From IMG/VR virus record IMGVR_UViG_3300029305_004606, positions 1-64,000 of that record: a stretch of DNA of 64,000 nucleotides. One strand, given 5' to 3'. Position numbers and translations under genes: made by a program. The notes beneath the pieces were generated by a model. The model did no database searches. It was given only the letters and a program-made list of their open reading frames with translations, and was not told the origin of the DNA. This document shows positions 1-64,000 of the stretch, piece after piece; the first letter of the stretch is position 1; the number at the start of each line of letters is the position of its first letter. Origin of the DNA: a virus (taxonomy: Duplodnaviria; Caudoviricetes).

Positions 1-29
1 CTGGTACTACTCTTACTATTACATTTTAA
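1..29 (+). CDS. 3' end of an upstream tail-fibre cassette (partial)
   Basis: Reads ...GTTLTITF*, like the end of cassette 18924-19592 (SGTTLNITY*), and is followed by the same type of partner gene. Confidence 0.65.
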
Positions 30-41
30 AGAGGTGATAGT

Positions 42-428
42 ATGAGTATAAAAGTTAATGGAACTGAAATACCGGTTTCTGGTACTATAAAAGCAAATAA
101 TACTAATATTACAAAAGTTGTTGCTAATGGAATTACAGTATGGAGCAAATCTACTCCAAAATCATATTCTTTACATATTAGCGGAGAACCATTCTATACA
201 TCAGATTCGGTAACAATTTCTGGTATAGATACTTCTGTATATACAAAAGCTACGCTTAAAATTTGGGGAGATAATTTTGGTTGGGATACTAATGGATCTC
301 ATGTTATTTGGTTAAATACTTATTACACGGAAGAAGGTACTTTTAATGTTCCTGTAGGTAACGGTACTTTAACACTTGTATTAGGACATGATAATGCTAC
401 TGTAGATTGTACTTTAACATTTTCTTAA
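42..428 (+). CDS. Fibre-tip partner/adhesin-like protein (paralogue of 19613-20128 and 7949-8572)
   Basis: RBS GAGGTG; N-terminus MSIKVNGTEIP...VVANGITVW matches MSIKFNNTEIP...VISNNVTVW; variable beta-rich C-terminus. Confidence 0.6.
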   Translation: MSIKVNGTEIPVSGTIKANNTNITKVVANGITVWSKSTPKSYSLHISGEPFYTSDSVTISGIDTSVYTKATLKIWGDNFGWDTNGSHVIWLNTYYTEEGTFNVPVGNGTLTLVLGHDNATVDCTLTFS

Positions 429-457
429 GTTATGTGTTCGCTTTATAAAATCACAAA

Positions 458-486
458 GTTCTCTAGGATTTATCATCCTAGAGAAC
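458..486. terminator. Hairpin terminator immediately upstream of silent cassette 1
   Basis: gttctctaggat-ttatc-atcctagagaac. Confidence 0.75.
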
Positions 487-506
487 AATTTCTTTATAAA
501 TATTAA

Positions 507-517
507 TAATGATTTAG
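507..517 (+). repeat. Putative recombination site 1 (TAATGATTTAG)
   Basis: Invariant 11-mer at the in-frame start of a start-less cassette. Confidence 0.8.
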
Positions 518-1656
518 CTGGATATGGATCAGGTACTAAAGTAGCAGCTAAAGCAACATCTGCTACTAGTGCTACTTATAGTTCTACTGCTAACTATGCT
601 AAGAATGCTGGTTCTGCATCTAAAGCTACTAGTGCTACATCAGCAACATATGCTACTACTGCTACTAATGCTGGTTCTGCATCTAAAGCTACATCTGCTA
701 CTAGTGCTACTTATAGTAGTACTGCTAATTATGCTAAAGCTGTACCTAGTACTGTAGCTAGTAGAATTAGTACATTAGAAACGTCTTTTCGGGATGGCTG
801 TAATACAATAATGCAGGCAGTTACAGCCAAAGGACAAACTCCTGCATCAAATAGTCCTACTGATATTGCTACTGCTATTTCTGGTATTGGAGAGGGATTT
901 TATAACGCAGAATTAGTATATAGAGCTACTAAATCTTCAAGTGCTTCCAAAGAACTAACTGTATCAGATACTTATACTTTGAAAGAAAGCGGATATTATT
1001 TAGCATTTCTTGGAGGATTTAGTTCAACTCTTAACACAGCATATACGGTACCAAATACATCATCATTATTATATAATTCAAGTGCATCATTTACATCGGA
1101 TGGTAATACAATAGTATATGGTCAAGGTGCAGGTGGTGGTACAATTCATGATTATTCAAAATATGCTATTTTTTCTGGAGTCAAAGATAAAACGATTTCT
1201 TTTAATAAGTATATTAAATCAGATTACTATAACGTCTGTGCTGCAACTGCATTTGGATTATTTAGAGTTGAACAGGGTACATCGTTACTGTATAAAACAT
1301 ATAAAACAGGAACTGCTAAAGAAAAAGTTACTATAAGTGCTAGCTACAATATTAGTACAGCTGGTAAATATCTTGTAATAGCAGCAAGTCATGGTGCTGC
1401 TGTAAATGCAGGATATACAGATGCAATAACAGGTATCAAAACAACTATTAAATTCAATGATAATGTAGTAATTGATCTTCCTGTTAATGAAAAAATGAAT
1501 GTGAATTCCGGAAATAATCAAGGTTCAATATCTTCTGATGTAGAATATGCTTTTGTAGAAGGAACAGGAACTGTTTATGTAGAAAGATATTATTGTACAC
1601 ATAATACTTATACTGCTTTTGCTTCACTTGAATTATTTATATTTAAAATTGGATAA
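508..1656 (+). CDS. Silent tail-fibre C-terminal cassette 1 (no own start codon/RBS)
   Basis: Open frame NDLAGYGSGTKVAAKATSATSA... runs without stops into ORF 811-1656; Ala/Thr/Ser repeats, then TSFRDGCNTIMQAVTAKGQTPASNSP and a beta-rich domain. Confidence 0.8.
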   Translation, partial: NDLAGYGSGTKVAAKATSATSATYSSTANYAKNAGSASKATSATSATYATTATNAGSASKATSATSATYSSTANYAKAVPSTVASRISTLETSFRDGCNTIMQAVTAKGQTPASNSPTDIATAISGIGEGFYNAELVYRATKSSSASKELTVSDTYTLKESGYYLAFLGGFSSTLNTAYTVPNTSSLLYNSSASFTSDGNTIVYGQGAGGGTIHDYSKYAIFSGVKDKTISFNKYIKSDYYNVCAATAFGLFRVEQGTSLLYKTYKTGTAKEKVTISASYNISTAGKYLVIAASHGAAVNAGYTDAITGIKTTIKFNDNVVIDLPVNEKMNVNSGNNQGSISSDVEYAFVEGTGTVYVERYYCTHNTYTAFASLELFIFKIG

Positions 1657-1667
1657 TTACACTTATT

Positions 1668-1696
1668 TCCCAGTAGACTGATAAAGTCTACTGGGA
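1668..1696. terminator. Intrinsic terminator
   Basis: tcccagtagact-gataa-agtctactggga. Confidence 0.75.
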
Positions 1697-1718
1697 TTAT
1701 CTTTGTCTAATTAGAAAA

Positions 1719-1743
1719 TTTCAATTATATATTATAATTATGA
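1719..1743 (+). promoter_or_regulatory. Putative early phage promoter
   Basis: tttcaattatatattataattatga, identical at 20775-20799; variants upstream of about 10 plus-strand units. Confidence 0.7.
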
Positions 1744-1808
1744 AAGTAATGGAAATATAAACTTAGATACCACTTTCAGATTATCAATCAAGGAGGAAAA
1801 AATAAGGA

Positions 1809-2420
1809 ATGAAATTAACAAGTGTTGAAAGAACTATTTATGCTCTTTATGAGCTCGATGGATTAAGCTTCGCTCAAATTTCAAAAACTGTAGATTTATC
1901 TTCATCTGCAGTTAGAGAGAAATATAATAAGACTAAGCGTGTTGTAGAAGCTGAGAAAAATGATCCTATAGCAAAATTAAATATCGATTATTCTACTTAC
2001 ATGAAATTATGTAAAGCTAGAAACCATAGTGAAAGAAATACAGAACTTGGTATAGATCTTTATACTATTGAAGGTTTGATTGAAGCTGTTAATGATAGAT
2101 TTGAGACTTATAATCATACTCTGTATTTTGACATTATATCACCTATTGTTATCAAGAACCTTATTGAAGCATTGGAAGAAGCAGGATATGAGTTAAAAGA
2201 TAATCATCTTGATATTGGATTAAGCTTGACTTCTGATTTAATTTGTCTAAGATCCGAAAGATATATAGAGTTTGATATTATAGATACAAGTGGGATTTTC
2301 AAATGTGAATCAGACGGAACCAATGGTAAATTGTTTTTTGCCAAACAAACTAAGTATCCTAAGGATGAAATTCAGAAACAAATAATCCATCTTATGAAAG
2401 AAGAAGGATATATATTATAA
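1809..2420 (+). CDS. Sigma-70 region 4-like HTH followed by RNAP alpha-CTD-like segment
   Basis: LTSVERTIYALYELDGLSFAQISKTVDLSSSAVRE (sigma4-like); PIAKLNIDYSTYMKL...YTIEGL...IKNLIEALEEAGYEL (alpha-CTD-like). Confidence 0.5.
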   Translation: MKLTSVERTIYALYELDGLSFAQISKTVDLSSSAVREKYNKTKRVVEAEKNDPIAKLNIDYSTYMKLCKARNHSERNTELGIDLYTIEGLIEAVNDRFETYNHTLYFDIISPIVIKNLIEALEEAGYELKDNHLDIGLSLTSDLICLRSERYIEFDIIDTSGIFKCESDGTNGKLFFAKQTKYPKDEIQKQIIHLMKEEGYIL

Positions 2421-2432
2421 GGAGGGACAAAT

Positions 2433-3026
2433 ATGAAACATTTTACAATTCATACATGTGATTTTTGTGGTTATCAAAGTAGTAATTATGATCACATGAG
2501 AAAGCACGAAGCAGAACATCTTGGTCTTACTGTTGAGGAAATGGAATCTTATAATTCTTTAAAATCGTTTGCTGCATATATGGGTTCTGTGATAGCAGAG
2601 AAAAATAACGATGAGACTAAAAAGAAGTTTGATGAAGCTGTTGAAAAGTTGGTTGCTTTTGAAAAAGAGCATGGTATTGAAAATGGTAAACGTATAGAAC
2701 CAAATACAGACAGCGAGAATCCAAAATTTACATGGAGCGATAAAGAAGATCCTGAGTTATATCATAACGGTAAAACTATTTTATGGGTATCTGGTAGAAG
2801 TGCTGCTATTCAGAAATTTGTTGAAGCATTGAGTTATAAAATCTGTAGTAAATGTGACTTTTCATATACTGCAGGAAGAGCACATATTGATGTATTTAAA
2901 GATGCTGTTTCCAAAGCTCTGGTAGCTATTAATGACGAGGAATTTATGAAACAGTTTATAGTTCCTTACTCAAGAGAAGCATATGACAATGAAACATATT
3001 TTGAACCATTAAATATGGGACCATAG
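2433..3026 (+). CDS. Hypothetical protein with N-terminal C2H2 zinc finger
   Basis: CDFCGYQSSNYDHMRKHEAEH; RBS GGAGG. Confidence 0.55.
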   Translation: MKHFTIHTCDFCGYQSSNYDHMRKHEAEHLGLTVEEMESYNSLKSFAAYMGSVIAEKNNDETKKKFDEAVEKLVAFEKEHGIENGKRIEPNTDSENPKFTWSDKEDPELYHNGKTILWVSGRSAAIQKFVEALSYKICSKCDFSYTAGRAHIDVFKDAVSKALVAINDEEFMKQFIVPYSREAYDNETYFEPLNMGP

Positions 3027-3038
3027 GAGGACAAAATT

Positions 3039-3404
3039 ATGGTAGGATATAGAATTTATTTTGATGGTGAAAAGTTCGCCATGGATGATCATAAATCTCA
3101 GGTAGGAAATACACTGGTAGATGGAGTAGTACATTGGAATGCTGGATATGATACGGCAATTCAAGCAGTAGAAAACCATAATAATCATCTCAAAAAGAAT
3201 ATTAAAGATCTAAAAGATGACAAAGATTTTGTAGTTAAAAATTGTAAGGATTGTGGCAATTTCTATATAATCACAAAAATATATGCTGATTGGTTCCTGG
3301 AAAGAAAGTTAAAGGTGCCTTGTAGATGTGATTTATGTCGAATGAGACGCAAGTACAATAATAGAAAATCTGAAGATGTACAGACAGGAAAGAGTGGTGT
3401 ATAA
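3039..3404 (+). CDS. Zinc-ribbon protein
   Basis: CKDCG...PCRCDLCRMRRK (zf-trcl-like). Confidence 0.6.
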   Translation: MVGYRIYFDGEKFAMDDHKSQVGNTLVDGVVHWNAGYDTAIQAVENHNNHLKKNIKDLKDDKDFVVKNCKDCGNFYIITKIYADWFLERKLKVPCRCDLCRMRRKYNNRKSEDVQTGKSGV

Positions 3405-3406
3405 AC

Positions 3407-4174
3407 ATGATGCTCAAAATAACAGAAAGATGTACAATGGGATGTACTCATTGTCTCAATAATGCTCAACCTGATGGAAAAGATATGACGGAGGCTGTCT
3501 TTATTGACAGCCTCAACTTTTTGAAGAATAACAATGTTGGTAAATTTTTGGTTTTAAGTGGAGGAGAACCTACAGAACATAGAAATTTTGATAAAATGAT
3601 GAATGTTCTTATTCAGTGGTGTCAACAAAATAGAGGATATATAATGTCTCTTACTATAACAACAAATGGAGAAAATATACAGAATAATCCAGAACAGTAT
3701 AGGACTTATATTGAAAAGCTGAAAGAAACAGGTACAGTTTTAACATATCAAGTATCTGCTGATGTAAGATATTATCCTCGTAGAATTCAAACACATAAAC
3801 GGATTTTTAGAGAACCAGGATTTGTTTTATGCGATGATTGTGTTGAAGCTATTTATCCAAAAGGTAGAGCATTAGAAAATAATATTCCTTGGAACAGAAT
3901 TAGTTCTCAGTGTTTTAATGTGAGAGCTTTGTCAAAGCAGGGTAATGATAGTTTGTCAGAAATTGAATATATTTTAGGATCTAGAGGAAAGATATGTACT
4001 CCTCATATTGGAATTGATGGCAGTATTAAACTTGGTGAATCGGACCTTTGTCCTCCATGTACTTCCATTTATGATGATTCTAATATAATTATGGAAAAGA
4101 TTCGAAACTTTAAATGTTCTGGTTGCAATCATATTAATGATAATTTGCCTGAAGAATACAAGAAATTTTTATAA
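3407..4174 (+). CDS. Radical SAM protein
   Basis: CTMGCTHC (CxxxCxxC), GGEP, TTNG and a Cys-rich C-terminus. Confidence 0.9.
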   Translation: MMLKITERCTMGCTHCLNNAQPDGKDMTEAVFIDSLNFLKNNNVGKFLVLSGGEPTEHRNFDKMMNVLIQWCQQNRGYIMSLTITTNGENIQNNPEQYRTYIEKLKETGTVLTYQVSADVRYYPRRIQTHKRIFREPGFVLCDDCVEAIYPKGRALENNIPWNRISSQCFNVRALSKQGNDSLSEIEYILGSRGKICTPHIGIDGSIKLGESDLCPPCTSIYDDSNIIMEKIRNFKCSGCNHINDNLPEEYKKFL

Positions 4175-4181
4175 TAAAGAT

Positions 4182-4208
4182 CCCCTAGTAGTGTTAAACT
4201 ACTAGGGG
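4182..4208. terminator. Bidirectional terminator between convergent genes
   Basis: cccctagtagt-gttaa-actactagggg followed by a T-run. Confidence 0.75.
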
Positions 4209-4220
4209 TTTATTTTTTGT

Positions 4221-6029
4221 TTAACCATACTGAATAGCACTTGATTTTGTAATTACTGTTGTTGATAATACTTTTGTTAAAGCATATAATGCTTGCATAC
4301 TATCTGCACCAGGTTCTCTAAGAGGAGCTCCACCGAATGTAATAAAGTTCTGTTTACTATTCATAAATGCATCTAACTCAGCGTTTGCTTCTCTTGTATA
4401 TACACCTTTACATGTACACTGATCACCGTCATAGTCACCACCTATACCTGCAAGATAAGTATTACTAAATCTTAAAGTATCCACAAAAGTATTAGAAGTA
4501 TTTTTTCCAATATCTTCTTCTCTAATTTTAGGATACCATTTATAAGTTACTCCATTATACTCAATAACTTCCATCTCTTTAGTAGAAGAAACTTCTACCT
4601 TAGTAGCAAATTGGTTACTAAAATAATCTATTGGAAATCTGGTAATCAATATATGCTTATCTTTTACAGCTTCTACACAAGCCATATAGAAAACATCACA
4701 CCAAGTAAGTCTTCTCTGAGCAAGAGGATGACCATCATTTGGTCTATTGGCAGGATCTACTCCTCTTCCTTTAAACTGCATATAATATACTTCATCAGTT
4801 CCTTCTACAGGAATCTCTATAGGAACAAATCTGTTATTGTATCCATGTAAGAATCTATCCATTTCTTTTTTGATTCTTTCATCAGAGAAAACTATCTCAG
4901 GATTCTCAGGAACTATTACCTTAGTAGCACCAGATTTGGTAACTACAGGATAGGTATGAGATCCAATAAACTCATTTTCAAAGAATTGTCTAGTATGGTA
5001 CATAACAAAATCTCTGAACTGAGTAATAGCAGCATATAAAGGTACTGCTGATTTATCATAAGTAACCATTAATTCTTCAGGTCTATCTGCAGACTTAAGA
5101 TCAACCGGTGAAATAACTAATCTTGATGAGAAGTTAGCAGTCTTAGAAAGATTAGTTCTTCTCATGATACCAAGTTTACCAGACATACCCTGTCCAGAAT
5201 CTTTCTTATCAAGATTATTGTTACTATTACCACAGAACCAGTCATATATTGTCAAGATATATTCCTGAACTCTACCATTCATAGCATCAGAAGCATCAAT
5301 TCCATATTCCTGAGTAGCAGTTAAAGCATTTGCAGATACGATAAGATTATTATAAATCTTATTAATACCACCAAGTCCAACTACTTTACGAGAACTAGAA
5401 GCTGAGTTCTTATCTCTATAGAATGGAGGAATTACAATATATTTCTTGATAAACATATTATGTCTATTCTGTTCAAGATACTTAAGAGATAAAGCTTTGG
5501 ATTTAGAATTAGTCTTTCTGAATTGAACTTTATCAATATTCTTATGAAGCCAAGCTAATCCAGTATCTCCATTTTCTTCATCTTCTACAAAGTTTCCCTC
5601 GTCATCAATGATATAAAATTTGGTACCATGTACAATATTTCTTACCTTAGGATCTAATCTAATCCAAGTCTTATAACAAGATGGATCCAAGAACCATCCA
5701 TGTAAATCAATATATCCAAAGGTACCCATTCTTTCTTCCATAGTAAATCCGAAAATCTCATTTGACAATAATCCATCTTTACTAGGAATATTAGAACCAC
5801 TAAAAGCTCTAGGATTAGATACACATTTGATATTATTCTTCTTGACATATAATTCAATATCAAGAATATCAAGTTTAAGTCTTTCTACGACTTTATCATA
5901 CTGACCTTCTTCCATGTCTAATCCTTCAATAAACATATCAGCTTCATTCAAGAATTCGCTCATATCCATATATAAATCAGAATACATTGCTAATTCTGAA
6001 AGTATAGCTTTTGTTGATAATTTAGCCAT
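4221..6029 (-). CDS. Phage RNA polymerase beta' N-terminal subunit with catalytic site (probably virion RNAP)
   Basis: DGLLSNEIFG...FGYIDL, GKLGIMR, SSRLVISP, TRFP, GGDYDGD (DxDGD Mg-binding motif); split-subunit size; under a late-type promoter. Confidence 0.9.
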   Translation of the reverse strand: MAKLSTKAILSELAMYSDLYMDMSEFLNEADMFIEGLDMEEGQYDKVVERLKLDILDIELYVKKNNIKCVSNPRAFSGSNIPSKDGLLSNEIFGFTMEERMGTFGYIDLHGWFLDPSCYKTWIRLDPKVRNIVHGTKFYIIDDEGNFVEDEENGDTGLAWLHKNIDKVQFRKTNSKSKALSLKYLEQNRHNMFIKKYIVIPPFYRDKNSASSSRKVVGLGGINKIYNNLIVSANALTATQEYGIDASDAMNGRVQEYILTIYDWFCGNSNNNLDKKDSGQGMSGKLGIMRRTNLSKTANFSSRLVISPVDLKSADRPEELMVTYDKSAVPLYAAITQFRDFVMYHTRQFFENEFIGSHTYPVVTKSGATKVIVPENPEIVFSDERIKKEMDRFLHGYNNRFVPIEIPVEGTDEVYYMQFKGRGVDPANRPNDGHPLAQRRLTWCDVFYMACVEAVKDKHILITRFPIDYFSNQFATKVEVSSTKEMEVIEYNGVTYKWYPKIREEDIGKNTSNTFVDTLRFSNTYLAGIGGDYDGDQCTCKGVYTREANAELDAFMNSKQNFITFGGAPLREPGADSMQALYALTKVLSTTVITKSSAIQYG

Positions 6030-6047
6030 GATTATTCTCCTTTTTGA

Positions 6048-6671
6048 TTAATAAGTTACATAAAGACAACCTTCGTCACCATCACCTGTTGTAACAGAAA
6101 CATCAAGAACTTTTTCCAATTCTTCACCAATACTATAAATAATACCGTGTAATTTAATTCTGATTTCCTGATTATCATTACAAATCTCAAAAATAACTTC
6201 TTTATGTCCATTTTTATATTCGTTTTCTTCAAAGATATGACAAACTAATTTATGAGCTTTTAATCTTTTAAGTTCTGCAACAACTTTAGGATCATTATTA
6301 TATCTACGAACAATAATCATTAGCTGTTTTTTAATTTCAACAACATTTGTCTGTTTTCTATTTGCCCATCTTTCTTCTGCTCTTTTTGTATTATATTCTG
6401 TAAGAATTTTAGCTACTTCACTTCTCATCTTTGATGCTTTTCTATCAACATATGGTAACATTTCTATGATCTTTTTATTTTTATCATAGAAGTCTACACA
6501 TTCTTTACATTTTTGCTCATCTTTTGTTTTTATAGCTTCTTTGTAAAGTTTCTTAAAAGCTGTCCAAGCTTTATATGGCTCGATAAGTTCTTTCTTAATT
6601 GATCCGTCAAACAAACCAGATTCGTAAATAGATTCTCTTTTTTGTTCTATAAGTTCATCTATATAATTCAT
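6048..6671 (-). CDS. Hypothetical protein (likely late/virion)
   Basis: ATG at 6671 preceded by GGAGG; C-terminal GDGDEG. Confidence 0.6.
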   Translation of the reverse strand: MNYIDELIEQKRESIYESGLFDGSIKKELIEPYKAWTAFKKLYKEAIKTKDEQKCKECVDFYDKNKKIIEMLPYVDRKASKMRSEVAKILTEYNTKRAEERWANRKQTNVVEIKKQLMIIVRRYNNDPKVVAELKRLKAHKLVCHIFEENEYKNGHKEVIFEICNDNQEIRIKLHGIIYSIGEELEKVLDVSVTTGDGDEGCLYVTY

Positions 6672-6799
6672 TATCAAAACCTCCTTTATATTCAATTATA
6701 AGAATGTAGAAAGATTAGCCTTTTAAAAGAAAATAAAGATAATTCAATTTCTATCATCATTTTTACTTTATATTAATATAGTAAAAAGGAGACTTTTAT

Positions 6800-7372
6800 A
6801 TGAAAAATATATTCAGAAAAAAGAAAAATGGAAAGATTTATAATACTGATTTTGGTCTTGATAAAATTCTTATATATGATTCAGATAAGGCATCTGAATT
6901 TAACAGAGATAAACATTATTTTGAATCTTGGGGTTATAAAGTTAAGAAGATTATTTTATGTGATAATGGATCCATTAAATTATTAGCAGTTCTTAAAAAG
7001 AAAGTGTTGTATAGATGTCTATTAGATAGTCAGAAAGTTGACCCTCAAGATAGAGTTAGACCTTATGGTGGAACACATCCTGATTATTGTGTATATTATA
7101 AAGATGGAGTATGTACATGTGTCAATCCAAAACATTGTTTATATCAGGAAACTAGTCATCATGTTTCAATTATTAAAGATATGGTACAAAGATATGAAGA
7201 CCATACAAAAAATGATATTGATTTTTATAATAAAGATCGTACATATTATGAAGATACAAAATTGGGAAGAATCTTTTCTGAACAATATGATCATCTTAAT
7301 GCTAAAGATAATGAGGATAAGAAGCAATTTGTATATCGTAGAGGTGTATATAGAAATGATAGAAGATGCTAG
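6800..7372 (+). CDS. Hypothetical protein
   Basis: RBS AGGAG; small Cys cluster. Confidence 0.6.
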   Translation: MKNIFRKKKNGKIYNTDFGLDKILIYDSDKASEFNRDKHYFESWGYKVKKIILCDNGSIKLLAVLKKKVLYRCLLDSQKVDPQDRVRPYGGTHPDYCVYYKDGVCTCVNPKHCLYQETSHHVSIIKDMVQRYEDHTKNDIDFYNKDRTYYEDTKLGRIFSEQYDHLNAKDNEDKKQFVYRRGVYRNDRRC

Positions 7373-7412
7373 TAGAGTGATAAACTCTACTAGCTCTTTT
7401 GTTGGTCGTATT

Positions 7413-7862
7413 TTAATATGTTTCTATTGTATTAGGAGAATCAAATTCCATCTGAGCTTCATCCAATCCAGATGTTGCATTATCTAATGCATTCTGCATA
7501 AACTCGTCCATATCTCCACTAGCATCAATTTGTTCAATCTCATCCTGAGTCATATTATATTTATGAGTAAGCATCATCATCTTCTCATTATAATCTAATC
7601 TGACTTTGGCAGATTCTTCATACATACCCATTCTAAGTTTATACTGATTTTCACTTCCAGCTTTCTTAGAATACCATACAAGATTAGAACCAAATATACC
7701 ACCAGTTACAGTAACAACAGTAGCAAGTAAAGTTACATCATACATATTCTGAATATTACCAGAAATATATAACCAAAATACTAATGCAATTACAGATATG
7801 AAAATGAGTGCACTACATAACAACATTCCTTTAGACCAGGTTACTTTTTTCTCATGTTTCAT
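7413..7862 (-). CDS. Two-TM membrane protein (holin candidate)
   Basis: ATG at 7862 after GAAAGG; two hydrophobic helices then an acidic tail. Confidence 0.5.
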   Translation of the reverse strand: MKHEKKVTWSKGMLLCSALIFISVIALVFWLYISGNIQNMYDVTLLATVVTVTGGIFGSNLVWYSKKAGSENQYKLRMGMYEESAKVRLDYNEKMMMLTHKYNMTQDEIEQIDASGDMDEFMQNALDNATSGLDEAQMEFDSPNTIETY

Positions 7863-7948
7863 AAATAATACCATCCTTTCCAATATCTTGGGATATTTAT
7901 TATATTATTTATTAGTTCAAATTTCATATCTGTAGAGTGATTAAACAT

Positions 7949-8572
7949 TTAAGTTGTCATATAAATTTCTGATATCATCACTTCTACTGTTCTATTTATA
8001 GTAGTAAACACTATATGAGGAACATAATCACCAGAAAGATCCTCTATATCAAATTCTAAAATAAAAGATCCAGGTACATGACTAGTAGCACATCTATCAA
8101 GTTGATCTACTACATTAGGATTCATTTCGCCATCATACTCAATTTTACTATTTTTAATACCAAACATTAACCAGTTATCATAATATCCATCATCAAAAGT
8201 AGCATATACTACACTCATAACCATTCTCTTATAATTAGATACATTTATTGGAGGTAAAGTTATAAAATAACCAGCAGCATCAAAAGAATATTCAGGAGAC
8301 TCTGCATTCATATGTAAGACTTTCCCATACGATGAATGATTTAAATATTGATAATTCTGATTACCAGATGAACTACCTACTGCAAAATTTATCTCCTTGA
8401 TTTCAGGTTGACCATAAAAATTGTTATTATTAAACATATATTGTTTATTAACTGTATTTCCACTCCAAACAGTGTTACCGTTAAAATTTACTTTTGATAA
8501 ACTTCCTATATGAGAACCTTTCCAAATAAGATTAACATTTGTAGGAGAATTATTCTTTATTAATAACGCCAT
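7949..8572 (-). CDS. Fibre-tip partner/adhesin-like protein of cassette 2
   Basis: RBS GGAGGAGG directly after the cassette 2 stop; N-terminal ...KVNFNGNTVWSG resembles 42-428 and 19613-20128. Confidence 0.6.
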   Translation of the reverse strand: MALLIKNNSPTNVNLIWKGSHIGSLSKVNFNGNTVWSGNTVNKQYMFNNNNFYGQPEIKEINFAVGSSSGNQNYQYLNHSSYGKVLHMNAESPEYSFDAAGYFITLPPINVSNYKRMVMSVVYATFDDGYYDNWLMFGIKNSKIEYDGEMNPNVVDQLDRCATSHVPGSFILEFDIEDLSGDYVPHIVFTTINRTVEVMISEIYMTT

Positions 8573-8588
8573 AAATAATCCTCCTCCC

Positions 8589-9335
8589 TTAAATATTAAT
8601 ATTTAAAGTATTTGTAGAAGTATCGTAATTGAAACAAGCATCGTCAATCATTCTTCTCCAACCGCTCCATGTAGAATCGTGTTTATATCTAACATGCATA
8701 GTTCTTTGGAATGAATAACATCCCCAAGCAATTTGTACAGCTCTATTTCCTGCAGGAGCTCCTACTGTAAGAACTTCATACCAAGCTGCATCGGGAAACT
8801 GAGGACTGGGTTCGTTGTCAATAGGTGAATTTCTAACTACATAACAGAGTTTATTCCAACATTTATGTCCTACTGTCATAGAATTAGAAAATATATCTGT
8901 AGATGTAGTATTTTCTCTCAAACTATTTACATTACTTGCACTAGATGCATATGTAGCACTAGTAGCAGAAGTAGCTTTGCTAGCAGTACCTGCACTGGTT
9001 GCTGTAGTAGCATATCTTGCACTAGTAGCAGATGTAGCTTTAGTAGATATACCTTTAAATGTATATAATTGAGAGTCATCTGAATGTATAGTTCTAGAAT
9101 AAGGATCAATATGTAATACAGTATTACCTGTTTTTGAATTATCTTTTGGTGCAATGCCAAAAATTCTAAATACCCCATTATAGTTATCAAGAGATATACC
9201 ATTCATAGATGAATTGTCATCTGGAGCTTCTAAATCCAATTGTCCACCTTCAGATCCTCCTGTCTGAGGTTTTATATTTATAAGTCCTCCAAATATACGT
9301 CCACCATTAATACCAAATTTCTTAGCTAAATCATT
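8589..9335 (-). CDS. Silent tail-fibre cassette 2
   Basis: NDLAKKFGINGG... in frame with ORF 8589-9239; KATSATSA repeats; knob-like VRYKHDSTWSGW; ends TNTLNINI. Confidence 0.8.
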   Translation of the reverse strand, partial: NDLAKKFGINGGRIFGGLINIKPQTGGSEGGQLDLEAPDDNSSMNGISLDNYNGVFRIFGIAPKDNSKTGNTVLHIDPYSRTIHSDDSQLYTFKGISTKATSATSARYATTATSAGTASKATSATSATYASSASNVNSLRENTTSTDIFSNSMTVGHKCWNKLCYVVRNSPIDNEPSPQFPDAAWYEVLTVGAPAGNRAVQIAWGCYSFQRTMHVRYKHDSTWSGWRRMIDDACFNYDTSTNTLNINI

Positions 9336-9336
9336 A
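9326..9336 (-). repeat. Putative recombination site 2
   Basis: CTAAATCATTA on the + strand. Confidence 0.8.
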
Positions 9337-9341
9337 ATAAT

Positions 9342-9381
9342 AATTATTCTTCTAGGTTAATATTAACCTAGAAGAATAATT
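9342..9381. terminator. Long perfect hairpin between cassettes 3 and 2
   Basis: aattattcttctaggttaa-ta-ttaacctagaagaataatt. Confidence 0.7.
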
Positions 9382-9392
9382 TAAGTGTAAAA

Positions 9393-9995
9393 TTAATGAG
9401 CAGCTGCAGGTTCAGTAGTCCATCTATAATATATAGTCCAAGTTGTAGTAGAAGATACATCATTACCATTTAAATATGCATTATGAAGTGAAAAACTATC
9501 TCCAGCATTATTTATTTTAAAATCAGCAAAACCTCCATTAGAAGAATTTTGGAAATATCCAGCTCTTATTTTTGTAAGTTCAGGTACAAGAAATTGTTTT
9601 CTTTCATTATGATATACATATGGAATATGTACAGAAACAGCAACATTATCATTATTATCTAACTTAGCAGTTATAATAACCTCATAAATATTAACACCAA
9701 CACTCATACCTAAAGTTGAACATGTAACTTTGCCGGTAAGTGCCGAAATTTTATTCCATCTATGCAAATATCTTGTCATATCATTATTTACATCTATATA
9801 TCCTAAATTATTATTATCAACATATAATTTGACTTTAGTACATAGATTATTCATACTATCATATTCAAATGAAACGGCGTTATCGGTTCTACTTGTAGTT
9901 ACAAATCCTGTGCCGCTATTGCCACCTTTGCATACAGATGATACTAACATTTTTTCTGTATCATTTACATAATTTTCAATAGAATCTAAATCATT
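9393..9995 (-). CDS. Silent tail-fibre cassette 3
   Basis: NDLDSIENYVNDTEK in frame with ORF 9393-9950; no RBS. Confidence 0.75.
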   Translation of the reverse strand, partial: NDLDSIENYVNDTEKMLVSSVCKGGNSGTGFVTTSRTDNAVSFEYDSMNNLCTKVKLYVDNNNLGYIDVNNDMTRYLHRWNKISALTGKVTCSTLGMSVGVNIYEVIITAKLDNNDNVAVSVHIPYVYHNERKQFLVPELTKIRAGYFQNSSNGGFADFKINNAGDSFSLHNAYLNGNDVSSTTTWTIYYRWTTEPAAAH

Positions 9996-10017
9996 ATTAA
10001 TATTAATAATGATTTAG
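9986..10017. repeat. Back-to-back sites 3 and 4; perfect 32-bp palindrome
   Basis: ctaaatcattattaat|attaataatgatttag. Confidence 0.85.
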
Positions 10018-11015
10018 CTGGATATGGTAGTGGTACTAAAGTAGCAGCTAAAGCTACATCTGCTACTAGTGCTAGATATGCAACAACATCAACAAGTGCT
10101 GGATCTGCATCTAAAGCTACTAGTGCTACATCTGCAACATATGCTACTACAGCTACTAATGCTGGTACTAGTAACTATGCTAAGAATGCTCCTACTTATC
10201 AAGGTGCTACTACTGCAGCAGCTGGTGTAAAAGGATTAGTACCTGCAGCTACTACTGCTACTAAAGATAGTTTCTTACGTGGCGATGGTAAATGGGCTAC
10301 ACCTAGTAAAGCTACATCTGCTACTAGTGCTACTTATTCTAGTACTGCTAATTATGCTAAGAATGCTCCTCAATATAAAGGTGCTACAACAGCTGCAGCA
10401 GGAACTAAAGGATTAGTACCTGCAGCTACTACTGCTACTAGAAACTACTTTTTAAGAGGAGATGGTATATGGGCTATGCCTTCGGCTTCTGCAGTAGAAG
10501 GTAATGTAAGATACAATGAAACTTCAGATAAACTTGAAATATATTATGAAGGAGAATGGATATCAGTATTATCTTGTGGTTTACAAACAATAAATTTGAT
10601 TGGAACAGATTATACTTATCAAGAAGTATCTACAGCAAATCCTACATATTCTTTAACATTTTCAAATGGTATTAATTTACAATATAATAGAACTTCACAA
10701 GCATGGGGACATTGTTTAGTAAAAAAATCTACATTTGTTGATCTTACTGCATTTGAAAATCTATATGTTACTTATAGTGGAACATATACTACTAGTACTG
10801 ATAGTGATTATAATAAAATTGATATTCAATTTTATAATGAATCAGATGTTTGTATTTGGGAACAACGAATTACAGATAATGGAAAATCAACATTTACAAA
10901 TGTTACGAAATCATTTGATATTAGTACTTTGCAAGGAAGATGTAGAATATGTTTCAAAGTAAATGCAAACGGTAGCAATATGACATTAAATGTATCCAGT
11001 TTGTATGTAGACTAA
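10008..11015 (+). CDS. Silent tail-fibre cassette 4
   Basis: NDLAGYGSGTKVAAK..., two GATTAAAGxKGLVPAA...FLRGDGxWA fibre repeats; open into ORF 10476-11015. Confidence 0.8.
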   Translation, partial: NDLAGYGSGTKVAAKATSATSARYATTSTSAGSASKATSATSATYATTATNAGTSNYAKNAPTYQGATTAAAGVKGLVPAATTATKDSFLRGDGKWATPSKATSATSATYSSTANYAKNAPQYKGATTAAAGTKGLVPAATTATRNYFLRGDGIWAMPSASAVEGNVRYNETSDKLEIYYEGEWISVLSCGLQTINLIGTDYTYQEVSTANPTYSLTFSNGINLQYNRTSQAWGHCLVKKSTFVDLTAFENLYVTYSGTYTTSTDSDYNKIDIQFYNESDVCIWEQRITDNGKSTFTNVTKSFDISTLQGRCRICFKVNANGSNMTLNVSSLYVD

Positions 11016-11033
11016 ACAAATACTCCAGAGGTG

Positions 11034-12290
11034 TTAAACCTCTGGAGTATTATTTTGTCTGAAATATCCATGTAAACATTCAAGATTGTATTTTATAGTT
11101 TCATTTTCGGGATCTAAACTATATGCAGTTTCTGCATAAAATATAGACTGCATCTTCCAATCGTATCCTAAATCGCAATAGAAATATGCATTGCTCAATT
11201 CAGAATATACTTCTGCTTCCGATTTATATGTATATAGATTAAAATCTTCTACCCAATATTCTTCAGGACAATGAATATCAAAAAATTGACTATAATACAT
11301 AATAGATTTTACTTTGTCTACCTCCCATGCAACTCTAGCAATTTCTCTATAAATTACTCTAGTTCTAGGAAACTTACCTGTAGCAAATATATCTATACAT
11401 TTAAGCAATTCATTGTAAGCAATATCCCAATTATTTTTATAGATATAATATAAAGCAATATATCTTCTTAAACATAATATATATTGATAATCCATATAAT
11501 TTTCATCAGAAGAATTATCAGTAACTGCAAGTAATCCTAGTTTAGCATATCTATACATTTCTTCCCAATCAGAATGTTCATATGCTTCCCAGGCAAGATA
11601 AACCAATGTTTTACTTGTTCTATCTCCTCTTTTAAAAGAATTTTTCAATATTTCGTAATAATTTCTTGGTTTTTCTTTATCCTGAATATGTTTATATCCA
11701 ATATCACTTGGTAATATTCTCCAATACTTTTCAGATCCTGTTTTTGTAATAATTTCATGAATATCTCTTGTCCAGTAAAATTCTTTACTATGAACTTTAT
11801 GATGAACAAAAGATGTAGATTCTATTGAACCATCTGAGGCTATACATTCTACTGACATCTCCATAACATCATAATCATCACTCCAAATTTCTCTTATTTT
11901 GTTTATACCACCAGGTTCTATAAATTCATCAAGATCAAGACTAACATAAGCCCAATTATAATAATCATGAGGTTGTTTATATAAATCTCTACTTTGATTT
12001 ATTATACAATTCTGAGCCATTTCTAGACATCTATTTCTTGCCATAGAAAATGAAAATTCATCCTGTATATATGACATATATATTACTTTTGTAGAACCAA
12101 ACATGTTTTGATATTCTTTAATTTTATCAACTGTAGAATCAGTAGATCCTGTGTCTACTAAACATATCAAATCAGCATCTTTTACACTAGTAAACCATTT
12201 ATCAATATTCTTTTCTTCATTCTTACAGATAGTGTATACACATACCTTATTTCTATTATTGTCCATATATTTATATTCTTCATTAAACAT
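11034..12290 (-). CDS. Family 2 glycosyltransferase with TPR-like C-terminus
   Basis: VCVYTICKNEE, VDTGSTDST, FSMARN, LDLDE, helical repeats. Confidence 0.85.
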   Translation of the reverse strand: MFNEEYKYMDNNRNKVCVYTICKNEEKNIDKWFTSVKDADLICLVDTGSTDSTVDKIKEYQNMFGSTKVIYMSYIQDEFSFSMARNRCLEMAQNCIINQSRDLYKQPHDYYNWAYVSLDLDEFIEPGGINKIREIWSDDYDVMEMSVECIASDGSIESTSFVHHKVHSKEFYWTRDIHEIITKTGSEKYWRILPSDIGYKHIQDKEKPRNYYEILKNSFKRGDRTSKTLVYLAWEAYEHSDWEEMYRYAKLGLLAVTDNSSDENYMDYQYILCLRRYIALYYIYKNNWDIAYNELLKCIDIFATGKFPRTRVIYREIARVAWEVDKVKSIMYYSQFFDIHCPEEYWVEDFNLYTYKSEAEVYSELSNAYFYCDLGYDWKMQSIFYAETAYSLDPENETIKYNLECLHGYFRQNNTPEV

Positions 12291-12380
12291 AATATGGAAC
12301 CTCCTTGTATATAATTTACTAAAAAGTAGAAAATCTAATATATTACAACTTTAAAATAAAATGAAATTAGGAGATTTAGT

Positions 12381-12953
12381 ATGGATAATAAGGTAATATT
12401 TTTAGATATAGATGGTGTATTAAATGGGTATAATTTGAGAGTTCATCTAATTACAACTATTATGAGAAAATGTAGATATATAAGAAAATATGTAGATATT
12501 TTTTCTGTGCATATAGTTAAAGTTTTTATCCTTTTTCTTATAGTAAAATTATCAAAATCTGATATAGTTTTATCTAGTTCTTGGAGAGGTGGATATTGGG
12601 CAATACCTTATAACGTTATGAGTAAAAGATGTAAGAAATTGTATATTTTGTTTAAAATATTTCATATAAATGTAGTAGGTGCAACAACTTCTAAATATAC
12701 TGATAGGGGAGCACAAATTATAGATTACCTTGATAAACATAAAGAAATATCTTCTTATGTTGTAATAGATGATGAAATGTTCGATATCAAAGAATATATT
12801 TCTCAAGACAAATTGATTTGTACAAAAGCTAGAAAAAATAGATTAATTAAATTTAAATGTGCTGGTTGTTATGATGGTGCAGGATTAAAATTACGTCATA
12901 TTATACCAACTTTGCAAATTTTAAATACAAAAACAATCCCTAGTGAGTTTTAG
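12381..12953 (+). CDS. HAD-superfamily protein (Swiss-Army-knife RNA-repair type HAD)
   Basis: FLDIDGVLN, IVLSSSWR, RGAQI, YVVIDD. Confidence 0.8.
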   Translation: MDNKVIFLDIDGVLNGYNLRVHLITTIMRKCRYIRKYVDIFSVHIVKVFILFLIVKLSKSDIVLSSSWRGGYWAIPYNVMSKRCKKLYILFKIFHINVVGATTSKYTDRGAQIIDYLDKHKEISSYVVIDDEMFDIKEYISQDKLICTKARKNRLIKFKCAGCYDGAGLKLRHIIPTLQILNTKTIPSEF

Positions 12954-12973
12954 CTCACTAGGGATTATCATTT

Positions 12974-14965
12974 TTATTTACCATTTCTCTTTTCTTTTAC
13001 TCCAAACACACAATAGTGTTCAAAATATGCAGATAAAGTCTTTGATTTGAATGCAATTCTTAAGTCAGAATAACGATTCTTATAATTGTTGACGTTGAAT
13101 GTTGCACATCCTATTCTACCTTCGTTCATACCATAATCTACGAAATGCTCAAACAACTTGATAGCAGTCTTTCCATATACTTTTGCAACGTCAGGATATT
13201 TAGTTGCATAATAAGTAGCATCAAATACAGGACTGTAATCAATATTATTTAAATAACACTTACCATTTGATACTTTGATAGAACCAGCTTTAGATTTACC
13301 AGTAGCATTTGTAACAGGTACATTTACAACAGGAGTTGAATTACCTCCCATAGCAGCCTTCATCTTATTATAAGAATTAGTACCATATACACCATCTGCA
13401 ACTAAACCATTAGCTTTCTGGAATTTTTCTACAGCATCTTCTGTTTTTGCACCAAAACTTCCATCAACTGTAAGTCCAGCATTAATCACCTTATTAAGGT
13501 TCTGCTGAAGTACCTTAACCTGATCGTTCTTCATACCTTTCTTTAAAGTAGGCTGAGCAACTGTAGTAGAAGTTGTAGATGTGCCAGACTTAAGTTCTAA
13601 AAGAACTTTCTCTTCTACCCATCCAGTAATCTGTCCATTAACACCAACTCTTGATTTAGAGTTAGTCATTCTTACTCTACCATTTACAACTTCATTACTC
13701 CATACATAGAATGTACCTGATTTTTTAACTCCAGTTTTAGCAACAGAAGAACCATAGAAAGTTACATTCTGAAGTTTGAAGCTTTCACCAGTCACAATTT
13801 CTTTGGAAGAAGGAGCAGGAGCTACAGGTGTTGTAGATTCCTCTTCATCGTCATAATCAATAGGATTAAGAGGTACATTTACATTACCTTTCATATTAAA
13901 GTAATTAAATACACCCTGAGCAATTTCTTTTGCACATTCTCTGCAGAAAGCATCTGATTTCAACAAATCAGATTCATTCTTATTAGTCATAAATGCAGCT
14001 TCAATTAAGGCAGCAGCTTTTACTCCCATTGCAGTACAGTTACACATAGAAAGAGCCATTCTCTTAACTCCTCTGTTTTTCTGTGCAGTTCCCTTAATAA
14101 GTTCATTCTGGATACATGTAGCAAGTTTTGCAGAATCTCCAGCTTTGCTATCTACAGCATGGTACAAAGTTTCCACTCCCTGACCAGTTGTATATTCCTG
14201 ACCATTTCCATGTGCATTTGCATGAACTGAAATACAGATTTCTGCACCCCATACTTTAATCTGAGCCTGTCTTGCTGTAAGTGCAACATCTGTATCATCT
14301 GTAGCATTTTCATCATCCCAAGCAACCTTTAATGTTTCAATGTTGTTTTTGGTGAGAATCTGATCAAGATAATATGAGATATATACATTACTGTAGTGCT
14401 CACGATATCCATCAGGATGTCTCTTACCAGCAGTATTAGATCCATGACCAGCATCAATAGCTACTCTGTGAAGAGCAACAGTCTTAGGATCATATTGAGT
14501 AAGATTATTTGTAGTAAGAACTCTGTATACATTATCTACATAATTAATAGATGTAGCATATCCTGCAGCCTTGATTTTTACAAGGTACTGATAAGGATCT
14601 GTTTCACCCTTCAACGCTTTATAGTTTGCAATATTGATAAACTGGAAGTAACCTTCTACACATTTTTCAATACTATCAAATCTGTACCAAGCCGTTGATG
14701 TAGGTAATAATGTATAACTACCATCAGCATTCTGTTCTGAACCACCATCTTCAAAGTAACCATTATTGCAGCTAACTCTATTCTGTCTATATTTCAAGCC
14801 AAGAATATTGTTATACAAAGCAGCTTTCTTAGATGTACCATATCCTGACTCAAGACATGCCTGAGCAATAATAGGCGAATGAACTAAGATACCATACTTG
14901 GGTGCATATTTTTGCACACATCTAGCTACTTCTTTGATGAATTCACTTTTAGACATAACAGCCAT
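12974..14965 (-). CDS. Modular lysin: GH73 glucosaminidase + Amidase_3 + PG-binding + C-terminal repeats
   Basis: IIAQACLESGYG/GYATS; VAIDAGHG, SVHAN, LIEAAF; LKKG...DGSFG...FQKANGLVADGVYG; FDATYYATKYPDV...HFVDYGMNEGR. Confidence 0.88.
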   Translation of the reverse strand: MAVMSKSEFIKEVARCVQKYAPKYGILVHSPIIAQACLESGYGTSKKAALYNNILGLKYRQNRVSCNNGYFEDGGSEQNADGSYTLLPTSTAWYRFDSIEKCVEGYFQFINIANYKALKGETDPYQYLVKIKAAGYATSINYVDNVYRVLTTNNLTQYDPKTVALHRVAIDAGHGSNTAGKRHPDGYREHYSNVYISYYLDQILTKNNIETLKVAWDDENATDDTDVALTARQAQIKVWGAEICISVHANAHGNGQEYTTGQGVETLYHAVDSKAGDSAKLATCIQNELIKGTAQKNRGVKRMALSMCNCTAMGVKAAALIEAAFMTNKNESDLLKSDAFCRECAKEIAQGVFNYFNMKGNVNVPLNPIDYDDEEESTTPVAPAPSSKEIVTGESFKLQNVTFYGSSVAKTGVKKSGTFYVWSNEVVNGRVRMTNSKSRVGVNGQITGWVEEKVLLELKSGTSTTSTTVAQPTLKKGMKNDQVKVLQQNLNKVINAGLTVDGSFGAKTEDAVEKFQKANGLVADGVYGTNSYNKMKAAMGGNSTPVVNVPVTNATGKSKAGSIKVSNGKCYLNNIDYSPVFDATYYATKYPDVAKVYGKTAIKLFEHFVDYGMNEGRIGCATFNVNNYKNRYSDLRIAFKSKTLSAYFEHYCVFGVKEKRNGK

Positions 14966-15086
14966 AATTAAAACCTCCTTTTTAGCGTTATTAATATTAG
15001 GTGCTATGTAAAAAACAACAAAAAATATATTTTGGAAATAAATGGCAGATAGGATAAAAATCCTATCTGCCGTTCTTTTCTATATT

Positions 15087-15821
15087 CTATTTATTTTTAC
15101 GCTCACATAAGATTTCTCTTCTGATGAGATTATAATCATGATTAAAGATAATTTCATAGTATCTATAAAAAGCCATTGGGTTTTTAACCAGCTCTTTATA
15201 GCTGTAATTGACATAATAAAAATCTGCCAATTCGGAATCAGGGATATCATAGCATTTATCAGTCCAAGTAGTAGTAAGATCTCTTATCTTACTATGATTA
15301 CCAGTATCATAATCACAAACAACACTTTCTAATATCAATAATGGGTTGTTAGAGTTTTTAGGATCATTGTATTCTGCAATGAATCTATTATAAATGTCTT
15401 TATTAAACTCAGCATCTTCATAATGCCACAAGCTTCGTCTTAAATAATCACGGCAATAATCAGCTAAAGAATATGCCGTATGAGTTTTAAAAGACATTCT
15501 ATGAGCAACTACATACATATGCCTACTTTTATCAATAAGATAGATCATAGCAGCAGTTAATTTGGTTAATTGAAATTTTTCTTTTTCTCCATTTGGATTA
15601 GTAATCTGCACACATTCTCTAAAATAATACCAGATATTATGCAAACATTCTAATTTAACTTTATTTCTTGTCAACTCATCAAGATTAGGATCATTTGGAT
15701 CAACGTTAATCAGTGTATGATCATTTAATCTTAGCATGAAGTCATAATTATTAACTCCATTATTTTTGAGTTGCTCGGATACTCTAAGAAAACTTTCATT
15801 AGAAGTTTTAAAATTAACCAT
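15087..15821 (-). CDS. Truncated paralogue of the phiKZ-type terminase large subunit N-terminal region
   Basis: ATG at 15821 after GGAGGTG; TSNESFL...LKNNGVNNYDFML...VDPNDPNL...ECLHNIWYYFRE; degenerate Walker A (AHRMSFKT). Confidence 0.65.
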   Translation of the reverse strand: MVNFKTSNESFLRVSEQLKNNGVNNYDFMLRLNDHTLINVDPNDPNLDELTRNKVKLECLHNIWYYFRECVQITNPNGEKEKFQLTKLTAAMIYLIDKSRHMYVVAHRMSFKTHTAYSLADYCRDYLRRSLWHYEDAEFNKDIYNRFIAEYNDPKNSNNPLLILESVVCDYDTGNHSKIRDLTTTWTDKCYDIPDSELADFYYVNYSYKELVKNPMAFYRYYEIIFNHDYNLIRREILCERKNK

Positions 15822-15884
15822 AGATAACACCTCCTTCTTTGGTTACTTACTAAGATGTATACAAGAGGTTTCTAATAAGAACTA

Positions 15885-15895
15885 TAATGATTTAG
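15885..15895 (+). repeat. Putative recombination site 5 (divergent left flank aagaacta)
   Basis: TAATGATTTAG. Confidence 0.75.
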
Positions 15896-16548
15896 CTGGG
15901 TATGGTAATGGTAGCAAAGTAGCAGCTAAAGCTACTAGTGCTACATCAGCAGTATATTCTTCTACTACTAACTATGCTAAAGCTAGTGCTGGTGCTACTA
16001 CTGCATCTAAAGCTACATCTGCTACTAGTGCTACTTATTCTAGTACTGCTAATTATGCTAAAGCTATACCATCTACGATAACTACTAGATTAACAAATCT
16101 TGAAACGTCTTTTCAGGATGGCTGTAATACAATAATGCAGGCAGTTACAGCCAAAGGACAAACTCCTGCATCAAATAGTCCTACTGATATTGCTGCTGCT
16201 ATAAATGCAATTCCTAATATATCAACAATATATGGAGATATAGTTGCTGGAGTTGGTGGATATAAATCAACTAAAATAACAGCTGTCAATGCTGCTCATT
16301 TTTGTAATCAGGAATATTTATTAAATAGATCTGATGGGCAATGGGATGTATTAAAAGCTGGAACTTATAGAGTTGCAATGTATTCACAGAATTCATATGT
16401 TTATTTTTCAGTAAATGGTACACAGACAAATTTAAAGTTTGGTCAACAATATATAGACTTTAATTTAAAGGTAGGAGATATTGTTTGTTTTTATCGAGAT
16501 ATATCTCAAGCAATGTATTGTTGCGGATATATTTGTTATATAGGATAA
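15886..16548 (+). CDS. Silent tail-fibre cassette 5
   Basis: NDLAGYGNGSKVAAK...; the ORF-track TTG start at 15766 overlaps the opposite-strand gene and has no RBS. Confidence 0.8.
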   Translation, partial: NDLAGYGNGSKVAAKATSATSAVYSSTTNYAKASAGATTASKATSATSATYSSTANYAKAIPSTITTRLTNLETSFQDGCNTIMQAVTAKGQTPASNSPTDIAAAINAIPNISTIYGDIVAGVGGYKSTKITAVNAAHFCNQEYLLNRSDGQWDVLKAGTYRVAMYSQNSYVYFSVNGTQTNLKFGQQYIDFNLKVGDIVCFYRDISQAMYCCGYICYIG

Positions 16549-16583
16549 TAATATCGGTAGTCTGATAAAGACTACCGATATTA
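16548..16583. terminator. Bidirectional terminator between convergent cassettes 5 and 6
   Basis: taatatcggtagtct-gataa-agactaccgatatta. Confidence 0.75.
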
Positions 16584-16586
16584 TAT

Positions 16587-17360
16587 TTATTTTGTTATAT
16601 AAATCATTCTGAAAGTAAATTCTACATATCCGGTAAAAGTTTCATTACTACCAATTACCATATACTGGTGATTATAATAACCATCTGCAATAATATGTCT
16701 TGTTGTATCTGTTAAATTTCTAGGTCTAAGTATTAATTCGCCTCTTAAATCATAATCAGATTCTCTATCCATTGCCCAAGGTAAACTAAATAAGGAAGTG
16801 TTTTTAGGTATATCTTGACCAGATCCATATGTTCCAGAACACATAACAACAGCAACTTTACCAAATCTTTTACAATAATTATCAGCAAGAGTTGCACTCC
16901 AAGCAGTACATTGAGACGTTTCTACAGTTATATTTGAACCTTCTGTGATACCAAGATTTAATATATCCTGTTTTGTTACAGCTGTAGCTCCTGTGATATG
17001 ACCGAGAGAATTAACAGTTATATTGTATAATCCTTTATTGTAAGCATTATAACTAGGATGAGTATAAAAATTTGCATCTCCTGAATTTAATTTCTTATTC
17101 CAAGGTACAGATATAGCCCAAGATCCACCTGAATTAGTTAAAGCTGTTGTATATATAACAGATCCATATCCTACCCAACCTATTAAATATATAGAAGTGC
17201 TTGATGTTTTTCTTGCCAAAATATACATTGTTTCACCACTATAAATTTCAGGTAAACCAAGATTAGTACATTTACATACATATGAACCACTATCATTAAT
17301 CTGACTAATAGATGTAATAGTAGTTATAGTATTATCTTTAGGAGACAAAGCTAAATCATT
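16587..17360 (-). CDS. Silent tail-fibre cassette 6
   Basis: NDLALSPKD...; fibre motif YTHPSY...GLYNITVNSLGHITGATAVTKQDILNLGI. Confidence 0.8.
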   Translation of the reverse strand, partial: NDLALSPKDNTITTITSISQINDSGSYVCKCTNLGLPEIYSGETMYILARKTSSTSIYLIGWVGYGSVIYTTALTNSGGSWAISVPWNKKLNSGDANFYTHPSYNAYNKGLYNITVNSLGHITGATAVTKQDILNLGITEGSNITVETSQCTAWSATLADNYCKRFGKVAVVMCSGTYGSGQDIPKNTSLFSLPWAMDRESDYDLRGELILRPRNLTDTTRHIIADGYYNHQYMVIGSNETFTGYVEFTFRMIYITK

Positions 17361-17361
17361 A
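17351..17361 (-). repeat. Putative recombination site 6
   Basis: CTAAATCATTA, 7 bp after the cassette 7 stop. Confidence 0.8.
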
Positions 17362-17368
17362 ATAATAA

Positions 17369-18280
17369 TTATACTTCAATATATACATTTGTTGCAGATA
17401 ACCAAGCATCCATATCACTTGGATATGTAGATCTAAAACATGAAACTGTAACTTTAAATTCTCCAGTAGATAATGAAGAAATATCATATGACAATGGTGT
17501 AGTTAATGCTTTTTCTGAACTTGATCCAGCAGTATCTTTAAATCCTATATTTCCTAATGTCATATAAGAATAACTATTATATCCAGCGACAGCAGTTTTA
17601 TATTTACCATTAACAATTACAAATTTATTAAATTGAGAAATATCAATATTATTAAATGTCCAAGTTACATTAGTATGATATCCTCCATTACCGCTATTGC
17701 TGGTACTAATAGCATAAAATTGACATATACCATTTACTTGTTTAATAGATTGATTTGCATATCCTGTTGCACCGTTTTTGGTTTTTGTAACTGTTCCAGA
17801 TCCAAGTAGATCTGTATTCAATATACCATCTTTAATTAAATATATTCTTGCAGGATATTCTGCAGCTAATATATCACATATTTCATCAAATGTCATACCT
17901 TCTGTTACAAGTCCAGAATATTGCATAGCTTCATATAATTGATCAAGATCAGTTCCTTCTCCAGTACCAGATTTAAAAGGGGTTACTGTATCAGCACCAC
18001 TTGGAATATATCCCCAATTTCCTTTCGAATCTTTTCCAAAAGACAATCCGCTACAATTCTTAGCATAATTAGCAGTACTAGAATAAGTAGCACTAGTAGC
18101 AGATGTAGCTTTAGCTCCATTCTTAGCATAATTAGCAGTAGAACTATAAGTAGCACTAGTTGCACTAGTAGCTTTAGATGCAGATCCAGCACTTGTTGCT
18201 GTTGTTGCATATCTAGCCGATGTAGCAGATGTAGCTTTAGCTGCTACCTTACTTCCACTACCATATCCAGCTAAATCATT
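17369..18280 (-). CDS. Silent tail-fibre cassette 7
   Basis: NDLAGYGSGSKVAAK...; GLSFGKDSKGNWGYIPSGADTVTPFK fibre motif. Confidence 0.8.
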   Translation of the reverse strand, partial: NDLAGYGSGSKVAAKATSATSARYATTATSAGSASKATSATSATYSSTANYAKNGAKATSATSATYSSTANYAKNCSGLSFGKDSKGNWGYIPSGADTVTPFKSGTGEGTDLDQLYEAMQYSGLVTEGMTFDEICDILAAEYPARIYLIKDGILNTDLLGSGTVTKTKNGATGYANQSIKQVNGICQFYAISTSNSGNGGYHTNVTWTFNNIDISQFNKFVIVNGKYKTAVAGYNSYSYMTLGNIGFKDTAGSSSEKALTTPLSYDISSLSTGEFKVTVSCFRSTYPSDMDAWLSATNVYIEV

Positions 18281-18281
18281 A
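18271..18281 (-). repeat. Putative recombination site 7
   Basis: CTAAATCATTA, 6 bp after the cassette 8 stop. Confidence 0.8.
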
Positions 18282-18287
18282 TTAATA

Positions 18288-18911
18288 TTATCCAATAGCT
18301 ATATATCCTACTTGTACTGTAATTTTTGTATTTTGCAAATTATGGATACATAAATTGCAATCGGTATTATTTAAGTTTGCAATCATTGTTGTTACATAAT
18401 ACCAATTTCCAGATGTACTATAAACAATAGGTATTACCATAGGAGGTAAATAAGGATATGAATTTCTAAAAGTCACCTTTAAAACACTATCTCCATTTGC
18501 AAGTATATCTACTCCTCCAATAAATGAAGATTCGATTCCACAAGAAGTCCATTCATCAGGAAATTGTAAAAAATCAGATCCATAAGTTCTCTTCCATACA
18601 ATATTTCCATCATTAGAAAAATATCCTTTATAAAATTTTATATTACTATTATCATTGTTTGTATAAAACAAATCAAATGTAGAAAATTGATTAGAACCAT
18701 ATTGAACTTCCGTTGAGTAATTCTTAACAACTCTTACGTTGTAATACCCTGTAATATTTATAGGAAAATCGGAAAGGGCATTCCATATAGTTATAATTCC
18801 AATAGAACCGTTTTCTAAGCTATTATAAATATCAACTAATTTTACAGAAGATGTATCCAGATTGTACTCGTCAAAATATACAACTTTATTATCTACTTTA
18901 TCTAAATCATT
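18288..18911 (-). CDS. Silent tail-fibre cassette 8 (H-type lectin-like C-terminus)
   Basis: NDLDKVDNKVVYF... open for 80 codons into ORF 18288-18671; VTFRNSY...PPMVIP...VGYIAIG*. Confidence 0.75.
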   Translation of the reverse strand, partial: NDLDKVDNKVVYFDEYNLDTSSVKLVDIYNSLENGSIGIITIWNALSDFPINITGYYNVRVVKNYSTEVQYGSNQFSTFDLFYTNNDNSNIKFYKGYFSNDGNIVWKRTYGSDFLQFPDEWTSCGIESSFIGGVDILANGDSVLKVTFRNSYPYLPPMVIPIVYSTSGNWYYVTTMIANLNNTDCNLCIHNLQNTKITVQVGYIAIG

Positions 18912-18933
18912 AATATTATTAATAATGATTTAG
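18902..18933. repeat. Back-to-back sites 8 and 9; 32-bp imperfect palindrome
   Basis: ctaaatcatt-aatattattaat-aatgatttag; same 12-bp spacing as 9986-10017. Confidence 0.85.
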
Positions 18934-19592
18934 CTGGTTATGGTAGTGGTACTAAAGTAGCAGCTAAAGCTACTAGTGCTACAAGTGCTAGATATAGTAG
19001 CACTTCTAACTATGCTAAAGCAATACCATCTACTGTAGCTAGTAGAATTACTACATTAGAATCATCATTAGCTAATAAAGTAAGTATTGGAAGTCAACCA
19101 AATTTTCCTGGTGTAACTATTGGATCGTCTGATAGTATGTCATATATTTATACAGAAAATGGTGATATTAATTTTAGATATCAACTAACCGGAAAAGAAA
19201 CAAATTATATATCTATTTCTAATCTTCATGATCAATGTATCAATGGATTTAAATCATATAATACATATTGGGGAAATGTAAATACATCTTTTACAGATGT
19301 AAATAATATTTATATAAATGGTATAGGTAATACTGTTGGAGGACAATATACAAATTTACCTTTAGATACAGATGGTTGGGGTACATTAATTAATTTTGTA
19401 TGTGATGTTACTATAATTCAATATTATTTTGGATGGAATTCTGGACATTTATGGTATAGAATGCATTATAATAATTATGCATGGGTAGATTGGTGTGATA
19501 TAACAAGTATTTCAAATAGACTTGATAATCTTGAAAATAAGTTTAATAATTTATTTTCACAGAGTGGTACCACTCTTAATATTACCTATTAA
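18924..19592 (+). CDS. Silent tail-fibre cassette 9
   Basis: NDLAGYGSGTKVAAK... open into ORF 19137-19592; knob-like WYRMHYNNYAWVDW; ends SGTTLNITY. Confidence 0.8.
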   Translation, partial: NDLAGYGSGTKVAAKATSATSARYSSTSNYAKAIPSTVASRITTLESSLANKVSIGSQPNFPGVTIGSSDSMSYIYTENGDINFRYQLTGKETNYISISNLHDQCINGFKSYNTYWGNVNTSFTDVNNIYINGIGNTVGGQYTNLPLDTDGWGTLINFVCDVTIIQYYFGWNSGHLWYRMHYNNYAWVDWCDITSISNRLDNLENKFNNLFSQSGTTLNITY

Positions 19593-19612
19593 ATAAGGAG
19601 GTATTTATTATT

Positions 19613-20128
19613 ATGAGTATTAAATTTAATAATACAGAAATACCTTCTACTGGTGTTATAAGATTTAATGGAACTAAACTTGACACAGTTATATCTAATA
19701 ATGTTACTGTATGGGGAGGCAGTACTCCATATACTATTACAGATTTTACAAAATATGATTGGCGTTATTCTTATCAAGATGGTAGTGTTAATGAGTATAA
19801 AATATCACAAAATCTACTTAAGGTACAAGCAAAGAAAGATCCAAATAGTGGAGCTTTTGGTCAAACTAAATTAACTGCAACTTTACCAACAGGTGGATGT
19901 AATAAGATGAAAGTTGAATACTATGCATATGATGGATTTTCATCTTTTCAAGCAGTAACTGCATCTTTTGGTATATATAATACAGACTCTATATATCAAG
20001 CTGAAAGAAGAACTATCGTTTTTGATATATCTGGAGATACTATAAATTTTCAAATGTATGCTACAGATGCAACAGAATATTTTACAGCAGTTCTTGAAAT
20101 ATATTCTATAGAATTTTATAATGAATAG
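19613..20128 (+). CDS. Fibre-tip partner/adhesin-like protein of cassette 9
   Basis: RBS AAGGAGGT; N-terminus paralogous to 42-428. Confidence 0.6.
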   Translation: MSIKFNNTEIPSTGVIRFNGTKLDTVISNNVTVWGGSTPYTITDFTKYDWRYSYQDGSVNEYKISQNLLKVQAKKDPNSGAFGQTKLTATLPTGGCNKMKVEYYAYDGFSSFQAVTASFGIYNTDSIYQAERRTIVFDISGDTINFQMYATDATEYFTAVLEIYSIEFYNE

Positions 20129-20201
20129 ATAATAAATAGTATATTATACCAAAATTTATTGCTGATTATATCAAATAAATATCCCAGTAGACTATAATAG
20201 T

Positions 20202-20444
20202 CTACTGGGATTTATTATCACTAATTAACCAAAATAGTATAGATCCTATTACAATAGATATAAATCCAGATCGATATAACCAATTATTAGCAAGCATATC
20301 TATTAAAAATAGTAATGAAAAAGTGTCTTTCTTAAAATCTACAATATTAAGATATAATGTATATCCAATACATATTGTAAATCCAAGCAAAACTAATATT
20401 ATGCTAATTTTCATTATTGTTTCTTGTAACTTATTTTTCTTCAT
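20202..20444 (-). CDS. Small two-TM membrane protein
   Basis: ATG at 20444 after GGAGGTG; hydrophobic helices. Confidence 0.55.
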   Translation of the reverse strand: MKKNKLQETIMKISIILVLLGFTICIGYTLYLNIVDFKKDTFSLLFLIDMLANNWLYRSGFISIVIGSILFWLISDNKSQ

Positions 20445-20571
20445 AATTGCCACCTCCGATTTATATAATTGTATTATATATCATACTGAACAAATCCTCT
20501 AGGGTTTTATTAACCCTAGAGGATCGTTCAAATATATTTGAGTTCTTATGGAATTCCAAAGTATCATCTTT

Positions 20572-20653
20572 GCTAACGATGACGGGATTTGAACCCGTGA
20601 CCACCGGATGTGCACTTTCCGGTTGCTCTACCGAACTAAGCTACATCAAAAGC
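20572..20653 (-). ncRNA. tRNA-like RNA with non-canonical anticodon arm and mismatched acceptor stem
   Basis: Canonical D arm (GCTT...GAGC) and T arm (ACGGG-TTCAAAT-CCCGT); anticodon arm ACCGGA-AAGTGCACA-TCCGGT. Confidence 0.75.
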
Positions 20654-20656
20654 AAA

Positions 20657-20729
20657 CTCCCCGAGTAGGACTCGAACCTACGACACCCTGATTAACAGTC
20701 AGATGCTCTACCGACTGAGCTATCGAGGA
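20657..20729 (-). tRNA. tRNA-Asn(GTT), CCA not encoded
   Basis: TCCTCGA/TCGGGGA acceptor, TCTGA-CTGTTAA-TCAGG anticodon arm, GTAGG-TTCGAGT-CCTAC T arm, G discriminator. Confidence 0.95.
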
Positions 20730-20842
20730 ATAATCTATACTCTTATGTTGGTTATGAATTGTAAAAATGTTGATTTTCAATTATATATTATAATTATGAT
20801 AGATGTAATCAATATTACTAAAGCTAAAAGGAGGTAAAGTCT

Positions 20843-21391
20843 ATGAAAACACTATCGAACAAGCAGCTTGAGGAAATGGAACCTAAAATTGTCGAAGAGC
20901 TCACCAAAGCTAAAGGCAAGGATGCTGTAAAACAGGTTGCTAATAAGCTTAAGATTGATCAAGATCTGGTTAGACACATTTATAATACCAGAAAAATTGG
21001 TCAAAAGAAAATCAAAGTAGCACCAATTTCATCTATTGTTCAAATTTCTTCTCCAACTAATTTGAATCCAATTGTGAACGTTGCTGAATTATTACCTAAT
21101 CCTGAACTTCAAAGTAAAGTATCTGGGAATTTATCAGAAGATACTAATAACGTTGAAGTAAAGGGAGGAGGTAAAGGTAAACGACTTAGCGATGATATTA
21201 AGATCGCTGTAGCAATGGATCTTGAGACAGGAAAATATACTTATTCTCAGCTTTGTGAAAAGTATCATATTTCATATGCATCTGTAGCAAGAATAAAGAA
21301 AGAAATCATAGGAGGAGGATACGATTTGAGAAAACAACAACATGGAAAAAGAGATCTGGTGGTAAAAGAACAACATCTCCAAAGTCGATGA
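20843..21391 (+). CDS. HTH DNA-binding protein (early)
   Basis: RLSDDIK...YTYSQLCEKYHISYASVARIK; early promoter at 20775-20799. Confidence 0.65.
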   Translation: MKTLSNKQLEEMEPKIVEELTKAKGKDAVKQVANKLKIDQDLVRHIYNTRKIGQKKIKVAPISSIVQISSPTNLNPIVNVAELLPNPELQSKVSGNLSEDTNNVEVKGGGKGKRLSDDIKIAVAMDLETGKYTYSQLCEKYHISYASVARIKKEIIGGGYDLRKQQHGKRDLVVKEQHLQSR

Positions 21392-22185
21392 ACAAATATC
21401 AGGTAAGAAAGTCGATTGAGGAGTTGCAGGCAGAATATGTCAAGAAATCTGAAGAAGAAGTTGCACCTAACAATGAGAAAGAACAAAATATTGCAACTAT
21501 ATCGGATAGTCTTAAGACTGCTTTTAGTACAACATTCAAAATTGAAGAAGTAAAAGAAACAGCTGTTAAAGTTGGTCTTTGTGCTGATCGTCATGAAATG
21601 AATGTGGATAAATTTATATTTGGAACGCTTAACGAAAGTGAGATGTTCAATTATCCTTTATTGTACAATAAAGCAATGGCATTTATAGCAGATAATTGCC
21701 CTGATAAAATTCTTCATTTATATTGCACTGGTATTCAGTGTGCTTTAGCTGCTGTAATTAAAGCTTGTCATGATTCGAAATGCACATTGAGCTTATTTCA
21801 TTACAATGCATCAAATTCTACATATATGCGTCAGGATATGTGGAAGTATACAGATACTTTTGTCGATGAATTAACTGCAGCATATGCTGATATTTTGAGA
21901 AAAGGTCCTGTATATACATTTAACGCTCAGAGAATCAATCAGGAAGAATTTTTCACAATTAGTATCAATGAAATAAATAGAGAATCTGATGGATTTGCTA
22001 ATCAGGTATATGTAATCTGCAGTTCTATAGAGGATGCGTTTAAACTCTATGCTGATTATGTAAAATATAGCACATCAGAGGAAGGCAGCAAACAGAAAAA
22101 AGCTATCTTCTTGACAAGATGTAAAGTTGAAAAAGGAAAGTTCTTGTGGGATGCAAATATCTGCAAGTCTTTCAATTACAAGTAA
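21388..22185 (+). CDS. Hypothetical protein, possible CARF/SAVED-like Rossmannoid domain
   Basis: GLCADRHEM...LHLYCTGIQCALAAVIKAC...LSLFHYN; fold assignment tentative. Confidence 0.45.
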   Translation: MNKYQVRKSIEELQAEYVKKSEEEVAPNNEKEQNIATISDSLKTAFSTTFKIEEVKETAVKVGLCADRHEMNVDKFIFGTLNESEMFNYPLLYNKAMAFIADNCPDKILHLYCTGIQCALAAVIKACHDSKCTLSLFHYNASNSTYMRQDMWKYTDTFVDELTAAYADILRKGPVYTFNAQRINQEEFFTISINEINRESDGFANQVYVICSSIEDAFKLYADYVKYSTSEEGSKQKKAIFLTRCKVEKGKFLWDANICKSFNYK

Positions 22186-22245
22186 TATAATTTAGGCTCG
22201 GGGTGAAAATCACCCCGAGTTTATTTTTTCTTTGGAGGTATTAAA

Positions 22246-23355
22246 ATGATTGATTTTAGATCAATGGGAAAATTAGAATATATGACCAAGTATCGTATTG
22301 ATAAAGATAAAAAGACTATTAAAGGTTTTTTGGCAATTATTGAAAATATAGATAACGAATTTTTCAAAATTTGTATATCTGCATTTTTGGATGATACAGA
22401 TAATATTAAAGGACCTATTTTTAATAATCTGGTAGTATTTAGGGACAGAATGGGAATTCAGCATAAATTTAGTTTCGAAACTCGTTATATAATGAGATTA
22501 GATCATTATATCGAGCATATTAAAAGAACTTATAAAACAAAAGTTAAAAAAGAAACTGTAAAGTTGGATTTCTCACAACGTCATTGGTACAATTCTACTA
22601 TTAAAACAGAGAATGAATATCAAGTTAATCTTGGTTCTATAAGAAAAGGAAAAAATGTTGATGCTGAATCTGGAGATATGATAATAACAGTAGATAAAAA
22701 GAATGGTGTTATTTGTAGAGAAAAAGATGCATTTATAAAACCTATAAGTATTATAAATGATGAGGTAAAATTTGACAATTTATCTATAGAAATTTTTACT
22801 CTTGGAAATACAGGAATAGTTCATTTTGTAGATAAAGAAATTTATCATGATTATTATGATACAAATGGAAAATATCATCATTTAAAATTTTCAAGATTAG
22901 ATGTAGCTAGAGATATGGCTTTACATAATATTCCTACTTTATATCAGAATCATAAAATCATTAATATTGATGATCAGGAAACAATAGAAGTAGAATACGA
23001 TGTATATGGTATATACAAATCAAACAATGTAGAAGAAAAATATCCTGTAATGTATGACGAAATTTATTCAAGTAGAGATATATCCGGATATCCTGCAATT
23101 GTATATTCTCTTCATCCTGTACATATTGATCATAATAATCTCAGTTTAACTCATTCAGATTCTTTATATGCTTTAGATAATTATGATTCAGCGTTTGAAG
23201 CAAATAATAATGAATATATCTTTACTAGAGAAACTAGAAGATTTGGTCAAAGAGAGATTGACAAAATCAAACATGAAATAAAAGATAATAGACATGGTAT
23301 TATGGTTCCTAGCATTGATAGTCTTATTTACGAAGTTTTATATGGAAATAATTAA
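22246..23355 (+). CDS. Hypothetical protein
   Basis: 369-aa ORF with RBS GGAGG. Confidence 0.65.
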   Translation: MIDFRSMGKLEYMTKYRIDKDKKTIKGFLAIIENIDNEFFKICISAFLDDTDNIKGPIFNNLVVFRDRMGIQHKFSFETRYIMRLDHYIEHIKRTYKTKVKKETVKLDFSQRHWYNSTIKTENEYQVNLGSIRKGKNVDAESGDMIITVDKKNGVICREKDAFIKPISIINDEVKFDNLSIEIFTLGNTGIVHFVDKEIYHDYYDTNGKYHHLKFSRLDVARDMALHNIPTLYQNHKIINIDDQETIEVEYDVYGIYKSNNVEEKYPVMYDEIYSSRDISGYPAIVYSLHPVHIDHNNLSLTHSDSLYALDNYDSAFEANNNEYIFTRETRRFGQREIDKIKHEIKDNRHGIMVPSIDSLIYEVLYGNN

Positions 23356-23393
23356 AAGAAAGCGTTAGGAGTGACAAACTCCTAACGCTATTT

Positions 23394-24713
23394 TTATACT
23401 GTTCGAGATGCTGCTGTAGAGCCAAGAGGTTTGTTTGCAGAACTTGATCTATTAGAAGATCTATTTCTAGTAATTAAACTAGGTTTATATGTATCTTCCA
23501 TAGATCTAGCAACCTCTTCCGTTACAGCCTGTTTTAATCCAACATTACAACTTATAATAAATTTATTGCCAGATTTTTGATAAAAGAATTCTCTTTTATA
23601 AGCAAGATAATATTTACCATTATATTGAGAATAATCGGGATAGTGTTTAATATTATATCTCTTATTAGGAGTAAATATATCTGGGTCCAGATTTTGTTTC
23701 AATAATTGAACCATTACTGCATTACTTTGTAGATCATTTTTAATAGCAGCAGCACTATTAGATCTTACATAAGTAGTCTTAGTTGTATTTTGTTCATTTG
23801 GATTTGTAGTAACAGTTAAATTTTGTTTACCAGTTATATCACTATAACCAACAATATTATTTGCTACTTTATCAGTTGATGTATTTACAATAACATTGGT
23901 ATCATTTGCATTTACATAAACATGATAAGCTCCATTTTCTATATTAAATCCATCTGTAAATGCTTCTTTTGCAGTATAATTCTTTATTTCTATAATAACA
24001 GTATCAGGTTTACCGTCTTTGCTAGATACAGCTTCTCCATTTCTAGGTATAAGATAAGTATGTTTAAAATCCATAAAGAATGTAAAATATGAATCCCAGA
24101 AAGCAAACTTATTAAACAAGAAATTTAGCAGTTTATATCTAGAAGATAATGGTGGTAATAAAATGCTAGGAAATGTAGTATCATATTTAATATCAGGCAT
24201 TATAACATTTCTCATTCCACCTAAAGCAACATCTTCTATTATATCCTTTACAGAAATATTCTTAAATACTCCATTAAAAGATCTTCTTAATTCATTTGTC
24301 ATAGAAGAACTTACAAGACCAATGATAGTTCCTCTATAAGATGTATCTTTTGCAGTTTTTGTTTGATTTAAAGTATCAGCATAATTTGCATTAGTATTAG
24401 GAGTTACATAACTGAAAGTGTCATTGACCACTTCTTCAAATACAGAAGTTTTTGATAAGGCATTTCTCTTTCTTATTCTTAATCTAAACTCTGAATAATC
24501 TCTAGTGTTAGTGATTTTAGTATACAATTCACTACCAAGATTTACAGATACATATATTACAGGAAGAATTCTTTCATTTTCATATATTTCTTCAATCATT
24601 GCATAGCTAATTACAGCAGGATCTATAACATAAGCCTGGGGAATACTAGTTTGTGATTGTTTATATAAGAAGGTCAAGTCAATTTCGCCTTCATAAGCTC
24701 TTTCACTACTCAT
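23394..24713 (-). CDS. Probable virion structural (baseplate/tail) protein
   Basis: 439-aa ORF with RBS and late-type promoter; function inferred from context only. Confidence 0.45.
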   Translation of the reverse strand: MSSERAYEGEIDLTFLYKQSQTSIPQAYVIDPAVISYAMIEEIYENERILPVIYVSVNLGSELYTKITNTRDYSEFRLRIRKRNALSKTSVFEEVVNDTFSYVTPNTNANYADTLNQTKTAKDTSYRGTIIGLVSSSMTNELRRSFNGVFKNISVKDIIEDVALGGMRNVIMPDIKYDTTFPSILLPPLSSRYKLLNFLFNKFAFWDSYFTFFMDFKHTYLIPRNGEAVSSKDGKPDTVIIEIKNYTAKEAFTDGFNIENGAYHVYVNANDTNVIVNTSTDKVANNIVGYSDITGKQNLTVTTNPNEQNTTKTTYVRSNSAAAIKNDLQSNAVMVQLLKQNLDPDIFTPNKRYNIKHYPDYSQYNGKYYLAYKREFFYQKSGNKFIISCNVGLKQAVTEEVARSMEDTYKPSLITRNRSSNRSSSANKPLGSTAASRTV

Positions 24714-24808
24714 TTTAAACTCTCCTTTCTCTTGGATTATTCGGATGTGAATTTGATATCTTTATAATTATAGAACTTCCTTATAATTATGAAAAGGAGG
24801 TAAGTGTA

Positions 24809-26155
24809 ATGCCCAGAGAGATTATGTCTGCTCAGGATATAGAGCGTAATATTACTTTACCAGAAGATAGATATGGTTTTGAAAAAATAAAAAATCTTCA
24901 CGCTAGTTTAGCATTACCATCTTATGTACATGGTTATTCGTTAGCTATTCAGTATATGTATAATTGGTTTAAAGCTAAGTTTCCAAATGAATTCTTCAGA
25001 GGAGGAATTTATATAGATGGAAAGAATGTTTTGGACGATTATAAGAGACTTAATGACTATGCTATGAAGAATATTGTAAAAGGACAGAATCCTAGAGCAA
25101 GAATTGCTCCTGTTGTACAATACGATTATGATAGAGAAGGTCTCGATGTATATTTAGGTTCTCCTCATGTGTATCTGAGAAGATCAAAATTTCAAGATAG
25201 TTTCTTCAAAGATCCTGAAAGAGATTTATTTTTAGGATTTGTTCCTAGAGGATTAAGAATGGACTTTGGATTTAAGGTTCGTTTAAATTCTCGCTCTGAA
25301 CAGCTTGATACTTATAATATGATGGAATTATATTTCAGAAATGGATCTACACAGTCTGAATATATCAGTGTAGATTTCCATGTTCCAAAGCATATTGTTC
25401 ATCATATTGCAGAGAAAGCTGGATTTGAAATCGTAAATGATCAGGTAGTTGATGTAATCGATTTTATCAATTACCTTAATCGTCATTCTAGTTTACCTTT
25501 CTTATTTAAGATGCGTTCTATTAATCAGCAACCTGAATATTTTATCAGGGTAAATAATGTATATACACGTATTGCTGTAAGAGATAAATTACAACTTGAT
25601 GATGGTGAAAGAGATGGCAAGCTTGATTTTAATTTCCATATAGAAATGGCTGCTACTTTAGATATTCCTATTCCTCATTATTATGCTTTTTATTCAGCAG
25701 AAGAAATGAAGTCTGAGTTGGTTGTAAAAGAAACTACAGATTGTGTTGCTGTTTATAGTATCAATATCTTTGATATTCCTGAAGAAGATGAACATGGATG
25801 GCAGAATATATCTGAAACTTCTTATCAAGCTGATAAAGGTGAAACAGAAATCGATATGAGTTCCATATTCTCTGGTGATAATTTGTTAACTAGAGCTATA
25901 GATCACGAATTAACAAATTTTGTTTCTCCATATAAATTCTGCAATATCAAGATATTCAGGCAAAATGATGTAGCAAGAGTAGTTGATTTTGACTTTGATT
26001 GGAATACTAAGATTGCCAAACTTCATGTTCCTGAAGATGAAGGTGTATTGGATTTAGTTATATATTGTGATATGGAATATGTAAATAGTCTTAACATTGA
26101 ACTTGGTAATTATAATAAAACTCGTTTATCAAAAGATAATAGAATAGACGGATAA
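24809..26155 (+). CDS. Probable virion structural protein
   Basis: 448-aa ORF, RBS AGGAGG, late-type promoter at 24775-24786. Confidence 0.45.
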   Translation: MPREIMSAQDIERNITLPEDRYGFEKIKNLHASLALPSYVHGYSLAIQYMYNWFKAKFPNEFFRGGIYIDGKNVLDDYKRLNDYAMKNIVKGQNPRARIAPVVQYDYDREGLDVYLGSPHVYLRRSKFQDSFFKDPERDLFLGFVPRGLRMDFGFKVRLNSRSEQLDTYNMMELYFRNGSTQSEYISVDFHVPKHIVHHIAEKAGFEIVNDQVVDVIDFINYLNRHSSLPFLFKMRSINQQPEYFIRVNNVYTRIAVRDKLQLDDGERDGKLDFNFHIEMAATLDIPIPHYYAFYSAEEMKSELVVKETTDCVAVYSINIFDIPEEDEHGWQNISETSYQADKGETEIDMSSIFSGDNLLTRAIDHELTNFVSPYKFCNIKIFRQNDVARVVDFDFDWNTKIAKLHVPEDEGVLDLVIYCDMEYVNSLNIELGNYNKTRLSKDNRIDG

Positions 26156-26196
26156 AAAGACCCTAGGAGTTTTATCAACTCCTAGGGTATTTATTG

Positions 26197-26382
26197 TCAA
26201 ATAGAAGATGTTTGTACAGCAACTCTAAGTATCTCTTTATGAATTGCTTTCTTTTCAGCTGCTTTCTTCTGTTCATAATCAGTGTCAGCATCTGAAATAA
26301 ATGGATCTGATGTGGGCATATTTGTAGTTAATAAAGTACCACGCCTATTGGTGGTTTTAACTGTTGTTACATTAAGAGGCAT
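26197..26382 (-). CDS. Small hypothetical protein
   Basis: ATG with GAGAGG RBS, directly downstream of 26398-27189. Confidence 0.5.
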   Translation of the reverse strand: MPLNVTTVKTTNRRGTLLTTNMPTSDPFISDADTDYEQKKAAEKKAIHKEILRVAVQTSSI

Positions 26383-26397
26383 AATAATGTACCTCTC

Positions 26398-27189
26398 TTA
26401 TTCTCCAAGCTCAGCAAGGATTTCTTCTGCTCCACCCTGCTCTTTCAGCTTAGGAATAGCTTCTGCTTTAGAAATTCTGTTCTTCTTTCCCTCATTGTCA
26501 AGTTCATAGAAGCACCATCTACCGATAGCATCCTTGATAGCAAGAACTTTGCCCACTTCGTCTTCTTCAGGAATAATCTCCATAGATTCATCTGCAGCAT
26601 CAAATTCTTCTTCTTCATCTCTCTGAGGATTAAGTGCAGCAATTTCTTCTTCAGTATGTACAGGTTCAGTTGCAGGTTCCAAATGTTCATCTTCAACTTC
26701 TTCCGTAAAATACTTTTCTTCATCTGCATATTCTTCAGCAAGAGCTTCATCCTGTTCCTCTGTATTATTTACAGAGAGTCTGTAAGACATATATTCTCCC
26801 TGAATATTATCTGTAATTCCAGCTTTTTCACAAAGAGTATCAATAAACTTGATTACATAATCCTTATCGATGATATTTAATATAGTTTTAACGATAGAAT
26901 CATCATCAAGTCTCTTGTTCATCTCTTCTACAACATAATCCCAAGCATTGTCATAAACAGCATTAAGAACTGTAATTTCAAATTCTTCTACAGAATCGAC
27001 CTTTGACGGATCAATATCCTTGATTGTAGTAATAATGATCTTGATAAGTTCATCTCCAAGACCTTCTAAGAACTCAATAGCGGCTTTAGTGTCATCACTG
27101 TTCTTTTTTCTGATAATAAGAGCACCGACTCCAACCAGAATAGCAAGAACAAGAATAGCACCAATAGCAGTGATTAATTCAGCATTCAT
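26398..27189 (-). CDS. N-terminally membrane-anchored, highly acidic protein
   Basis: Single TM helix followed by an E/D-rich region. Confidence 0.65.
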   Translation of the reverse strand: MNAELITAIGAILVLAILVGVGALIIRKKNSDDTKAAIEFLEGLGDELIKIIITTIKDIDPSKVDSVEEFEITVLNAVYDNAWDYVVEEMNKRLDDDSIVKTILNIIDKDYVIKFIDTLCEKAGITDNIQGEYMSYRLSVNNTEEQDEALAEEYADEEKYFTEEVEDEHLEPATEPVHTEEEIAALNPQRDEEEEFDAADESMEIIPEEDEVGKVLAIKDAIGRWCFYELDNEGKKNRISKAEAIPKLKEQGGAEEILAELGE

Positions 27190-27310
27190 ATTAATTTACC
27201 TCCTAAAAATTGGTTATTATTAAAAAGTTATACATCTTCTATTTTTATCATTTTAGAAATATAAGGATACCAGATAGACTAACTATCTGGTATCCAGAGT
27301 TATTCAACAA

Positions 27311-28789
27311 TTACAGATATTTCTTGATCTCCATAAACTCAAGTATTGTTTTAGAAACAATATTCTTGGTTTCTTTATCAGCATCAGAATGCTGGCAAGC
27401 TTCTCTCAGAGCTTCAATATCTCTGTTGATAGTTGATTCGATAGCAAATCTCTGTCTATCAGTAAGCTTATTCTTGAAAGCTTTGCCAAGTTCAGTTAAA
27501 GCTCCAGATTCATAAAGAACTTCACCGTTTCGCAATACAGAAATGCAACTTGTATATGCCTGAGCAATACCATTCATATAAGAACTTTCAGCATAGATAT
27601 TAAGTTTATCAGTAATATTAGCTGCCTTGCAAATCTTCATGAGATCAGAACATTTCTCTTTTACAACTTCTGCAGAAGAAAATTCTCCTGATTCTACAAT
27701 AATAGTTCTCTCGTCAAGAATCATCTGAAGTTTTCTAGATTCTGCCATCTCACAAGTATATCTATCATGTACTTCTCTTTCAGCAAGCTGTGATTCACTC
27801 ATGAATGCCTTAGAAGTGTTGAAAGATTCTACTCCTGCTTTTATAATAGCATTTGATAATTTAACCATAGAATCTCCACAAGATCTTTCAACCTGTCTCT
27901 GACCAACAATGTAACAACCAGTATATGCATTTACAATAAGGCATAAGAAAGATGTAAGAAGTTCTGTAGCATAATGTGTACCTGTACCATAATAATACAT
28001 CCATTTACTGATAAATACTTCAAGAGTTAATCCTTTAAGATTAAATACACTTGAAACACTTGTGATAAATTCGAAAATATTACCGAATTCCATATCAGTT
28101 AAATATAATTCATAAGCCTTAATTTCAGAAGCAGATAAACCTGCAATCTTTCCAGCGAGAGACTTATTATACTGATCCATTTCTTTGCCCATCATATTGG
28201 TTAAGAAGAATAAACCAGCCATATAAGCAACTTTCTTGCGATTAGCAGAATATCCAGGAATACCCATATACTCAATATTGTTATGTACCATTGCTACATA
28301 ACAATCAAGTGCTGCATTTACAATACTACTGTTATTTACAAGCTTATTAGGATTATGTCTGTATAACAGATAAATCAAAGCATCGAACAGATAAGCACAA
28401 AGTACATCAATCTTCTTACATACATAGTAGCCGTTTTTAAATTCGATGATTCCTGTAGCATCGATAAACACTGCCGGCTGTCTTCCATTTGAAGGATCTT
28501 TCGCGTCGAAGACTTTGAATGCTCTGGGCATTTCATACTGGTTAATACAGATTTTGACACTGTCCATCATAAGAACAGTATACAGAATAGAACTTGTCTG
28601 CTGTCTCTTAACCTCTTCTACAATACCTCTGAAAGCATCTGATTTTTTATCTTCAACTCTATGAGCCTTAATAATGAAATCCATAATAGCCTGATTGTTT
28701 CGTTTTTCAGGGTTATCCTGTTCACGGCTGTTCGTTTTCACCTTATAAAGATAGCTATCATTATAAGTTTTCATAATGAAGTTTTTCAT
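27311..28789 (-). CDS. Hypothetical protein (likely late/virion)
   Basis: 492-aa ORF, RBS GGAGG, late-type promoter at 28832-28843. Confidence 0.55.
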   Translation of the reverse strand: MKNFIMKTYNDSYLYKVKTNSREQDNPEKRNNQAIMDFIIKAHRVEDKKSDAFRGIVEEVKRQQTSSILYTVLMMDSVKICINQYEMPRAFKVFDAKDPSNGRQPAVFIDATGIIEFKNGYYVCKKIDVLCAYLFDALIYLLYRHNPNKLVNNSSIVNAALDCYVAMVHNNIEYMGIPGYSANRKKVAYMAGLFFLTNMMGKEMDQYNKSLAGKIAGLSASEIKAYELYLTDMEFGNIFEFITSVSSVFNLKGLTLEVFISKWMYYYGTGTHYATELLTSFLCLIVNAYTGCYIVGQRQVERSCGDSMVKLSNAIIKAGVESFNTSKAFMSESQLAEREVHDRYTCEMAESRKLQMILDERTIIVESGEFSSAEVVKEKCSDLMKICKAANITDKLNIYAESSYMNGIAQAYTSCISVLRNGEVLYESGALTELGKAFKNKLTDRQRFAIESTINRDIEALREACQHSDADKETKNIVSKTILEFMEIKKYL

Positions 28790-28831
28790 TATTACTACCT
28801 CCCTTATAATCGTTGTATTATTGATATCAAT

Positions 28832-28843
28832 TTATAAGGATGT
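28832..28843 (-). promoter_or_regulatory. Representative late-type promoter AC(A/T)-N6-TAA
   Basis: acatccttataa on the minus strand; same pattern upstream of about 17 transcription units (see findings). Confidence 0.6.
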
Positions 28844-28948
28844 TGACTATTTACACAATCCCATAAATATAAACTGGGTTATATAATATAATTATGAGAT
28901 ATTGAGCACTTATCAATAATCTAAAATGATACTAAGGAGGTATTAAAA

Positions 28949-29851
28949 ATGAATAAAGTAGAACTTCCTACAGAAGAACAGGTAGTAAAATATTTGATTA
29001 CTATTATTGAGGATGCTTACAGAGATGCTGTCAATGAAGATGCATATAATGACGTTGTTGATGATACTTATGTTTTTGAAATTTCAGATGATCCAAACGA
29101 TTTGAAATATTATGTCGCAGTTCAATATTGTTATGATGTAGACTATAATAGAATATTTATTGAATTTGAATTGTCAAATTCTATTAAAAGATCTTTACCC
29201 TGGGAAAGAATTGTAGCTACAATACACAACTTTATTAACGATACTTTCTTCAAAACAACTCATGTATATCCTGAGATTATAGCCTATGATGATGGTACAA
29301 ATGAAAGATATGATTCAGTTCATGATCTTTCTCCATATACAATTGGATATTGGAATTGTTTACATGGTCATTATGAATATTTGTATTCTCATCAAGTATT
29401 TATGGATCATATGGCTGGTTTAAATGTACCTACTTGGAGTTCTGAATTTATCAAAGAAATGGATGATAATTTTAAGAAAAATTATATTTCTAATTATCCT
29501 AAGTTCTTAAATGAAATGATAACTATTAGAGATAAGTATAAAATAAGTGCTGATCAGCAGCCTGAAAAGAAAATTGAAGATTTTGCTGATATAGTACAAG
29601 CAATTCATCATAAATATATGAAAGAATTGACAGGTGCTGAAAAAGATTCTTATATTCAGGAATACATGTCTGTAGCTGGTAATCCTACAAAGATAAAAGA
29701 GCTTAATAAAAAATATGGAATTGGAGATCCAATGTGGTCAAAAGTTCCTGAAATTATGGAAGAATATAAGAAAATATATAAAGATTTCTTTGGAGTTGAA
29801 CTGCATGATTTTATATCTAATACTAAAAGATTTTATATCATTCAGTCTTAA
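28949..29851 (+). CDS. Hypothetical early protein
   Basis: Early promoter at 28879-28897, RBS AAGGAGGT. Confidence 0.65.
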   Translation: MNKVELPTEEQVVKYLITIIEDAYRDAVNEDAYNDVVDDTYVFEISDDPNDLKYYVAVQYCYDVDYNRIFIEFELSNSIKRSLPWERIVATIHNFINDTFFKTTHVYPEIIAYDDGTNERYDSVHDLSPYTIGYWNCLHGHYEYLYSHQVFMDHMAGLNVPTWSSEFIKEMDDNFKKNYISNYPKFLNEMITIRDKYKISADQQPEKKIEDFADIVQAIHHKYMKELTGAEKDSYIQEYMSVAGNPTKIKELNKKYGIGDPMWSKVPEIMEEYKKIYKDFFGVELHDFISNTKRFYIIQS

Positions 29852-29899
29852 TAACTATAAAACGTTACATTATTTTTAAAAAGAAAGGAAATTACTATT

Positions 29900-30289
29900 A
29901 TGAAATTGAATCTTGGATTCTCTGTTATTGCTAATTGTGTTCCATTGGAACCGGAAAAGTGTGATATTAAGTCTACAGAATTTACTATCCATTTTGATAT
30001 CGAAACAGCTATGATGTTTGTAACCAAACTGGGTCCTAGTGCTATGGATATTGAAATTGGAGAAGATCATTTGCCTGCTAAAATTATATTTTCTAGAAAA
30101 GCAACAGATCCTGATTATATTGCAATCTTGTTAGTATTAGAAGACGATGATACATTTATTGTTAAAAATCCACATCAATTGATAAAAGATTCTTTAGAAG
30201 GATATGTAAAACTTACAACACTTGACAAAATTAGTTCTATTATCGATTTTGATTTTGATGCTGGATTGGAATTTCAGGATCAGAAATGA
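29900..30289 (+). CDS. Hypothetical protein
   Basis: RBS GAAAGGA. Confidence 0.6.
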   Translation: MKLNLGFSVIANCVPLEPEKCDIKSTEFTIHFDIETAMMFVTKLGPSAMDIEIGEDHLPAKIIFSRKATDPDYIAILLVLEDDDTFIVKNPHQLIKDSLEGYVKLTTLDKISSIIDFDFDAGLEFQDQK

Positions 30290-30398
30290 TTAAATTAAAA
30301 TTACGAGAGGGGTGAGGACTTAGTGTTCTCACCCCTTTTATTTTTTATCACAGCTCAAACTTCTCTATAATGAAAATATAGAGAGGTGTGTTAATTTT

Positions 30399-31253
30399 AT
30401 GATAATTGATCAATTAGAATTAGTGTTAGATAATGATCTTTTGGAGTTAGAGGGAATTGATAATGCTAGAGAGAATATTTGGCTTCATTATAAGGATGCT
30501 AATGATAATCCTATACCAAGAGTAACTCATATAATTAAACAGTGTACTGATCAGGAATATCTTATTAAGTGGGCAGCAAGAATAGGATATAATAAATACG
30601 AGATGTATAGAGAAAAAGCTTTAGAAGTTGGCACTTTGGTACATTTTTATATTGATTTATATCTTGAAGCTAAATATATCAAGAAGGATATATCTTTATT
30701 TAAAATAAATTATGATGAAATTGGAGTAGCATATAGAGCTGCTGTTCATAACGGAATTGAAAGTTTTATTGCTTGGGAAAAGAATCTCAATCAAATGGGA
30801 TATTTCATTGAAGAAGTTATTGGTCTTGAAGTTCCTGTAAGATGTCCTTGGTTTGGTGGAACTGTAGATGCTATTTTGAGAATCAATGGAGCAGTATACC
30901 TTATAGATTTTAAAACATCTAAGCAGATTACTACAGATTATCTTATCCAAGCTGCTGCATATATGTGGATGATTAATAATGGATATGATCCTGAATTACC
31001 TCTTATTGACGGTATTGGAATTATCAGAGTTGATAAACAGAGCATCAGATTTAATGATTTATTTTTAAATTGTTGGAAATTAGATGCTCGTAATTTTGTA
31101 ACAAGATTAATTCAGACTTTTTTAAGTTATGTAGAGAGTTATTATAGAACTATTAATTCGAATTTTATGTTTGATTGTTATAATAAAACTTTCTATTTCC
31201 AATCAGATGTACCTATCGAAAATGGAGGAGGTTATTTTATAAATGGAAACTGA
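30399..31253 (+). CDS. PD-(D/E)XK exonuclease (RecB/Cas4-like fold)
   Basis: PRVTHI, GTLVH, GTVDAIL...LIDFKTS, QAAAY. Confidence 0.85.
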   Translation: MIIDQLELVLDNDLLELEGIDNARENIWLHYKDANDNPIPRVTHIIKQCTDQEYLIKWAARIGYNKYEMYREKALEVGTLVHFYIDLYLEAKYIKKDISLFKINYDEIGVAYRAAVHNGIESFIAWEKNLNQMGYFIEEVIGLEVPVRCPWFGGTVDAILRINGAVYLIDFKTSKQITTDYLIQAAAYMWMINNGYDPELPLIDGIGIIRVDKQSIRFNDLFLNCWKLDARNFVTRLIQTFLSYVESYYRTINSNFMFDCYNKTFYFQSDVPIENGGGYFINGN

Positions 31254-31452
31254 TAGAATGATCCGGGAACTTAGACGAACTGCAAAGAAACATGAAAAAG
31301 ATATGGTTTTTACTGGACAAACAAATATTTTTCTTATGTGTACAGATGTAGCAAATCGTCTTGAAGAATTAGATAATGAAAATAAAGATCTTAAAAGACA
31401 ACTTGAAGATATAAAAATTCTTGAGCGTAGAAAAGAAGATGATGGGAAGTAG
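31243..31452 (+). CDS. Small coiled-coil hypothetical protein
   Basis: RBS GGAGGAGG, translationally coupled. Confidence 0.55.
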   Translation: METDRMIRELRRTAKKHEKDMVFTGQTNIFLMCTDVANRLEELDNENKDLKRQLEDIKILERRKEDDGK

Positions 31453-31463
31453 AGGTTGCACTT

Positions 31464-32021
31464 ATGGAAAATACAGATCGTATTATTGGAAGCTGTTTGG
31501 AAATAAACAGTGATATTATCAGAATGAAATTCGAAGATGTTAAGTATCCTAAGTGGATTATATCTATTAAGGAGACTTATTATAGACATAAACTTATTAA
31601 GTCTGTAAAGAAATTGGAAAAAGCAAATGTTCCTCTTAATAAAGAAAATTTATTGGAGTTGTTCGCCTATATCTTCAGTAATTTTCCTCCATATGGAACG
31701 TATAAAAATATTAAACAGGTTATGCATGTAGATAAAGAAGATATGAATATCTGGAAAGCCGTAATAAGATATTCAGAAGATATTGTATATAGTATTGATA
31801 TCGATGTAAAAGATAATACTTTTACAGTTGCTATTGTTGTAAGAAATCCTGAAAAAGATACAAGAAATACTGTTACAGTTTATCTTAAAGAGCTTTACAG
31901 CACAAAAGAAAATATAGGAGATCATATTTATGATTTAAATAAGCTTCTCATCAGTATTATTAAAGATTACATACTTGACGTAATAGAGTCTACTAAGGAG
32001 TTAGAAAGGAAACAAAAATAA
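31464..32021 (+). CDS. Hypothetical protein
   Basis: ORF in operon with RBS. Confidence 0.6.
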   Translation: MENTDRIIGSCLEINSDIIRMKFEDVKYPKWIISIKETYYRHKLIKSVKKLEKANVPLNKENLLELFAYIFSNFPPYGTYKNIKQVMHVDKEDMNIWKAVIRYSEDIVYSIDIDVKDNTFTVAIVVRNPEKDTRNTVTVYLKELYSTKENIGDHIYDLNKLLISIIKDYILDVIESTKELERKQK

Positions 32022-32023
32022 TT

Positions 32024-32815
32024 ATGGGAAAAATGGAAAAAGAAATGACATCGCTCAAATTACAGGATAATCCATTCTTTGAATTTACAAAGAAATATTT
32101 CTATTTTTTAAGACAAGTTAAATTCGACTTTGAAAGCCCTGATAGATGTATAACTTCTACTTGGATATGGTCGAAAGATAAGAAATATAATATTTCTGAT
32201 AAATTGGAGCGTGAATTAAAAGATCTACAATTTTGTAGAAATAATAAAGTTGGTCCAATGCAGCTTCTCAATATCAACTACAGTGTCGATGAATGGCTTG
32301 CTTTAGTTAGACAATTTATTGTATATTTAGATACTATTGAATTAGCTTCTTTATATAAAAATGACAAAGATGAATCTAATGTTTATATTGATTGTGACCC
32401 TCTTAATTCTAGTTACGTTCTTTATTATTATGATGATAATAATGAAACAGAATATAGAATTTCGTTTATTGAAACTTCTATTCCTAGACCTGGAGCTCCA
32501 TCTGCAATTGCGACATTTATCAATGCTGCAGAAGATGAAGAAGACTCTACAATAACATTAGTTCAAATTGATATTTTAAGAAGATATGGTAATAAAAGAA
32601 CTAATCAAATCAAACTTGTTGAGAATTCAGGTGATGGAAAAAGTCTTCTTGTCAAACCAGAAGAAGCTCTTGTATTTAATGTATTCAGAGATATTTTATC
32701 TCAGGTTATTTTCAATACCTTTAATGACATTCTTAATAATGTCAATAAAACAATCGGCTTTGAAAGAAATATAACTGAAGAGGTGTTACATGGATACATT
32801 AAATTATCAGAATAA
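32024..32815 (+). CDS. Hypothetical protein
   Basis: ORF in operon with RBS. Confidence 0.6.
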   Translation: MGKMEKEMTSLKLQDNPFFEFTKKYFYFLRQVKFDFESPDRCITSTWIWSKDKKYNISDKLERELKDLQFCRNNKVGPMQLLNINYSVDEWLALVRQFIVYLDTIELASLYKNDKDESNVYIDCDPLNSSYVLYYYDDNNETEYRISFIETSIPRPGAPSAIATFINAAEDEEDSTITLVQIDILRRYGNKRTNQIKLVENSGDGKSLLVKPEEALVFNVFRDILSQVIFNTFNDILNNVNKTIGFERNITEEVLHGYIKLSE

Positions 32816-33935
32816 AATTAGAGGAACTCTTATTGAGGTACATCTTGCTGATCTACATTTTGGTGCTTTTGAACCTTCAAAACAATATCAAATTTTGGTA
32901 GAGCAGGTTTTATCAGATTTATATCAGTTACCTGTTATAGATATTATATCTATCGATGGTGATTTATTCGACCATAAGGTTATGAGTAATTCCGATGCTG
33001 CTTTATATGCTAGCAAGTTTATTGCAGATTTGGTTCATTTGTCAAAATTGAAAAATGCTACGTTAATCTTATTAGCTGGTACATATTCACACGATTTCGA
33101 TCAATTGAAACTATTTTACCATTATATGGATAACTCTCAGAATTATGGAGTTGACGTTAGGGTAATCACTAACATTCAGTTCGAGTATATTAAAGGTGCT
33201 AGAATATTAATGATACCTGAATTAAATGGAGTAGATGAAGAGGTGTATCAGAAATTTTTCAATCAATCTGGTTGGTATGATGCAGCATTTGTTCATGGTA
33301 CTTTTGAAGGTTCAGTATATGGTAATTTGACATCCGGAAGTAGCCGGTTATTAACAGCAGAAGATTTTAAATATTGTACAGGGGTTGCAATATCAGGTCA
33401 TGTTCATAAAGCTGGTTGTTTCCAAGGTTTCTATTACTATTGTGGATGTCCTTACAGATGGAAGTTTGGAGAAGAAGAAGAGAAAGGTTATATTATTCTT
33501 GCTCATGATTTGGACACTCAGGTTCATTATGTAGACTTTAGACCGATAAAGTCATTCCGATATGATACTATTTTTCTTGATCAATTAGTTTCAGAAGACC
33601 CTAAGAAAATATGTGATTACATCAATCAAAGAAGAGTGAATGATGGAATTGATTATATTAAGGTCAAATTCAGGATACCAATACCTGGATATAATAAAAC
33701 CATTATCAATAATTATTATAGGAATAATCCTACAACATTTGTTGAATTTATGGATACTGTTGAAGTAGAGCAACAAAAACAGAAAGAAGCTATTTTGAAT
33801 TCGGGTCAGTATAGTTATCTAATGGATTCTAGCATTTCAGATTTTGAGAGATTTGTTATGTATGTCAATGATAAAGAAGGGTGTGAATTTATCACTGTAC
33901 AGAAATTAACAGAATTACTTGGCGAAAATATTTAG
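32790..33935 (+). CDS. sbcD: SbcD/Mre11-like metallophosphoesterase nuclease
   Basis: DLHFG, GDLFD, GTYSHD, VHG, GHVH. Confidence 0.85.
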   Translation: MDTLNYQNKIRGTLIEVHLADLHFGAFEPSKQYQILVEQVLSDLYQLPVIDIISIDGDLFDHKVMSNSDAALYASKFIADLVHLSKLKNATLILLAGTYSHDFDQLKLFYHYMDNSQNYGVDVRVITNIQFEYIKGARILMIPELNGVDEEVYQKFFNQSGWYDAAFVHGTFEGSVYGNLTSGSSRLLTAEDFKYCTGVAISGHVHKAGCFQGFYYYCGCPYRWKFGEEEEKGYIILAHDLDTQVHYVDFRPIKSFRYDTIFLDQLVSEDPKKICDYINQRRVNDGIDYIKVKFRIPIPGYNKTIINNYYRNNPTTFVEFMDTVEVEQQKQKEAILNSGQYSYLMDSSISDFERFVMYVNDKEGCEFITVQKLTELLGENI

Positions 33936-34018
33936 AAAATATCAAGTTAAAAACACTGTACTAATCACTCGAAAGAAATAAGAATGTTAAATATCGTATA
34001 AAGGAAGTAATTGGCATT

Positions 34019-35908
34019 ATGAGTATAATGTTTGATGCAAACAAAATAGGCAGAAAGAACAAGTATAATATTGAAACTGCTAAAATTACATTGGATATGA
34101 CTACTCTCAATGTATTTTGTAGATATATTTTACAGGATGCTAGAGTCATTAGAATGGAACACCTTGTAAATATGAGAAGACTATTATCAATTGTTGATAG
34201 GTCTACTTATGAGAACGACCCAGAAAAGGTAAAGCGTTTCAATTTCATATATAAAGTATTGGAAGCAAGACTTGAACAGAATTTAACAGATATGGATTTA
34301 ATTCTTCTTCATGTAAATGGAGGAATTAATTTTCAGGTTGATTTCTTAGATTATAATAATCTTGCAATGGACAAGTCTAATATTCAATATTGTCATAAAA
34401 TGGTAGAAGACTTATTAAAGTATTCATTCTTCTATAATGAAGCAGATAATTTACAAGAACTTATAACCAGATTTAAAACATCTGATATGTCTAAGAGAGT
34501 TAGTCTTATCAAAGAAACAGAACAACTTTTAGATAGAGTAAAAAATAAGTTTAGAAAAACTCATGTAGAAGATAATGTAAATGATGTATTCTTTTCATTA
34601 GAGGATGGTACTTTTGAGTCTGCTATTACTGATACATATAATATGGTAACTAACCCATCAAGAAGATTATACACTGGTATGCAAGGTTTCAATGAATTAA
34701 TTGGTGGTGGATTTGAATCCGGTCGTGTTTATATGTTATTGGGTGTAGCAGGTGTTGGTAAATCATTAACTTTGCTTAATTTAATTAAGCAGATAAAGAA
34801 ATATAATCCTATGGTTAAACCTAAGGACCCTACTAAAATTCCTTGTATTGTATTATTAACAATGGAAAATACTGTAGTGGAAACTATTACTCGTCTTTTT
34901 GATATGAGTATAGATAATTCTCATGGTATGGGTAACTATGAATTGAATGAAGTTATCTATAAATTAAGAACAGAAGGTGAGTTAACGATTAATGACTCTT
35001 CACCTTTAGATATTGTAATTAAATATAAACCTAATAGAAGTATCAGTACTGATTATCTGTATACATTATATGAGGATTTATTAGATCAAGGAAAAGAAAT
35101 GGTTTGTTTGGTTCAGGACCATATCAAACGTATTCGCTCAATCGATGGTCAGCAGGATATTCGTCTTGAATTAGGTGATATTGTAAACGAATTTAAAGTA
35201 TTTGCTGCAGATAAGGATATTCCTGTAATTACAATATCTCATCTTAATCGTGAAGCAACTCGTATATTAGAAGAAACAGCAAGAAAAGGAAATCAAGATA
35301 GTGGTAAACTTATTGGAAAATCTAATACTGGTGAATCATTATTAATGATTGATAATTTAGACTGTGGTATTACTATTGCGAGAGATTATGATAGAGATGG
35401 ATTATGTTATATGACATTTCATCGTATCAAAATGAGAGATAAGGGCAGTACAAGAGATTATATTGCTCAACCATTCTTACCTGACAATCCGATTAGATTG
35501 GTAACAGATGTTGGTGGAGTTCCTCAGTTCAAAGATTCGTTGCATAATGTTGAATTGCCTGGAAGTATTAATAACAATAGTAGAGTTAAAATGTCCGGTG
35601 CATCTGGATTTATTCAGCAGAATGATATTCTTGGTGTTATTGATACAAATGATACAGGAGACAATGCATTCAATAACAAGGTTACTTATAATCTTGAACC
35701 TGTTGCAGCAAATTATAATAATCCTGAATATACAGCTCAGATGGAAGCATTTGATGAAGAATTATCAGAGCTTATTGTTGAGGATGCAAAGAATAGAGAA
35801 GCTATGAACATCATTATGCTGACAAACTATAATCAGTTACCGTCAGCTAATCCACCTATTTGTCCAATCGAGTTTGTTAATGTTATTAAACCGATTGAAT
35901 TTGTGTAA
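34019..35908 (+). CDS. dnaB: DnaB-like replicative helicase
   Basis: TGMQGFNELIGGGF, GVAGVGKS, TMEN, QDHI, SHLNR. Confidence 0.88.
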   Translation: MSIMFDANKIGRKNKYNIETAKITLDMTTLNVFCRYILQDARVIRMEHLVNMRRLLSIVDRSTYENDPEKVKRFNFIYKVLEARLEQNLTDMDLILLHVNGGINFQVDFLDYNNLAMDKSNIQYCHKMVEDLLKYSFFYNEADNLQELITRFKTSDMSKRVSLIKETEQLLDRVKNKFRKTHVEDNVNDVFFSLEDGTFESAITDTYNMVTNPSRRLYTGMQGFNELIGGGFESGRVYMLLGVAGVGKSLTLLNLIKQIKKYNPMVKPKDPTKIPCIVLLTMENTVVETITRLFDMSIDNSHGMGNYELNEVIYKLRTEGELTINDSSPLDIVIKYKPNRSISTDYLYTLYEDLLDQGKEMVCLVQDHIKRIRSIDGQQDIRLELGDIVNEFKVFAADKDIPVITISHLNREATRILEETARKGNQDSGKLIGKSNTGESLLMIDNLDCGITIARDYDRDGLCYMTFHRIKMRDKGSTRDYIAQPFLPDNPIRLVTDVGGVPQFKDSLHNVELPGSINNNSRVKMSGASGFIQQNDILGVIDTNDTGDNAFNNKVTYNLEPVAANYNNPEYTAQMEAFDEELSELIVEDAKNREAMNIIMLTNYNQLPSANPPICPIEFVNVIKPIEFV

Positions 35909-35953
35909 CAGAAACAGTATGCTTGTAGGTATTATCTACCTACAAGCATCTTT

Positions 35954-36382
35954 TTATCTGTAGATTTTATTTATTGCTCTATTTTCCTGAATATATTTGG
36001 ACTCTTTTCCATAAATATCGTTAAGGAATGTTGCTAGTACACTAGCATATGGAAGCTTCACTGTTTTTACATTAAACTCTTTTGGATCGACCATATCATT
36101 CAATAATAATAAAACAAAGTCTAATTGAACTGACCCGTATAAATCATATGCTAATAAATCAGGATTATATTTATATCTCTTAAACTCTGTATCAGATAGA
36201 GATATAGTTTCACAAGTGCCAGCCAAGTGAGGTAAATAATCCTCTACGAGATTATGGTCAAGGTGGTGTACACCATTGATTACTTCCAAAATAGAGAAAT
36301 TATAATATGTCATATCATCTATATTTCTCATATTGATAAAATCTTGCAAAGTATAAGTGGTAGCAGGATTATGTTGAGCCAT
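35954..36382 (-). CDS. Baseplate wedge/LysM-like (T4 gp53-type) structural protein
   Basis: YKYNPDLLAYDLYGSVQLDFVLLLLN. Confidence 0.65.
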   Translation of the reverse strand: MAQHNPATTYTLQDFINMRNIDDMTYYNFSILEVINGVHHLDHNLVEDYLPHLAGTCETISLSDTEFKRYKYNPDLLAYDLYGSVQLDFVLLLLNDMVDPKEFNVKTVKLPYASVLATFLNDIYGKESKYIQENRAINKIYR

Positions 36383-36492
36383 ATCTCATACCCCTTTCTA
36401 TATAATTCTTTAATTATAAACATGTTTTTGAATTATATAATATATTTATGTAAACAAATGATACTATTTTTCATGCGAAAGGAGAAAACAAA

Positions 36493-36966
36493 ATGAAAGA
36501 CAATGAAAAATTGATTGAAGAAACGACAGGAACAGAAATTATCTGTCATTCTTTAGATGATTTGGAATTTTATGTAGCAGAATCAACCAAATTGATCGAA
36601 AGAAAACATGAAGAGTTATTAAAGGTTACAGTAGATAAACCTCTTTATGTAATCAAAAGAAAGGTAACTGATTCTGATAGCAATGATGAATTAGAAATTG
36701 TATTGATTTATGACTGTTGTTATGTGCTTTTCACATCAAAAGAATCAGCAGAAGCATTTATGGATTCTTTTATGGATATTTCTATGAAAGAAGAATGTGA
36801 AGTTGTAACTGTTTCTGATTACGGTGAATTATGTCATAGATTACCTATTTCTATGCTTGGAGATGGTCTTATTATGAAAAGAATTGAATTCAAATCAGAT
36901 GATGATGTTTGGCATTGTGAAGATCTTATTTATGATCCTGCCGATAACAATTCTAAAACAGAGTAA
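36493..36966 (+). CDS. Hypothetical early protein
   Basis: Early promoter at 36433-36451, RBS. Confidence 0.6.
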   Translation: MKDNEKLIEETTGTEIICHSLDDLEFYVAESTKLIERKHEELLKVTVDKPLYVIKRKVTDSDSNDELEIVLIYDCCYVLFTSKESAEAFMDSFMDISMKEECEVVTVSDYGELCHRLPISMLGDGLIMKRIEFKSDDDVWHCEDLIYDPADNNSKTE

Positions 36967-37021
36967 GAAATTACTCATTAATTTACAACCTATTAATTTT
37001 AAGGAGGATTAAGAAACATAT

Positions 37022-37681
37022 ATGGTATCATTAACAATGGATAATATTGACAAAACAGAAGTTGTTACTGTCATTGGTAGTACAAGATTTGATAAAGAGA
37101 TGATTGATAAAGCCAGATATCTTCAATCAACTGGAAAGTTATCATTAATTACTTCTATAACAAAAGAACCTACTTATGCTGTATCAGAGGATATGTTGAT
37201 GAAAGAAGGTTATAAAAGAATCAATTTATCAGATACAGTTGTATGTATGAACTGTCATGGTTATATTGGAGAAAATACTGCAAGAGAATATCAGTATGCT
37301 ACTTTGGTAAGAAGAATTCCGGTATATTTTGATGAAGATGAAGTTACAGAGCATATGCTCAAGTATCTTAACTCATATTTCATTGATGATGAAGGTCAAT
37401 ATCGTCTTTGGAATTATTCTAATATAGAAGGTCTTACAATTAAGACTATTTGTATTAGAGAAAATCCTATAGTTGCTCCTGATATAGCAACAATGCTTTC
37501 TGATATGGATATTGATAAAGAGTTTTATCATGCTATATTATCAATTGATATGAGGAAACAGTGCAAACATACAGGAGTTCCTGTCAGAATTTTACCGAAT
37601 GATATATTCGATGCAAATATTAGAGAATCTAATCTGATCGCTTATAATGATAAAGCAGATGAACCTGAAGATCAGATTTGA
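37022..37681 (+). CDS. Protein with nucleoside 2-deoxyribosyltransferase-like N-terminal domain
   Basis: VTVIGSTRF...INLSDTVVCMN.HGYIGENTAREYQYA. Confidence 0.5.
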   Translation: MVSLTMDNIDKTEVVTVIGSTRFDKEMIDKARYLQSTGKLSLITSITKEPTYAVSEDMLMKEGYKRINLSDTVVCMNCHGYIGENTAREYQYATLVRRIPVYFDEDEVTEHMLKYLNSYFIDDEGQYRLWNYSNIEGLTIKTICIRENPIVAPDIATMLSDMDIDKEFYHAILSIDMRKQCKHTGVPVRILPNDIFDANIRESNLIAYNDKADEPEDQI

Positions 37682-37724
37682 TTATATATGATACTATTAA
37701 TTTAAAGGAAAGGAATAAGGTGAA

Positions 37725-39875
37725 ATGGAGTACAAAGAACAATTCTATTATCCTTATAAGGAATTGTGTGAAACTGGCACGCAGACTATTCACACGAAAG
37801 ATTTAAACCAATCCAATATTGATAATCATTTCTACTCAATTATCAATATACTCAAAGATGGAGTAGAAAAACCTGAAGTGCAGAATATGATGATTCATGT
37901 TGTATTTGCTAACAAAGTAGATGTAGATTTAACTATATTTGATTACACTATCAACTTGATGTTCTGGAATCTCTGTACAGCAGTAGATCATCCAATTAAT
38001 GATGTACATTTGGTATTCTTTGAGAATATCACCAAGAGATTTATTAAGGAATATATCGATAATATCTTTATTGATAGATATCGTAAAAAGATTCCATTCA
38101 TTATGCTTAATCAGACTATCGATGCAGTAATTGGAAAATTCAGAGATCTCAGATTTATGCAAATGTATCTTGGTAATACTTTGAATCTTGAAGATACTAT
38201 TGACTTGATGAATAAGTATCCTGATTTTGCAGATACTATTCATTTCAATCCTGATGGTATTCCTATTGAAGATGTAAAAGAGAAAGGTATGGAAGCAACT
38301 GATTTACAGATTAGATATATCAAGAATTCTGATCACTGTTTAAGAGATTCATTCCGCACAGGTGAAGCAATATCACCTAAACAGTATAAAGAAGTTGCTG
38401 TTAATATTGGTTCAAAACCTGATGGTCAGGGATCAGTATTCCCTCATCCTATTCGTCATTCATTTATGAATGGTGGTTTACAGACTCCTGAAGAGGTAGC
38501 TATTGAATCATCAGTAGGTCGTGTAGCTCAGATTTTGCAGAAAACAAACGTTGGTGAATCTGGTGCATTTGCAAGATGTCTTGAATTAAATAATCAGGAT
38601 ACTATATTGCATCCTGATCCGACTTATATTTGTGATTCTCATAACTTTCAGGAAATTGTACTTGAAGATGATACAATGCTTCGTATGTATGATATGAGAT
38701 ATTATAGAGATAATCCTGACGGAGTAGATAAGTTGTTATCAGCTAAAACTGCAGATAAACAGAAGATGCTTCATAGAAAACTCTATTTCCGTTCTCCTAT
38801 GACTTGTGCAAGTGCTGCTAGAGGGCATGGTATTTGTTATAAATGTTATGGCGACCTTGCATATGTAAATAGAGAAGTTAATATTGGACAGATTGCAGCT
38901 GAAGGACTATCTTCAATTTATACTCAGATCTTATTGTCAGCAAAACATCTTCTTGAATCTTTGGTTGTTAAAATGGAGTGGTCTAAAGGATTTTATGATT
39001 ATTTCCAGATTACTTTTAATACCATAGCTTTGATTGAGAATAAAACCTATAGAGGTATTAAACTCATCATTGACGAGGATATTAAGTCTGAAGAAGAATA
39101 TGACGATGTAGATTATAATCACTACATCAATAGTTTCATTATCAGAAAACCTGATGGTGAAGAGTTTAAGATATCTACAACAAATACAGATAACCTGTAT
39201 TTTGATTCCGATTTCTATGAATATGTAATGTCAGTTCAGCCTGAGAATAACAGTTCCGAGGAACCTTATCATGTAGAGCTTAACTTAACAGACTTGATTG
39301 ATTTTCCTTGTCTTTTTGTAGTTGAGATTAAGAATAACGAATTATCTGCGACTATGAATAAGATTGAAAAGCTTATCAATAACAAGAGTGTAATTTCTTT
39401 ATATGATAGGAATTCAATTCTCAAAGAATTTATTACTACAAATATTCAGGGTAATATTAAGCTCAATGCAGTCCACTTCGAAGTTCTTCTGATGAATCAG
39501 ATCAGAGCATTTGATGATGAGCTTGAGAAACCTGATTGGACAAATCCCGGTGAAATTTGTCAGATTCTCACTTTGGATAAATCGTTGTCTAATAATCAAT
39601 CTATAACTGTAAGATTGCAGAGTTCGAAAGTACAGAAGGCTTTGGCAAATCCTCAGAATAGATACATCTGTAGACCTTCTATGACAGATATTTATTATAT
39701 GGAACAGCCTCAGGAGTACTTAGACGAGGAGTTCATTTCTGACGAATATACACCTAAGTCTGATGTTGAGCAACCTATTATTGAACCTATTACTTTCTCT
39801 AACCCTAAGATTAGAGTTGGTCGTAAGGTAGAAAAGCGTAAGATTCCCAAGAAGAATTTCCGCAGAGATTATTAA
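37725..39875 (+). CDS. Phage RNA polymerase beta' C-terminal subunit (probably non-virion RNAP)
   Basis: SFMNGGL, VGESGAFAR (bridge helix), FRSPMTC...GICYKCYG, NIGQIAA...TQILLSAKH (trigger loop), VHFEV. Confidence 0.88.
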   Translation: MEYKEQFYYPYKELCETGTQTIHTKDLNQSNIDNHFYSIINILKDGVEKPEVQNMMIHVVFANKVDVDLTIFDYTINLMFWNLCTAVDHPINDVHLVFFENITKRFIKEYIDNIFIDRYRKKIPFIMLNQTIDAVIGKFRDLRFMQMYLGNTLNLEDTIDLMNKYPDFADTIHFNPDGIPIEDVKEKGMEATDLQIRYIKNSDHCLRDSFRTGEAISPKQYKEVAVNIGSKPDGQGSVFPHPIRHSFMNGGLQTPEEVAIESSVGRVAQILQKTNVGESGAFARCLELNNQDTILHPDPTYICDSHNFQEIVLEDDTMLRMYDMRYYRDNPDGVDKLLSAKTADKQKMLHRKLYFRSPMTCASAARGHGICYKCYGDLAYVNREVNIGQIAAEGLSSIYTQILLSAKHLLESLVVKMEWSKGFYDYFQITFNTIALIENKTYRGIKLIIDEDIKSEEEYDDVDYNHYINSFIIRKPDGEEFKISTTNTDNLYFDSDFYEYVMSVQPENNSSEEPYHVELNLTDLIDFPCLFVVEIKNNELSATMNKIEKLINNKSVISLYDRNSILKEFITTNIQGNIKLNAVHFEVLLMNQIRAFDDELEKPDWTNPGEICQILTLDKSLSNNQSITVRLQSSKVQKALANPQNRYICRPSMTDIYYMEQPQEYLDEEFISDEYTPKSDVEQPIIEPITFSNPKIRVGRKVEKRKIPKKNFRRDY

Positions 39876-39903
39876 AATATAAGATTGAGAGGTATGTCAA
39901 ATT

Positions 39904-40212
39904 ATGAAAAGATTCTTTGGTATGATGCCTACTAATGAGGTAGAAATCGAAAAGAAATATAAAGACAAAAATGACTATAACGTTACTATTCAGGCTGGTC
40001 CTAACGGTTGGACTGTACTTTGGGCTGATGGTGGTTCATCTTGGAAAGATGAAGAAAATACAGCAGAAGAAAACTTCAATACTGCATTAAAAGTAGCAGA
40101 AGAAGCTGTAGGAACTCTTACAGAAGTAACTCTTCCTGTAGCATATAATGTAGTAGAAGCAGGTGAAACCTGTGATGAAGATGAATCCGATGGAGAATGT
40201 TGGGAAGGATAA
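39904..40212 (+). CDS. Small acidic hypothetical protein
   Basis: RBS GAGGT. Confidence 0.6.
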   Translation: MKRFFGMMPTNEVEIEKKYKDKNDYNVTIQAGPNGWTVLWADGGSSWKDEENTAEENFNTALKVAEEAVGTLTEVTLPVAYNVVEAGETCDEDESDGECWEG

Positions 40213-40291
40213 ATTAGACAAATAAAAGCCATAGAATCCGGAAGGGTCTCCTGACCCTTCCAGTTTCAGGCTGACAATTAGAGGTAATATT

Positions 40292-41920
40292 ATGGACAGA
40301 ATAAAAGTTACAAATACTTCCATTATAGTCGAAAACTATACAATGGGAGAGTCCGAACAATTAGAAAAACCTTTTAGAATATATGATCCTATTACACATA
40401 AAGTATTTTATAAAGGGTTTTATTATGATGAAGAAAATAAGAGATTATATCTTCCTGCAGGTATGGACATTTGGTATGTTCGTAAAGCATTAGGAGAAAA
40501 ATATTATACAAGAATAGATTCAGAACCATTTCAAATGATTGATAATGTAATGATAAAGTTCAAGCCCAGAGATGAGGAACAAGTTGAAGCTTTAAAGTTT
40601 ACCTGTAATGTAGGTGAGTATGAAGACAACAAGTATCTACATCAGCTGAGTTTGAACCTGTTTACTGGTAAAGGAAAAACATATGTATCTATTGCTACTA
40701 TTTGTTTTTTCAAAATCAAGAGTATTATCATTACTGGTTCTAACTCGTTATTATCACAATGGGGAGAAGAGATTTGTAAATATACAAATTTAAAGCCAGG
40801 TGATATAGTTTCTATTAATGGATCAGAATATTGTAATATGATTCTTAATGGTTCGTCTAATAAAGCTAAGAATGGTAAAGTTTTCTTATGCAGTCATGGT
40901 ACATTAAGATCGTTTGGTGATAGATATGGTTGGGACAAAGTGTCTCAATTATTCAGAGAATTAGGAATTGGTATGAAGTTTTATGATGAAGCTCATACTA
41001 ATTTTGACAATATGTTGATGATAGACTTCTTTACCAATACTTTTAAAACTTTTTATGTAACAGCTACACCTGGTAGAAGTAATTGGAAAGAAAATCATAT
41101 ATTTCAGATATCATTAAAGAATGTACCTGGTATTGATTTATTTGATGAAAATAATGATCCTCATACTAGTTATGTAGCTATTAAATGGAACTCTAATCCG
41201 ACTCCACAAGCAGTATCAGCATGTAAAAATGTTTATGGATTAGATAGAAATAAATATATCAATTATGTTACTCAAAAACCTGAATTTTATGATATGATGA
41301 GAATTATAATGGATATGGTTATCAAATGTAAGGGTAGAGTTTTAATGTATATTGGTACTAATGAAGGTATATTGAGATTATATCATTGGCTTGGTAAAGA
41401 ATATCCTGAGTTTCTTGGAGATATAGGTATATTTACATCTCTCTTGGATAAAACTCAAAAGCAAAAAGATAAGAAAAAGAAACTTATCATATCTACTACA
41501 AAATCTGCTGGTCTTGGAGAGCATATTGAAGGATTAAAAATGACTATAGTGTTAGCTGAACCTTTTAAATCTGAAATTATCACAAGACAGACATTAGGTA
41601 GAACACGAGATAAGAATACTTTGTATATAGAATTAGTAGATATGGGATTTAGATATTGTAGAAAATTTTATAACGATAAACTTCCTATATTTAATAAATA
41701 TGCAAGTGATGTTTCTGATACTACAGTTGATTCTTATGAATTAACTAGAAGAGCAAAAATTCTTAAAGCTGAAAGAACTCATTATCAGATTTGTCCAATT
41801 GAATTAGCTGATGATAGATTTGATTTTAGTTTTATCAAAGATAAACAAACAGGACCTATTTGTCCTATAGAATTTATCGATACCGATCCTTTATCCAGTA
41901 TAAAATATCGTAAAAGATAA
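40292..41920 (+). CDS. SF2 DEAH helicase (UvsW-like)
   Basis: TGKGKT, DEAH, TAT, QTLGRTR; follows the beta' C subunit as in phiKZ-like phages. Confidence 0.88.
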   Translation: MDRIKVTNTSIIVENYTMGESEQLEKPFRIYDPITHKVFYKGFYYDEENKRLYLPAGMDIWYVRKALGEKYYTRIDSEPFQMIDNVMIKFKPRDEEQVEALKFTCNVGEYEDNKYLHQLSLNLFTGKGKTYVSIATICFFKIKSIIITGSNSLLSQWGEEICKYTNLKPGDIVSINGSEYCNMILNGSSNKAKNGKVFLCSHGTLRSFGDRYGWDKVSQLFRELGIGMKFYDEAHTNFDNMLMIDFFTNTFKTFYVTATPGRSNWKENHIFQISLKNVPGIDLFDENNDPHTSYVAIKWNSNPTPQAVSACKNVYGLDRNKYINYVTQKPEFYDMMRIIMDMVIKCKGRVLMYIGTNEGILRLYHWLGKEYPEFLGDIGIFTSLLDKTQKQKDKKKKLIISTTKSAGLGEHIEGLKMTIVLAEPFKSEIITRQTLGRTRDKNTLYIELVDMGFRYCRKFYNDKLPIFNKYASDVSDTTVDSYELTRRAKILKAERTHYQICPIELADDRFDFSFIKDKQTGPICPIEFIDTDPLSSIKYRKR

Positions 41921-42041
41921 AAGAAAAATAAATCCTCTTTTGATTATATATAATAATAGTGAATAAAGGTTATACAATAGCCTTTCCTATCATGATACTG
42001 TCACAGACAAAAAAAAATATAATCAAAGGAGGATAAGATTT

Positions 42042-43478
42042 ATGATGACAGCATTAAACACATTTAATCCACTTATAGTAGCAGCTGTTAACCCTTTCGT
42101 TATTAATAACGATTATACTATTAAGGTGGAAAACAAACCTAAAAAAGAAAAGAAAAGTTCCAAATTTAATTCTAAGGAAGCAGACAAGTTCGTTAATCAG
42201 GGACAAGTTTCTAACAGATTATACGAAGATATTTGTAAGATGGCTAAAGATAATGCATTTTTGCGTTTAGTCTTTGTTTCCAAGGGTATCGAAACAAATC
42301 AGTGGATTAGATTTGCCATTTATTATATGACAGATCCGCTTGCAACAGCTATATCATTTGCAGACGAAGAATCTAGAGAATTAGTTAATGCTATCTCTAT
42401 ACTGGCTGGTTTCGGTAAAGTCTATGAAAGCAATAGTGTTGCTAACATAGACGAATATGATAGTACACAATTAAATTCTGAGTATACAGGTAGATTCTTG
42501 TTGAACAAACCTGAGCTGGTTGATTTTTTATCAACTGTACAGTTCCAGTCAGTTATGGCAGCTAGAAAATTCAGAATGAACGAAACTATTCTTGAAGGAC
42601 CTGTGATGATTACTGTAGATGAAAGTGAACTTCGTTATGTGGACGAACAGAAAAAATCTATGGCTAATCCAGCATTTGCAATTCTTGATGCTGATGATGA
42701 AGAAATTGTTCAACCTAGTTTTACTATTAATGAGTCTAATTCATTTAGTCCACTTGAGTTTAACATAAAGCCTAAAGTTATGCCTAAAAAAGGTGAAGGA
42801 ATCGATGCTCATACCTATACAAGATTTGAAGCTATGATAGGAAAATATATTCCTGAAACTATTCATTATCATTACGAATGTATTAATGGTATCTATCATC
42901 TGTTTATTACAAGACCTGATACAGGTGCAGAAGAAATGTATATTATTGATAATGGTAGTATTGTTGGTGGAAGTACAGTAGCTATTTTAGGTATGTATGT
43001 AAATTCTGAAGGCTTTGAACGATACAGATTTGTTGATGTATTAGCTCATCCGGCAATTGTTTCTAAGATTCTTGATAGAACTATATTTAACTATCTGAGT
43101 TTTCAGGAATTAGAAGATGTACAAGGAGATTATTTGTATAATTATAGAATTTATAATAACATTGATTTCCATAATACAGATTTCTTTGATGATTTGAAAC
43201 CTGAAGATAAATATGATTTTGAATCTTCGTTACTTGCAGTTATGAGTTCAATCGATTTGGCTGGATTTGGAAATGTAAGATTTAGATTTAGCTCATATGA
43301 TAATCCTCATAATTTTACATTAGTTTCAGATTTTAATATGTATCGTCCGCTACCGTTTATCCAGGATAAAATGATGCCTGAGACTTATGTTGTAGAAGGT
43401 TTAGAGATTTCCGTTGTTCCTGATCATGTATATATCAAAATGAACAATGAAATTATAAATAGCTATAGAATAGGATGA
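42042..43478 (+). CDS. Hypothetical protein (early)
   Basis: 478-aa ORF, RBS AGGAGG. Confidence 0.65.
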   Translation: MMTALNTFNPLIVAAVNPFVINNDYTIKVENKPKKEKKSSKFNSKEADKFVNQGQVSNRLYEDICKMAKDNAFLRLVFVSKGIETNQWIRFAIYYMTDPLATAISFADEESRELVNAISILAGFGKVYESNSVANIDEYDSTQLNSEYTGRFLLNKPELVDFLSTVQFQSVMAARKFRMNETILEGPVMITVDESELRYVDEQKKSMANPAFAILDADDEEIVQPSFTINESNSFSPLEFNIKPKVMPKKGEGIDAHTYTRFEAMIGKYIPETIHYHYECINGIYHLFITRPDTGAEEMYIIDNGSIVGGSTVAILGMYVNSEGFERYRFVDVLAHPAIVSKILDRTIFNYLSFQELEDVQGDYLYNYRIYNNIDFHNTDFFDDLKPEDKYDFESSLLAVMSSIDLAGFGNVRFRFSSYDNPHNFTLVSDFNMYRPLPFIQDKMMPETYVVEGLEISVVPDHVYIKMNNEIINSYRIG

Positions 43479-44233
43479 TAACCATGAACAACAATAGCAA
43501 TATTGATTTTACAGAATATGATAGAGTACAAGATATATTAATGTATCTAACTGACAAAATCACGCTTAGCTTTGTTGTTGCATTGTCTAAAAAGAATTTA
43601 GGAGGACAAAGATCCTTCTTTCATTACGAGACTCAGTACACTTCTGATTCTTATGGTACTCAATTAAGATCTATTAAAAGAAATATGTCTTACTATTTCT
43701 TGATTTCTAATAAAGATATCTTTGGATCTGGAATTGTACTGAGACCTCAAGATGTAGAAATATTGATAATGCTCATAGAACAAAGAGTAATACCTTGGTT
43801 CTTTGGAACTCAAGAACAACATGCATTTCATATGGTAGATAATAAACTAGTATTAAAAGAATTTACTCCGGTAATATATACACAATCTGATACAAAGTTT
43901 ATAGGATTTGAACCTATAGTTTATCATTATGAAAATTCAGATCAGTTTGCAGAGGGAGTTAACTTGTTATTTACACAAGGTGAATCCTGTCCATTAACTG
44001 TAGATAAGTTTATGGGTCTGTTTAATGTGCTGAAATCTGACATGTATAATATAGCTTGTCAGTTATGTACTTATGCTAAGGTTCCACCTTATGGTGTGAA
44101 TGTATTTAAACCTGTTGGTTTGGGATCTTCTCCCAATCAACAACGAAATGATACTGGTTGGAGCAACCAAAACAATTATAAAGGTTTTGGTGCTAATTCC
44201 TTCTTGGAAAATGCCAAGAAGAAAGGAGATTAG
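43475..44233 (+). CDS. Hypothetical protein
   Basis: Coupled ORF. Confidence 0.6.
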   Translation: MITMNNNSNIDFTEYDRVQDILMYLTDKITLSFVVALSKKNLGGQRSFFHYETQYTSDSYGTQLRSIKRNMSYYFLISNKDIFGSGIVLRPQDVEILIMLIEQRVIPWFFGTQEQHAFHMVDNKLVLKEFTPVIYTQSDTKFIGFEPIVYHYENSDQFAEGVNLLFTQGESCPLTVDKFMGLFNVLKSDMYNIACQLCTYAKVPPYGVNVFKPVGLGSSPNQQRNDTGWSNQNNYKGFGANSFLENAKKKGD

Positions 44234-44239
44234 GATACT

Positions 44240-44824
44240 ATGAGATTTTATGTATTTAAGAAACGTAACGATTTATCTGCTCGTCCCGATTGGTACGAGC
44301 CTATAATTACAAAGAAAATATATTCTACTACAGAGTTTGATTTAGCTAAGATTAGATATGAATCTATGGAACTCGAACTTAAGTCTGAAGAAGTATTATT
44401 TATGGCTGTGGATTTTGGATTTGCTGCTGAGAAGAACTTTGAAGTTACTTATTGTGACCCCAGTAAAACATATTTCCCTTATCTTGTTATCAAGTGCAGT
44501 GATGATTCTTATTTCAATTATGAAGAAAAACTCAATATGAAAAATATTAAGTTTGTACTTATAAACGATGGTATTCATCAGCACTATTTCAATCCAATGA
44601 ACGCATTTGAAAAGTTTGAATATTATAAAAATAATCGTATCGCTGCTATGTTAGCTATTGATTATATTACTCCTGCAGGTACAAATAATCTTGTACCAAT
44701 CACAAGTATTCAGGAAATTCTTTGGAGAGAGAAAGAGAAATATATTAAAAGATTAGGATTTGAGCCATTGCCTAACAGTATTAAAATTGGTCCTATTGTG
44801 ATAAAGAAGAGAGTAGAGTCTTAA
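44240..44824 (+). CDS. Hypothetical protein
   Basis: Coupled ORF. Confidence 0.6.
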   Translation: MRFYVFKKRNDLSARPDWYEPIITKKIYSTTEFDLAKIRYESMELELKSEEVLFMAVDFGFAAEKNFEVTYCDPSKTYFPYLVIKCSDDSYFNYEEKLNMKNIKFVLINDGIHQHYFNPMNAFEKFEYYKNNRIAAMLAIDYITPAGTNNLVPITSIQEILWREKEKYIKRLGFEPLPNSIKIGPIVIKKRVES

Positions 44825-44848
44825 TGACTCTACTCCCTATTTTTATTT

Positions 44849-45553
44849 TTATTTGTTTCGTTTTGCAGTTAAAGGTGTAACATAATCGATATCAACAAGG
44901 TTTGAATGTAAATGAGCTCCTATAAGATATACATTCATTAAATTCTTTCCAAGTGAATCGGTTCTAGAAACATTAAGATCTTCCTGAGAAACATATCCCT
45001 TGGCTAAGATTTCATTACTCATCTGAGCCATTGCATCCATAGCATCTGCTTTAGGTCTTGCAAATTCATCCATTGTATAATCAAGACCCATAGTAGCAAG
45101 GGATTCGAATTCTCTATCTGTTTCTTTGCCACCTTTGTCATCTGATGTGAGAAGACCTGTCTTCATATCACGTTTTTCAATGTTAATAGAAGTATGATTC
45201 TTCTTGGTAAGCATCTGTTTCATTCGCTTTAAGTGAATATAGATTACCATACATTCTTCAGATTCAATAGGTTCACCATCTTCATTGGTATAAACATAAG
45301 GAAGTTTTACTCTTTCAAGAAGTGGCTTATCAAGAACCTTAAAAGCGTCTACAATATCATACATTTTAGGTTCCACTTTAAAAACTTGTGTATGGAATCT
45401 GAAAGGAAGTCTTCTTTTACAGAATGCCATAAAATCATTGTCTGACATTGTAGCAAATATCTTTTTATAGTAATCTGAGTTTGTATGAGTTTTATCAGCA
45501 GCATCTAATACATCGTAGATGAGTTTTTCTGCTTTTTCTCTTTGTTTATTCAT
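44849..45553 (-). CDS. Virion RNA polymerase beta C-terminal subunit (phiKZ gp149-like)
   Basis: YIHLKRMKQMLTKKN...RDMKTGLLTSDDKGGKETDRE corresponds to the beta C-terminal KLxHxxxxK...R...TxQP..G...GG segment. Confidence 0.75.
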   Translation of the reverse strand: MNKQREKAEKLIYDVLDAADKTHTNSDYYKKIFATMSDNDFMAFCKRRLPFRFHTQVFKVEPKMYDIVDAFKVLDKPLLERVKLPYVYTNEDGEPIESEECMVIYIHLKRMKQMLTKKNHTSINIEKRDMKTGLLTSDDKGGKETDREFESLATMGLDYTMDEFARPKADAMDAMAQMSNEILAKGYVSQEDLNVSRTDSLGKNLMNVYLIGAHLHSNLVDIDYVTPLTAKRNK

Positions 45554-45576
45554 TTTGTGTTCTCCTCTCTTAATTC

Positions 45577-46056
45577 CTATTGAGGTAGGCTAAATACACC
45601 TAAAATGGCTATATGATCAATTTCCATATGTCCACCCAAGAATTCTATTAAGAACTCTGTTCCTTTAGGAATAGTAAATTTATCAGAATCAAATCCCAAG
45701 ATATAATTAATTCCACTTATTGTATGTCTCATTTCTGTACAATTTTCACCGCCACATTCTGTAGGATTATGTATAATATCCTTAACTGGTACAATCTTGG
45801 GTTTCATAAACATTAAGAGAATATGAGGCGGAATAACCAAATCAACATAATTAGATTGAGTGTACTTTCTTGTTTTCTTGTTCATTACATTTTCTGTATC
45901 TATAGAAGGTGTTGTACTAGGTATAAAAAATTTACCCATAAGAGCTTCAAGATTATAAAATGTAAGATTTTCTGCCAGCACAGCTTTTTCTATTGTTTGA
46001 ATATTATCGCTGGCTTGCTCATAATAATTCATTTCATTCGTTACACTATTATTCAT
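45577..46056 (-). CDS. Hypothetical protein (late, OB-fold-like ends)
   Basis: ATG at 46056 after GAGGTG; GKFFIP...IPKGTEFLIEFLGG. Confidence 0.55.
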   Translation of the reverse strand: MNNSVTNEMNYYEQASDNIQTIEKAVLAENLTFYNLEALMGKFFIPSTTPSIDTENVMNKKTRKYTQSNYVDLVIPPHILLMFMKPKIVPVKDIIHNPTECGGENCTEMRHTISGINYILGFDSDKFTIPKGTEFLIEFLGGHMEIDHIAILGVFSLPQ

Positions 46057-46138
46057 TTTTAACACCTCGTTCAACCATTAATTAATCTAATGTTTTTTGA
46101 ACTCTATATAATATTTTTTGATCAAAGGAGAGATAAGA

Positions 46139-46624
46139 ATGATTTATTTACCAAACGGTACCGTCTATTTTGACAATATTTATGATATGTATTACGATTT
46201 ATTTTCAGAGATTGGTCTGGGTATTAACTCACAACAGTATTTGTATGATCAGGATACTCAAACTGTTATCCAGTTCAAGGAAAAATATATTAAGGCTTCT
46301 ATCAACGGTCAGCCAGTATATGCAGGGCGTAACGATATTGTTTTTGAACCTGCTAAAAATTATACTCTTATGACTAGATTATTTGAGTATTATCTTGATA
46401 AATGTCAGAACTCAGATGATGGAGATCAGCTTCAGGGATATATTGCTCATTATATTGATGACGATGAAACTAAAGAAAAACAAAGGGTTGTAGTTAAAAC
46501 TGTTGGCAGAGGAGAAATTTCTTCTCAGTTCTATTTCAATGTATATCTTGCATATATTGATTGTTTATTCAAAATTGCAGGTTATAATGCTGATCTTAGC
46601 AATTTTGATATTAAAGTTGAATAA
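46139..46624 (+). CDS. Hypothetical protein
   Basis: ATG at 46139 after AGGAG. Confidence 0.6.
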   Translation: MIYLPNGTVYFDNIYDMYYDLFSEIGLGINSQQYLYDQDTQTVIQFKEKYIKASINGQPVYAGRNDIVFEPAKNYTLMTRLFEYYLDKCQNSDDGDQLQGYIAHYIDDDETKEKQRVVVKTVGRGEISSQFYFNVYLAYIDCLFKIAGYNADLSNFDIKVE

Positions 46625-46646
46625 GTAGTGTTAAGGTGTAACGAAT

Positions 46647-47894
46647 ATGATTATATTAAATCCGCAACAAGAATTAATAAAAAATCAAGCCGTAAACTGG
46701 TTCCTGAATGAGTCTAGTCAAGTTTTTGAAATTGACGGACCTGCAGGAACCGGTAAATCGGTTCTTATAGGACAGATATTAAAAGAATTAGGATTAAAAC
46801 CATATGAAGTAGCAGCTATGAGTTACACTGGTCAGGCTTCTATAGTTATGAGAATGCGTGGTTTTCCTAGTGCTAGGTCTATACATTCTACTTTATATGA
46901 GCTTGTAGAGATAGAAGATGAAGATACACGATTAGCAGAAACTTTTGGTGTAGCTTCAAAAAAGAAAGTCTTTACTTTAAAGAAAATGATAGACCCGAAC
47001 ATTCGTTTATTTTTTATAGACGAAGGATATATGGTTCCAAGAGATATGGTAAATGATATCTTATCTTTTGGTATCAAAGTTATTGTAGCAGGTGATGCTC
47101 ATCAGTTACCACCTGTTAGTGGAGAACCGGGATTTTTAACTGGTTATGGAGTTCATCATCTTACTCAATTAATGAGACAATCTGAATCTAATCCGATTGT
47201 CTATATAGCTAATAGAGCTATGAACGGTGAGCCTATACATAATGGAACATATTCCTCTAGAGGATATGGTGGTCAAAATGTGTTAGTAATTAACGATGAT
47301 GAATTTGTTCCACAAATGATAGGATTAGCTGATTGTATTTTGTGTGGAACTAATAAGACCAGAGAAGCTATGAATAGCTATGTAAGAAAATTGGCAGGAT
47401 TTGAAGGTCAATATCCTCATCATGGTGAAAGAGTTGTATGTAGAAAGAATGATTGGGAAAGAAGTATAGATGGAATAGCACTTGCTAATGGTTTAGCCGG
47501 TACAGTTATAAATAATCCAGATGTAAGTCCTGATGGAAAATTCTTTACTATAAATTTTAAACCTGATTTGGTAAATGCTGTATTTTATGGAGTTCCTGTA
47601 AATTACGATTATTTTATTTCTGATTTTGAAAAGAAGAATGCTATAAAATCTTCATTTAATTCAAGATGGTTAGTTGGAGAATTATTCGACTATGCTTATG
47701 CTTTAACTACACATCTTGCTCAAGGTTCAGAATATCCAAATTGTTTGTATATAGAAGAATTTATGAGACAACAGATACAAAATCAGTTGAATTATACTGC
47801 AGCTACTCGTGCTGTACAAACATTAATTTGGCTTAAAAAGAAACATAAGTATTTTTATCTACCGGGATTAAATATGATTAAAACTAATCAATAA
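46647..47894 (+). CDS. SF1B helicase (RecD/Dda-like)
   Basis: GPAGTGKS, IDE, GDAHQLPPV, RQ, YALTTHLAQGSEY, YTAATRA. Confidence 0.9.
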   Translation: MIILNPQQELIKNQAVNWFLNESSQVFEIDGPAGTGKSVLIGQILKELGLKPYEVAAMSYTGQASIVMRMRGFPSARSIHSTLYELVEIEDEDTRLAETFGVASKKKVFTLKKMIDPNIRLFFIDEGYMVPRDMVNDILSFGIKVIVAGDAHQLPPVSGEPGFLTGYGVHHLTQLMRQSESNPIVYIANRAMNGEPIHNGTYSSRGYGGQNVLVINDDEFVPQMIGLADCILCGTNKTREAMNSYVRKLAGFEGQYPHHGERVVCRKNDWERSIDGIALANGLAGTVINNPDVSPDGKFFTINFKPDLVNAVFYGVPVNYDYFISDFEKKNAIKSSFNSRWLVGELFDYAYALTTHLAQGSEYPNCLYIEEFMRQQIQNQLNYTAATRAVQTLIWLKKKHKYFYLPGLNMIKTNQ

Positions 47895-47941
47895 TAAAAA
47901 TGATCATATATTATATTTATGATAGATAAGGAGATTACAAG

Positions 47942-48523
47942 ATGTTTGATGAATTTAAGAAAAAGATAATTAATCCTATAGAATTTGTTAAACCCGGTGA
48001 ATCCTATGCTATTACTCCAATCGAAAGATTAGAGCAGGTTAACGGAATTACAAGTTTTGCCATCCTTAAGACTACTGAGGGTGGTAAGTATATGAGAGGT
48101 AATATGTTATATTATCATCTCAATGGTGTTAGTATCTATACAGATCCTAATAACGTTATTTTTGTTGATACAGTAAACAATATGATGTGGGTTAGAGAGT
48201 ATGAAAAAGTATTAAAAGAAATCGAACCTGATAATCCTGAAGAAAAACAATATATTATGCTCTATACGGATTTATGCTACGAAGATGATGATCAGGAATA
48301 TCCTTTTAGGTGGGAAGCGGTAACTGGAAGATCAAGTGCATATGATGCTATCAAAATTAATGCTCCTGTAATTGATATTGATAAATCACTTGTATTGGTT
48401 GAAACAGTAGGTTTTAAAGACGCTTTAACTGTAAGGCAATTTATTGATTATCTGCAAAATTCTGGCATAATCGAAGATGATACTTTCAGTACAGAAGATT
48501 ATACAGGCTCAGATTATATTTAA
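47942..48523 (+). CDS. Hypothetical early protein with N-terminal PIEF motif
   Basis: Early promoter at 47904-47922; KIINPIEFV. Confidence 0.65.
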   Translation: MFDEFKKKIINPIEFVKPGESYAITPIERLEQVNGITSFAILKTTEGGKYMRGNMLYYHLNGVSIYTDPNNVIFVDTVNNMMWVREYEKVLKEIEPDNPEEKQYIMLYTDLCYEDDDQEYPFRWEAVTGRSSAYDAIKINAPVIDIDKSLVLVETVGFKDALTVRQFIDYLQNSGIIEDDTFSTEDYTGSDYI

Positions 48524-48557
48524 TAAAATAATAAAAAGAAAGACGAGGTAATGTACT

Positions 48558-48983
48558 ATGGCAAAAAATAATTCGTATATCCAGATGATGATGAATCAGA
48601 ATGGTGACGAATGGATCTTGGCTTTACGTCCGGAAGATATTCAGAGATCCACAAGAAGAATTGTAAAGGATATGGTTCGAGGAACTATAGACTATCAGAC
48701 TCAAGGTAAATTTTTCCTTGATCCTAAATTTATGGAGAATCTGATTATTGGTGTTAGTAATGAACTTGAAATTAATACGTTGAATTATAATGCGTGTCAG
48801 TTCTATTATCAATATTTTCCTCAGACACCTAATATACAGCCTCATATTTATCATCTGGAAAGAACATGCTATATTTTTAGCACTATTCTCCAGAGATTAA
48901 ATGCTGTTAAGATGACCGGTAATGTTGGTTATATGACTGATATTTCTGCATTATTGTTTAACGATAGAAATAATCTCAATTAA
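48558..48983 (+). CDS. Hypothetical protein
   Basis: RBS GAGGT. Confidence 0.6.
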   Translation: MAKNNSYIQMMMNQNGDEWILALRPEDIQRSTRRIVKDMVRGTIDYQTQGKFFLDPKFMENLIIGVSNELEINTLNYNACQFYYQYFPQTPNIQPHIYHLERTCYIFSTILQRLNAVKMTGNVGYMTDISALLFNDRNNLN

Positions 48984-49002
48984 ATGACGGAGGTACAATA
49001 AA

Positions 49003-49527
49003 ATGAATAAGACTCAGTGCCAAAAATGGATGGCAGCTCTTAATGCAGCGGGGCTTACATCTTATCAGTTTGATACAGACTTAGGTACACATTTAATGAA
49101 CGACGGAAAAAATGCTATTGCTATTCCTGTTGATGATATTGAAGCTGTATTAGCTATTAGAACCAATAATTTGGCAGGTTCTCATAATGTGTATGCTAAT
49201 AACGTTCAGGCAGTATTGTCTGACTATGCAGACGTTCATGAGGTTAGAACAGCTGGAACATCAGATCAGATTAAAAAGCTTGTTGAAACCTTAGGTGTAA
49301 CATTAACAGACGAACAGGTTAAAATTATAGTAGAGATTGACAAACGTAACTATGATATAAAACCTGCAACCGGTGATTATGTTAATCGGTTTCGTTATCT
49401 TACTCAGAAACAGTACGAAGCTCTCTCTGAAGATGAGAAAGCTAAGTATGATTCTGAGAAGGAAAAATACGAGACTGATAAAAAGAATTATATCGGGCAG
49501 AATATGGCAGCATCTATTACTATGTAA
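49003..49527 (+). CDS. Hypothetical protein
   Basis: RBS GGAGGT. Confidence 0.6.
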   Translation: MNKTQCQKWMAALNAAGLTSYQFDTDLGTHLMNDGKNAIAIPVDDIEAVLAIRTNNLAGSHNVYANNVQAVLSDYADVHEVRTAGTSDQIKKLVETLGVTLTDEQVKIIVEIDKRNYDIKPATGDYVNRFRYLTQKQYEALSEDEKAKYDSEKEKYETDKKNYIGQNMAASITM

Positions 49528-49748
49528 TAGTTTTTACCTGTTCATATAACATGATATTACTATGACAAATCAAATCGTTTGCTTTCAAATATATTCCTAC
49601 CGTAGAAATATCCGGAGGAAATATGAAAAGTAAACGAATTTATAGTCATATAATATAATATTGATAAGAAGAGGAAAATGTCATCCTTAACTTGTCGCGA
49701 CAAAGATCAAATAGCTATTTAAAAATTATTATCAAGGAGGACAAAAAC

Positions 49749-50609
49749 ATGTTTGATCAGACTTTTGGAGCAAACCCTTATGGAATGCAGGGAGGTTATC
49801 AGTTCAATGGAATGCAGAATGGACAGATGCCTAAAATTCCTAACGTACTTAATGCAGAGGAAATCAAGGAACTTCAGCAGCAGAGAAGCCAGTTCTCACT
49901 TGGCTTAACAAAGAAAGAAAGCTTACAGGCAGCATGTAATCATCGTACAGCAGATGGTATGCAGGATACTTTGGTATACGATAACGTTACCGGTATTGCA
50001 ACTTGTACAATTTGTGGTTATCAGTTCCGTCCGGTTGAGGCAGAAGCAACTTATGAAACAATCAAGGAAGCTTCAGATCGCCTTGTTGATATTCTTCAGA
50101 CAATTAAGATTATGTATACAGATCTTCCTGCAGAGGCAGCAAAAGAATACTTCCAGATCATTCCTTTGATCGGTAAGGTTCCTCAGTTATTCGAGTTTGC
50201 AGCTAAGAACTTCGCTAAGCATGAATACAACGGCTGGAGCTACAACAACCACAATATGGGTGGTATTGCTATGCTTCAGAATCTTTCTTCTATGTTTGGT
50301 GGCGGTATGCAGCCTAACTTCGTACAGCAGCCTCAGTTCAATGGTTACGCTATGAATCCTCAGCAGCCTGTAGGTTATCCTAACGGAATGGCTCCTCAGA
50401 TGCCTGGACAGAATCCTTTCGGTTATCCTGGTGCAAGTGCTCCTATGATGGGTATGCCTCAGATGGGTGCTCCGGTACAGCAGCCTGTAGCAGGTGGATA
50501 TGCTCCTCAGACTCAGGGTTATGCTTATCAGCCTAACGTAGCAGCTCCGGCAGCTCCTGATGCTCCTGCAGTAACAGATGATACTGTTAAGCAGAATGTA
50601 ACCGTATAA
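49749..50609 (+). CDS. Putative Zn-binding protein with Q/P/G/M-rich low-complexity termini
   Basis: ATG at 49749 after AGGAGG; CNH...CTICG; GMQPNFVQQPQFNGYAMNPQQP... Confidence 0.7.
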   Translation: MFDQTFGANPYGMQGGYQFNGMQNGQMPKIPNVLNAEEIKELQQQRSQFSLGLTKKESLQAACNHRTADGMQDTLVYDNVTGIATCTICGYQFRPVEAEATYETIKEASDRLVDILQTIKIMYTDLPAEAAKEYFQIIPLIGKVPQLFEFAAKNFAKHEYNGWSYNNHNMGGIAMLQNLSSMFGGGMQPNFVQQPQFNGYAMNPQQPVGYPNGMAPQMPGQNPFGYPGASAPMMGMPQMGAPVQQPVAGGYAPQTQGYAYQPNVAAPAAPDAPAVTDDTVKQNVTV

Positions 50610-50863
50610 GATAAGGTTATCTATAAAGATAGAATGAGATAATTAGGTTGCCAGTAGAGACTTCAATCTCTACTGGCAATTTCTCGTTCTATCTTAAATT
50701 TCAATATATTTATTTTTGTTACCAATTTTTCTTTAGGATTATTTTTTACATCCTGATATTACATACGATTAATGAGCTTATCGTATGCAAAATCCCCAAA
50801 TTTTCTAAGTTACGGGGTCCTCTACGGAAGCAAAAATAAAATTAATAAAAAAGGAGAAACAAC

Positions 50864-53221
50864 ATGGCTGTATTATCAAAAGAACAAATAGCATCAATTG
50901 ATAATTATAGTAACGAAATTAAGACATTAAAAGATTTCGTTAGTGCTGTTAGAAAAAGACCTGGTATGTATCTTGGTCCAATCAGTAACAAAGGTCTCTT
51001 AAATATGATGAGAGAAATTTTTCAGAACTGTATTGACCAGATTTTAGATCCTACCAGTCCAGCAAATTGGTTTTCGTTCTTCTACGATGAAAGAACACTT
51101 GAGATTATTGTTGAAGATAATGGTAAGGGATTTCCTTTCAATGATATTGTAAGAATACTTACATCTCAGCACACTTCAAAGAACTTTGAAAAGAAACTTG
51201 GAGATTATTCTTCTGGTATGAATGGTGTAGGTTCTAAGATTGTAAATGCATTATCTGAAAGATTTACAGCAGAATCTTTTAGATATGATGGTACTGCTGT
51301 AAAGGTTGATTTTGTTAAAGGATATCCGAAGACAAATGAACCTGTTAAAATTTCTAATAAAGAAAACAAACAAGGTTCAAGAATTACATTTGTTCCTGAT
51401 ACTGAAATTCTTGGAGAAATGAATCTTGAATGGAAGGTTGTATATAATCTGATTAAGAATATTATGTCACTTACTCCTATTGGATCAGTATGTGACTTTG
51501 CTGCTATAGATATCAATGGTAAACAGTTTACCGAGCATATTGTAAACAAAGATGGTATTATTACAAACTTGATTATGAATGTGAAGACTCCTATGGTTAA
51601 ACCTATTGTATTATCTATGGATGACGGTGTTCATAAATTAGAAGCAGCTTTCTGTTATGATACCGGTGGAGAAGACGGTCCTGATGATTTGTCAGTTACA
51701 TCTTTTTGTAACTTCTGTCCATCATATGGTACACATGTTGATGGTACTGTTGACGGTATTTGTAGATGGTTTTCTATGTATATGAATAATATTTATCTGG
51801 CTAATCAGAAATCAAAAGATAAAACAAAGGTATTACCTATTGATATTAAGTCAGGTTTGAATATATTTATCTCTGCAGCTCATTTAGAACCCGTGTTTAC
51901 AGGTCAGGCAAAAGAAATCCTATCTAATGAAGATATGATTGGATTTTGTAAAGAAGTAGCAATGAAAGGTCTTGATGAGTGGAGCAAAGCCAATCCTCAG
52001 GATTTAGCAAAACTTGCAAAATTCTTTAAAGAAATTGCAGATCTTCGTATGAAGCAGGAAGCTGGCAAGGCTAAAATTGCTACAAAGTATGCAAAGAATC
52101 CGGTTACAAATTTACCTCGTAAATATATTAGACCTCTTACTAATAAAGATAATGAACTTATAATAGTTGAAGGAGATTCTGCTCTTGGAAAAGCTGAAGA
52201 AGATAGGGATCCTAATACTCAAGGTCTGTTTCCAATAAGAGGTAAAATTATTAATGCTTTTAAGGCAAGTAGACAAGCTTTCTTCAGCAATGAAGAAGTT
52301 CAGGGTATTACTCGTATCACTTTTGGACAAGATTATCGTAAAGGTCTTACTATAGAAGATGCTAAAGTGAAAAAAATCATATTTATGACCGATGGTGATA
52401 TTGATGGTGCTCATATAGCAGCACTTTTGCTTCGAATGTTCGTTATGTATTATCCGTTTTTAATAGAAGCTGGTATGGTATATAAGGCTATTCCTCCTTT
52501 ATACAGTATCAAAGACGGAAAGAAAACAAGATACTTTACAGATAATCTTGATATGATTAGATATATTCAGAAATTCTTCTTATCATCGAATGAATTTAAG
52601 TCTATAGATAATAAAGATCTTAGCTCAAAAGAGATTACTAGTTTCTTCTTAAAAAATGCTGATTATATTTATTATATCACAAGAACCGCTAGTACTTATG
52701 CTGTAGATCCTTATTTGCTCGAAATGGTATTAATACATTATCTCTTAAATAAGAAAACTATCAAGTTTGAGAAACTTCAAAAAGAAGTAAAATCTGTATA
52801 CAGATTTATGGATGTATATAAAGAACACGGAACTATCGTTGTTAGAGGTTCTATTGACAAATCAAACTTGATTATTATCAGTGATAAATTCTTAAGAGAT
52901 TGTGCTGATATTCTTCGTATAATGGAATCAAATGATAGCCTTTATTATATGCTCAATAAACAGAAAAGTTCACTGCTTACTGTAATGAAAGTATATGAAT
53001 CTAATACGCCTAAAGATATTCAGCGATACAAGGGTCTTGGTGAAATGGGAGATGGTCAGCTTGGAGAATCTACTCTTAGACCTGATTCTGATAGAATGCT
53101 TATCAGATATACTATGGATAGTGCTAAAGAAGCTATTAACTTCATTAGAGAATATGAATCTGATACAAAGAAGATTCTATCTGAAGTTGGTGTTGTTACT
53201 AGGGATGATCTGTTAGACTAG
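50864..53221 (+). CDS. gyrB: Type IIA topoisomerase subunit B
   Basis: AVRKRPGMYLG, EIFQNCID, DNGKG, GMNGVG, VEGDSA, PIRGK, MTDGDIDG, RYKGLGEM. Confidence 0.92.
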   Translation: MAVLSKEQIASIDNYSNEIKTLKDFVSAVRKRPGMYLGPISNKGLLNMMREIFQNCIDQILDPTSPANWFSFFYDERTLEIIVEDNGKGFPFNDIVRILTSQHTSKNFEKKLGDYSSGMNGVGSKIVNALSERFTAESFRYDGTAVKVDFVKGYPKTNEPVKISNKENKQGSRITFVPDTEILGEMNLEWKVVYNLIKNIMSLTPIGSVCDFAAIDINGKQFTEHIVNKDGIITNLIMNVKTPMVKPIVLSMDDGVHKLEAAFCYDTGGEDGPDDLSVTSFCNFCPSYGTHVDGTVDGICRWFSMYMNNIYLANQKSKDKTKVLPIDIKSGLNIFISAAHLEPVFTGQAKEILSNEDMIGFCKEVAMKGLDEWSKANPQDLAKLAKFFKEIADLRMKQEAGKAKIATKYAKNPVTNLPRKYIRPLTNKDNELIIVEGDSALGKAEEDRDPNTQGLFPIRGKIINAFKASRQAFFSNEEVQGITRITFGQDYRKGLTIEDAKVKKIIFMTDGDIDGAHIAALLLRMFVMYYPFLIEAGMVYKAIPPLYSIKDGKKTRYFTDNLDMIRYIQKFFLSSNEFKSIDNKDLSSKEITSFFLKNADYIYYITRTASTYAVDPYLLEMVLIHYLLNKKTIKFEKLQKEVKSVYRFMDVYKEHGTIVVRGSIDKSNLIIISDKFLRDCADILRIMESNDSLYYMLNKQKSSLLTVMKVYESNTPKDIQRYKGLGEMGDGQLGESTLRPDSDRMLIRYTMDSAKEAINFIREYESDTKKILSEVGVVTRDDLLD

Positions 53222-53262
53222 TTCATCCCTAGTCTTTATTTTCTATTAGAAAGGAAAAAGTT

Positions 53263-53886
53263 ATGAAACATAGAAGACGATACACTTCAGTAGAAAGTGT
53301 TTTAGATATTTATGATCATAATAGATGCTGGTACTATATTCCTGGCTTTAATGGATATGAAGTATCTAACGATGGTTATATTCGTTCTATGAAACATTAC
53401 TTAAGATATCCTTATGGAATTCTCATTAGTCCAGTTACAAGAGAACCTTATGGATCTAGTTGTGATCCATTATTTGAAATCTCTGATGATAATAATGTAA
53501 GAAGAAGAATTAGATTGTCTCAATTAATTCATCTTGCTCATACAAGTAATTATCATGCAGCTGGATATCCTAGAGCTACTATTATTACAGATAATACCTC
53601 TAGAAATAAATATGTAAAAAATCAAAATGGAGCATATGTGAAGGTTTATAATGGTAATAAACCAGGTGGAGGTAGAAAATCATTTACTATACCACCTATG
53701 GATAATTCTGTACACTATGCAAAATTTACTATCATACAAGAAGGGAACGAATTACCAAGAATGACTTATTGTCAACCTGAAGTACAAGTTCCAATAGAAT
53801 CAATCAAAGGAGACGAATATTATGGCAGAAAAGATTGTAGAGCGATCAGCCACCTCAATGTATGTGGAAGATCAGGCGAAGTATAG
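53263..53886 (+). CDS. NUMOD4-motif protein, probable degenerate homing endonuclease
   Basis: WYYIPGFNGYEVSNDGYIRS; no intact HNH motif seen. Confidence 0.6.
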   Translation: MKHRRRYTSVESVLDIYDHNRCWYYIPGFNGYEVSNDGYIRSMKHYLRYPYGILISPVTREPYGSSCDPLFEISDDNNVRRRIRLSQLIHLAHTSNYHAAGYPRATIITDNTSRNKYVKNQNGAYVKVYNGNKPGGGRKSFTIPPMDNSVHYAKFTIIQEGNELPRMTYCQPEVQVPIESIKGDEYYGRKDCRAISHLNVCGRSGEV

Positions 53887-56188
53887 TATCGTTGCCAATA
53901 GACGTAGAGCAATTCCTGCAGTACAAGATGGATTAAAACCTGTTCAAAGAAGATCTTTATATGGAGCATTTAAGAAAGGTTTTAGAAAACCTAGTCAACA
54001 TGGCAAATCAGCTCAGCTTACTGGTCTGGTTATGGGCGATTATCATCCACATGGAGATAGTTCAATTTATGATGCTTTTGTTACTATGGCTGCTTGGTAT
54101 AAAATTAAATATCCATTAATGTATGGATATGGTAACTGGGGTAATGTTTCTGGAGCTGGAGCAGCAGCTCAACGATATACTGAAGTTGCACTTAGTGATT
54201 TCGGCTATGATGTTATGATTGACGAATTAGCACAATCAACAAATATTGTAGACTGGATTGATACTTATACAAGAAAAGATAAGGAACCTGAATATCTTCC
54301 AGCTAAATTACCTAATCTTTTAATTAATGGAGCATTTGGTATCGGTGTTGGTATGAGTATTAATGTACCGTCTCATAATGTAGGAGAAGTTATTGATGTT
54401 ATTATCAATCTTATCAAAAATCCGAATGCTAAAGCTGTATTAATTCCCGATCTTATTCAGGAATGTGATATTGTAAATACAGATTGGGAGGAAATTTCTA
54501 ATACTGGTAGAGGTTCTTTTAAAGTGAGAGGTAGAATTATTACCGAACAGGACAAGAACGGTAATTATACTTTAAGAATTGTATCATTACCTGATCAGGT
54601 TACTACTACATCAGTATATGAAAAAATCCTTGATATGATTGCTGACAAACAGCTCCCTATGGTTAAGGATGTATTCAACTCCTTACAGAATAAGAAGCCA
54701 AATATTATTATTAATTTATCTAAAGGAGCTGATCCTGGATATGTAAAGCAGGCTATTTATGCTAAAACTAAAGTTCAGGATTCAATCAATGTAAACTTTG
54801 AAGCAGTATCTATGAATGGTATTGACTTGGAGAGATTCTCATATAAGAAATATCTTATGGATTTTATCGATCAGAGAATGTCTATTAAATTTAGACTGTA
54901 TTGTAATCTACTTCAGCAGGTTATGACAAAACATCTTCAGATCGATGCATTAGTTAAAGTTGTTGGTTCCAAAGAATTTGACAAACTTATGAATATGATT
55001 CGTAAGTATAATGGAACAGATGCTGAGCCTATTGTTGAGTTTATGATCAAGAATTGTGGAGTAAGTGATATTCAGGCTAAATATATTTTAGCAAGAACTC
55101 TTCCTCAGCTTTCCAAAGGTCATCTTGCCGCATATATCAAAGAAAGAGATGAATTGCAGAAGAAAATTGATATTTACATGCAATATGTAACCGACGATGG
55201 AACTCTTATTAAGAATGAGATTATCGAAGAGCTTCAGGAATTAAAGAAGAAATATAATACTCCTAGACTCTGTACTATTGTTGATGCAAAAGAAAATGCT
55301 GATATCCCTAAAGGTATCTTTAAGGTTATTATTACAGAAAGAAACTATATTAGAAAGATTCCTGATGTAGATAAGATTGCTGTAATTAAGAAAGATAATC
55401 CTAAATTTATTCTTCGAGTTGACAATGCAGAGAATCTGCTTATCTTTGACAATAAAGGTAAAGTATTTAGTCTTCCGGTTCATAAGATTCCTATTACAGA
55501 TAGAAGTGGTATTGGTACAGATGTAAGAATTCTTATCAAGAACTTGACATCTAATATTGCTTCTGTTTATTATGAACCTATCTTTGATAAGATTAGCAAA
55601 GGAACAAATAAGCACTATCTTACAGTATTAACTAAGTCTAATACTATTAAGAAACTTGATATTGAAGATTTCTTAAATGTATCACCATCTGGTCTTATGT
55701 ATTCTAAGATTAGACCTGAAGATGAAGTTGTTGGAGTATCTTTGGTACCTCACAATCTTGACATTGCTATTTGTAGTGGAAAGAAAGTTTTGAGATGTAA
55801 ACTTAAAGATGTACCTTTGTATAAGAGAAATGCTGCTGGTTCTAGAGCTATGTCTAGTAATGAAGATATGACTGGATTATCAGTATTATATCCTGATAGT
55901 ACAGATATTGTTGTAGTTACAAAGAATGGTAAGTTTAACAGATTCAATATTGCTATGCTTACTTGTAGTGCAAGAGGTAGAAGTGGTAATAAAGTAATTA
56001 AGCTGGATAATAATGATGATATTCTGAATGTATTTGCTGTAAATGAAACTGATAAAATCAGATTACTTACAACAGATGGAGTTGAAGAGATTAATGTATC
56101 AGATATCAAAGTTAAATCCAGTATTGCTGCTGGTACTAAAATGGTACAAAGTAAAGGTGTTATTGTAAAAGCTGATGTTATAAGATAA
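53822..56188 (+). CDS. gyrA: Type IIA topoisomerase subunit A with beta-pinwheel CTD
   Basis: RAIP...DGLKPVQRR, YHPHGDSSIY, AAQRYTE (catalytic Tyr), PNLLING, PSHN. Confidence 0.92.
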   Translation: MAEKIVERSATSMYVEDQAKYSIVANRRRAIPAVQDGLKPVQRRSLYGAFKKGFRKPSQHGKSAQLTGLVMGDYHPHGDSSIYDAFVTMAAWYKIKYPLMYGYGNWGNVSGAGAAAQRYTEVALSDFGYDVMIDELAQSTNIVDWIDTYTRKDKEPEYLPAKLPNLLINGAFGIGVGMSINVPSHNVGEVIDVIINLIKNPNAKAVLIPDLIQECDIVNTDWEEISNTGRGSFKVRGRIITEQDKNGNYTLRIVSLPDQVTTTSVYEKILDMIADKQLPMVKDVFNSLQNKKPNIIINLSKGADPGYVKQAIYAKTKVQDSINVNFEAVSMNGIDLERFSYKKYLMDFIDQRMSIKFRLYCNLLQQVMTKHLQIDALVKVVGSKEFDKLMNMIRKYNGTDAEPIVEFMIKNCGVSDIQAKYILARTLPQLSKGHLAAYIKERDELQKKIDIYMQYVTDDGTLIKNEIIEELQELKKKYNTPRLCTIVDAKENADIPKGIFKVIITERNYIRKIPDVDKIAVIKKDNPKFILRVDNAENLLIFDNKGKVFSLPVHKIPITDRSGIGTDVRILIKNLTSNIASVYYEPIFDKISKGTNKHYLTVLTKSNTIKKLDIEDFLNVSPSGLMYSKIRPEDEVVGVSLVPHNLDIAICSGKKVLRCKLKDVPLYKRNAAGSRAMSSNEDMTGLSVLYPDSTDIVVVTKNGKFNRFNIAMLTCSARGRSGNKVIKLDNNDDILNVFAVNETDKIRLLTTDGVEEINVSDIKVKSSIAAGTKMVQSKGVIVKADVIR

Positions 56189-56247
56189 TTTAACGTGGTA
56201 TAGAGTATTTCTACTCTATACCACGTTTTATTTTTAAAGGAGTAAAT

Positions 56248-56571
56248 ATGAGAGTATTTGATATCAAAAATTGTATAATGTTGAAATCTTATAGTTTGTT
56301 TACATATAAATTTGCTTATTTTGATATTAAAGAAAATTATTTAGCAGATGACTTATTTATTAAATATAAAATAAGAGTAAAATTTGGTAGAGAATTTTGG
56401 AAAGATGATGATAAATATGCTTTGATAATGTGTAAAATTAAGAAACGAGATGTACCAAAATTTATACAAGCGATAGGAGAATTAGAAAATAAAGCTTTGC
56501 TTATGGGTTATGTAGATTATCCAGCTTTTTGTAAGAAAACAATAGAATCATTTAATCATAGAGAAAAATAA
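56248..56571 (+). CDS. Hypothetical protein
   Basis: RBS AGGAG. Confidence 0.6.
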   Translation: MRVFDIKNCIMLKSYSLFTYKFAYFDIKENYLADDLFIKYKIRVKFGREFWKDDDKYALIMCKIKKRDVPKFIQAIGELENKALLMGYVDYPAFCKKTIESFNHREK

Positions 56572-56590
56572 TAAATCTTGAGGAGATGAA

Positions 56591-56845
56591 ATGAACAATA
56601 AACAAAATATTTCTACTATAGAAGAAACTATGACAAGGGCAGAATATTATAAATATATTGGTTTATCAGGATCTCCTATAGATAGACCAAATGATATAGC
56701 AGACGAAACTTTTAAAATTCATTGCAACCAGTTAGCAAATTTTGCTAATCAATTTATAGATTTTTGTAAATCTGAAGATAAAATATCCAATGGTATAAGT
56801 TTATCAGATTTTAAATATAATTCAAATGATAATAGAAAAATGTAA
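56591..56845 (+). CDS. Hypothetical protein
   Basis: RBS AGGAG. Confidence 0.55.
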   Translation: MNNKQNISTIEETMTRAEYYKYIGLSGSPIDRPNDIADETFKIHCNQLANFANQFIDFCKSEDKISNGISLSDFKYNSNDNRKM

Positions 56846-56940
56846 AAGTTAGAAATTTGAATTATATAATATAATAATGAATAAAGATATATATTATTCA
56901 ACAAATGATACTATTATAAAAATACATGGAGGTGCTTTTT

Positions 56941-57366
56941 ATGAGCAAATTATCTACAGAAGAAAGATTACAAAAGGAAATCGTAAGAATTAGCCAAAGA
57001 AAAGAAAGAAATATTAAGGCTTACCAGAAGTCTATGTTCAAGAAATTCATTGGATATCATATTGTCACCGTATTTCAGGTAATCGTAGCCATTGTACTTA
57101 CATTGATAGCAATGTTTTCATTATGGAATCATTTTAATCCTACTCAGGATTACTTATATTTTATAGTAATCTATGCTGTTTTCGGTAATATGTTAAATAT
57201 GATATATTTTGGCATTGCTGGAGAAAGATTAAAGAGATACAAAAACATGACAGGATTAAAGATGAAATTAAGAGAAAGACAGATCAATGAGTATTTTGAT
57301 TACCAGATTCGCGATGAGTATGAACGTGCTGGATATGAATGGTATCTGGCATGGACAGAAGTGTAA
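56941..57366 (+). CDS. Two-TM early membrane protein
   Basis: ATG at 56941 after GGAGGT; early promoter at 56862-56880. Confidence 0.6.
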   Translation: MSKLSTEERLQKEIVRISQRKERNIKAYQKSMFKKFIGYHIVTVFQVIVAIVLTLIAMFSLWNHFNPTQDYLYFIVIYAVFGNMLNMIYFGIAGERLKRYKNMTGLKMKLRERQINEYFDYQIRDEYERAGYEWYLAWTEV

Positions 57367-57491
57367 AGATAATATGAGAATAAACCCGAGAGATCGGGTT
57401 TATTTTTTGTTAAAAATAATATGTTTCACAACTCAATATTAAATTATAAGATTTAATAAAAATACTATTAGAATAGGAGAGATTTAACGAA

Positions 57492-58751
57492 ATGGCTATG
57501 GATTTAAAGTCACAGTTTAGAAGTAAACTGTCTAAAGTAAAAACGACCGGTGTAAATAGGTCAGCAGATTTCGATGTTATGTATACTACAGGATTCTTAT
57601 CCTTAGATTATCTCAATGGTACAGTGGTTCATGTCAACGGAGAAGACAGAAATTTTACATATAACTCTGTCGGAATTGTAGATGGTTCTGCTAATAGTAT
57701 TATTGGTCGTTCCGGTTCAGGTAAGTCTACATTGACTACTCAGATTGCTGGTAATATTGTAAGACCGTTTATCAAGAAGGGTCTTCCTACTGGATTATAT
57801 ATTGATGATATTGAGGGTTCTCTTCCTTGGGCAAGAAAAGAGTTCTTGCTTGGTTTAACAGCAGAAGAATTAGACAAGTATGTTGATATTCGCAATGCTG
57901 GCATTACAACAGAAAACTTATATCAGCGTATTCAGGCACTTCATGATGCTAAAGTGGAAAACAGAAAAGATTATGAATATGATACTGGTTTATATGATAC
58001 TAATGGTAGAAGAATTTTCAAACTTGTTCCTACTGTTTATATCATTGACTCTCTTCCTATGCTTATGCCTGAAAGTTTGGCTGAAGATGATGAGCTCGGT
58101 GGTTCTATGTCAGCATCAAGTATTGCAAAGTCTAATACTATGCTCATAAAAATGATCAGTCAGAGGCTAAAGGATGCTAACATCATCATGTTTACAGTAA
58201 ATCATATTCTTGATGATATTCAGATGGGTTTCTTACCTAAGCCTGCTCAGATTTCTGGTTTGAAACAGGGTGAAAGATTACCGGGTGGTAAAGCAGCTAT
58301 TTATCTTGCAAATAACATGTTTAGAGCAGACGATAGTAATACTTTGAAGAAGGATAAAGATTATGGTATCGACGGTTCGGTTGTTAATATTACACTTGTT
58401 AAATCAAGAACTAATGCAACTAAAAGAAGTATTCCCCTTATCTTTAATAAGACAGAGGGTAGATTTGATGAAATTTTGTCACTCTTCCATCTTATTAAAT
58501 CAGAAGGATTATTCAAAGGTGCAGGTGCTTACTTATATCTCGATGATTGTCCTGATATTAAGTTCTCTGCTAGAACCTTTAAAGAAGTCTTGGAAAATTC
58601 TCCGGAATTACAGGAAGCTTTTGCTAAAGTTGCATATTCACTCTTAAGAGAATTCTTATCGGATACGAGATCTATTTCAGAAGATAATTCAAAAGCTGCA
58701 GGTAATATCTCCAATTTATTTGATAAGTTCTCTATGGCTGGTTTAGAATAG
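57492..58751 (+). CDS. uvsX: RecA/UvsX-like recombinase
   Basis: TGFLSLD, GRSGSGKST, DIEG, IIDSL, VNHI, PGGKA, KSR. Confidence 0.88.
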   Translation: MAMDLKSQFRSKLSKVKTTGVNRSADFDVMYTTGFLSLDYLNGTVVHVNGEDRNFTYNSVGIVDGSANSIIGRSGSGKSTLTTQIAGNIVRPFIKKGLPTGLYIDDIEGSLPWARKEFLLGLTAEELDKYVDIRNAGITTENLYQRIQALHDAKVENRKDYEYDTGLYDTNGRRIFKLVPTVYIIDSLPMLMPESLAEDDELGGSMSASSIAKSNTMLIKMISQRLKDANIIMFTVNHILDDIQMGFLPKPAQISGLKQGERLPGGKAAIYLANNMFRADDSNTLKKDKDYGIDGSVVNITLVKSRTNATKRSIPLIFNKTEGRFDEILSLFHLIKSEGLFKGAGAYLYLDDCPDIKFSARTFKEVLENSPELQEAFAKVAYSLLREFLSDTRSISEDNSKAAGNISNLFDKFSMAGLE

Positions 58752-58803
58752 TGAATTATAATTTGATTATATAATATAAATATGTATAATCAGAGGAGGT
58801 ATT

Positions 58804-59220
58804 ATGTACATTAACGACTTTTATAATGTTATTGAGATTGATTCGATCATAGAACAGGTTATACGAGAAAAACGAATATATGATGTAAAGGATTTGCAAG
58901 ATTTGATAATTGTTGTTCCTTGTTTATATCATAGGAATGATAAAAGATATAATAATAACTTTATGCCTGAGCTATTTGACAAGGTAAAATATTTAGAGTT
59001 TCCTTACGAAACTTCTTATAAGTTCAAAGATTATCCTGAAATTAAAGTAACAGTATACGATGATTTTCCTGATAAAGTAGAAGATAAGAACGATAAGAAG
59101 CAGGTTGAGGAGGTTCTAAAATCTTATAAGAAAATAACTTGTGAAAGTTCAGGAAGTAAATTTATTTTTCAATCTTACTATAAATTTGTCATATATTCTA
59201 AGTATAACAAGAAGCAATAA
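58804..59220 (+). CDS. Hypothetical early protein
   Basis: Early promoter at 58767-58785, RBS GAGGAGG. Confidence 0.6.
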   Translation: MYINDFYNVIEIDSIIEQVIREKRIYDVKDLQDLIIVVPCLYHRNDKRYNNNFMPELFDKVKYLEFPYETSYKFKDYPEIKVTVYDDFPDKVEDKNDKKQVEEVLKSYKKITCESSGSKFIFQSYYKFVIYSKYNKKQ

Positions 59221-59307
59221 TAAATGATACTATGAGATAATACCTAGGGTATGTAATAATACCCTAGGTTTTTATAAGATGATATTACTAAAACTCGGAG
59301 GTTAAAA

Positions 59308-61533
59308 ATGGCAGGATTAGGATTTTCAGATAAGATAGCAGAGAATACTAAAAATCTCCAATCTATGGAACATATGTTGGGAAAAGGTCTTATGCAACCT
59401 TTTAATAACACAAATGCAGGATCAAGAAAGATAATGTTCTCAGTTCATAAAGAACATGTCTTTCCTCTTATGAGTGCTGAAAAAGCAATAATAGAAACTG
59501 GATATGAGATCAGATATGGTGATTATTCAAGTTCTATTACAAGAGCTGATACAGATTATATTGTAGTAGCAAAGATAAGCAAGTTTTCTTTTGCACCAAA
59601 TCATCATTATTGGTTGATTATTAGAGATACTAAATCTAATAAAATCGATGTTGTAGAAAGAATCTCATATCATTATGTAACAGAATCTTATGGATATCTC
59701 TATAATAATGAATATTTGGATTCTTTATCTATAGGAGATTATATACCTAACGGTCAAGTAGTTCAGAAATCTCTTGCATTCGATGAATATAATAATAGAG
59801 CCGATGGAGTAAACTTCAATGTTGCTTATATGGCTCTTGATGATAATATGGAAGACTCAATTGTTTGTTCAGAAGCAGCCCAAAGAAAATTAGTATCTCC
59901 ACTTGTAAAACCTGTAGAGATTACTATTAATGACAATGATATTCCGGTAAATCTTTATGGAAATGATAAGGTTTACAAAATCATTCCTGATATTGGAGAA
60001 GAAATTGTAGATGCAAATCTTATTGCTCTCCGTAAAGAGAAGAAAGAAGAATCATATTTTACTCAGTCTATTAATAACTTGAGCAAGATTATGATTTCTG
60101 ATGATAAAAAGAGAGTTCATGGTAGAGTTATCGATGTTAACGTATATTGTAACAATCCTGAGATTCTTGATTCTCATTATTATGCTCAAATTAAGATGTA
60201 TTATAATGAGCTTCACAGATATGCGAGAGAAATTGTACATGCAGTAACACCTCTTGTATCTGCTGGTTGTGATATGACTTATGAACTTGAGAAATTATTT
60301 GCCAATTGCAAACGTGTTATGAACAATGATATGTATATTGATAAGAGACCTTTCTCTAATATTATTCTTGAAGTGGATGTACTTGAAGAAAATATGATTG
60401 AAGCTGGAGACAAGATGTCTAACAGATATGGTGGTAAAGGCGTTATTTCTAAGATTCTTCCTATGGATCAGATGCCTAGATTTAAGAATGCTAGAGGTGA
60501 ATATGAATATCTCGATGTAATCTTCAATTCATCTACTATGATCAACCGCGAAAATACAGGACAGAACTTTGAATTATCATTGAACCATATTTCTGCAGAA
60601 ATTATCAATTATATAGTTGGTAATAACTTGAGCTTGGAAGAAGCTTATGGTTTGATTTATAAGTTTGTATCAATGTGTGCTCCAGAGCAGGCTGCTTATA
60701 TGGAAGAAAGAAGAAGATCTATGTCAAGAGACGAACTTATCTTCTATGTAGAATCAATTATCAATTCTGGTACTATTCATCTTAGTATCAAACCTATTTC
60801 TGAATCTATGGATATCGATAGACTCAGAGATATTTATGCAGCATTTCCATTTGTGCAGCAAAATCTTGTAGAGGTTCCTATTGAAGGTTCTGATGGAAGT
60901 ATCAGATATGTACCTGCAAGAAGAAGAATGGTAATTGGTAAGCAGTATATTTACAGATTAAAACAGTTTGCTGAAGAGAAGTTTTCTGCAACTTCATTGT
61001 CAGCAACTAATATCAGAAATGAAAATACAAAATCTAGAGTTAAGAAAGACTTTAGAGAATTGTATCCTAATACACCGATTAGATTTGGTAATATGGAAAC
61101 CAATAATATGGCTCATATCGGTGTAGAAGCTCTTATCTCTAATATGATGATTCATAGTTTATCTCCTCAGGGTAGAAGATTAGTAGAGCAGATGTATACT
61201 GGAGATCCGTTTAAGATTGATATTAAACTTAATAGTGATTCTAAGAATAGATCTGCAGAAATTGCTAATACTTATTTGAAGGCTATTGGTAGACGACTTA
61301 GATTTATCAAGAGAAAGAAGAACTTTTCACAAATTACTATTTCTCCTATTAGCTTTGACAGAGATCCTTATCAAAGACCAATTTCATTTGTTCCTAAAGA
61401 TCAAAGAGCAGGATTTGATTATGTGAAAGATTATGAAGAGAGACAGAAGTATGAAGAATTGAAGAAGAAAGCAGGTGCTTTTTCTCCGATTGAATTTGAA
61501 GGTATAGATACAAGGAGAGTTAAGGAGGATTAA
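59308..61533 (+). CDS. Phage RNA polymerase beta C-terminal subunit (probably non-virion RNAP)
   Basis: PFNNTNAGSRKIM, NMEDSI, GDKMSNRYGGKGVIS, RENTGQ, YRLKQFAEEK, IRFGNME. Confidence 0.9.
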   Translation: MAGLGFSDKIAENTKNLQSMEHMLGKGLMQPFNNTNAGSRKIMFSVHKEHVFPLMSAEKAIIETGYEIRYGDYSSSITRADTDYIVVAKISKFSFAPNHHYWLIIRDTKSNKIDVVERISYHYVTESYGYLYNNEYLDSLSIGDYIPNGQVVQKSLAFDEYNNRADGVNFNVAYMALDDNMEDSIVCSEAAQRKLVSPLVKPVEITINDNDIPVNLYGNDKVYKIIPDIGEEIVDANLIALRKEKKEESYFTQSINNLSKIMISDDKKRVHGRVIDVNVYCNNPEILDSHYYAQIKMYYNELHRYAREIVHAVTPLVSAGCDMTYELEKLFANCKRVMNNDMYIDKRPFSNIILEVDVLEENMIEAGDKMSNRYGGKGVISKILPMDQMPRFKNARGEYEYLDVIFNSSTMINRENTGQNFELSLNHISAEIINYIVGNNLSLEEAYGLIYKFVSMCAPEQAAYMEERRRSMSRDELIFYVESIINSGTIHLSIKPISESMDIDRLRDIYAAFPFVQQNLVEVPIEGSDGSIRYVPARRRMVIGKQYIYRLKQFAEEKFSATSLSATNIRNENTKSRVKKDFRELYPNTPIRFGNMETNNMAHIGVEALISNMMIHSLSPQGRRLVEQMYTGDPFKIDIKLNSDSKNRSAEIANTYLKAIGRRLRFIKRKKNFSQITISPISFDRDPYQRPISFVPKDQRAGFDYVKDYEERQKYEELKKKAGAFSPIEFEGIDTRRVKED

Positions 61534-61582
61534 TCCTCCTTAACTCTTTTTATTAATAATACCAGAAAGGATACTTTAAATC

Positions 61583-62194
61583 ATGAGAGTTATGATTAAC
61601 TTTTCAATTTTAACTCTTGGTACAGATGGTAATAGAATTAATAATATAATAAATACAAATTCTCAACTCCTACAATTTCAAAAGACTATTGTTGACTATA
61701 ATGATCAATATGCTTTGTCTACATATGACAAAAATACTATATTTGAAATTGCCAAGGATGTTGGGGATTTGGCAAATATATCGATGCAATCCGTAAAGCT
61801 TAAAGATTTTACTTTTTTCTACGAAGATTCGATTTGTTTTAAAGTTCAGGGTAGCAATATATACCAGCTGAATAATTTATCTGCTAATATTAACAAAGAA
61901 ACTATTATAAGAGGATTCAATATATCATTTCAGGAATATTTGGAGAGACAGATTATTACTGTAGAAGATTTTCGAAATGGTAATCTGACTGAAGATTTTA
62001 TTATATTGAATTTGTATGTTCTTGAAAAAGGAAAACCTTGTGCTGTAATAGAACCAGGTGAATTAAAAAGTAAATCTCCTCATCCTTGTTGGAATTTTGT
62101 TGCAAAATTAAGACGAAATGATTGCAGAAGATCTTTAAATGAAGAAGAATATACTGATGAAGATGATGAGAATTATAATGATGGCTGGATATAA
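61583..62194 (+). CDS. Hypothetical protein
   Basis: 203-aa ORF with RBS. Confidence 0.6.
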   Translation: MRVMINFSILTLGTDGNRINNIINTNSQLLQFQKTIVDYNDQYALSTYDKNTIFEIAKDVGDLANISMQSVKLKDFTFFYEDSICFKVQGSNIYQLNNLSANINKETIIRGFNISFQEYLERQIITVEDFRNGNLTEDFIILNLYVLEKGKPCAVIEPGELKSKSPHPCWNFVAKLRRNDCRRSLNEEEYTDEDDENYNDGWI

Positions 62195-62238
62195 TTTCTC
62201 ATAGTTATATATTATAAATATGAGAAAAGGAGGTTATT

Positions 62239-64000
62239 ATGAACAGTTTTGATTATTCGAAAATTCAAGATATATTGAATCATCTGTTAGCGAGAGATTT
62301 AAATATCATGACATCTGACAATATTAAATTTGTCAATGATTGTGCTATAAATTTATATCAGATTCCTTATATGAAATATACTCCATCTGATATTGATGGA
62401 TTAAAGAGTATATTAAGAATCTGTAATATCTTGTATAATAGGACTGACCTGAGAGTTCTTCCTATAGAAGATGGATTTTATGATTTGCTCTTAGAATTAT
62501 ATAAGAGATTTGATCCTAATTTTCAGGTTGGATCTGATGTTATAGATTTCGAGTCTGGTACAGATTTTACAACCGATATCGTTAAAAAAGAAATAATATG
62601 TCCAATTGAATTTGTGCCACCAAGAAAGAAAAAAGGTGATGATGATCTTAGAGATCATATATATAATGAAATTATTATGAAAGGAAAATCTACTCTGAAT
62701 AAGAGAGATTTTTATACTTCTCCAATTGAATTCGAAGCAGCTTATATTCCTAAGAGACTTCATAATATTGAACACAATCATCCAACTCTTGTTGGTACTT
62801 TAGATAAAGCAAAATTTGTATTAAATCAGGATGCTATAAATGCTGGTGTATTTAATGATCCGAATGTAAGTATACTAGAAAGAGATTTCTTTCAGGATCA
62901 TCTATCAAAAGGTATCTATGATAAAAATAGAGTAATTCATATTGTTTGTGAAATAAAGTATGATGGAATTTCTGTAGAAGGAGATTGTAATTTTACTCTT
63001 CAGTCTGCTAGATCAAGAGGAGATACAGGAATGGGAGCAGCAAGTGATATGACTCCTATATTGAAGGATTATATATTCAAAAATGCTGCTTGTATGATAG
63101 GCGAAGAACCTGTTGGAGTTAAGTTTGAAGCGATTATGACTAAATCTGATTTATATCGTTTCAATATAGCAAGAGGTAAGAATTATGCAAACTGTAGAAC
63201 AGCTATAGTTGGTCTCTTTGGTGCTAGTGATGCATATTTATATAGAGATTATATTACATTGGTTCCTCTTGCTTTGGACTTAGAACAATTTAATGCAACT
63301 CATCCTAATATTGCTATTACAGATAGATTATCTGAAATTGCTTTCATCAACAGTGTATTCACTTCTAATGGTGAACCTTTAAGATATTGTGTATTTAGCG
63401 GAACTGTTGGCGAAGTATTGTATTTGATAAAAATGTTTGTTGATGAGGCTAAGTATGCTAGAGATTTCTTAAACTTCATGTATGATGGAGTTGTAGTTAG
63501 TATTCTTGATGAAGATATTAGAATGACACTTGGTAGAAAGAATTTCATTAACAAATTCTCTATGGCTGTTAAATTTGATCCACTTGAAAAACAAACTACT
63601 TTTAGAGGATATACTTACGAAGTAGGTCAGCATGGAGATATTACACCTATGATTCATTATGATCCAGTAGAATTTAATGGAACTATTCATACAAAATCAA
63701 CTGGATCGTCTTTGAATAGATTCAAAGATCTTGGTCTTAGACCTGGAGAAATTATCAATGTAACTTATGTAAACGATGTAATGCCTTATGTAAGTAAATT
63801 GGATTGTGTACAAAACAGAGAAAACACCAATCCACCAATTCCATTCATTTCAGAGTGCCCTGTATGTGGTTCCAAACTTATGGAATCTACTTCTGGTAAA
63901 TCTGCATATTGTCCTAATCATGAATGTCCTGCAAGAACAGTGCAGAGAATGACAAATATGTTTGCTAAAATGAATATTAAGGGATTTGCTGCAGCTTCAT
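62239..64000 (+). CDS. ligA: NAD-dependent DNA ligase (3'-truncated by window; missing from ORF track)
   Basis: ATG at 62239 after AGGAGG; GTLDK, EIKYDG (adenylation Lys), SRGD, DGVV, AVKF, OB domain, CPVCGS...CPNHECPA zinc finger. Confidence 0.92.
   Translation, partial: MNSFDYSKIQDILNHLLARDLNIMTSDNIKFVNDCAINLYQIPYMKYTPSDIDGLKSILRICNILYNRTDLRVLPIEDGFYDLLLELYKRFDPNFQVGSDVIDFESGTDFTTDIVKKEIICPIEFVPPRKKKGDDDLRDHIYNEIIMKGKSTLNKRDFYTSPIEFEAAYIPKRLHNIEHNHPTLVGTLDKAKFVLNQDAINAGVFNDPNVSILERDFFQDHLSKGIYDKNRVIHIVCEIKYDGISVEGDCNFTLQSARSRGDTGMGAASDMTPILKDYIFKNAACMIGEEPVGVKFEAIMTKSDLYRFNIARGKNYANCRTAIVGLFGASDAYLYRDYITLVPLALDLEQFNATHPNIAITDRLSEIAFINSVFTSNGEPLRYCVFSGTVGEVLYLIKMFVDEAKYARDFLNFMYDGVVVSILDEDIRMTLGRKNFINKFSMAVKFDPLEKQTTFRGYTYEVGQHGDITPMIHYDPVEFNGTIHTKSTGSSLNRFKDLGLRPGEIINVTYVNDVMPYVSKLDCVQNRENTNPPIPFISECPVCGSKLMESTSGKSAYCPNHECPARTVQRMTNMFAKMNIKGFAAAS

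Follow-up and report, generated by a model that had tools for sequence, protein, structure and literature searches.

A dispersed repertoire of start-less gene segments in a large phage genome, probably exchanged at the end of a tail-fibre gene

In a 64,000-nucleotide stretch of viral DNA (the window), which is part of a contig of 200,990 bp, and in further assemblies of the same strain, we find a repertoire of at least 16 cassettes at 18 sites and a constant gene that reads in frame through the same site. Within this one strain, the constant gene is joined to alternative cassettes. We consider it highly probable (about 85%) that these features reflect a programmed multi-site DNA rearrangement, which exchanges the portion of a tail fibre that binds the receptor. 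In the proposed mechanism, one expressed gene would provide a ribosome binding site (RBS), an ATG and a 125-aa N-terminal anchor, with the N-D-L codons themselves constituting the recombination site TAATGATTTA(G), at which at least 16 complete 3' gene segments would start without a start signal, some being followed by a terminator-like hairpin. Strand exchange within the 10-mer would connect the constant segment to a new cassette and silence the former one, with the Xer-like tyrosine recombinase of the phage as putative catalyst.

Recombination sites and cassettes in the window

The 11-mer TAATGATTTAG occurs nine times in the window, compared to 0.33 copies expected from shuffled sequence (with a maximum of two in any shuffle), at exactly the coordinates and on the strands given in the original prediction, and the window is otherwise free of copies. 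Together with two extra sites beyond the window, at 198811(-) and 200295(-), the contig contains 11 copies, all of which open intact frames of 179-382 codons (200-382 codons in the window) in the N-D-L phase. The shared phase at the head of a long open frame, which had been claimed for each of the nine window copies, is thus found throughout. The remaining two frames are blocked within the motif, one by TAA and TGA and the other by ATG-ATT-TAG. The features of the region are as follows:

1-29, plus strand: 3' tail of cassette X (..GTTLTITF, stop), its head and 11-mer located beyond the contig end
42-428, plus strand: small gene a1 for a 128-aa protein, starting at an ATG behind an RBS
458-486, plus strand: terminator-like hairpin between a1 and the site at 507
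507-1656, plus strand: c507, a start-less cassette of 382 codons, with its site at 507-517
1668-1696: terminator-like hairpin 3' of c507
8589-9336, minus strand: c9336, a start-less cassette of 248 codons, with its site at 9326-9336
9342-9381: hairpin immediately upstream of c9336
9393-9996, minus strand: c9996, a start-less cassette of 200 codons, with its site at 9986-9996
10007-11015, plus strand: c10007, a start-less cassette of 335 codons, with its site at 10007-10017
15885-16548, plus strand: c15885, a start-less cassette of 220 codons, with its site at 15885-15895
16587-17361, minus strand: c17361, a start-less cassette of 257 codons, with its site at 17351-17361
17369-18281, minus strand: c18281, a start-less cassette of 303 codons, with its site at 18271-18281
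18288-18912, minus strand: c18912, a start-less cassette of 207 codons, with its site at 18902-18912, head-to-head with the site at 18923
18923-19592, plus strand: c18923, a start-less cassette of 222 codons ending ..TLNITY, with its site at 18923-18933
19613-20128, plus strand: 171-aa gene of the MSIK(V/F)N.TEIP family following c18923, 69% identical to a2

The sites of c9996 and c10007 are likewise arranged head-to-head, separated by a 10-nt A/T spacer, tandem cassettes are spaced by just 6-7 nt, and the hairpins near cassettes are terminator-like with a T run after each. Bases 1-127 belong to a 194-bp inverted repeat. The first 29 bases had been interpreted as a partial cassette, and G001/L129 in fact contains the entire cassette with its site at 10540 and an exact overlap with window positions 1-43. 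The N-terminus of a1 (MSIKVNGTEIP..) is common to genes behind other cassettes ending in ..TLTITY (BLASTP: g199, a1, a2, w19613, L137_124), and a1 probably constitutes a partner, tip or chaperone module.

A plausible start codon or Shine-Dalgarno (SD) sequence was sought at all sites and found at none, with just incidental TTGs at 15766 and 18295, in line with the proposed lack of translation signals in the cassettes. An in-frame stop is located 4-9 codons upstream at nine of the 11 contig sites, 30 codons upstream at 507 and 46 codons upstream at 15885. The ENA contig L128 contains a cassette 55% identical to c10007 that is likewise start-less behind the motif. Five window cassettes open with NDLAGYG(S/N)G(T/S)KVAAKATSATSA, encoded with synonymous codon differences, and the other four diverge directly past NDL; this description and that of a pure A/T left flank at eight of nine window sites, with 15885 as exception, were both accurate. 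The left arms are not conserved between sites and share no common homology, and the motif is invariant at the nucleotide level while the codons 3' of it differ synonymously. The 11-mer had been proposed as the site and TAATGATTTAG is present at all of these positions, but the functional core is the 10-mer TAATGATTTA: since in rearranged molecules (described below) the 11th base goes with the right flank, the crossover is placed inside TAATGATTTA. This 10-mer is invariant at every site examined in the strain and in six related contigs that were checked (38 exact matches, two of them probably due to chance, with L208 checked separately), and it stays so even in relatives whose constant domain is just 56% identical. 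A search of IMG/VR with an exact 15-mer returned 117 loci, all of them chance matches with unrelated proteins.

Genome layout and size of the repertoire

The at least 16 cassettes comprise 11 in the contig, two in G001 and three in piece C. The original prediction of at least ten receptor-binding tips was thus correct in describing a multi-cassette repertoire, whose size is now raised to at least 16. The start-less frames have lengths of 141-382 codons and are intact despite a genome with 31% GC. One site, at the far end of G001, is cassette-less and is here termed the null site. The cassettes are found in both orientations (seven of the 11 contig sites are inverted relative to the rest), dispersed among ordinary genes coding for an RNA polymerase subunit, an endolysin, a glycosyltransferase and a terminase fragment; a search for the terminase nuclease domain did not find it. 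Three assembly pieces are known, with lengths of 201, 31 and 13 kb and a total of about 245 kb. The phage sequences originate from anaerobic gut-type metagenomes, and the phage, which encodes its own multisubunit RNA polymerase, is probably virulent. Metagenomes with this strain include JGI 3300018494, 3300028242, 3300023371 and 3300029705 and ENA ERZ272483xx-484xx.

A constant fibre gene upstream of the window

The constant fibre gene ending in the site, which had been postulated upstream of base 1, is present on the IMG/VR contig G001, which overlaps base 1. It lies about 1.6 kb upstream of the window, and L202 and L205 physically connect it to window base 1. The gene encodes a 125-aa fibre anchor, is equipped with GGAGG and ATG, and reads through the 11-mer in frame: L129 8927-9844 contains AAAGGAGG, the ATG and the in-frame 11-mer at 9301, with N-D-L as codons 126-128. 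The anchor is composed of a small beta domain and a long helix and ends in ..LTTLN-NDL. The constant gene carries the in-frame site also in L137, L197, L199, L208 and L215, and in the relatives L197, L199 and L208 it is accompanied by 3-9 start-less cassettes in both orientations. The constant domain is contained in 168 database proteins, where the listed matches are 47-100% identical; in these proteins the domain, ending in LNNDL, is fused to dozens of unrelated C-termini. NDL is found at the junction in 84 of 120 listed proteins, with widely different C-termini behind it. A comparison with GenBank phages yielded zero matches, in DNA or protein, for this region, cassette c507 and the constant domain.

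The assignment of the products to a tail fibre builds on several observations. The constant gene has PHROG tail-fibre matches and collagen-like fibre genes upstream, and an adjoining 141-aa gene scores above threshold for Pfam Mtd_N, a family with no match in the contig and none in the constant protein. Pfam returned no family above threshold for either the cassettes or the constant gene, and the PHROG matches of cassettes are to families of unknown function only. Homologues in the databases represent full-length fibres that share the N-terminal motif and contain KATSATSATY / GLVPAAT..FLRGDG repeats, and fold matches to HylP tail fibres are weak (E 0.02-0.06). Collectively, these features provide weak evidence that the constant and cassette products form a tail fibre or receptor-binding protein.

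Alternative junctions within one strain

Different flanks fused exactly at the motif, as anticipated for a rearranging locus, were found in DNA of the same strain (99.5-100% identical) from other samples, with all variant junctions coming from separate samples. The junction of the constant gene with cassette c0 is found in G001 and in one contig of JGI 3300029705. L137 consists of G001 3587->1668 joined to contig 200307->197893 with an overlap of just 15 nt, and it encodes a 441-aa protein combining the constant segment with c200305. Comparison of constant|c0 in G001 with constant|c200305 in L137 reveals 100% identity on either side. Cassette c200305 lies silent in the reference contig, L138, L209 and L212-214, where gene a2 and a terminator precede it. 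In L210 and L211, which stem from two samples, the arm of a2 leads via TAATGATTTA into the downstream side of the null site at the far end of G001, with the 11th base (A) staying with the right flank. Cassette c0 is elsewhere annotated as a start-less 161-aa gene in a different context, and in ERZ27248446 four opposite-strand genes upstream of silent c0 could be assigned to no known piece. L134 and L135 contain a silent c0-type cassette with homology beginning at the motif. Since homologous recombination is active in this region, as manifested in a flipped 194-bp inverted repeat and in L209, which is a chimera of c198821 and c10007, some rearrangements are not site-specific.

The candidate recombinase

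A site-specific recombinase had been expected in the genome, and one of the tyrosine type, with 359 aa, is encoded at contig 82,418-83,497. This Xer-like protein is the sole PF00589 match in the contig and G001, whereas a serine type is absent, with no match to PF00239 at E<=1 in either sequence. Its catalytic set of R, K, HxxR, H and Y is intact when aligned with XerA (4a8e). The best models are XerA/XerC/XerD, with a XerA/integron-integrase equivalog as top NCBIfam model, and dedicated integron-integrase models score far under their cut-offs (TIGR02249, 77 vs 265 bits; NF011946, 43 vs 435). In this genome, about 63 kb separate the gene from the closest cassette; in the relative L208 its orthologue is found between cassettes, inside the array. 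Recombinase orthologues and constant-domain homologues occur on contigs of the same sizes (103,589, 250,055, 289,635 and 14,365 bp). The protein is most likely the catalyst of cassette exchange; a different role, such as dimer resolution or integration, is possible.

Reaction topology and alternative explanations

The original prediction took known inversion systems as its model. Inverted sites are present, but inversion may not be the only reaction: several arrangements are obtained most simply via directly repeated sites, so that excision and reintegration may contribute, and the junctions seen are compatible with either topology. A possible, though doubtful, alternative is a main reaction resembling that of integrons, where direct-repeat modules would be excised as circles and reintegrated at the site of the constant gene, and where just oppositely oriented cassettes would be inverted. 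In the isomer constant-c0-g199-X1-a2-c200305, all sites are direct repeats, and L137 equals this isomer minus the 2.3-kb c0..a2 module, in a clean loss. Shifting the module from the constant to the far site would account for the junction of the a2 arm with the null site, for constant|c200305 and for the relocated silent c0. Moreover, the close strain L215 and L199 are devoid of the module and contain the constant segment followed by a c200305-like cassette and a 144-aa gene, and the top NCBIfam model of the recombinase points in the same direction. Conversely, the seven inverted contig sites require inversion, and with so many of them inversions alone reach any arrangement. Additionally, circular molecules were not seen, the integron-integrase models score poorly, and the cassettes have neither attC-like structures nor starts of their own. 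We tentatively also envisage that the recombinase, which has an AT-hook-like GRP(R/K)K motif at its N-terminus, is orientation-blind and would both invert and excise/reintegrate modules at 18 or more sites in a genome of at least about 245 kb. Such a system would be a hybrid between a shufflon and an integron in which blocks of essential genes are moved too, with swappable partner or tip genes behind ..TLTITY cassettes as second layer.

It is unlikely that there is no dedicated switch and that the N-D-L linker is instead a hotspot for occasional homologous or illegitimate exchange between phages, with the start-less frames as leftovers. Homologous recombination among cassette repeats is evident in the L209 chimera and the inverted-repeat flip, and the origin of every variant junction from a different sample would be compatible with such exchange. 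Against this, 16 or more long frames are kept intact at 31% GC, and the 10-mer is conserved to the nucleotide at the sites examined in the strain and in six related contigs, even at 56% constant-domain identity. The left arms offer no shared homology, junctions overlap by just 13-15 nt, the null site recombines precisely while heading no cassette, and L208 carries the recombinase gene within its array, all of which argues for a dedicated system.

Very unlikely are independent cassette genes with an unusual start at the motif, either by an AUG-AUU-UAG mini-ORF combined with a -1 shift or by reiterative transcription at UUU. Although the motif contains an ATG from which one added U, or a -1 shift after AUU, reaches the N-D-L frame, and tandem cassettes are only 6-7 nt apart, the sites have no SD, whereas ordinary genes have a strong GGAGG, and a slippery sequence is absent. 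The constant gene passes in frame through the motif and occurs in fusions with two different cassettes, and of the 168 constant-domain proteins, most of those listed (120) show NDL at the junction. Unusual translation (AUG-AUU-UAG mini-ORF reinitiation; -1, +1 and +2 frameshifts; ATT/ATA starts), TAG recoding, reiterative transcription at UUU and trans-splicing were considered and rejected after the constant-gene fusions had been found. That the variant junctions are assembly chimeras is least credible: they do sit on short metagenome contigs in a repeat-rich region, but share only 13-15 nt where metagenome assemblers use longer k-mers, the a2|null junction was independently assembled in two samples, and an order of the constant|c200305 type is seen again in a strain with 99.7% identity (L215).

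Comparison with known systems

The closest known system to the proposed exchange of tail-fibre cassettes is the Rin shufflon of Bifidobacterium breve/longum prophages (Mavrich et al., 2018; PMC6109161). There, a constant 5' segment of a receptor-binding protein gene is combined with alternative start-less 3' segments, each behind a short asymmetric 11-bp repeat, by a recombinase of the tyrosine family, and variants were detected by assembly comparison (PMC6109161). Rin differs in that five Rv segments occupy a single compact locus beside rin in a temperate siphovirus (PMC6109161), whereas here at least 16 cassettes at 18 sites are distributed among essential genes over pieces totalling about 245 kb, with the recombinase about 63 kb from the closest cassette. 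The site sequence is also unrelated, some modules contain a second partner gene, and recombination between direct repeats is possible.

The R64/IncI shufflon (Rci, sfx, pilV) shares a tyrosine recombinase (in our case a candidate), multiple sites with conserved core and one arm but not the other, a constant N-terminus with variable C-termini and an ORF-less segment end comparable to the null site. Rci is strictly inversion-only. Different from our case, the R64 system targets a pilus adhesin and comprises four segments and seven sites within about 2 kb of a plasmid, and the recombinase found here is no Rci orthologue, with XerA/XerC/XerD as best models. In Gin (Mu), Cin (P1) and Min (p15B), the last with six crossover sites, DNA rearrangement likewise exchanges the C-termini of tail fibres along with an assembly or partner gene located downstream, but these systems employ serine invertases and an enhancer, whereas a PF00239 protein is absent here. 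A shufflon in a BV01-like Phocaeicola phage (PMC13596623, preprint) resembles our system in its directional 10-bp motifs between cassettes that end a tail-fibre gene, its neighbouring recombinase and configurations differing from sample to sample, but contains three cassettes within 1.7 kb of a temperate phage. Finally, integrons (IntI, attI, attC) similarly combine an unexpressed cassette store, one expression site and a tyrosine recombinase (here a candidate), and several junctions observed here are compatible with excision and reintegration between direct sites; their cassettes are, however, whole genes with attC hairpins, in contrast to the present ones, which are 3' halves of genes that continue in frame from a 10-bp site.

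Small temperate phages with two to six variants are known to swap the tips of their tail fibres in a programmed way. This mode of changing host recognition is thus already known, but it is not known on such a scale. We infer that cassette exchange affects host range, in which case a single genome with at least 16 tips, whose relatives hold dozens more behind the same joint, would rank among the largest host-range repertoires encoded by one virus. Within the library searched, we found no paper that mentions both shufflons and jumbo phages. With a 10-base exchange site and a candidate recombinase at hand, the system is directly testable, and it could potentially be used to build phages with exchangeable receptor-binding modules. 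Rearranging cassettes would also explain why assemblies of such genomes are fragmented and wrongly scored as complete.

Start-less tail-fibre cassettes carry an invariant site

The nine copies of TAATGATTTAG in the window, from which the original prediction of a dispersed, shufflon-like switching of tail fibres had started, were all recovered by motif search at the proposed positions and strands, compared with a mean of 0.33 and a maximum of 2 copies in shuffled sequence. The entire 200,990-bp contig contains 11, the two copies beyond the window being located at 198811(-) and 200295(-). As had been proposed for the copies in the window, each of the 11 copies heads a long frame in N-D-L phase, which remains open for 179-382 codons, and a search for a credible start codon or Shine-Dalgarno sequence at these sites found none, while nearby ordinary genes do carry GGAGG. 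The motif holds all three stop codons, closing one of the other frames with TAA and TGA and the second in ATG-ATT-TAG, so that only the N-D-L frame passes through 507-517 or any other site. An in-frame stop is found 4-9 codons 5' of the site in nine of the 11 cases, and at a distance of 30 codons at 507 and of 46 codons at 15885. Seven cassettes on the contig have a common N-terminus near NDLAGYGSGTKVAAKATSATSA, which is encoded by differing synonymous codons; since the 11-mer is invariant while its neighbouring codons vary synonymously, it is constrained as DNA. Terminator-like hairpins are located 3' of several cassettes and hairpins also directly precede the sites 507 and 9336. Two additional 10-mers TAATGATTTA, in which the final G is absent, reside within other open frames (window 31052 and, outside the window, contig 76266) and are probably chance occurrences. 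In the source database, cassette c198821, named by the position of its site, had been called with TGA as tryptophan, by which an upstream ATG was gained (gene P0002; contigs L137 and L138-L144). This is an artefact of the missing start of the cassette and does not indicate an alternative genetic code.

Downstream of cassettes ending in ..(T)TL(T/N)ITY are genes with an RBS, whose products have MSIK(V/F)N.TEIP..TVW in common and diverge afterwards. In this MSIKVNGTEIP..TVW family of small genes, 35 N-terminal residues are held in common and the remainders are variable. Its members include:

Window 42-428, small MSIKVNGTEIP-family gene
Window 19613-20128, small MSIKVNGTEIP-family gene
L129 (a locus on G001, a second contig of the same strain) 9860-10459, small MSIKVNGTEIP-family gene
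L138 121-636, small MSIKVNGTEIP-family gene
L137 3948-4319, small MSIKVNGTEIP-family gene

These proteins look like cassette-specific partners, comparable to Sv-U of phage Mu, and may constitute a second layer of swappable tips or chaperones.

A constant fibre gene reads through the site

The constant fibre gene that had been expected upstream of window base 1 is found on G001, where it is joined to a cassette termed c0:

L129 8927-9844, constant gene and c0, AAAGGAGG followed by ATG, with the 11-mer read in frame as NDL and on into c0

Upstream of window base 1, the site of this gene is reached after about 1.6 kb and its start after about 2.0 kb. On its 5' side, the gene is preceded by collagen-like tail-fibre genes and a gene with an Mtd_N domain. 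The constant N-terminus comprises 125 residues (MASYLRPRRGKK..) and ends in ..NSQLTTLN before NDL. In an AlphaFold model, a small beta domain is combined with a helix (residues 103-127) that stops at NDL; the best fold matches, which are weak, are streptococcal phage HylP tail fibres.

A search with the constant domain identified 168 proteins, of which the 120 listed are 47-100% identical. NDL is found at the junction in 84 of these 120, and the LNNDL end is invariant in a selected alignment of 24; the C-termini following the junction differ widely and few resemble the cassettes of this strain. A constant gene with an in-frame site together with start-less cassettes in both orientations is found on the relatives L197 (a 262-kb scaffold, where the 11th base of the site can vary), L199 (a 104-kb contig), L208 and L128. 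In L199, an endolysin-glycosyltransferase block between sites is oriented oppositely to that of the window.

Alternative junctions occur in one strain

For one strain, L137, G001, L210, L211 and other contigs were compared with respect to REARRANGEMENT at the site. In L137 (JGI 3300018494), the sequence before the site matches G001 at 100% and the sequence after it contig 200307->197893 at 100%, with an overlap of 15 nt, resulting in a 441-residue fusion of the constant part with c200305. The same cassette is silent behind a2, a gene of the MSIK family, and a terminator in the 200,990-bp contig, L138, L209 and L212-214. The junction of the constant gene with c0 is contained in G001 and in one contig from JGI 3300029705, and elsewhere c0 was called as start-less gene of 161 residues behind four opposite-strand genes. 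In ENA contigs L134 and L135, a c0-type cassette resides in silent context, with homology to G001 starting at the motif. A site without cassette also takes part in precise exchange:

G001 ~30624-30634 (-), null site, TAATGATTTAA, heading just ten codons and located 110 nt from the contig end

On G001, an RBS and ATG abut this site on the opposite strand. In L210 and L211, from two samples, the a2 arm is joined via TAATGATTTA to sequence downstream of this far-end site, and the 11th base goes with the right flank, thus placing the exchange inside the 10-mer.

The best-supported reading is a site-specific exchange within TAATGATTTA, by which alternative 3' modules would be fused to the constant anchor. 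With respect to its topology, oppositely oriented cassettes require inversion. However, one isomer shows constant gene, c0, g199 (of the MSIK family), X1 (a form of cassette X, the cassette with its tail at window 1-29), a2 and c200305 all in direct order, and a move of the c0..a2 module between direct sites would most simply explain L137, the junction of a2 with the null site and the relocated silent c0 together. The topology may be inversion-only or mixed. The module is absent at the corresponding place in the close strain L215 and the relative L199.

Besides site-specific exchange, homologous recombination also creates new cassette mosaics, as shown by a chimera in L209 (2249-3361), to which c198821 (contig 198821 region) contributes the head and c10007 (window 10335-11377) the body. 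Since it was formed via a GATTAAAGTKGLVPAAT repeat internal to both cassettes, ordinary homologous recombination also acts here.

A candidate recombinase and comparison with known systems

A search for tyrosine and serine recombinases, which the original prediction had called for, identified one tyrosine-type protein in the contig, and no serine-type protein (PF00239) in the contig or G001 by profile search:

Contig 82,418-83,497 (outside the window), candidate recombinase of 359 residues, the sole PF00589 protein of the contig

The protein is Xer-like (XerA equivalog, 223 bits) and its R, K, HxxR, H and Y align with XerA 4a8e. An orthologue in L208 sits between cassettes and others are found on contigs matching in length those that bear constant-domain homologues. 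Its 85-residue N-terminal extension starts with RGRPRK; of 120 orthologues, 53 contain the strict form of this N-terminal AT-hook-like motif, GRP(R/K)K, and several others among the matches listed show a looser GRP or ARP. As a speculation, this motif might suit the A/T-only left arms of the sites.

Among published systems, the Rin shufflon comes closest (PMC6109161). It has a tyrosine recombinase, and each of its Rv segments is preceded by an asymmetric repeat of 11 bp; it resembles this phage in its tyrosine-type recombinase, here a candidate, and in the short repeat before each 3' segment. Other comparable systems include R64 Rci, the serine systems Gin, Cin and Min and the BV01 shufflon (PMC13596623). 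In the library searched, we found no literature joining 'shufflon' with 'jumbo' and, among the matches listed, no phage literature containing the motif string. The phage is distinguished by its 18 sites, their dispersal among essential genes and the alternative fusions, for which the evidence is direct; reactions independent of site orientation are a further, possible distinction.

Contig ends and missing pieces

G001 (an IMG/VR contig of 30,734 bp, CheckV 13%) overlaps window 1-43 exactly and otherwise has only cassette-type sequence in common with the contig; JGI contigs L202 and L205 continue unbroken from it into window base 1. A further piece (piece C, L200 1-9960), absent from both, adds three sites and is likewise joined to the window start. 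Since the contig lacks at least G001 (30.7 kb) and piece C (13 kb), its CheckV completeness of 100% is wrong. The match of a 247-residue ORF at window 15087-15830 (-) to the large terminase is confined to the N-terminal ATPase part, and the nuclease domain was not found anywhere in the 200,990-bp contig; the gene is thus split, very divergent or continues on a missing piece.

The contig ends form an exact 127-bp inverted repeat (window 1-127; contig 200864-200990) and diverge beyond. The true extent of this repeat is 194 bp, encompassing the tail of cassette X, an RBS and the initial 86 nt of either a1 (window 42-428) or a2. The combinations X1-a1, X1-a2, X2-a1 and X2-a2 all occur across different samples, indicating that the 194-bp internal inverted repeat flips by homologous recombination. 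The label 'inverted terminal repeat, 100% complete' is an assembly effect.

Follow-up and report, generated by a model that had tools for sequence, protein, structure and literature searches.

A tRNA look-alike encoded directly downstream of tRNA-Asn, on the minus strand of an uncultured 200-kb phage, is on balance best explained as a maintained (selected), non-decoding tRNA-shaped RNA that would be made as the second cistron of a small operon. Its structure, its conservation and its position in a tRNA slot are direct observations; its expression, its processing sites and its partner are predictions.

The window analysed covers the first 64 kb of a virus record 200,990 bp long. The G+C content of the record is about 31%, and its inverted terminal repeats match exactly over 127 bp. 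Among deposited phages it has no close kin, the best protein match being 21% identity to Staphylococcus jumbo phages. Across the 200,990-bp genome the Rfam tRNA model (RF00005) matched only twice. One match, tRNA-Asn(GUU) (anticodon GTT in the DNA) at 20657–20729 on the minus strand, scored 68.8 bits and was also called by ARAGORN; its CCA is not encoded. The other is the look-alike, at 20574–20650 on the minus strand, which scored 40.9 bits against a gathering cut-off of 29 and was not called by ARAGORN. This tRNA-like body, positions 1–73 in the Rfam numbering, scored 116.8 bits on a covariance model of our own (R1). An initial annotation of this DNA, whose minus-strand sequence for 20572–20653 reads exactly as quoted, had named an Infernal search as a check, and the match proved to lie above the cut-off.

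The spacer between the tRNA-Asn discriminator and the look-alike is UUU, the distance of 3 nt given in that annotation. The leader UUUGCU (20651–20656, minus strand) separates the look-alike from tRNA-Asn and also supplies the 5′ strand of an outer helix, by pairing with the trailer AGCAAA (20569–20574, minus strand), which includes A73 and was read from the sequence as the 3′ strand. Upstream of the two RNA genes, a consensus scan found a promoter-like site, ATTACA-18-TATAAT (20780–20809, minus strand; 10 of 12 positions matching), which is a pattern match only in a phage that probably has its own RNA polymerases. Downstream, a terminator-like hairpin (20489–20522, minus strand) with an 11-bp stem, CCUCUAGGGUU/AACCCUAGAGG, followed by AUUUGUU, was read from the sequence and folded; it was not flagged by the consensus scan, and relatives retain its stem with a variable loop. 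Since a promoter-like site precedes the two RNAs and a hairpin with a U-tract follows them, the promoter, tRNA-Asn, 3-nt spacer, look-alike and terminator look like one small operon.

The tRNA shape of the second RNA cannot be put down to chance. Its D and T arms can be read from the sequence, as can the tertiary core (U8, A14, G15:C48, G18G19 and the T-loop UUCAAAU), and in the Rfam alignment both of these arms are normal and the variable loop has 4 nt, bearing out the earlier statement that both arms are intact. The look-alike shares with decoding tRNAs the cloverleaf, the D and T arms, the core nucleotides and a score above the Rfam cut-off. At the place of the anticodon loop the alignment has 11 nt where the model has 7, and acceptor pairs 1–2 are flagged as non-standard. 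In place of the 5-bp anticodon stem, 7-nt loop, U33 and purine 37 of a decoding tRNA there is a lengthened arm (20603–20623, minus strand), recognised both in the sequence and in the Rfam alignment, with a perfect 6-bp stem (ACCGGA/UCCGGU) and the 9-nt loop AAGUGCACA (20609–20617, minus strand). The palindrome GTGCAC lies at 20610–20615 within the loop; stem, loop and palindrome are as first described. At 21 nt against the canonical 17 nt the arm is 4 nt too long, and it is without U33.

The acceptor end also departs from the 7-bp stem, free discriminator and 3′ end for CCA of a decoding tRNA. It begins with U1.U72, U2.U71 and U3.G70, followed by four Watson–Crick pairs, and positions 73–78 are paired with the leader, giving 13 stacked helix positions that start directly after the tRNA-Asn discriminator. 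The two U-U mismatches reported for this stem are thus present, but its reported length of 10 positions falls short of the 13 that include the leader-trailer pairs. Since these pairs seal the helix, no free NCCA end is obvious. When the R1 model was aligned to the tRNA-Pro of a close relative (L002), the outer pairs GCU/AGC fell on acceptor pairs 1–3 of the tRNA-Pro, with UUU/GUU as an insertion. From this one alignment we infer that the helix may be a perfect 7-bp acceptor stem (GCUGAUG/CAUCAGC, then A) broken by a 3 × 3 U-rich patch. Both arms of the tRNA L would then be stretched, the anticodon arm by 4 nt and the acceptor helix by the 3 × 3 insertion, again on the strength of that single alignment. 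The lack of U33, the oversized arm and the defective acceptor end support the original proposal of a tRNA-shaped gene that should not decode.

The neighbouring 448-aa protein has 335 homologues in metagenomes, and contigs from relatives were fetched via this protein and via an 80-aa gene downstream of the RNAs; single-protein locus searches with two neighbouring genes found no relatives in IMG/VR. The look-alike is carried by at least ten independent JGI/ENA/Logan assemblies as five sequence variants within one narrow clade. The 301-nt RNA region of the window recurs without a change in five JGI assemblies and with a single-base difference, upstream of the RNAs, in a sixth. The ENA/JGI contigs L001, L049/L050 and L051 have the look-alike with few changes, and L212 has a diverged form whose 3′ end was confirmed by a Logan contig (L213). 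Because the same loop recurs in so many independent assemblies, the extra loop bases are not an assembly error, and the alternative raised at the outset, a misassembled but normal tRNA-Ala or tRNA-Cys, is ruled out.

In the next-closest lineage (L002/L003), whose 448-aa protein is 93% identical, the place of the look-alike after tRNA-Asn is taken by a canonical tRNA-Pro(UGG). More distant kin carry tRNA-Gln with tRNA-Asn, tRNA-Tyr with tRNA-Asn, or tRNA-Gln alone. Since kin have tRNA-Pro, tRNA-Gln or tRNA-Tyr beside tRNA-Asn, the slot is, judged by gene order, a tRNA slot, and the look-alike appears to occupy a place where tRNA genes turn over.

Several other features were seen among the relatives. 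In one contig (L048:1294–1376, JGI 3300018495) an 80-nt deletion joins the D arm of tRNA-Asn to the look-alike at a shared 10-mer, CGGTAGAGCA, destroying both RNAs, and ARAGORN finds no tRNA there; this is either a natural variant or a chimera, and its source assembly has a similar sample number. Logan contigs of several related phages (L005, L007 and L010) end within or just upstream of tRNA-Asn, so that the RNA slot is systematically missing from them and the census of look-alikes is biased. A tubulin-family protein (PF00091) is encoded in relatives of this phage group (L004:19158–20264), and a tyrosine integrase in another relative lineage (L207:12705–13772).

Sequence constraint was measured as the divergence of each lineage from the window, with the look-alike taken from leader to trailer. 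In L001, L049 and L051, neighbouring coding DNA differs by 17–25% and the intergenic flanks by 11–19%, against 1.4–2.7% for tRNA-Asn and 3.4%, 2.3% and 0%, respectively, for the look-alike. The corresponding values for L212 are 24–25% for coding DNA, 14% and 31% for the two flanks, 1.4% for tRNA-Asn and 14.4% for the look-alike. For L001, L049 and L051 a Fisher test of the look-alike against the intergenic flanks gave 6e-10, and the anticodon arm with the variable loop alone, at 2 changes in 75 sites, gave P = 0.002; both values are approximate, as the lineages share history and are not independent. No lineage has a change in any of the 12 bases of leader and trailer (P about 2e-4). Some of the low divergence of the look-alike could stem from lineages having recently exchanged the RNA cassette. 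The initial view that simple decay is less likely is borne out, the look-alike matching tRNA-Asn approximately in its degree of conservation, next to flanks that differ by 11–31%.

The substitutions themselves respect the fold. In the L001, L049 and L051 lineages A27 changes to G, turning an A-U pair into G.U, and in L049/L050 the first loop base changes from A to U, giving the loop UAGUGCACA. Standard pairing survives all substitutions in the D, anticodon and T stems, and pair 49:65 is A-U, G.U or G-C in different lineages, a stepwise compensatory series. The expectation that related phages would show covariation was met in that one series but not statistically: the shuffle control was not significant (237 of 500 shuffles), with only four to five distinct variants from one narrow clade.

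The most diverged lineage, L212, separates two regions of the molecule. Ten of its 13 changed columns fall within the 25 nt of the anticodon arm and variable loop, 7 of these 10 being GC to AT, and the rate of change there is at or above that of the flanks. The anticodon stem is kept solely by three G.U pairs, and the loop reads UAAUAAACA, so that the GUGCAC palindrome is lost. The acceptor/T half changed in 3 of 65 columns, against 23% in the L212 flanks (P = 3e-4); one change there, G70 to U, makes three consecutive U.U. The comparison thus shows two layers of constraint: one, on the acceptor/T half and the sealing helix, holds everywhere; the other, on the anticodon arm, holds in the majority of lineages, though not in every one. 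Since the anticodon arm of L212 drifts at or above the flank rate, that half is dispensable in at least one lineage.

The first layer is what would be expected if the RNA were an ex-tRNA kept solely as RNase P/RNase Z punctuation and 3′ protection, releasing and maturing the dicistronic tRNA-Asn. Conservation across all five lineages extends to the acceptor/T half, the leader and the trailer, whereas the anticodon arm is free to drift, as in L212; the outer helix starts directly after the tRNA-Asn discriminator; and kin have a real tRNA in the same place. By a textbook rule, RNase P cuts at a distance of 12 helix positions from the T loop, which is where the U-rich unpaired patch is found. This explanation leaves the conservation of the anticodon arm in L001, L049 and L051 unaccounted for. 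In addition, two relatives (L210 and L211) have tRNA-Gln with no second tRNA within 10 kb, and in two others (L014 and L207) tRNA-Asn is the last of a tRNA pair, so that a downstream handle is not generally required. As the sole function, a processing handle is therefore considered rather unlikely.

The second layer raises the possibility that the selected function is homodimerisation, in which tRNA-shaped molecules would join tip to tip through the self-complementary GUGCAC loop. Kissing dimers formed by the dimerisation-initiation (DIS) loops are established for HIV-1. The DIS-type hairpin has a 9-nt loop with six self-complementary, purine-flanked nucleotides on a stable stem, and the look-alike has AAGUGCACA on its 6-bp stem. 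The likeness to the HIV-1 loop pointed out in the initial annotation is borne out: AAGUGCACA is letter for letter the apical loop of DIS type F, which sits on a 6–7-bp stem (PMC10483063). In the L049/L050 variant a U-A closure would give the 7-nt loop AGUGCAC, the natural DIS-K loop (PMC10483063). The loop-loop duplex is predicted at −10.9 kcal/mol, and GUGCAC is unchanged in the window, L001, L049/L050 and L051, where the arm as a whole is constrained. No homology with HIV-1 DIS is implied; the hairpin of the look-alike is the anticodon arm of a tRNA body.

Several observations weigh against dimerisation as the selected function. Conservation of the loop in relatives, which the first annotation had made a touchstone of this proposal, fails in one of the five lineages, L212 having UAAUAAACA in place of the palindrome with the remainder conserved. 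Taken alone, the lack of change in the six bases falls short of significance (P about 0.06), and by our own estimate (four windows × 1/64) a random 9-nt loop has about a 6% chance of holding a 6-nt palindrome. GTGCAC occurs 5 times in the 200,990-bp genome against about 6 expected, without bias; given this unremarkable count and the chance estimate, the palindrome alone is weak evidence. A second look-alike in a more distant relative (G009, below) is without a 6-nt palindrome. A kissing loop is possible, judging from the loop sequence, yet it would not belong to the conserved core, and homodimerisation as the selected function is judged unlikely.

A maintained, non-decoding tRNA mimic accommodates both layers. 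The tRNA body, comprising the D arm, T arm, elbow contacts and inner acceptor pairs, would have been kept and both functional tips rebuilt, the acceptor end by a U-rich 3 × 3 non-pairing patch, beyond which six more leader-trailer pairs seal the helix. To host proteins that process or bind tRNAs, such a molecule would look like a tRNA; it would be neither charged nor bound by the ribosome, and its role would be that of a stable tRNA mimic. For the acceptor/T half, the simplest function would be maturation of the operon transcript, since the conserved half abuts the 3′ end of tRNA-Asn; it would most simply be an RNase P/RNase Z handle that also frees that end. That most lineages also constrain the anticodon arm suggests a second contact, with either an anticodon-arm-reading protein or another copy of the RNA. 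Through it the RNA may act as a decoy or sponge that binds a host factor directed at tRNAs, or may pair with itself via GUGCAC.

Some host defences cut tRNAs and are countered by phage tRNA genes (PMC10264068, PMC11555353), and by analogy a decoy role for the look-alike is plausible. Evolution of the anticodon arm together with a host factor would account for its stability in four lineages and its replacement in the remaining one. A search of the phage for tRNA-conflict genes (RtcB, RNA ligase, CCA-adding enzyme, TGT and Thg1) found none, a point against the mimic reading. The fullest version of this proposal, a stretched mimic with both tips capped and HIV-DIS-like self-pairing that acts as a decoy soaking up a host tRNA-targeting nuclease or tRNA sensor, is decidedly speculative.

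Decay of the gene was also considered, whereby a former tRNA recently disabled by small insertions would now be without function. Sister lineages with a normal tRNA-Pro in the slot, the AT-ward drift of the L212 anticodon arm and the deletion variant that lost both RNAs are all in keeping with such a course, but the look-alike differs by 0–3.4% where flanks differ by 11–31%, stems stay paired with one stepwise compensatory pair, and even L212 conserves the acceptor/T half. A dying gene is therefore very improbable.

Least probable of all, and set aside here, is an odd but working tRNA, either a stretched alanine-like tRNA or a four- or five-base decoder that suppresses frameshifts: the loop bases UGCAC, with A73, match what we take to be positions 34–38 of the E. 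coli tRNA-Ala(UGC) loop, and engineered tRNAs with expanded anticodon loops can decode longer codons, but the RNA is without U33, its arm exceeds the canonical length by 4 nt, U.U stands at 1:72 and at 2:71 and U.G, not G.U, at 3:70, and the nominal anticodon varies from UGC to UAA in L212. A frameshift-suppressing or expanded-anticodon tRNA is further rejected because the other four genomic GTGCAC sites show no frame switch.

The gene beside the RNA operon is split in the window into two plus-strand frames, 20843–21391 (182 aa, with an HTH) and 21388–22185 (265 aa), which overlap at ATGA; L001, L049 and other relatives have a single frame of 445–480 aa. As the split was seen in at least six independent JGI assemblies, it is real and not a sequencing error. 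The two frames of 182 and 265 aa, where relatives have one of about 450 aa, might suggest a need for a frameshift-suppressing tRNA, but a link to the loop was rejected: the split falls in a variable linker with the ATGA overlap and contains no GUGCAC, and L001 combines the look-alike with an unsplit gene.

A similar element was found in G009, a 243-kb relative with 45% marker-protein identity. It is 95 nt long, lies at L027:1501–1595 (IMGVR_UViG_3300035520_000350, about 63366–63460, minus strand), about 800 nt from a tRNA-Tyr, and scored 43.2 bits on the Rfam tRNA model while being missed by ARAGORN. Its anticodon stem has the sequence ACCGG/CCGGU, as in the window, with a 28-nt insert replacing the loop, and its acceptor helix is sealed by leader and trailer over 11 pairs. 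The design recurs in G009, whose element is a possible homologue; on the R1 model it scored 38 bits, below tRNA-Pro.

As to ancestry, the syntenic tRNA-Pro scored best among canonical tRNAs on the R1 model, but only marginally, at 44 bits, where an unrelated phage tRNA-Thr reached 41. A BLAST search of phages returned weak matches to tRNA-His and tRNA-Asp, and the body pattern matched Asn, CAU (Met/Ile2), Ile and Lys tRNAs in 185k genomes. Among the tRNAs of two Firmicutes sets, a CAU tRNA matched best, in genomes that had been picked via the same body pattern.

Scans for further copies yielded two ordinary tRNAs in the JGI metagenomes and, in IMG/VR pattern scans, only the G009 element and one unrelated chance match (L028). 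The latter was rejected as a copy, having a sub-threshold 21.7 bits and its motif outside any hairpin loop. It is an element of an unrelated high-GC phage (L028:4159–4230, plus strand; IMGVR_UViG_3300035158_000183) that surfaced by chance via the AAGTGCACA pattern; it has a 7-bp acceptor stem, a T arm and an odd middle, and lies just upstream of a cluster of about 12 tRNAs. In the window itself, a weak R1 match at 18948–19027 was dismissed as a second copy, being AT-rich repeat coding DNA without acceptor pairing.

Two other features of the genome were recorded. A 247-aa ORF (15087–15830, minus strand) resembles large terminase families over their N-terminal ~125 residues alone (phrog_32359, 3.7e-28) and is a short terminase-like paralogue or a fragment. 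The 200,990-bp genome also avoids many 6-bp palindromes: TACGTA has 0 copies against 67 expected from base composition, and GCATGC, CTCGAG, GTCGAC, CACGTG and others have 0 against about 14 expected, which suggests pressure from restriction systems.

Plant mitochondrial t-elements, the MALAT1 mascRNA and bacterial YrlA Y RNAs are tRNA-shaped modules that are read, without decoding, by RNase P/Z or by other enzymes acting on tRNA. The t-elements and mascRNA resemble the look-alike in being tRNA-shaped and non-decoding, but belong to other domains of life and serve as analogy only. Membership in the YrlA family (RF02553) was rejected, the match scoring 24.1 bits against a cut-off of 69 and spanning parts of both RNAs. 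With canonical class I tRNA (RF00005), including the tRNA-Pro(UGG) of L002 and L003, the look-alike shares the cloverleaf, the elbow nucleotides, the 4-nt variable loop and the slot; it differs in its two or three acceptor U.U non-pairs and its leader-trailer-sealed helix.

Non-decoding tRNA-shaped RNAs have been recorded in phages since T5, and in T4 too, and to our knowledge they still have no assigned function. The nearest described kind is the stable RNAs of the T5 tRNA cluster, RNA1 together with RNAI and RNAIII. T5 RNA1 is annotated as a "tRNA-like stable RNA with unknown functions" (NC_005859, 30284–30644) next to tRNA-His; like the look-alike, it is phage-encoded, tRNA-related and non-decoding, and lies directly beside tRNA genes. 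RNA1 is produced along with the tRNAs of T5, as the look-alike would be with tRNA-Asn. The look-alike falls with RNA1 in these respects by its position and anatomy, the comparison being one of annotation and position: RNA1 is 144 nt long and comes from an unrelated phage of Gram-negative hosts, whereas the look-alike is a near-complete cloverleaf of 77–88 nt.

RNAs of this sort are missed by standard tRNA finders. The look-alike is small, it sits where close relatives carry ordinary tRNAs, and its constraint falls into two separable layers, so that it offers a clean design for telling a processing handle, a decoy and a dimer apart.

Follow-up and report, generated by a model that had tools for sequence, protein, structure and literature searches.

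Jumbo phages that possess their own multisubunit RNA polymerases together with a split family-B DNA polymerase (PolB) are, to our knowledge, described as having no recognisable sliding clamp. How replication and late transcription are organised in such phages is the question raised by this locus, and it is addressed here through a short peptide tag and a candidate protein with a clamp fold. The source is an uncultured jumbo phage of 201 kb (full genome 200,990 bp). The window, that is the whole stretch of 64,000 nucleotides presented, is genome 1-64000, and whole-genome motif counts were taken over 218 ORFs with 62,567 amino acids. The core of the tag is x-Pro-Ile-Glu/Ser/Thr-Phe; a fuller form is [I/F]-x-P-I-[E/S/T]-F and a looser one x-[P/A]-[I/V/L]-x-F. 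An earlier note on this DNA had listed copies of the tag in a number of enzymes and knew of no such linear motif in jumbo phages. All of these copies were found in frame at the places named, and our literature searches agree on the second point, as no paper describing this tag in jumbo phages was found.

The copies in the window are all on the plus strand. The DnaB-like helicase (gene 34019-35908) carries ICPIEFV at 35858..35878 (residues 614-620), which is kept in orthologues, and IKPIEFV at 35885..35905, which forms its final seven residues; the DnaB domain ends at about residue 489 and both tags lie beyond it. The SF2 (ResIII) helicase (gene 40292-41920) has ICPIEFI at 41858..41878 in its C-terminal tail together with a weaker copy, ICPIEL, at 41789..41806. 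In the NAD-dependent ligase (gene 62239-64656, running past the window end) ICPIEFV at 62596..62616 and TSPIEF at 62716..62733 are located in an N-terminal extension, and the adenylation domain begins at residue 218, after both of them. The highest PSSM score in the genome, 25.4, is common to the ICPIEFV copies of DnaB and the ligase. The beta-C subunit of the non-virion (late) RNA polymerase, nvRNAP (gene 59308-61533), has three copies in its C-terminal tail, ISPISF at 61339..61356, QRPISF at 61372..61389 and FSPIEF at 61480..61497; its Rpb2_6 domain extends up to residue 563 and the alignment to relatives stops at about residue 661-666. The nvRNAP beta'-C subunit (gene 37725-39875) was identified via the AR9 nvRNAP (PDB 7S00 chain D, alignment spanning residues 67-599) and has IEPITF at 39780..39797 in its C-terminal tail. 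A protein of 193 amino acids (gene 47942-48523), without a match to Pfam or PHROG families, carries INPIEFV at 47969..47989 as residues 10-16. Beyond the window the carriers are nvRNAP beta-N, a Zn-ribbon protein, PolB, RNase H, two unknown proteins, a phrog_12252 protein and RusA, so that the nvRNAP has up to three tags per subunit and six over three subunits. Both topoisomerase subunits, UvsX, the SF1 helicase, SbcC and nvRNAP beta'-N are untagged. Domain limits from Pfam, PHROG and PDB alignments place the tags outside the catalytic cores, and several proteins have two or three copies each, as the earlier note had claimed. The FSPLEF that it also included, at 42744..42761, is doubtful. This copy, located in a variable linker of a 478-amino-acid protein of no assigned function (gene 42042-43478), is the weakest one, with a PSSM score at noise level, and its column is not kept in three orthologues, which are missing the insertion and have HPIFF or HPIFV about 12 residues upstream.

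It was found that PI[EST]F occurs 15 times in the whole genome against 1.3 expected, while the highest count in 200 within-protein shuffles was 5. PIEF (8 copies against 0.5 expected in the whole genome) and ICPI (6 against 0.19) lead all tetrapeptides in over-representation when the terminal 40 residues of proteins with at least 150 amino acids are counted. An off-frame control gave 5 motif matches in 339,409 residues. Annotated nucleic-acid enzymes, a class with 16.6% of residues, hold 11 of the 15 PI[EST]F copies (P = 1.9e-6), and the proteins annotated as virion, lysin or virion-RNAP, 9,604 residues in total, have no copy. The copies also prefer the protein ends, as 13 of 15 lie within 70 residues of one against 4.9 expected (P about 1e-5). 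The checks that the earlier note had asked for, against shuffled controls and by functional class, came out in favour of the tag, and its remark that structural, lysin and virion-RNAP proteins hold no full copy was borne out. Codon usage varies from one tag copy to another. Because the codons of the copies differ, a recent DNA-repeat origin of the tags was ruled out, and the claim that selection acts on the peptide stands. A degron or a protease site was ruled out as well; the copies are N-terminal, C-terminal and internal, they are often multiple, and they occur in nucleic-acid enzymes only.

Sequences of relatives were taken from Logan and ENA contigs. Across 120 DnaB orthologues of 55-90% identity neither the length nor the sequence of the tail is constant, and in spite of this one or two tags are kept, which bears out conservation among orthologues. 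The spelling of the tag can differ between lineages. In lineage L009 the tags of DnaB, beta' and the SF2 helicase all read RPAVTF or RPAVIF. At the same site beta'-C orthologues have RPAVTF, HPISF or EPITF, and at the ICPIEL site the orthologues of the SF2 helicase have KPAFAL, SPIEL or CPIVF. Co-variation of spelling is seen in one clearly respelled lineage (L009), and L011 is mixed. No locus was confirmed when IMG/VR was searched for related loci by DnaB or by the clamp alignment, and the window region had no megablast match in the phage collection. In AR9, a distant cultured relative that serves as a negative control, the tag is without enrichment (2 copies against 1.7 expected), the beta-C subunit does not have the tag-bearing tail, and the genome gave no match to the clamp profile. 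Our data show that the tag is real, selected at the peptide level, restricted to the nucleic-acid enzyme class, conserved and respelled by lineage. Since its enrichment, terminal position, class restriction, conservation in DnaB and lineage respelling fit such a reading, it is probably a docking motif read by one hub.

The earlier note had proposed a single phage hub protein. The docking motif at the peptide level fits all the tests, and among the hubs that it suggested the clamp-like one gains a concrete candidate from structure prediction. The candidate receptor is the ORF at 75919-76551, which codes for 210 amino acids outside the window and starts 8 bases after the split family-B DNA polymerase. 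It showed no Pfam family at E <= 0.1 and no PHROG, and the beta clamp (PF00712) and gp45 (PF09116) families had no match anywhere in the genome at E <= 10. Its AF2 model has a pLDDT of 88 and a pTM of 0.84. With this model the best 50 Foldseek matches were all beta clamps, and in an exhaustive VIA search the top 38 rows were clamps or processivity factors with Z 5.8-9.4, followed by the first unrelated row at Z 4.8. The best VIA match was T4 gp45 (6drt) at Z 9.4, with 181 of 210 residues aligned at an rmsd of 4.3. Z values of 8-9 speak for a moderate structural similarity. The model thus predicts a DNA-clamp fold with two clamp domains per protomer. The gene order of PolB-N followed by the clamp is kept in 5 of 5 relatives examined, and the PolB tails of these five carry P-[ILV]-x-F tags. 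Complex prediction with three copies of the clamp-fold protein and DnaB residues 590-629 scored 0.02 in a run without controls and is evidence neither for binding nor against it.

By analogy with known clamps, the clamp-fold protein is predicted to be the most likely receptor of the tag, and we would put the probability that the tag is a docking motif for this candidate at roughly 0.55. We infer binding between tag and clamp, a clamp that encircles DNA as a ring or rides on it in another manner, and a coupling of late transcription to replication. Each clamp protomer would offer a hydrophobic site for the tag, as in T4 gp45. The short docking tags on flexible ends or linkers of DNA- and RNA-handling enzymes would then allow PolB, RNase H, ligase, DnaB, the SF2 helicase, the RusA resolvase and the nvRNAP to dock by turns. 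Docking could concentrate these enzymes on replicating DNA and link late transcription with replication, and multiple tags per protein may provide avidity for a multimeric receptor.

The principle of such a tag is already known from the clients of T4 gp45, and we regard the phage tag as a variant of the sliding-clamp client-motif system. In T4 the polymerase, the ligase, gp33 and gp55 are clients of gp45, and RNase H has been proposed as another (PMC7892883; PMC6212786). The client list found here mirrors that of gp45 (polymerase, ligase and late transcription machinery, with RNase H proposed for T4), and it was counted for the clamp reading; DnaB and RusA are non-classical clamp clients and were counted against it. 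In both phages the polymerase, the ligase and the late-transcription machinery bear one short hydrophobic peptide in flexible tails or loops, and the ligase motif is internal. The two-domain clamp fold of the receptor candidate, for which gp45 is the best PDB match, is a further likeness, as are the position of the clamp gene beside the polymerase gene and the replication-coupled late transcription predicted in both. However, the phage tag is x-P-I-[EST]-F whereas the T4 motif is LDFLF, and the phage clamp is without sequence similarity to gp45. The multisubunit RNAP is phage-encoded here and has the tags on its core subunits themselves, where T4 uses sigma-like adaptors of the host enzyme; also tagged are DnaB, the SF2 helicase and RusA, and many proteins have two or three copies.

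Another difference from T4 is that no gp44/62-like loader was found in the phage genome. The search of the genome with PF13177 (clamp-loader delta') gave no match, and there is no P-loop gene near the clamp, the Walker-A genes being DnaB, the SF1 helicase, UvsX, SbcC and five ORFs elsewhere. The genes following the clamp were considered as its paralogues or as loader subunits and rejected; hhalign gave only a 13-residue FKKKxNRDI match, to a 412-amino-acid protein, and a protein atlas look-up for these genes returned no result. A very divergent clamp loader may be present in the genome. The negative loader searches leave a canonical loaded ring unsupported, and by analogy the clamp-fold protein may need no loader, as is the case for herpesvirus UL42/UL44 and chimallivirus Rhc. 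Rhc is an RNase H fused to a clamp-derived domain; it binds the split polymerase and recovers nvRNAP subunits in pull-downs, and its clamp-derived domain provides polymerase and DNA binding without a loader and supports late transcription (bioRxiv 10.64898/2026.10.01.755736). Both systems come from jumbo phages that combine a split PolB with a DnaB-like helicase and an nvRNAP and in which no clamp is recognisable by sequence. Rhc contacts the thumb of DNAP-C by a folded interface and not by a common linear tag (bioRxiv 10.64898/2026.10.01.755736), whereas here the tag is proteome-wide. In contrast to the Rhc fusion, the clamp-fold protein stands alone and RNase H is a separate gene 27 kb away. 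Comparison of the clamp profile with phiKZ Rhc gp155 by hhalign showed no similarity (probability 0.2), the phage RNase H has no sequence similarity to gp155, and tblastn of this RNase H against phages gave no match.

The receptor could instead be another phage protein, an SSB-like or scaffold factor, with multivalent tags building a replication-transcription factory or condensate; we consider this unlikely, though worth keeping in mind. The multivalency, two or three tags per protein, would suit it, DnaB and RusA are odd as clamp clients, and the Pfam SSB search of the genome found no canonical SSB. The 412-amino-acid protein (78952-80190, three genes past the clamp) is an example of such a factor. 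It is conserved beside the clamp in relatives, it has an acidic disordered N-terminus of 100 residues followed by two beta-rich domains, and its AF2 model matched PH/PTB, Pur-alpha and OB folds only weakly (Z 3-4.7). However, these fold matches are at noise level with no PDB match over Z 4.7, and genome position is the sole link between this protein and the tag. Moreover the polymerase, ligase and RNase H are textbook clamp clients, and the phage does encode a clamp-fold protein.

A second alternative takes the host beta sliding clamp (DnaN) as the docking site of the tagged enzymes, the phage hijacking both the host clamp and its loader. In the bacterial beta-clamp system (motif QL[SD]LF) and among PCNA clients with their PIP box, many enzymes share one short peptide for a clamp pocket. 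The tool-belt principle of a short terminal peptide common to many enzymes is the same here, and the beta-clamp motifs (QL[SD]LF, QLxLxL) are, like the tag, short hydrophobic terminal peptides with a final F or L. No phage loader was found, and the host loader could load DnaN. But the tag consensus is without the leading Gln, and its second core position is Pro instead of the Leu of beta-clamp motifs; among the 15 seed copies, all of the form [I/F/T/Q/E/G]-x-P-I-[EST]-F, none begins with the Q-L pair of the bacterial motif. The drift of spelling among close phage lineages also suits a fast-evolving phage receptor better than a conserved host clamp, and the phage has a clamp-fold protein of its own. 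The receptor here is probably phage-encoded and, unlike in the bacterial and PCNA systems, has RNAP core subunits as clients, and docking on DnaN appears improbable.

The weakest reading makes the tag an address signal into a phage replication compartment, a nucleus-like shell or vesicle, in line with the import factor among the hubs of the earlier note. In chimalliviruses, which encode a chimallin shell with PhuZ tubulin, cargo is recognised by PicA/Imp1. The carriers do match chimallivirus nuclear cargo (helicase, ligase, RNase H and nvRNAP subunits) and the three nvRNAP subunits are each tagged as separate import would need, but this reading is very unlikely, as the Pfam tubulin search of the genome found none, AR9-like phages are without chimallin, known import uses surface patches and not terminal linear signals (PMC13282480), and the untagged topoisomerase subunits, UvsX, SF1 helicase, SbcC and nvRNAP beta'-N would need import too.

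Returning to the clamp-fold protein as the receptor, a more ambitious and tentative proposal is that as many as six tags, spread over three core subunits, tether the multisubunit nvRNAP to a clamp-like processivity factor that needs no loader and organises the replisome as well, so that late transcription became coupled to replication independently of T4 gp45/gp33/gp55. Fast co-evolution of tag and receptor could then have created a lineage-private code, which might shield co-infecting phages from each other. If the binding is true, the idea of clamp-activated late transcription from T4 would extend to phage-encoded RNAPs. The tag would also amount to a list of clamp clients, several proteins of unknown function included, and would provide a sequence signature by which replisome-associated proteins could be annotated in thousands of uncultured phage contigs. 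The RNase H of this phage (gene 103394-104107, PF00075) has a tail with the tag-like DPLIF.

The short peptide x-Pro-Ile-Glu/Ser/Thr-Phe (the tag, with PI[EST]F as its core) is present on the loose ends of phage enzymes far more often than chance would allow. Gene calling on the whole 200,990-bp record, which is rated complete by CheckV and has the window as its first 64 kb, gave 218 ORFs with 62,567 residues. All copies listed in the earlier note were in frame and correctly placed. In the 218 ORFs PI[EST]F was observed 15 times against 1.3 expected (maximum of 5 in 200 within-protein shuffles), PIEF 8 times against 0.5 and ICPI 6 times against 0.19; within 40 residues of the ends of proteins of at least 150 aa, no tetrapeptides are more over-represented than PIEF and ICPI. 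The five non-coding frames, as an off-frame control, yielded 5 matches in 339,409 residues. Thirteen of the 15 PI[EST]F copies are no more than 70 residues from a protein end, where 4.9 were expected (P ~1e-5). Annotated nucleic-acid enzymes, with 16.6% of the residues, hold 11 of the 15 (P = 1.9e-6), and no match was found in the 9,604 residues of annotated virion, lysin-like and virion-RNAP proteins, as the earlier note had reported for such proteins. Its remark that the copies use different codons was also borne out.

Within the window, the tag is carried by a DnaB-like helicase (two copies at the extreme C-end, the domain ending near residue 489 of 629), the beta'-C subunit of the non-virion (late) RNA polymerase (nvRNAP; one copy in the C-tail, identity via AR9 nvRNAP, PDB 7S00 chain D), an SF2/ResIII helicase (two copies), nvRNAP beta-C (three copies, past the part alignable to relatives), NAD ligase (two copies in an extension preceding the adenylation domain) and two proteins of unassigned function. 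Outside the window, nvRNAP beta-N (66346-68157, identity via 7S00 chain c) has SPIVF and ICPIQN, a Zn-ribbon protein has an N-terminal SPIYF, the N-part of the family-B DNA polymerase (PolB; 73923-75911 (+)) has SPIIP, SPIEF and SPIIF in its C-tail, RNase H (103394-104107, PF00075) has DPLIF and two uncharacterised proteins have N-terminal copies. A phrog_12252 protein (124125-124946 (-)) ends in ICPISFDPSLIKR and RusA (153042-153527 (+)) starts with IVPISFDPSLIG, both outside the window. The longer form PISFDPSLI(K/G) is common to these two ends, and F-D/N-x-S-L-I-K recurs at the extreme DnaB C-end in several lineages; this extended portion may be a second contact element. The tag was not found in the GyrB-like and GyrA-like topoisomerase subunits, UvsX, SF1 helicase, SbcC, nvRNAP beta'-N, the sigma-4-like protein or any of the virion RNAP pieces. 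Between the GyrB-like (50864-53221) and GyrA-like (53822-56188) genes of the window lies an HNH endonuclease ORF (53263-53886 (+)), which overlaps the start of the latter and is probably a homing endonuclease insertion.

The window has a GC content of ~30%, and no DNA-level relative of the phage was found in the phage collection searched. Its nvRNAP beta is ~31% identical to the counterparts in Bacillus phages AR9 and PBS1, whose DNA contains uracil, and in Staphylococcus and Listeria jumbo phages. Related contigs of 100-290 kb number in the hundreds in metagenome assemblies. Nearly all of 120 DnaB orthologues (55-90% identity) retain one or two tags, on C-tails that differ in length and sequence. 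The DnaB spelling changes with the lineage (CPIEF, SPIIF, CPVEF, QAITF, PAVTF, VVSF, SPITI). Among the lineages of relatives, L009 has RPAV[TI]F on DnaB (twice), beta' and the SF2 helicase, L010 has [CSH]PI[TSE][FI] and L011 is mixed (AITF, EPITF, CPIVF, SPIKF). In a 478-aa protein, one of the two of unassigned function, the tag has shifted within a variable linker: orthologues have HPIFF ~12 residues upstream of the FSPLEF of this phage, turnover of the kind that short linear motifs typically show. Overall, the consensus is hydrophobic-x-[P/A]-[I/V/L]-x-F.

The earlier note proposed that the tag is a docking motif for one phage hub protein. The docking part of this proposal is well supported. 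As for the hub, we infer with a probability of roughly 0.55 that the tag binds a candidate receptor with a clamp fold, encoded outside the window (75919-76551, 210 residues) and starting eight bases past the PolB N-part. The protein has no match in Pfam or PHROG. Its structure, predicted with 19 homologues as input (pLDDT 88, pTM 0.84), retrieved only bacterial beta clamps among the top 50 Foldseek matches in the PDB (best E 9e-4). A VIA search of 48,161 chains, independent of Foldseek, gave T4 gp45 as the best match (6drt_A; Z 9.4, rmsd 4.3, 181 residues). The further matches down to Z 5.8 are without exception 9-1-1 subunits, the ASFV clamp, PCNAs, beta clamps and herpesvirus processivity factors; below this the matches fall to unrelated structures at Z 4.8. 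Of 1.8 billion cluster representatives, 235 belong to the family at E <= 1e-3. Five relatives keep the order PolB-N followed by clamp; their clamps show 38-62% identity or are more distant, and their PolB tails carry CPIEF/SPVIF, SPLVF, DPLVF, TPIVF and CPIYD/SPFISL/KPLINF. PolB is split, and its 662-aa N-part has no more than the exonuclease domain and motif A (DFKSLYPS at residue 506); motifs B and C, sought by pattern, were not matched anywhere in the genome, and no C-part was found. The tags of the N-part are located at the split point. A canonical loaded ring is unsupported, since no clamp loader was found, either as a PF13177 match in the genome or as a P-loop gene near the clamp-fold ORF.

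In T4, a hydrophobic patch on each gp45 protomer binds the clamp-binding motifs of polymerase, ligase, gp33 and gp55, and this binding ties RNA polymerase to the clamp in late transcription (PMC7892883). The motif of T4 ligase, LDFLF, sits in an internal loop; RNase H is a further proposed gp45 client (PMC6212786). Here the list of clients is of the same kind, extended by DnaB, the SF2 helicase, RusA and core subunits of the phage-encoded RNA polymerase. Chimalliviruses, with a split PolB and nvRNAP, 'lack identifiable sliding clamp proteins' and use Rhc, a fusion of RNase H with a clamp-derived domain; it binds DNA as well as DNAP-C, has nvRNAP subunits among its pull-down partners and supports late transcription (2026 preprint, bioRxiv 10.64898/2026.10.01.755736). 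Rhc provides a precedent, in a related phage group, for a clamp-like factor that serves both polymerases without a loader. No sequence similarity was found between the clamp-fold family and phiKZ Rhc, and RNase H here, unlike Rhc, is a separate gene with a tag of its own. We class the tag and the clamp-fold protein as a new version of the sliding-clamp client-motif system. For jumbo phages that encode their own RNA polymerases, a literature search turned up no description of a tag or a clamp of this kind, in line with the earlier note, which knew of no such motif in jumbo phages.

AR9 was run through the same pipeline as a control. PI[EST]F is not enriched there (2 observed against 1.7 expected), the clamp profile has no match and the beta-C subunit stops where the tagged tail starts here. 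Three AR9 proteins (NC_031039, loci L019-L031) have RIWDCG(N) within 40 residues of an end, the top terminal tetrapeptide signal in that run. This signal has no connection with the tag; the three proteins are probably paralogous mobile endonucleases.

Another phage hub or a condensate scaffold could be the receptor instead, although we consider this rather unlikely. A candidate is a conserved 412-aa protein outside the window (78952-80190 (+); L001:14952-16190 in the region past the window), three genes past the clamp-fold ORF. Its residues 1-100 are acidic and disordered and are followed by two beta-rich domains, which gave no match above Z 4.7 and no clear fold against PDB structures. It shares an FKKK[ID]NRDI stretch with the C-terminal hairpin of the clamp-fold protein and could possibly be an alternative receptor or an ssDNA binder. 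Docking to the host beta clamp is improbable, as the consensus fits it poorly and the spelling drifts too quickly for a conserved host target. Slightly less probable still is a compartment address signal, and with it the phage-nucleus import factor suggested earlier as the hub, as no tubulin was found in the genome, AR9-like phages are without chimallin, known import works without terminal signals (PMC13282480) and several enzymes for which import would be needed are untagged.

Around the clamp-fold gene, a nucleoside 2-deoxyribosyltransferase-like gene (76548-77237) follows directly, and a tyrosine recombinase (82418-83497) and a dCMP-deaminase fusion protein (85217-86503) are encoded further on, all outside the window; in relatives a dUTPase is nearby.
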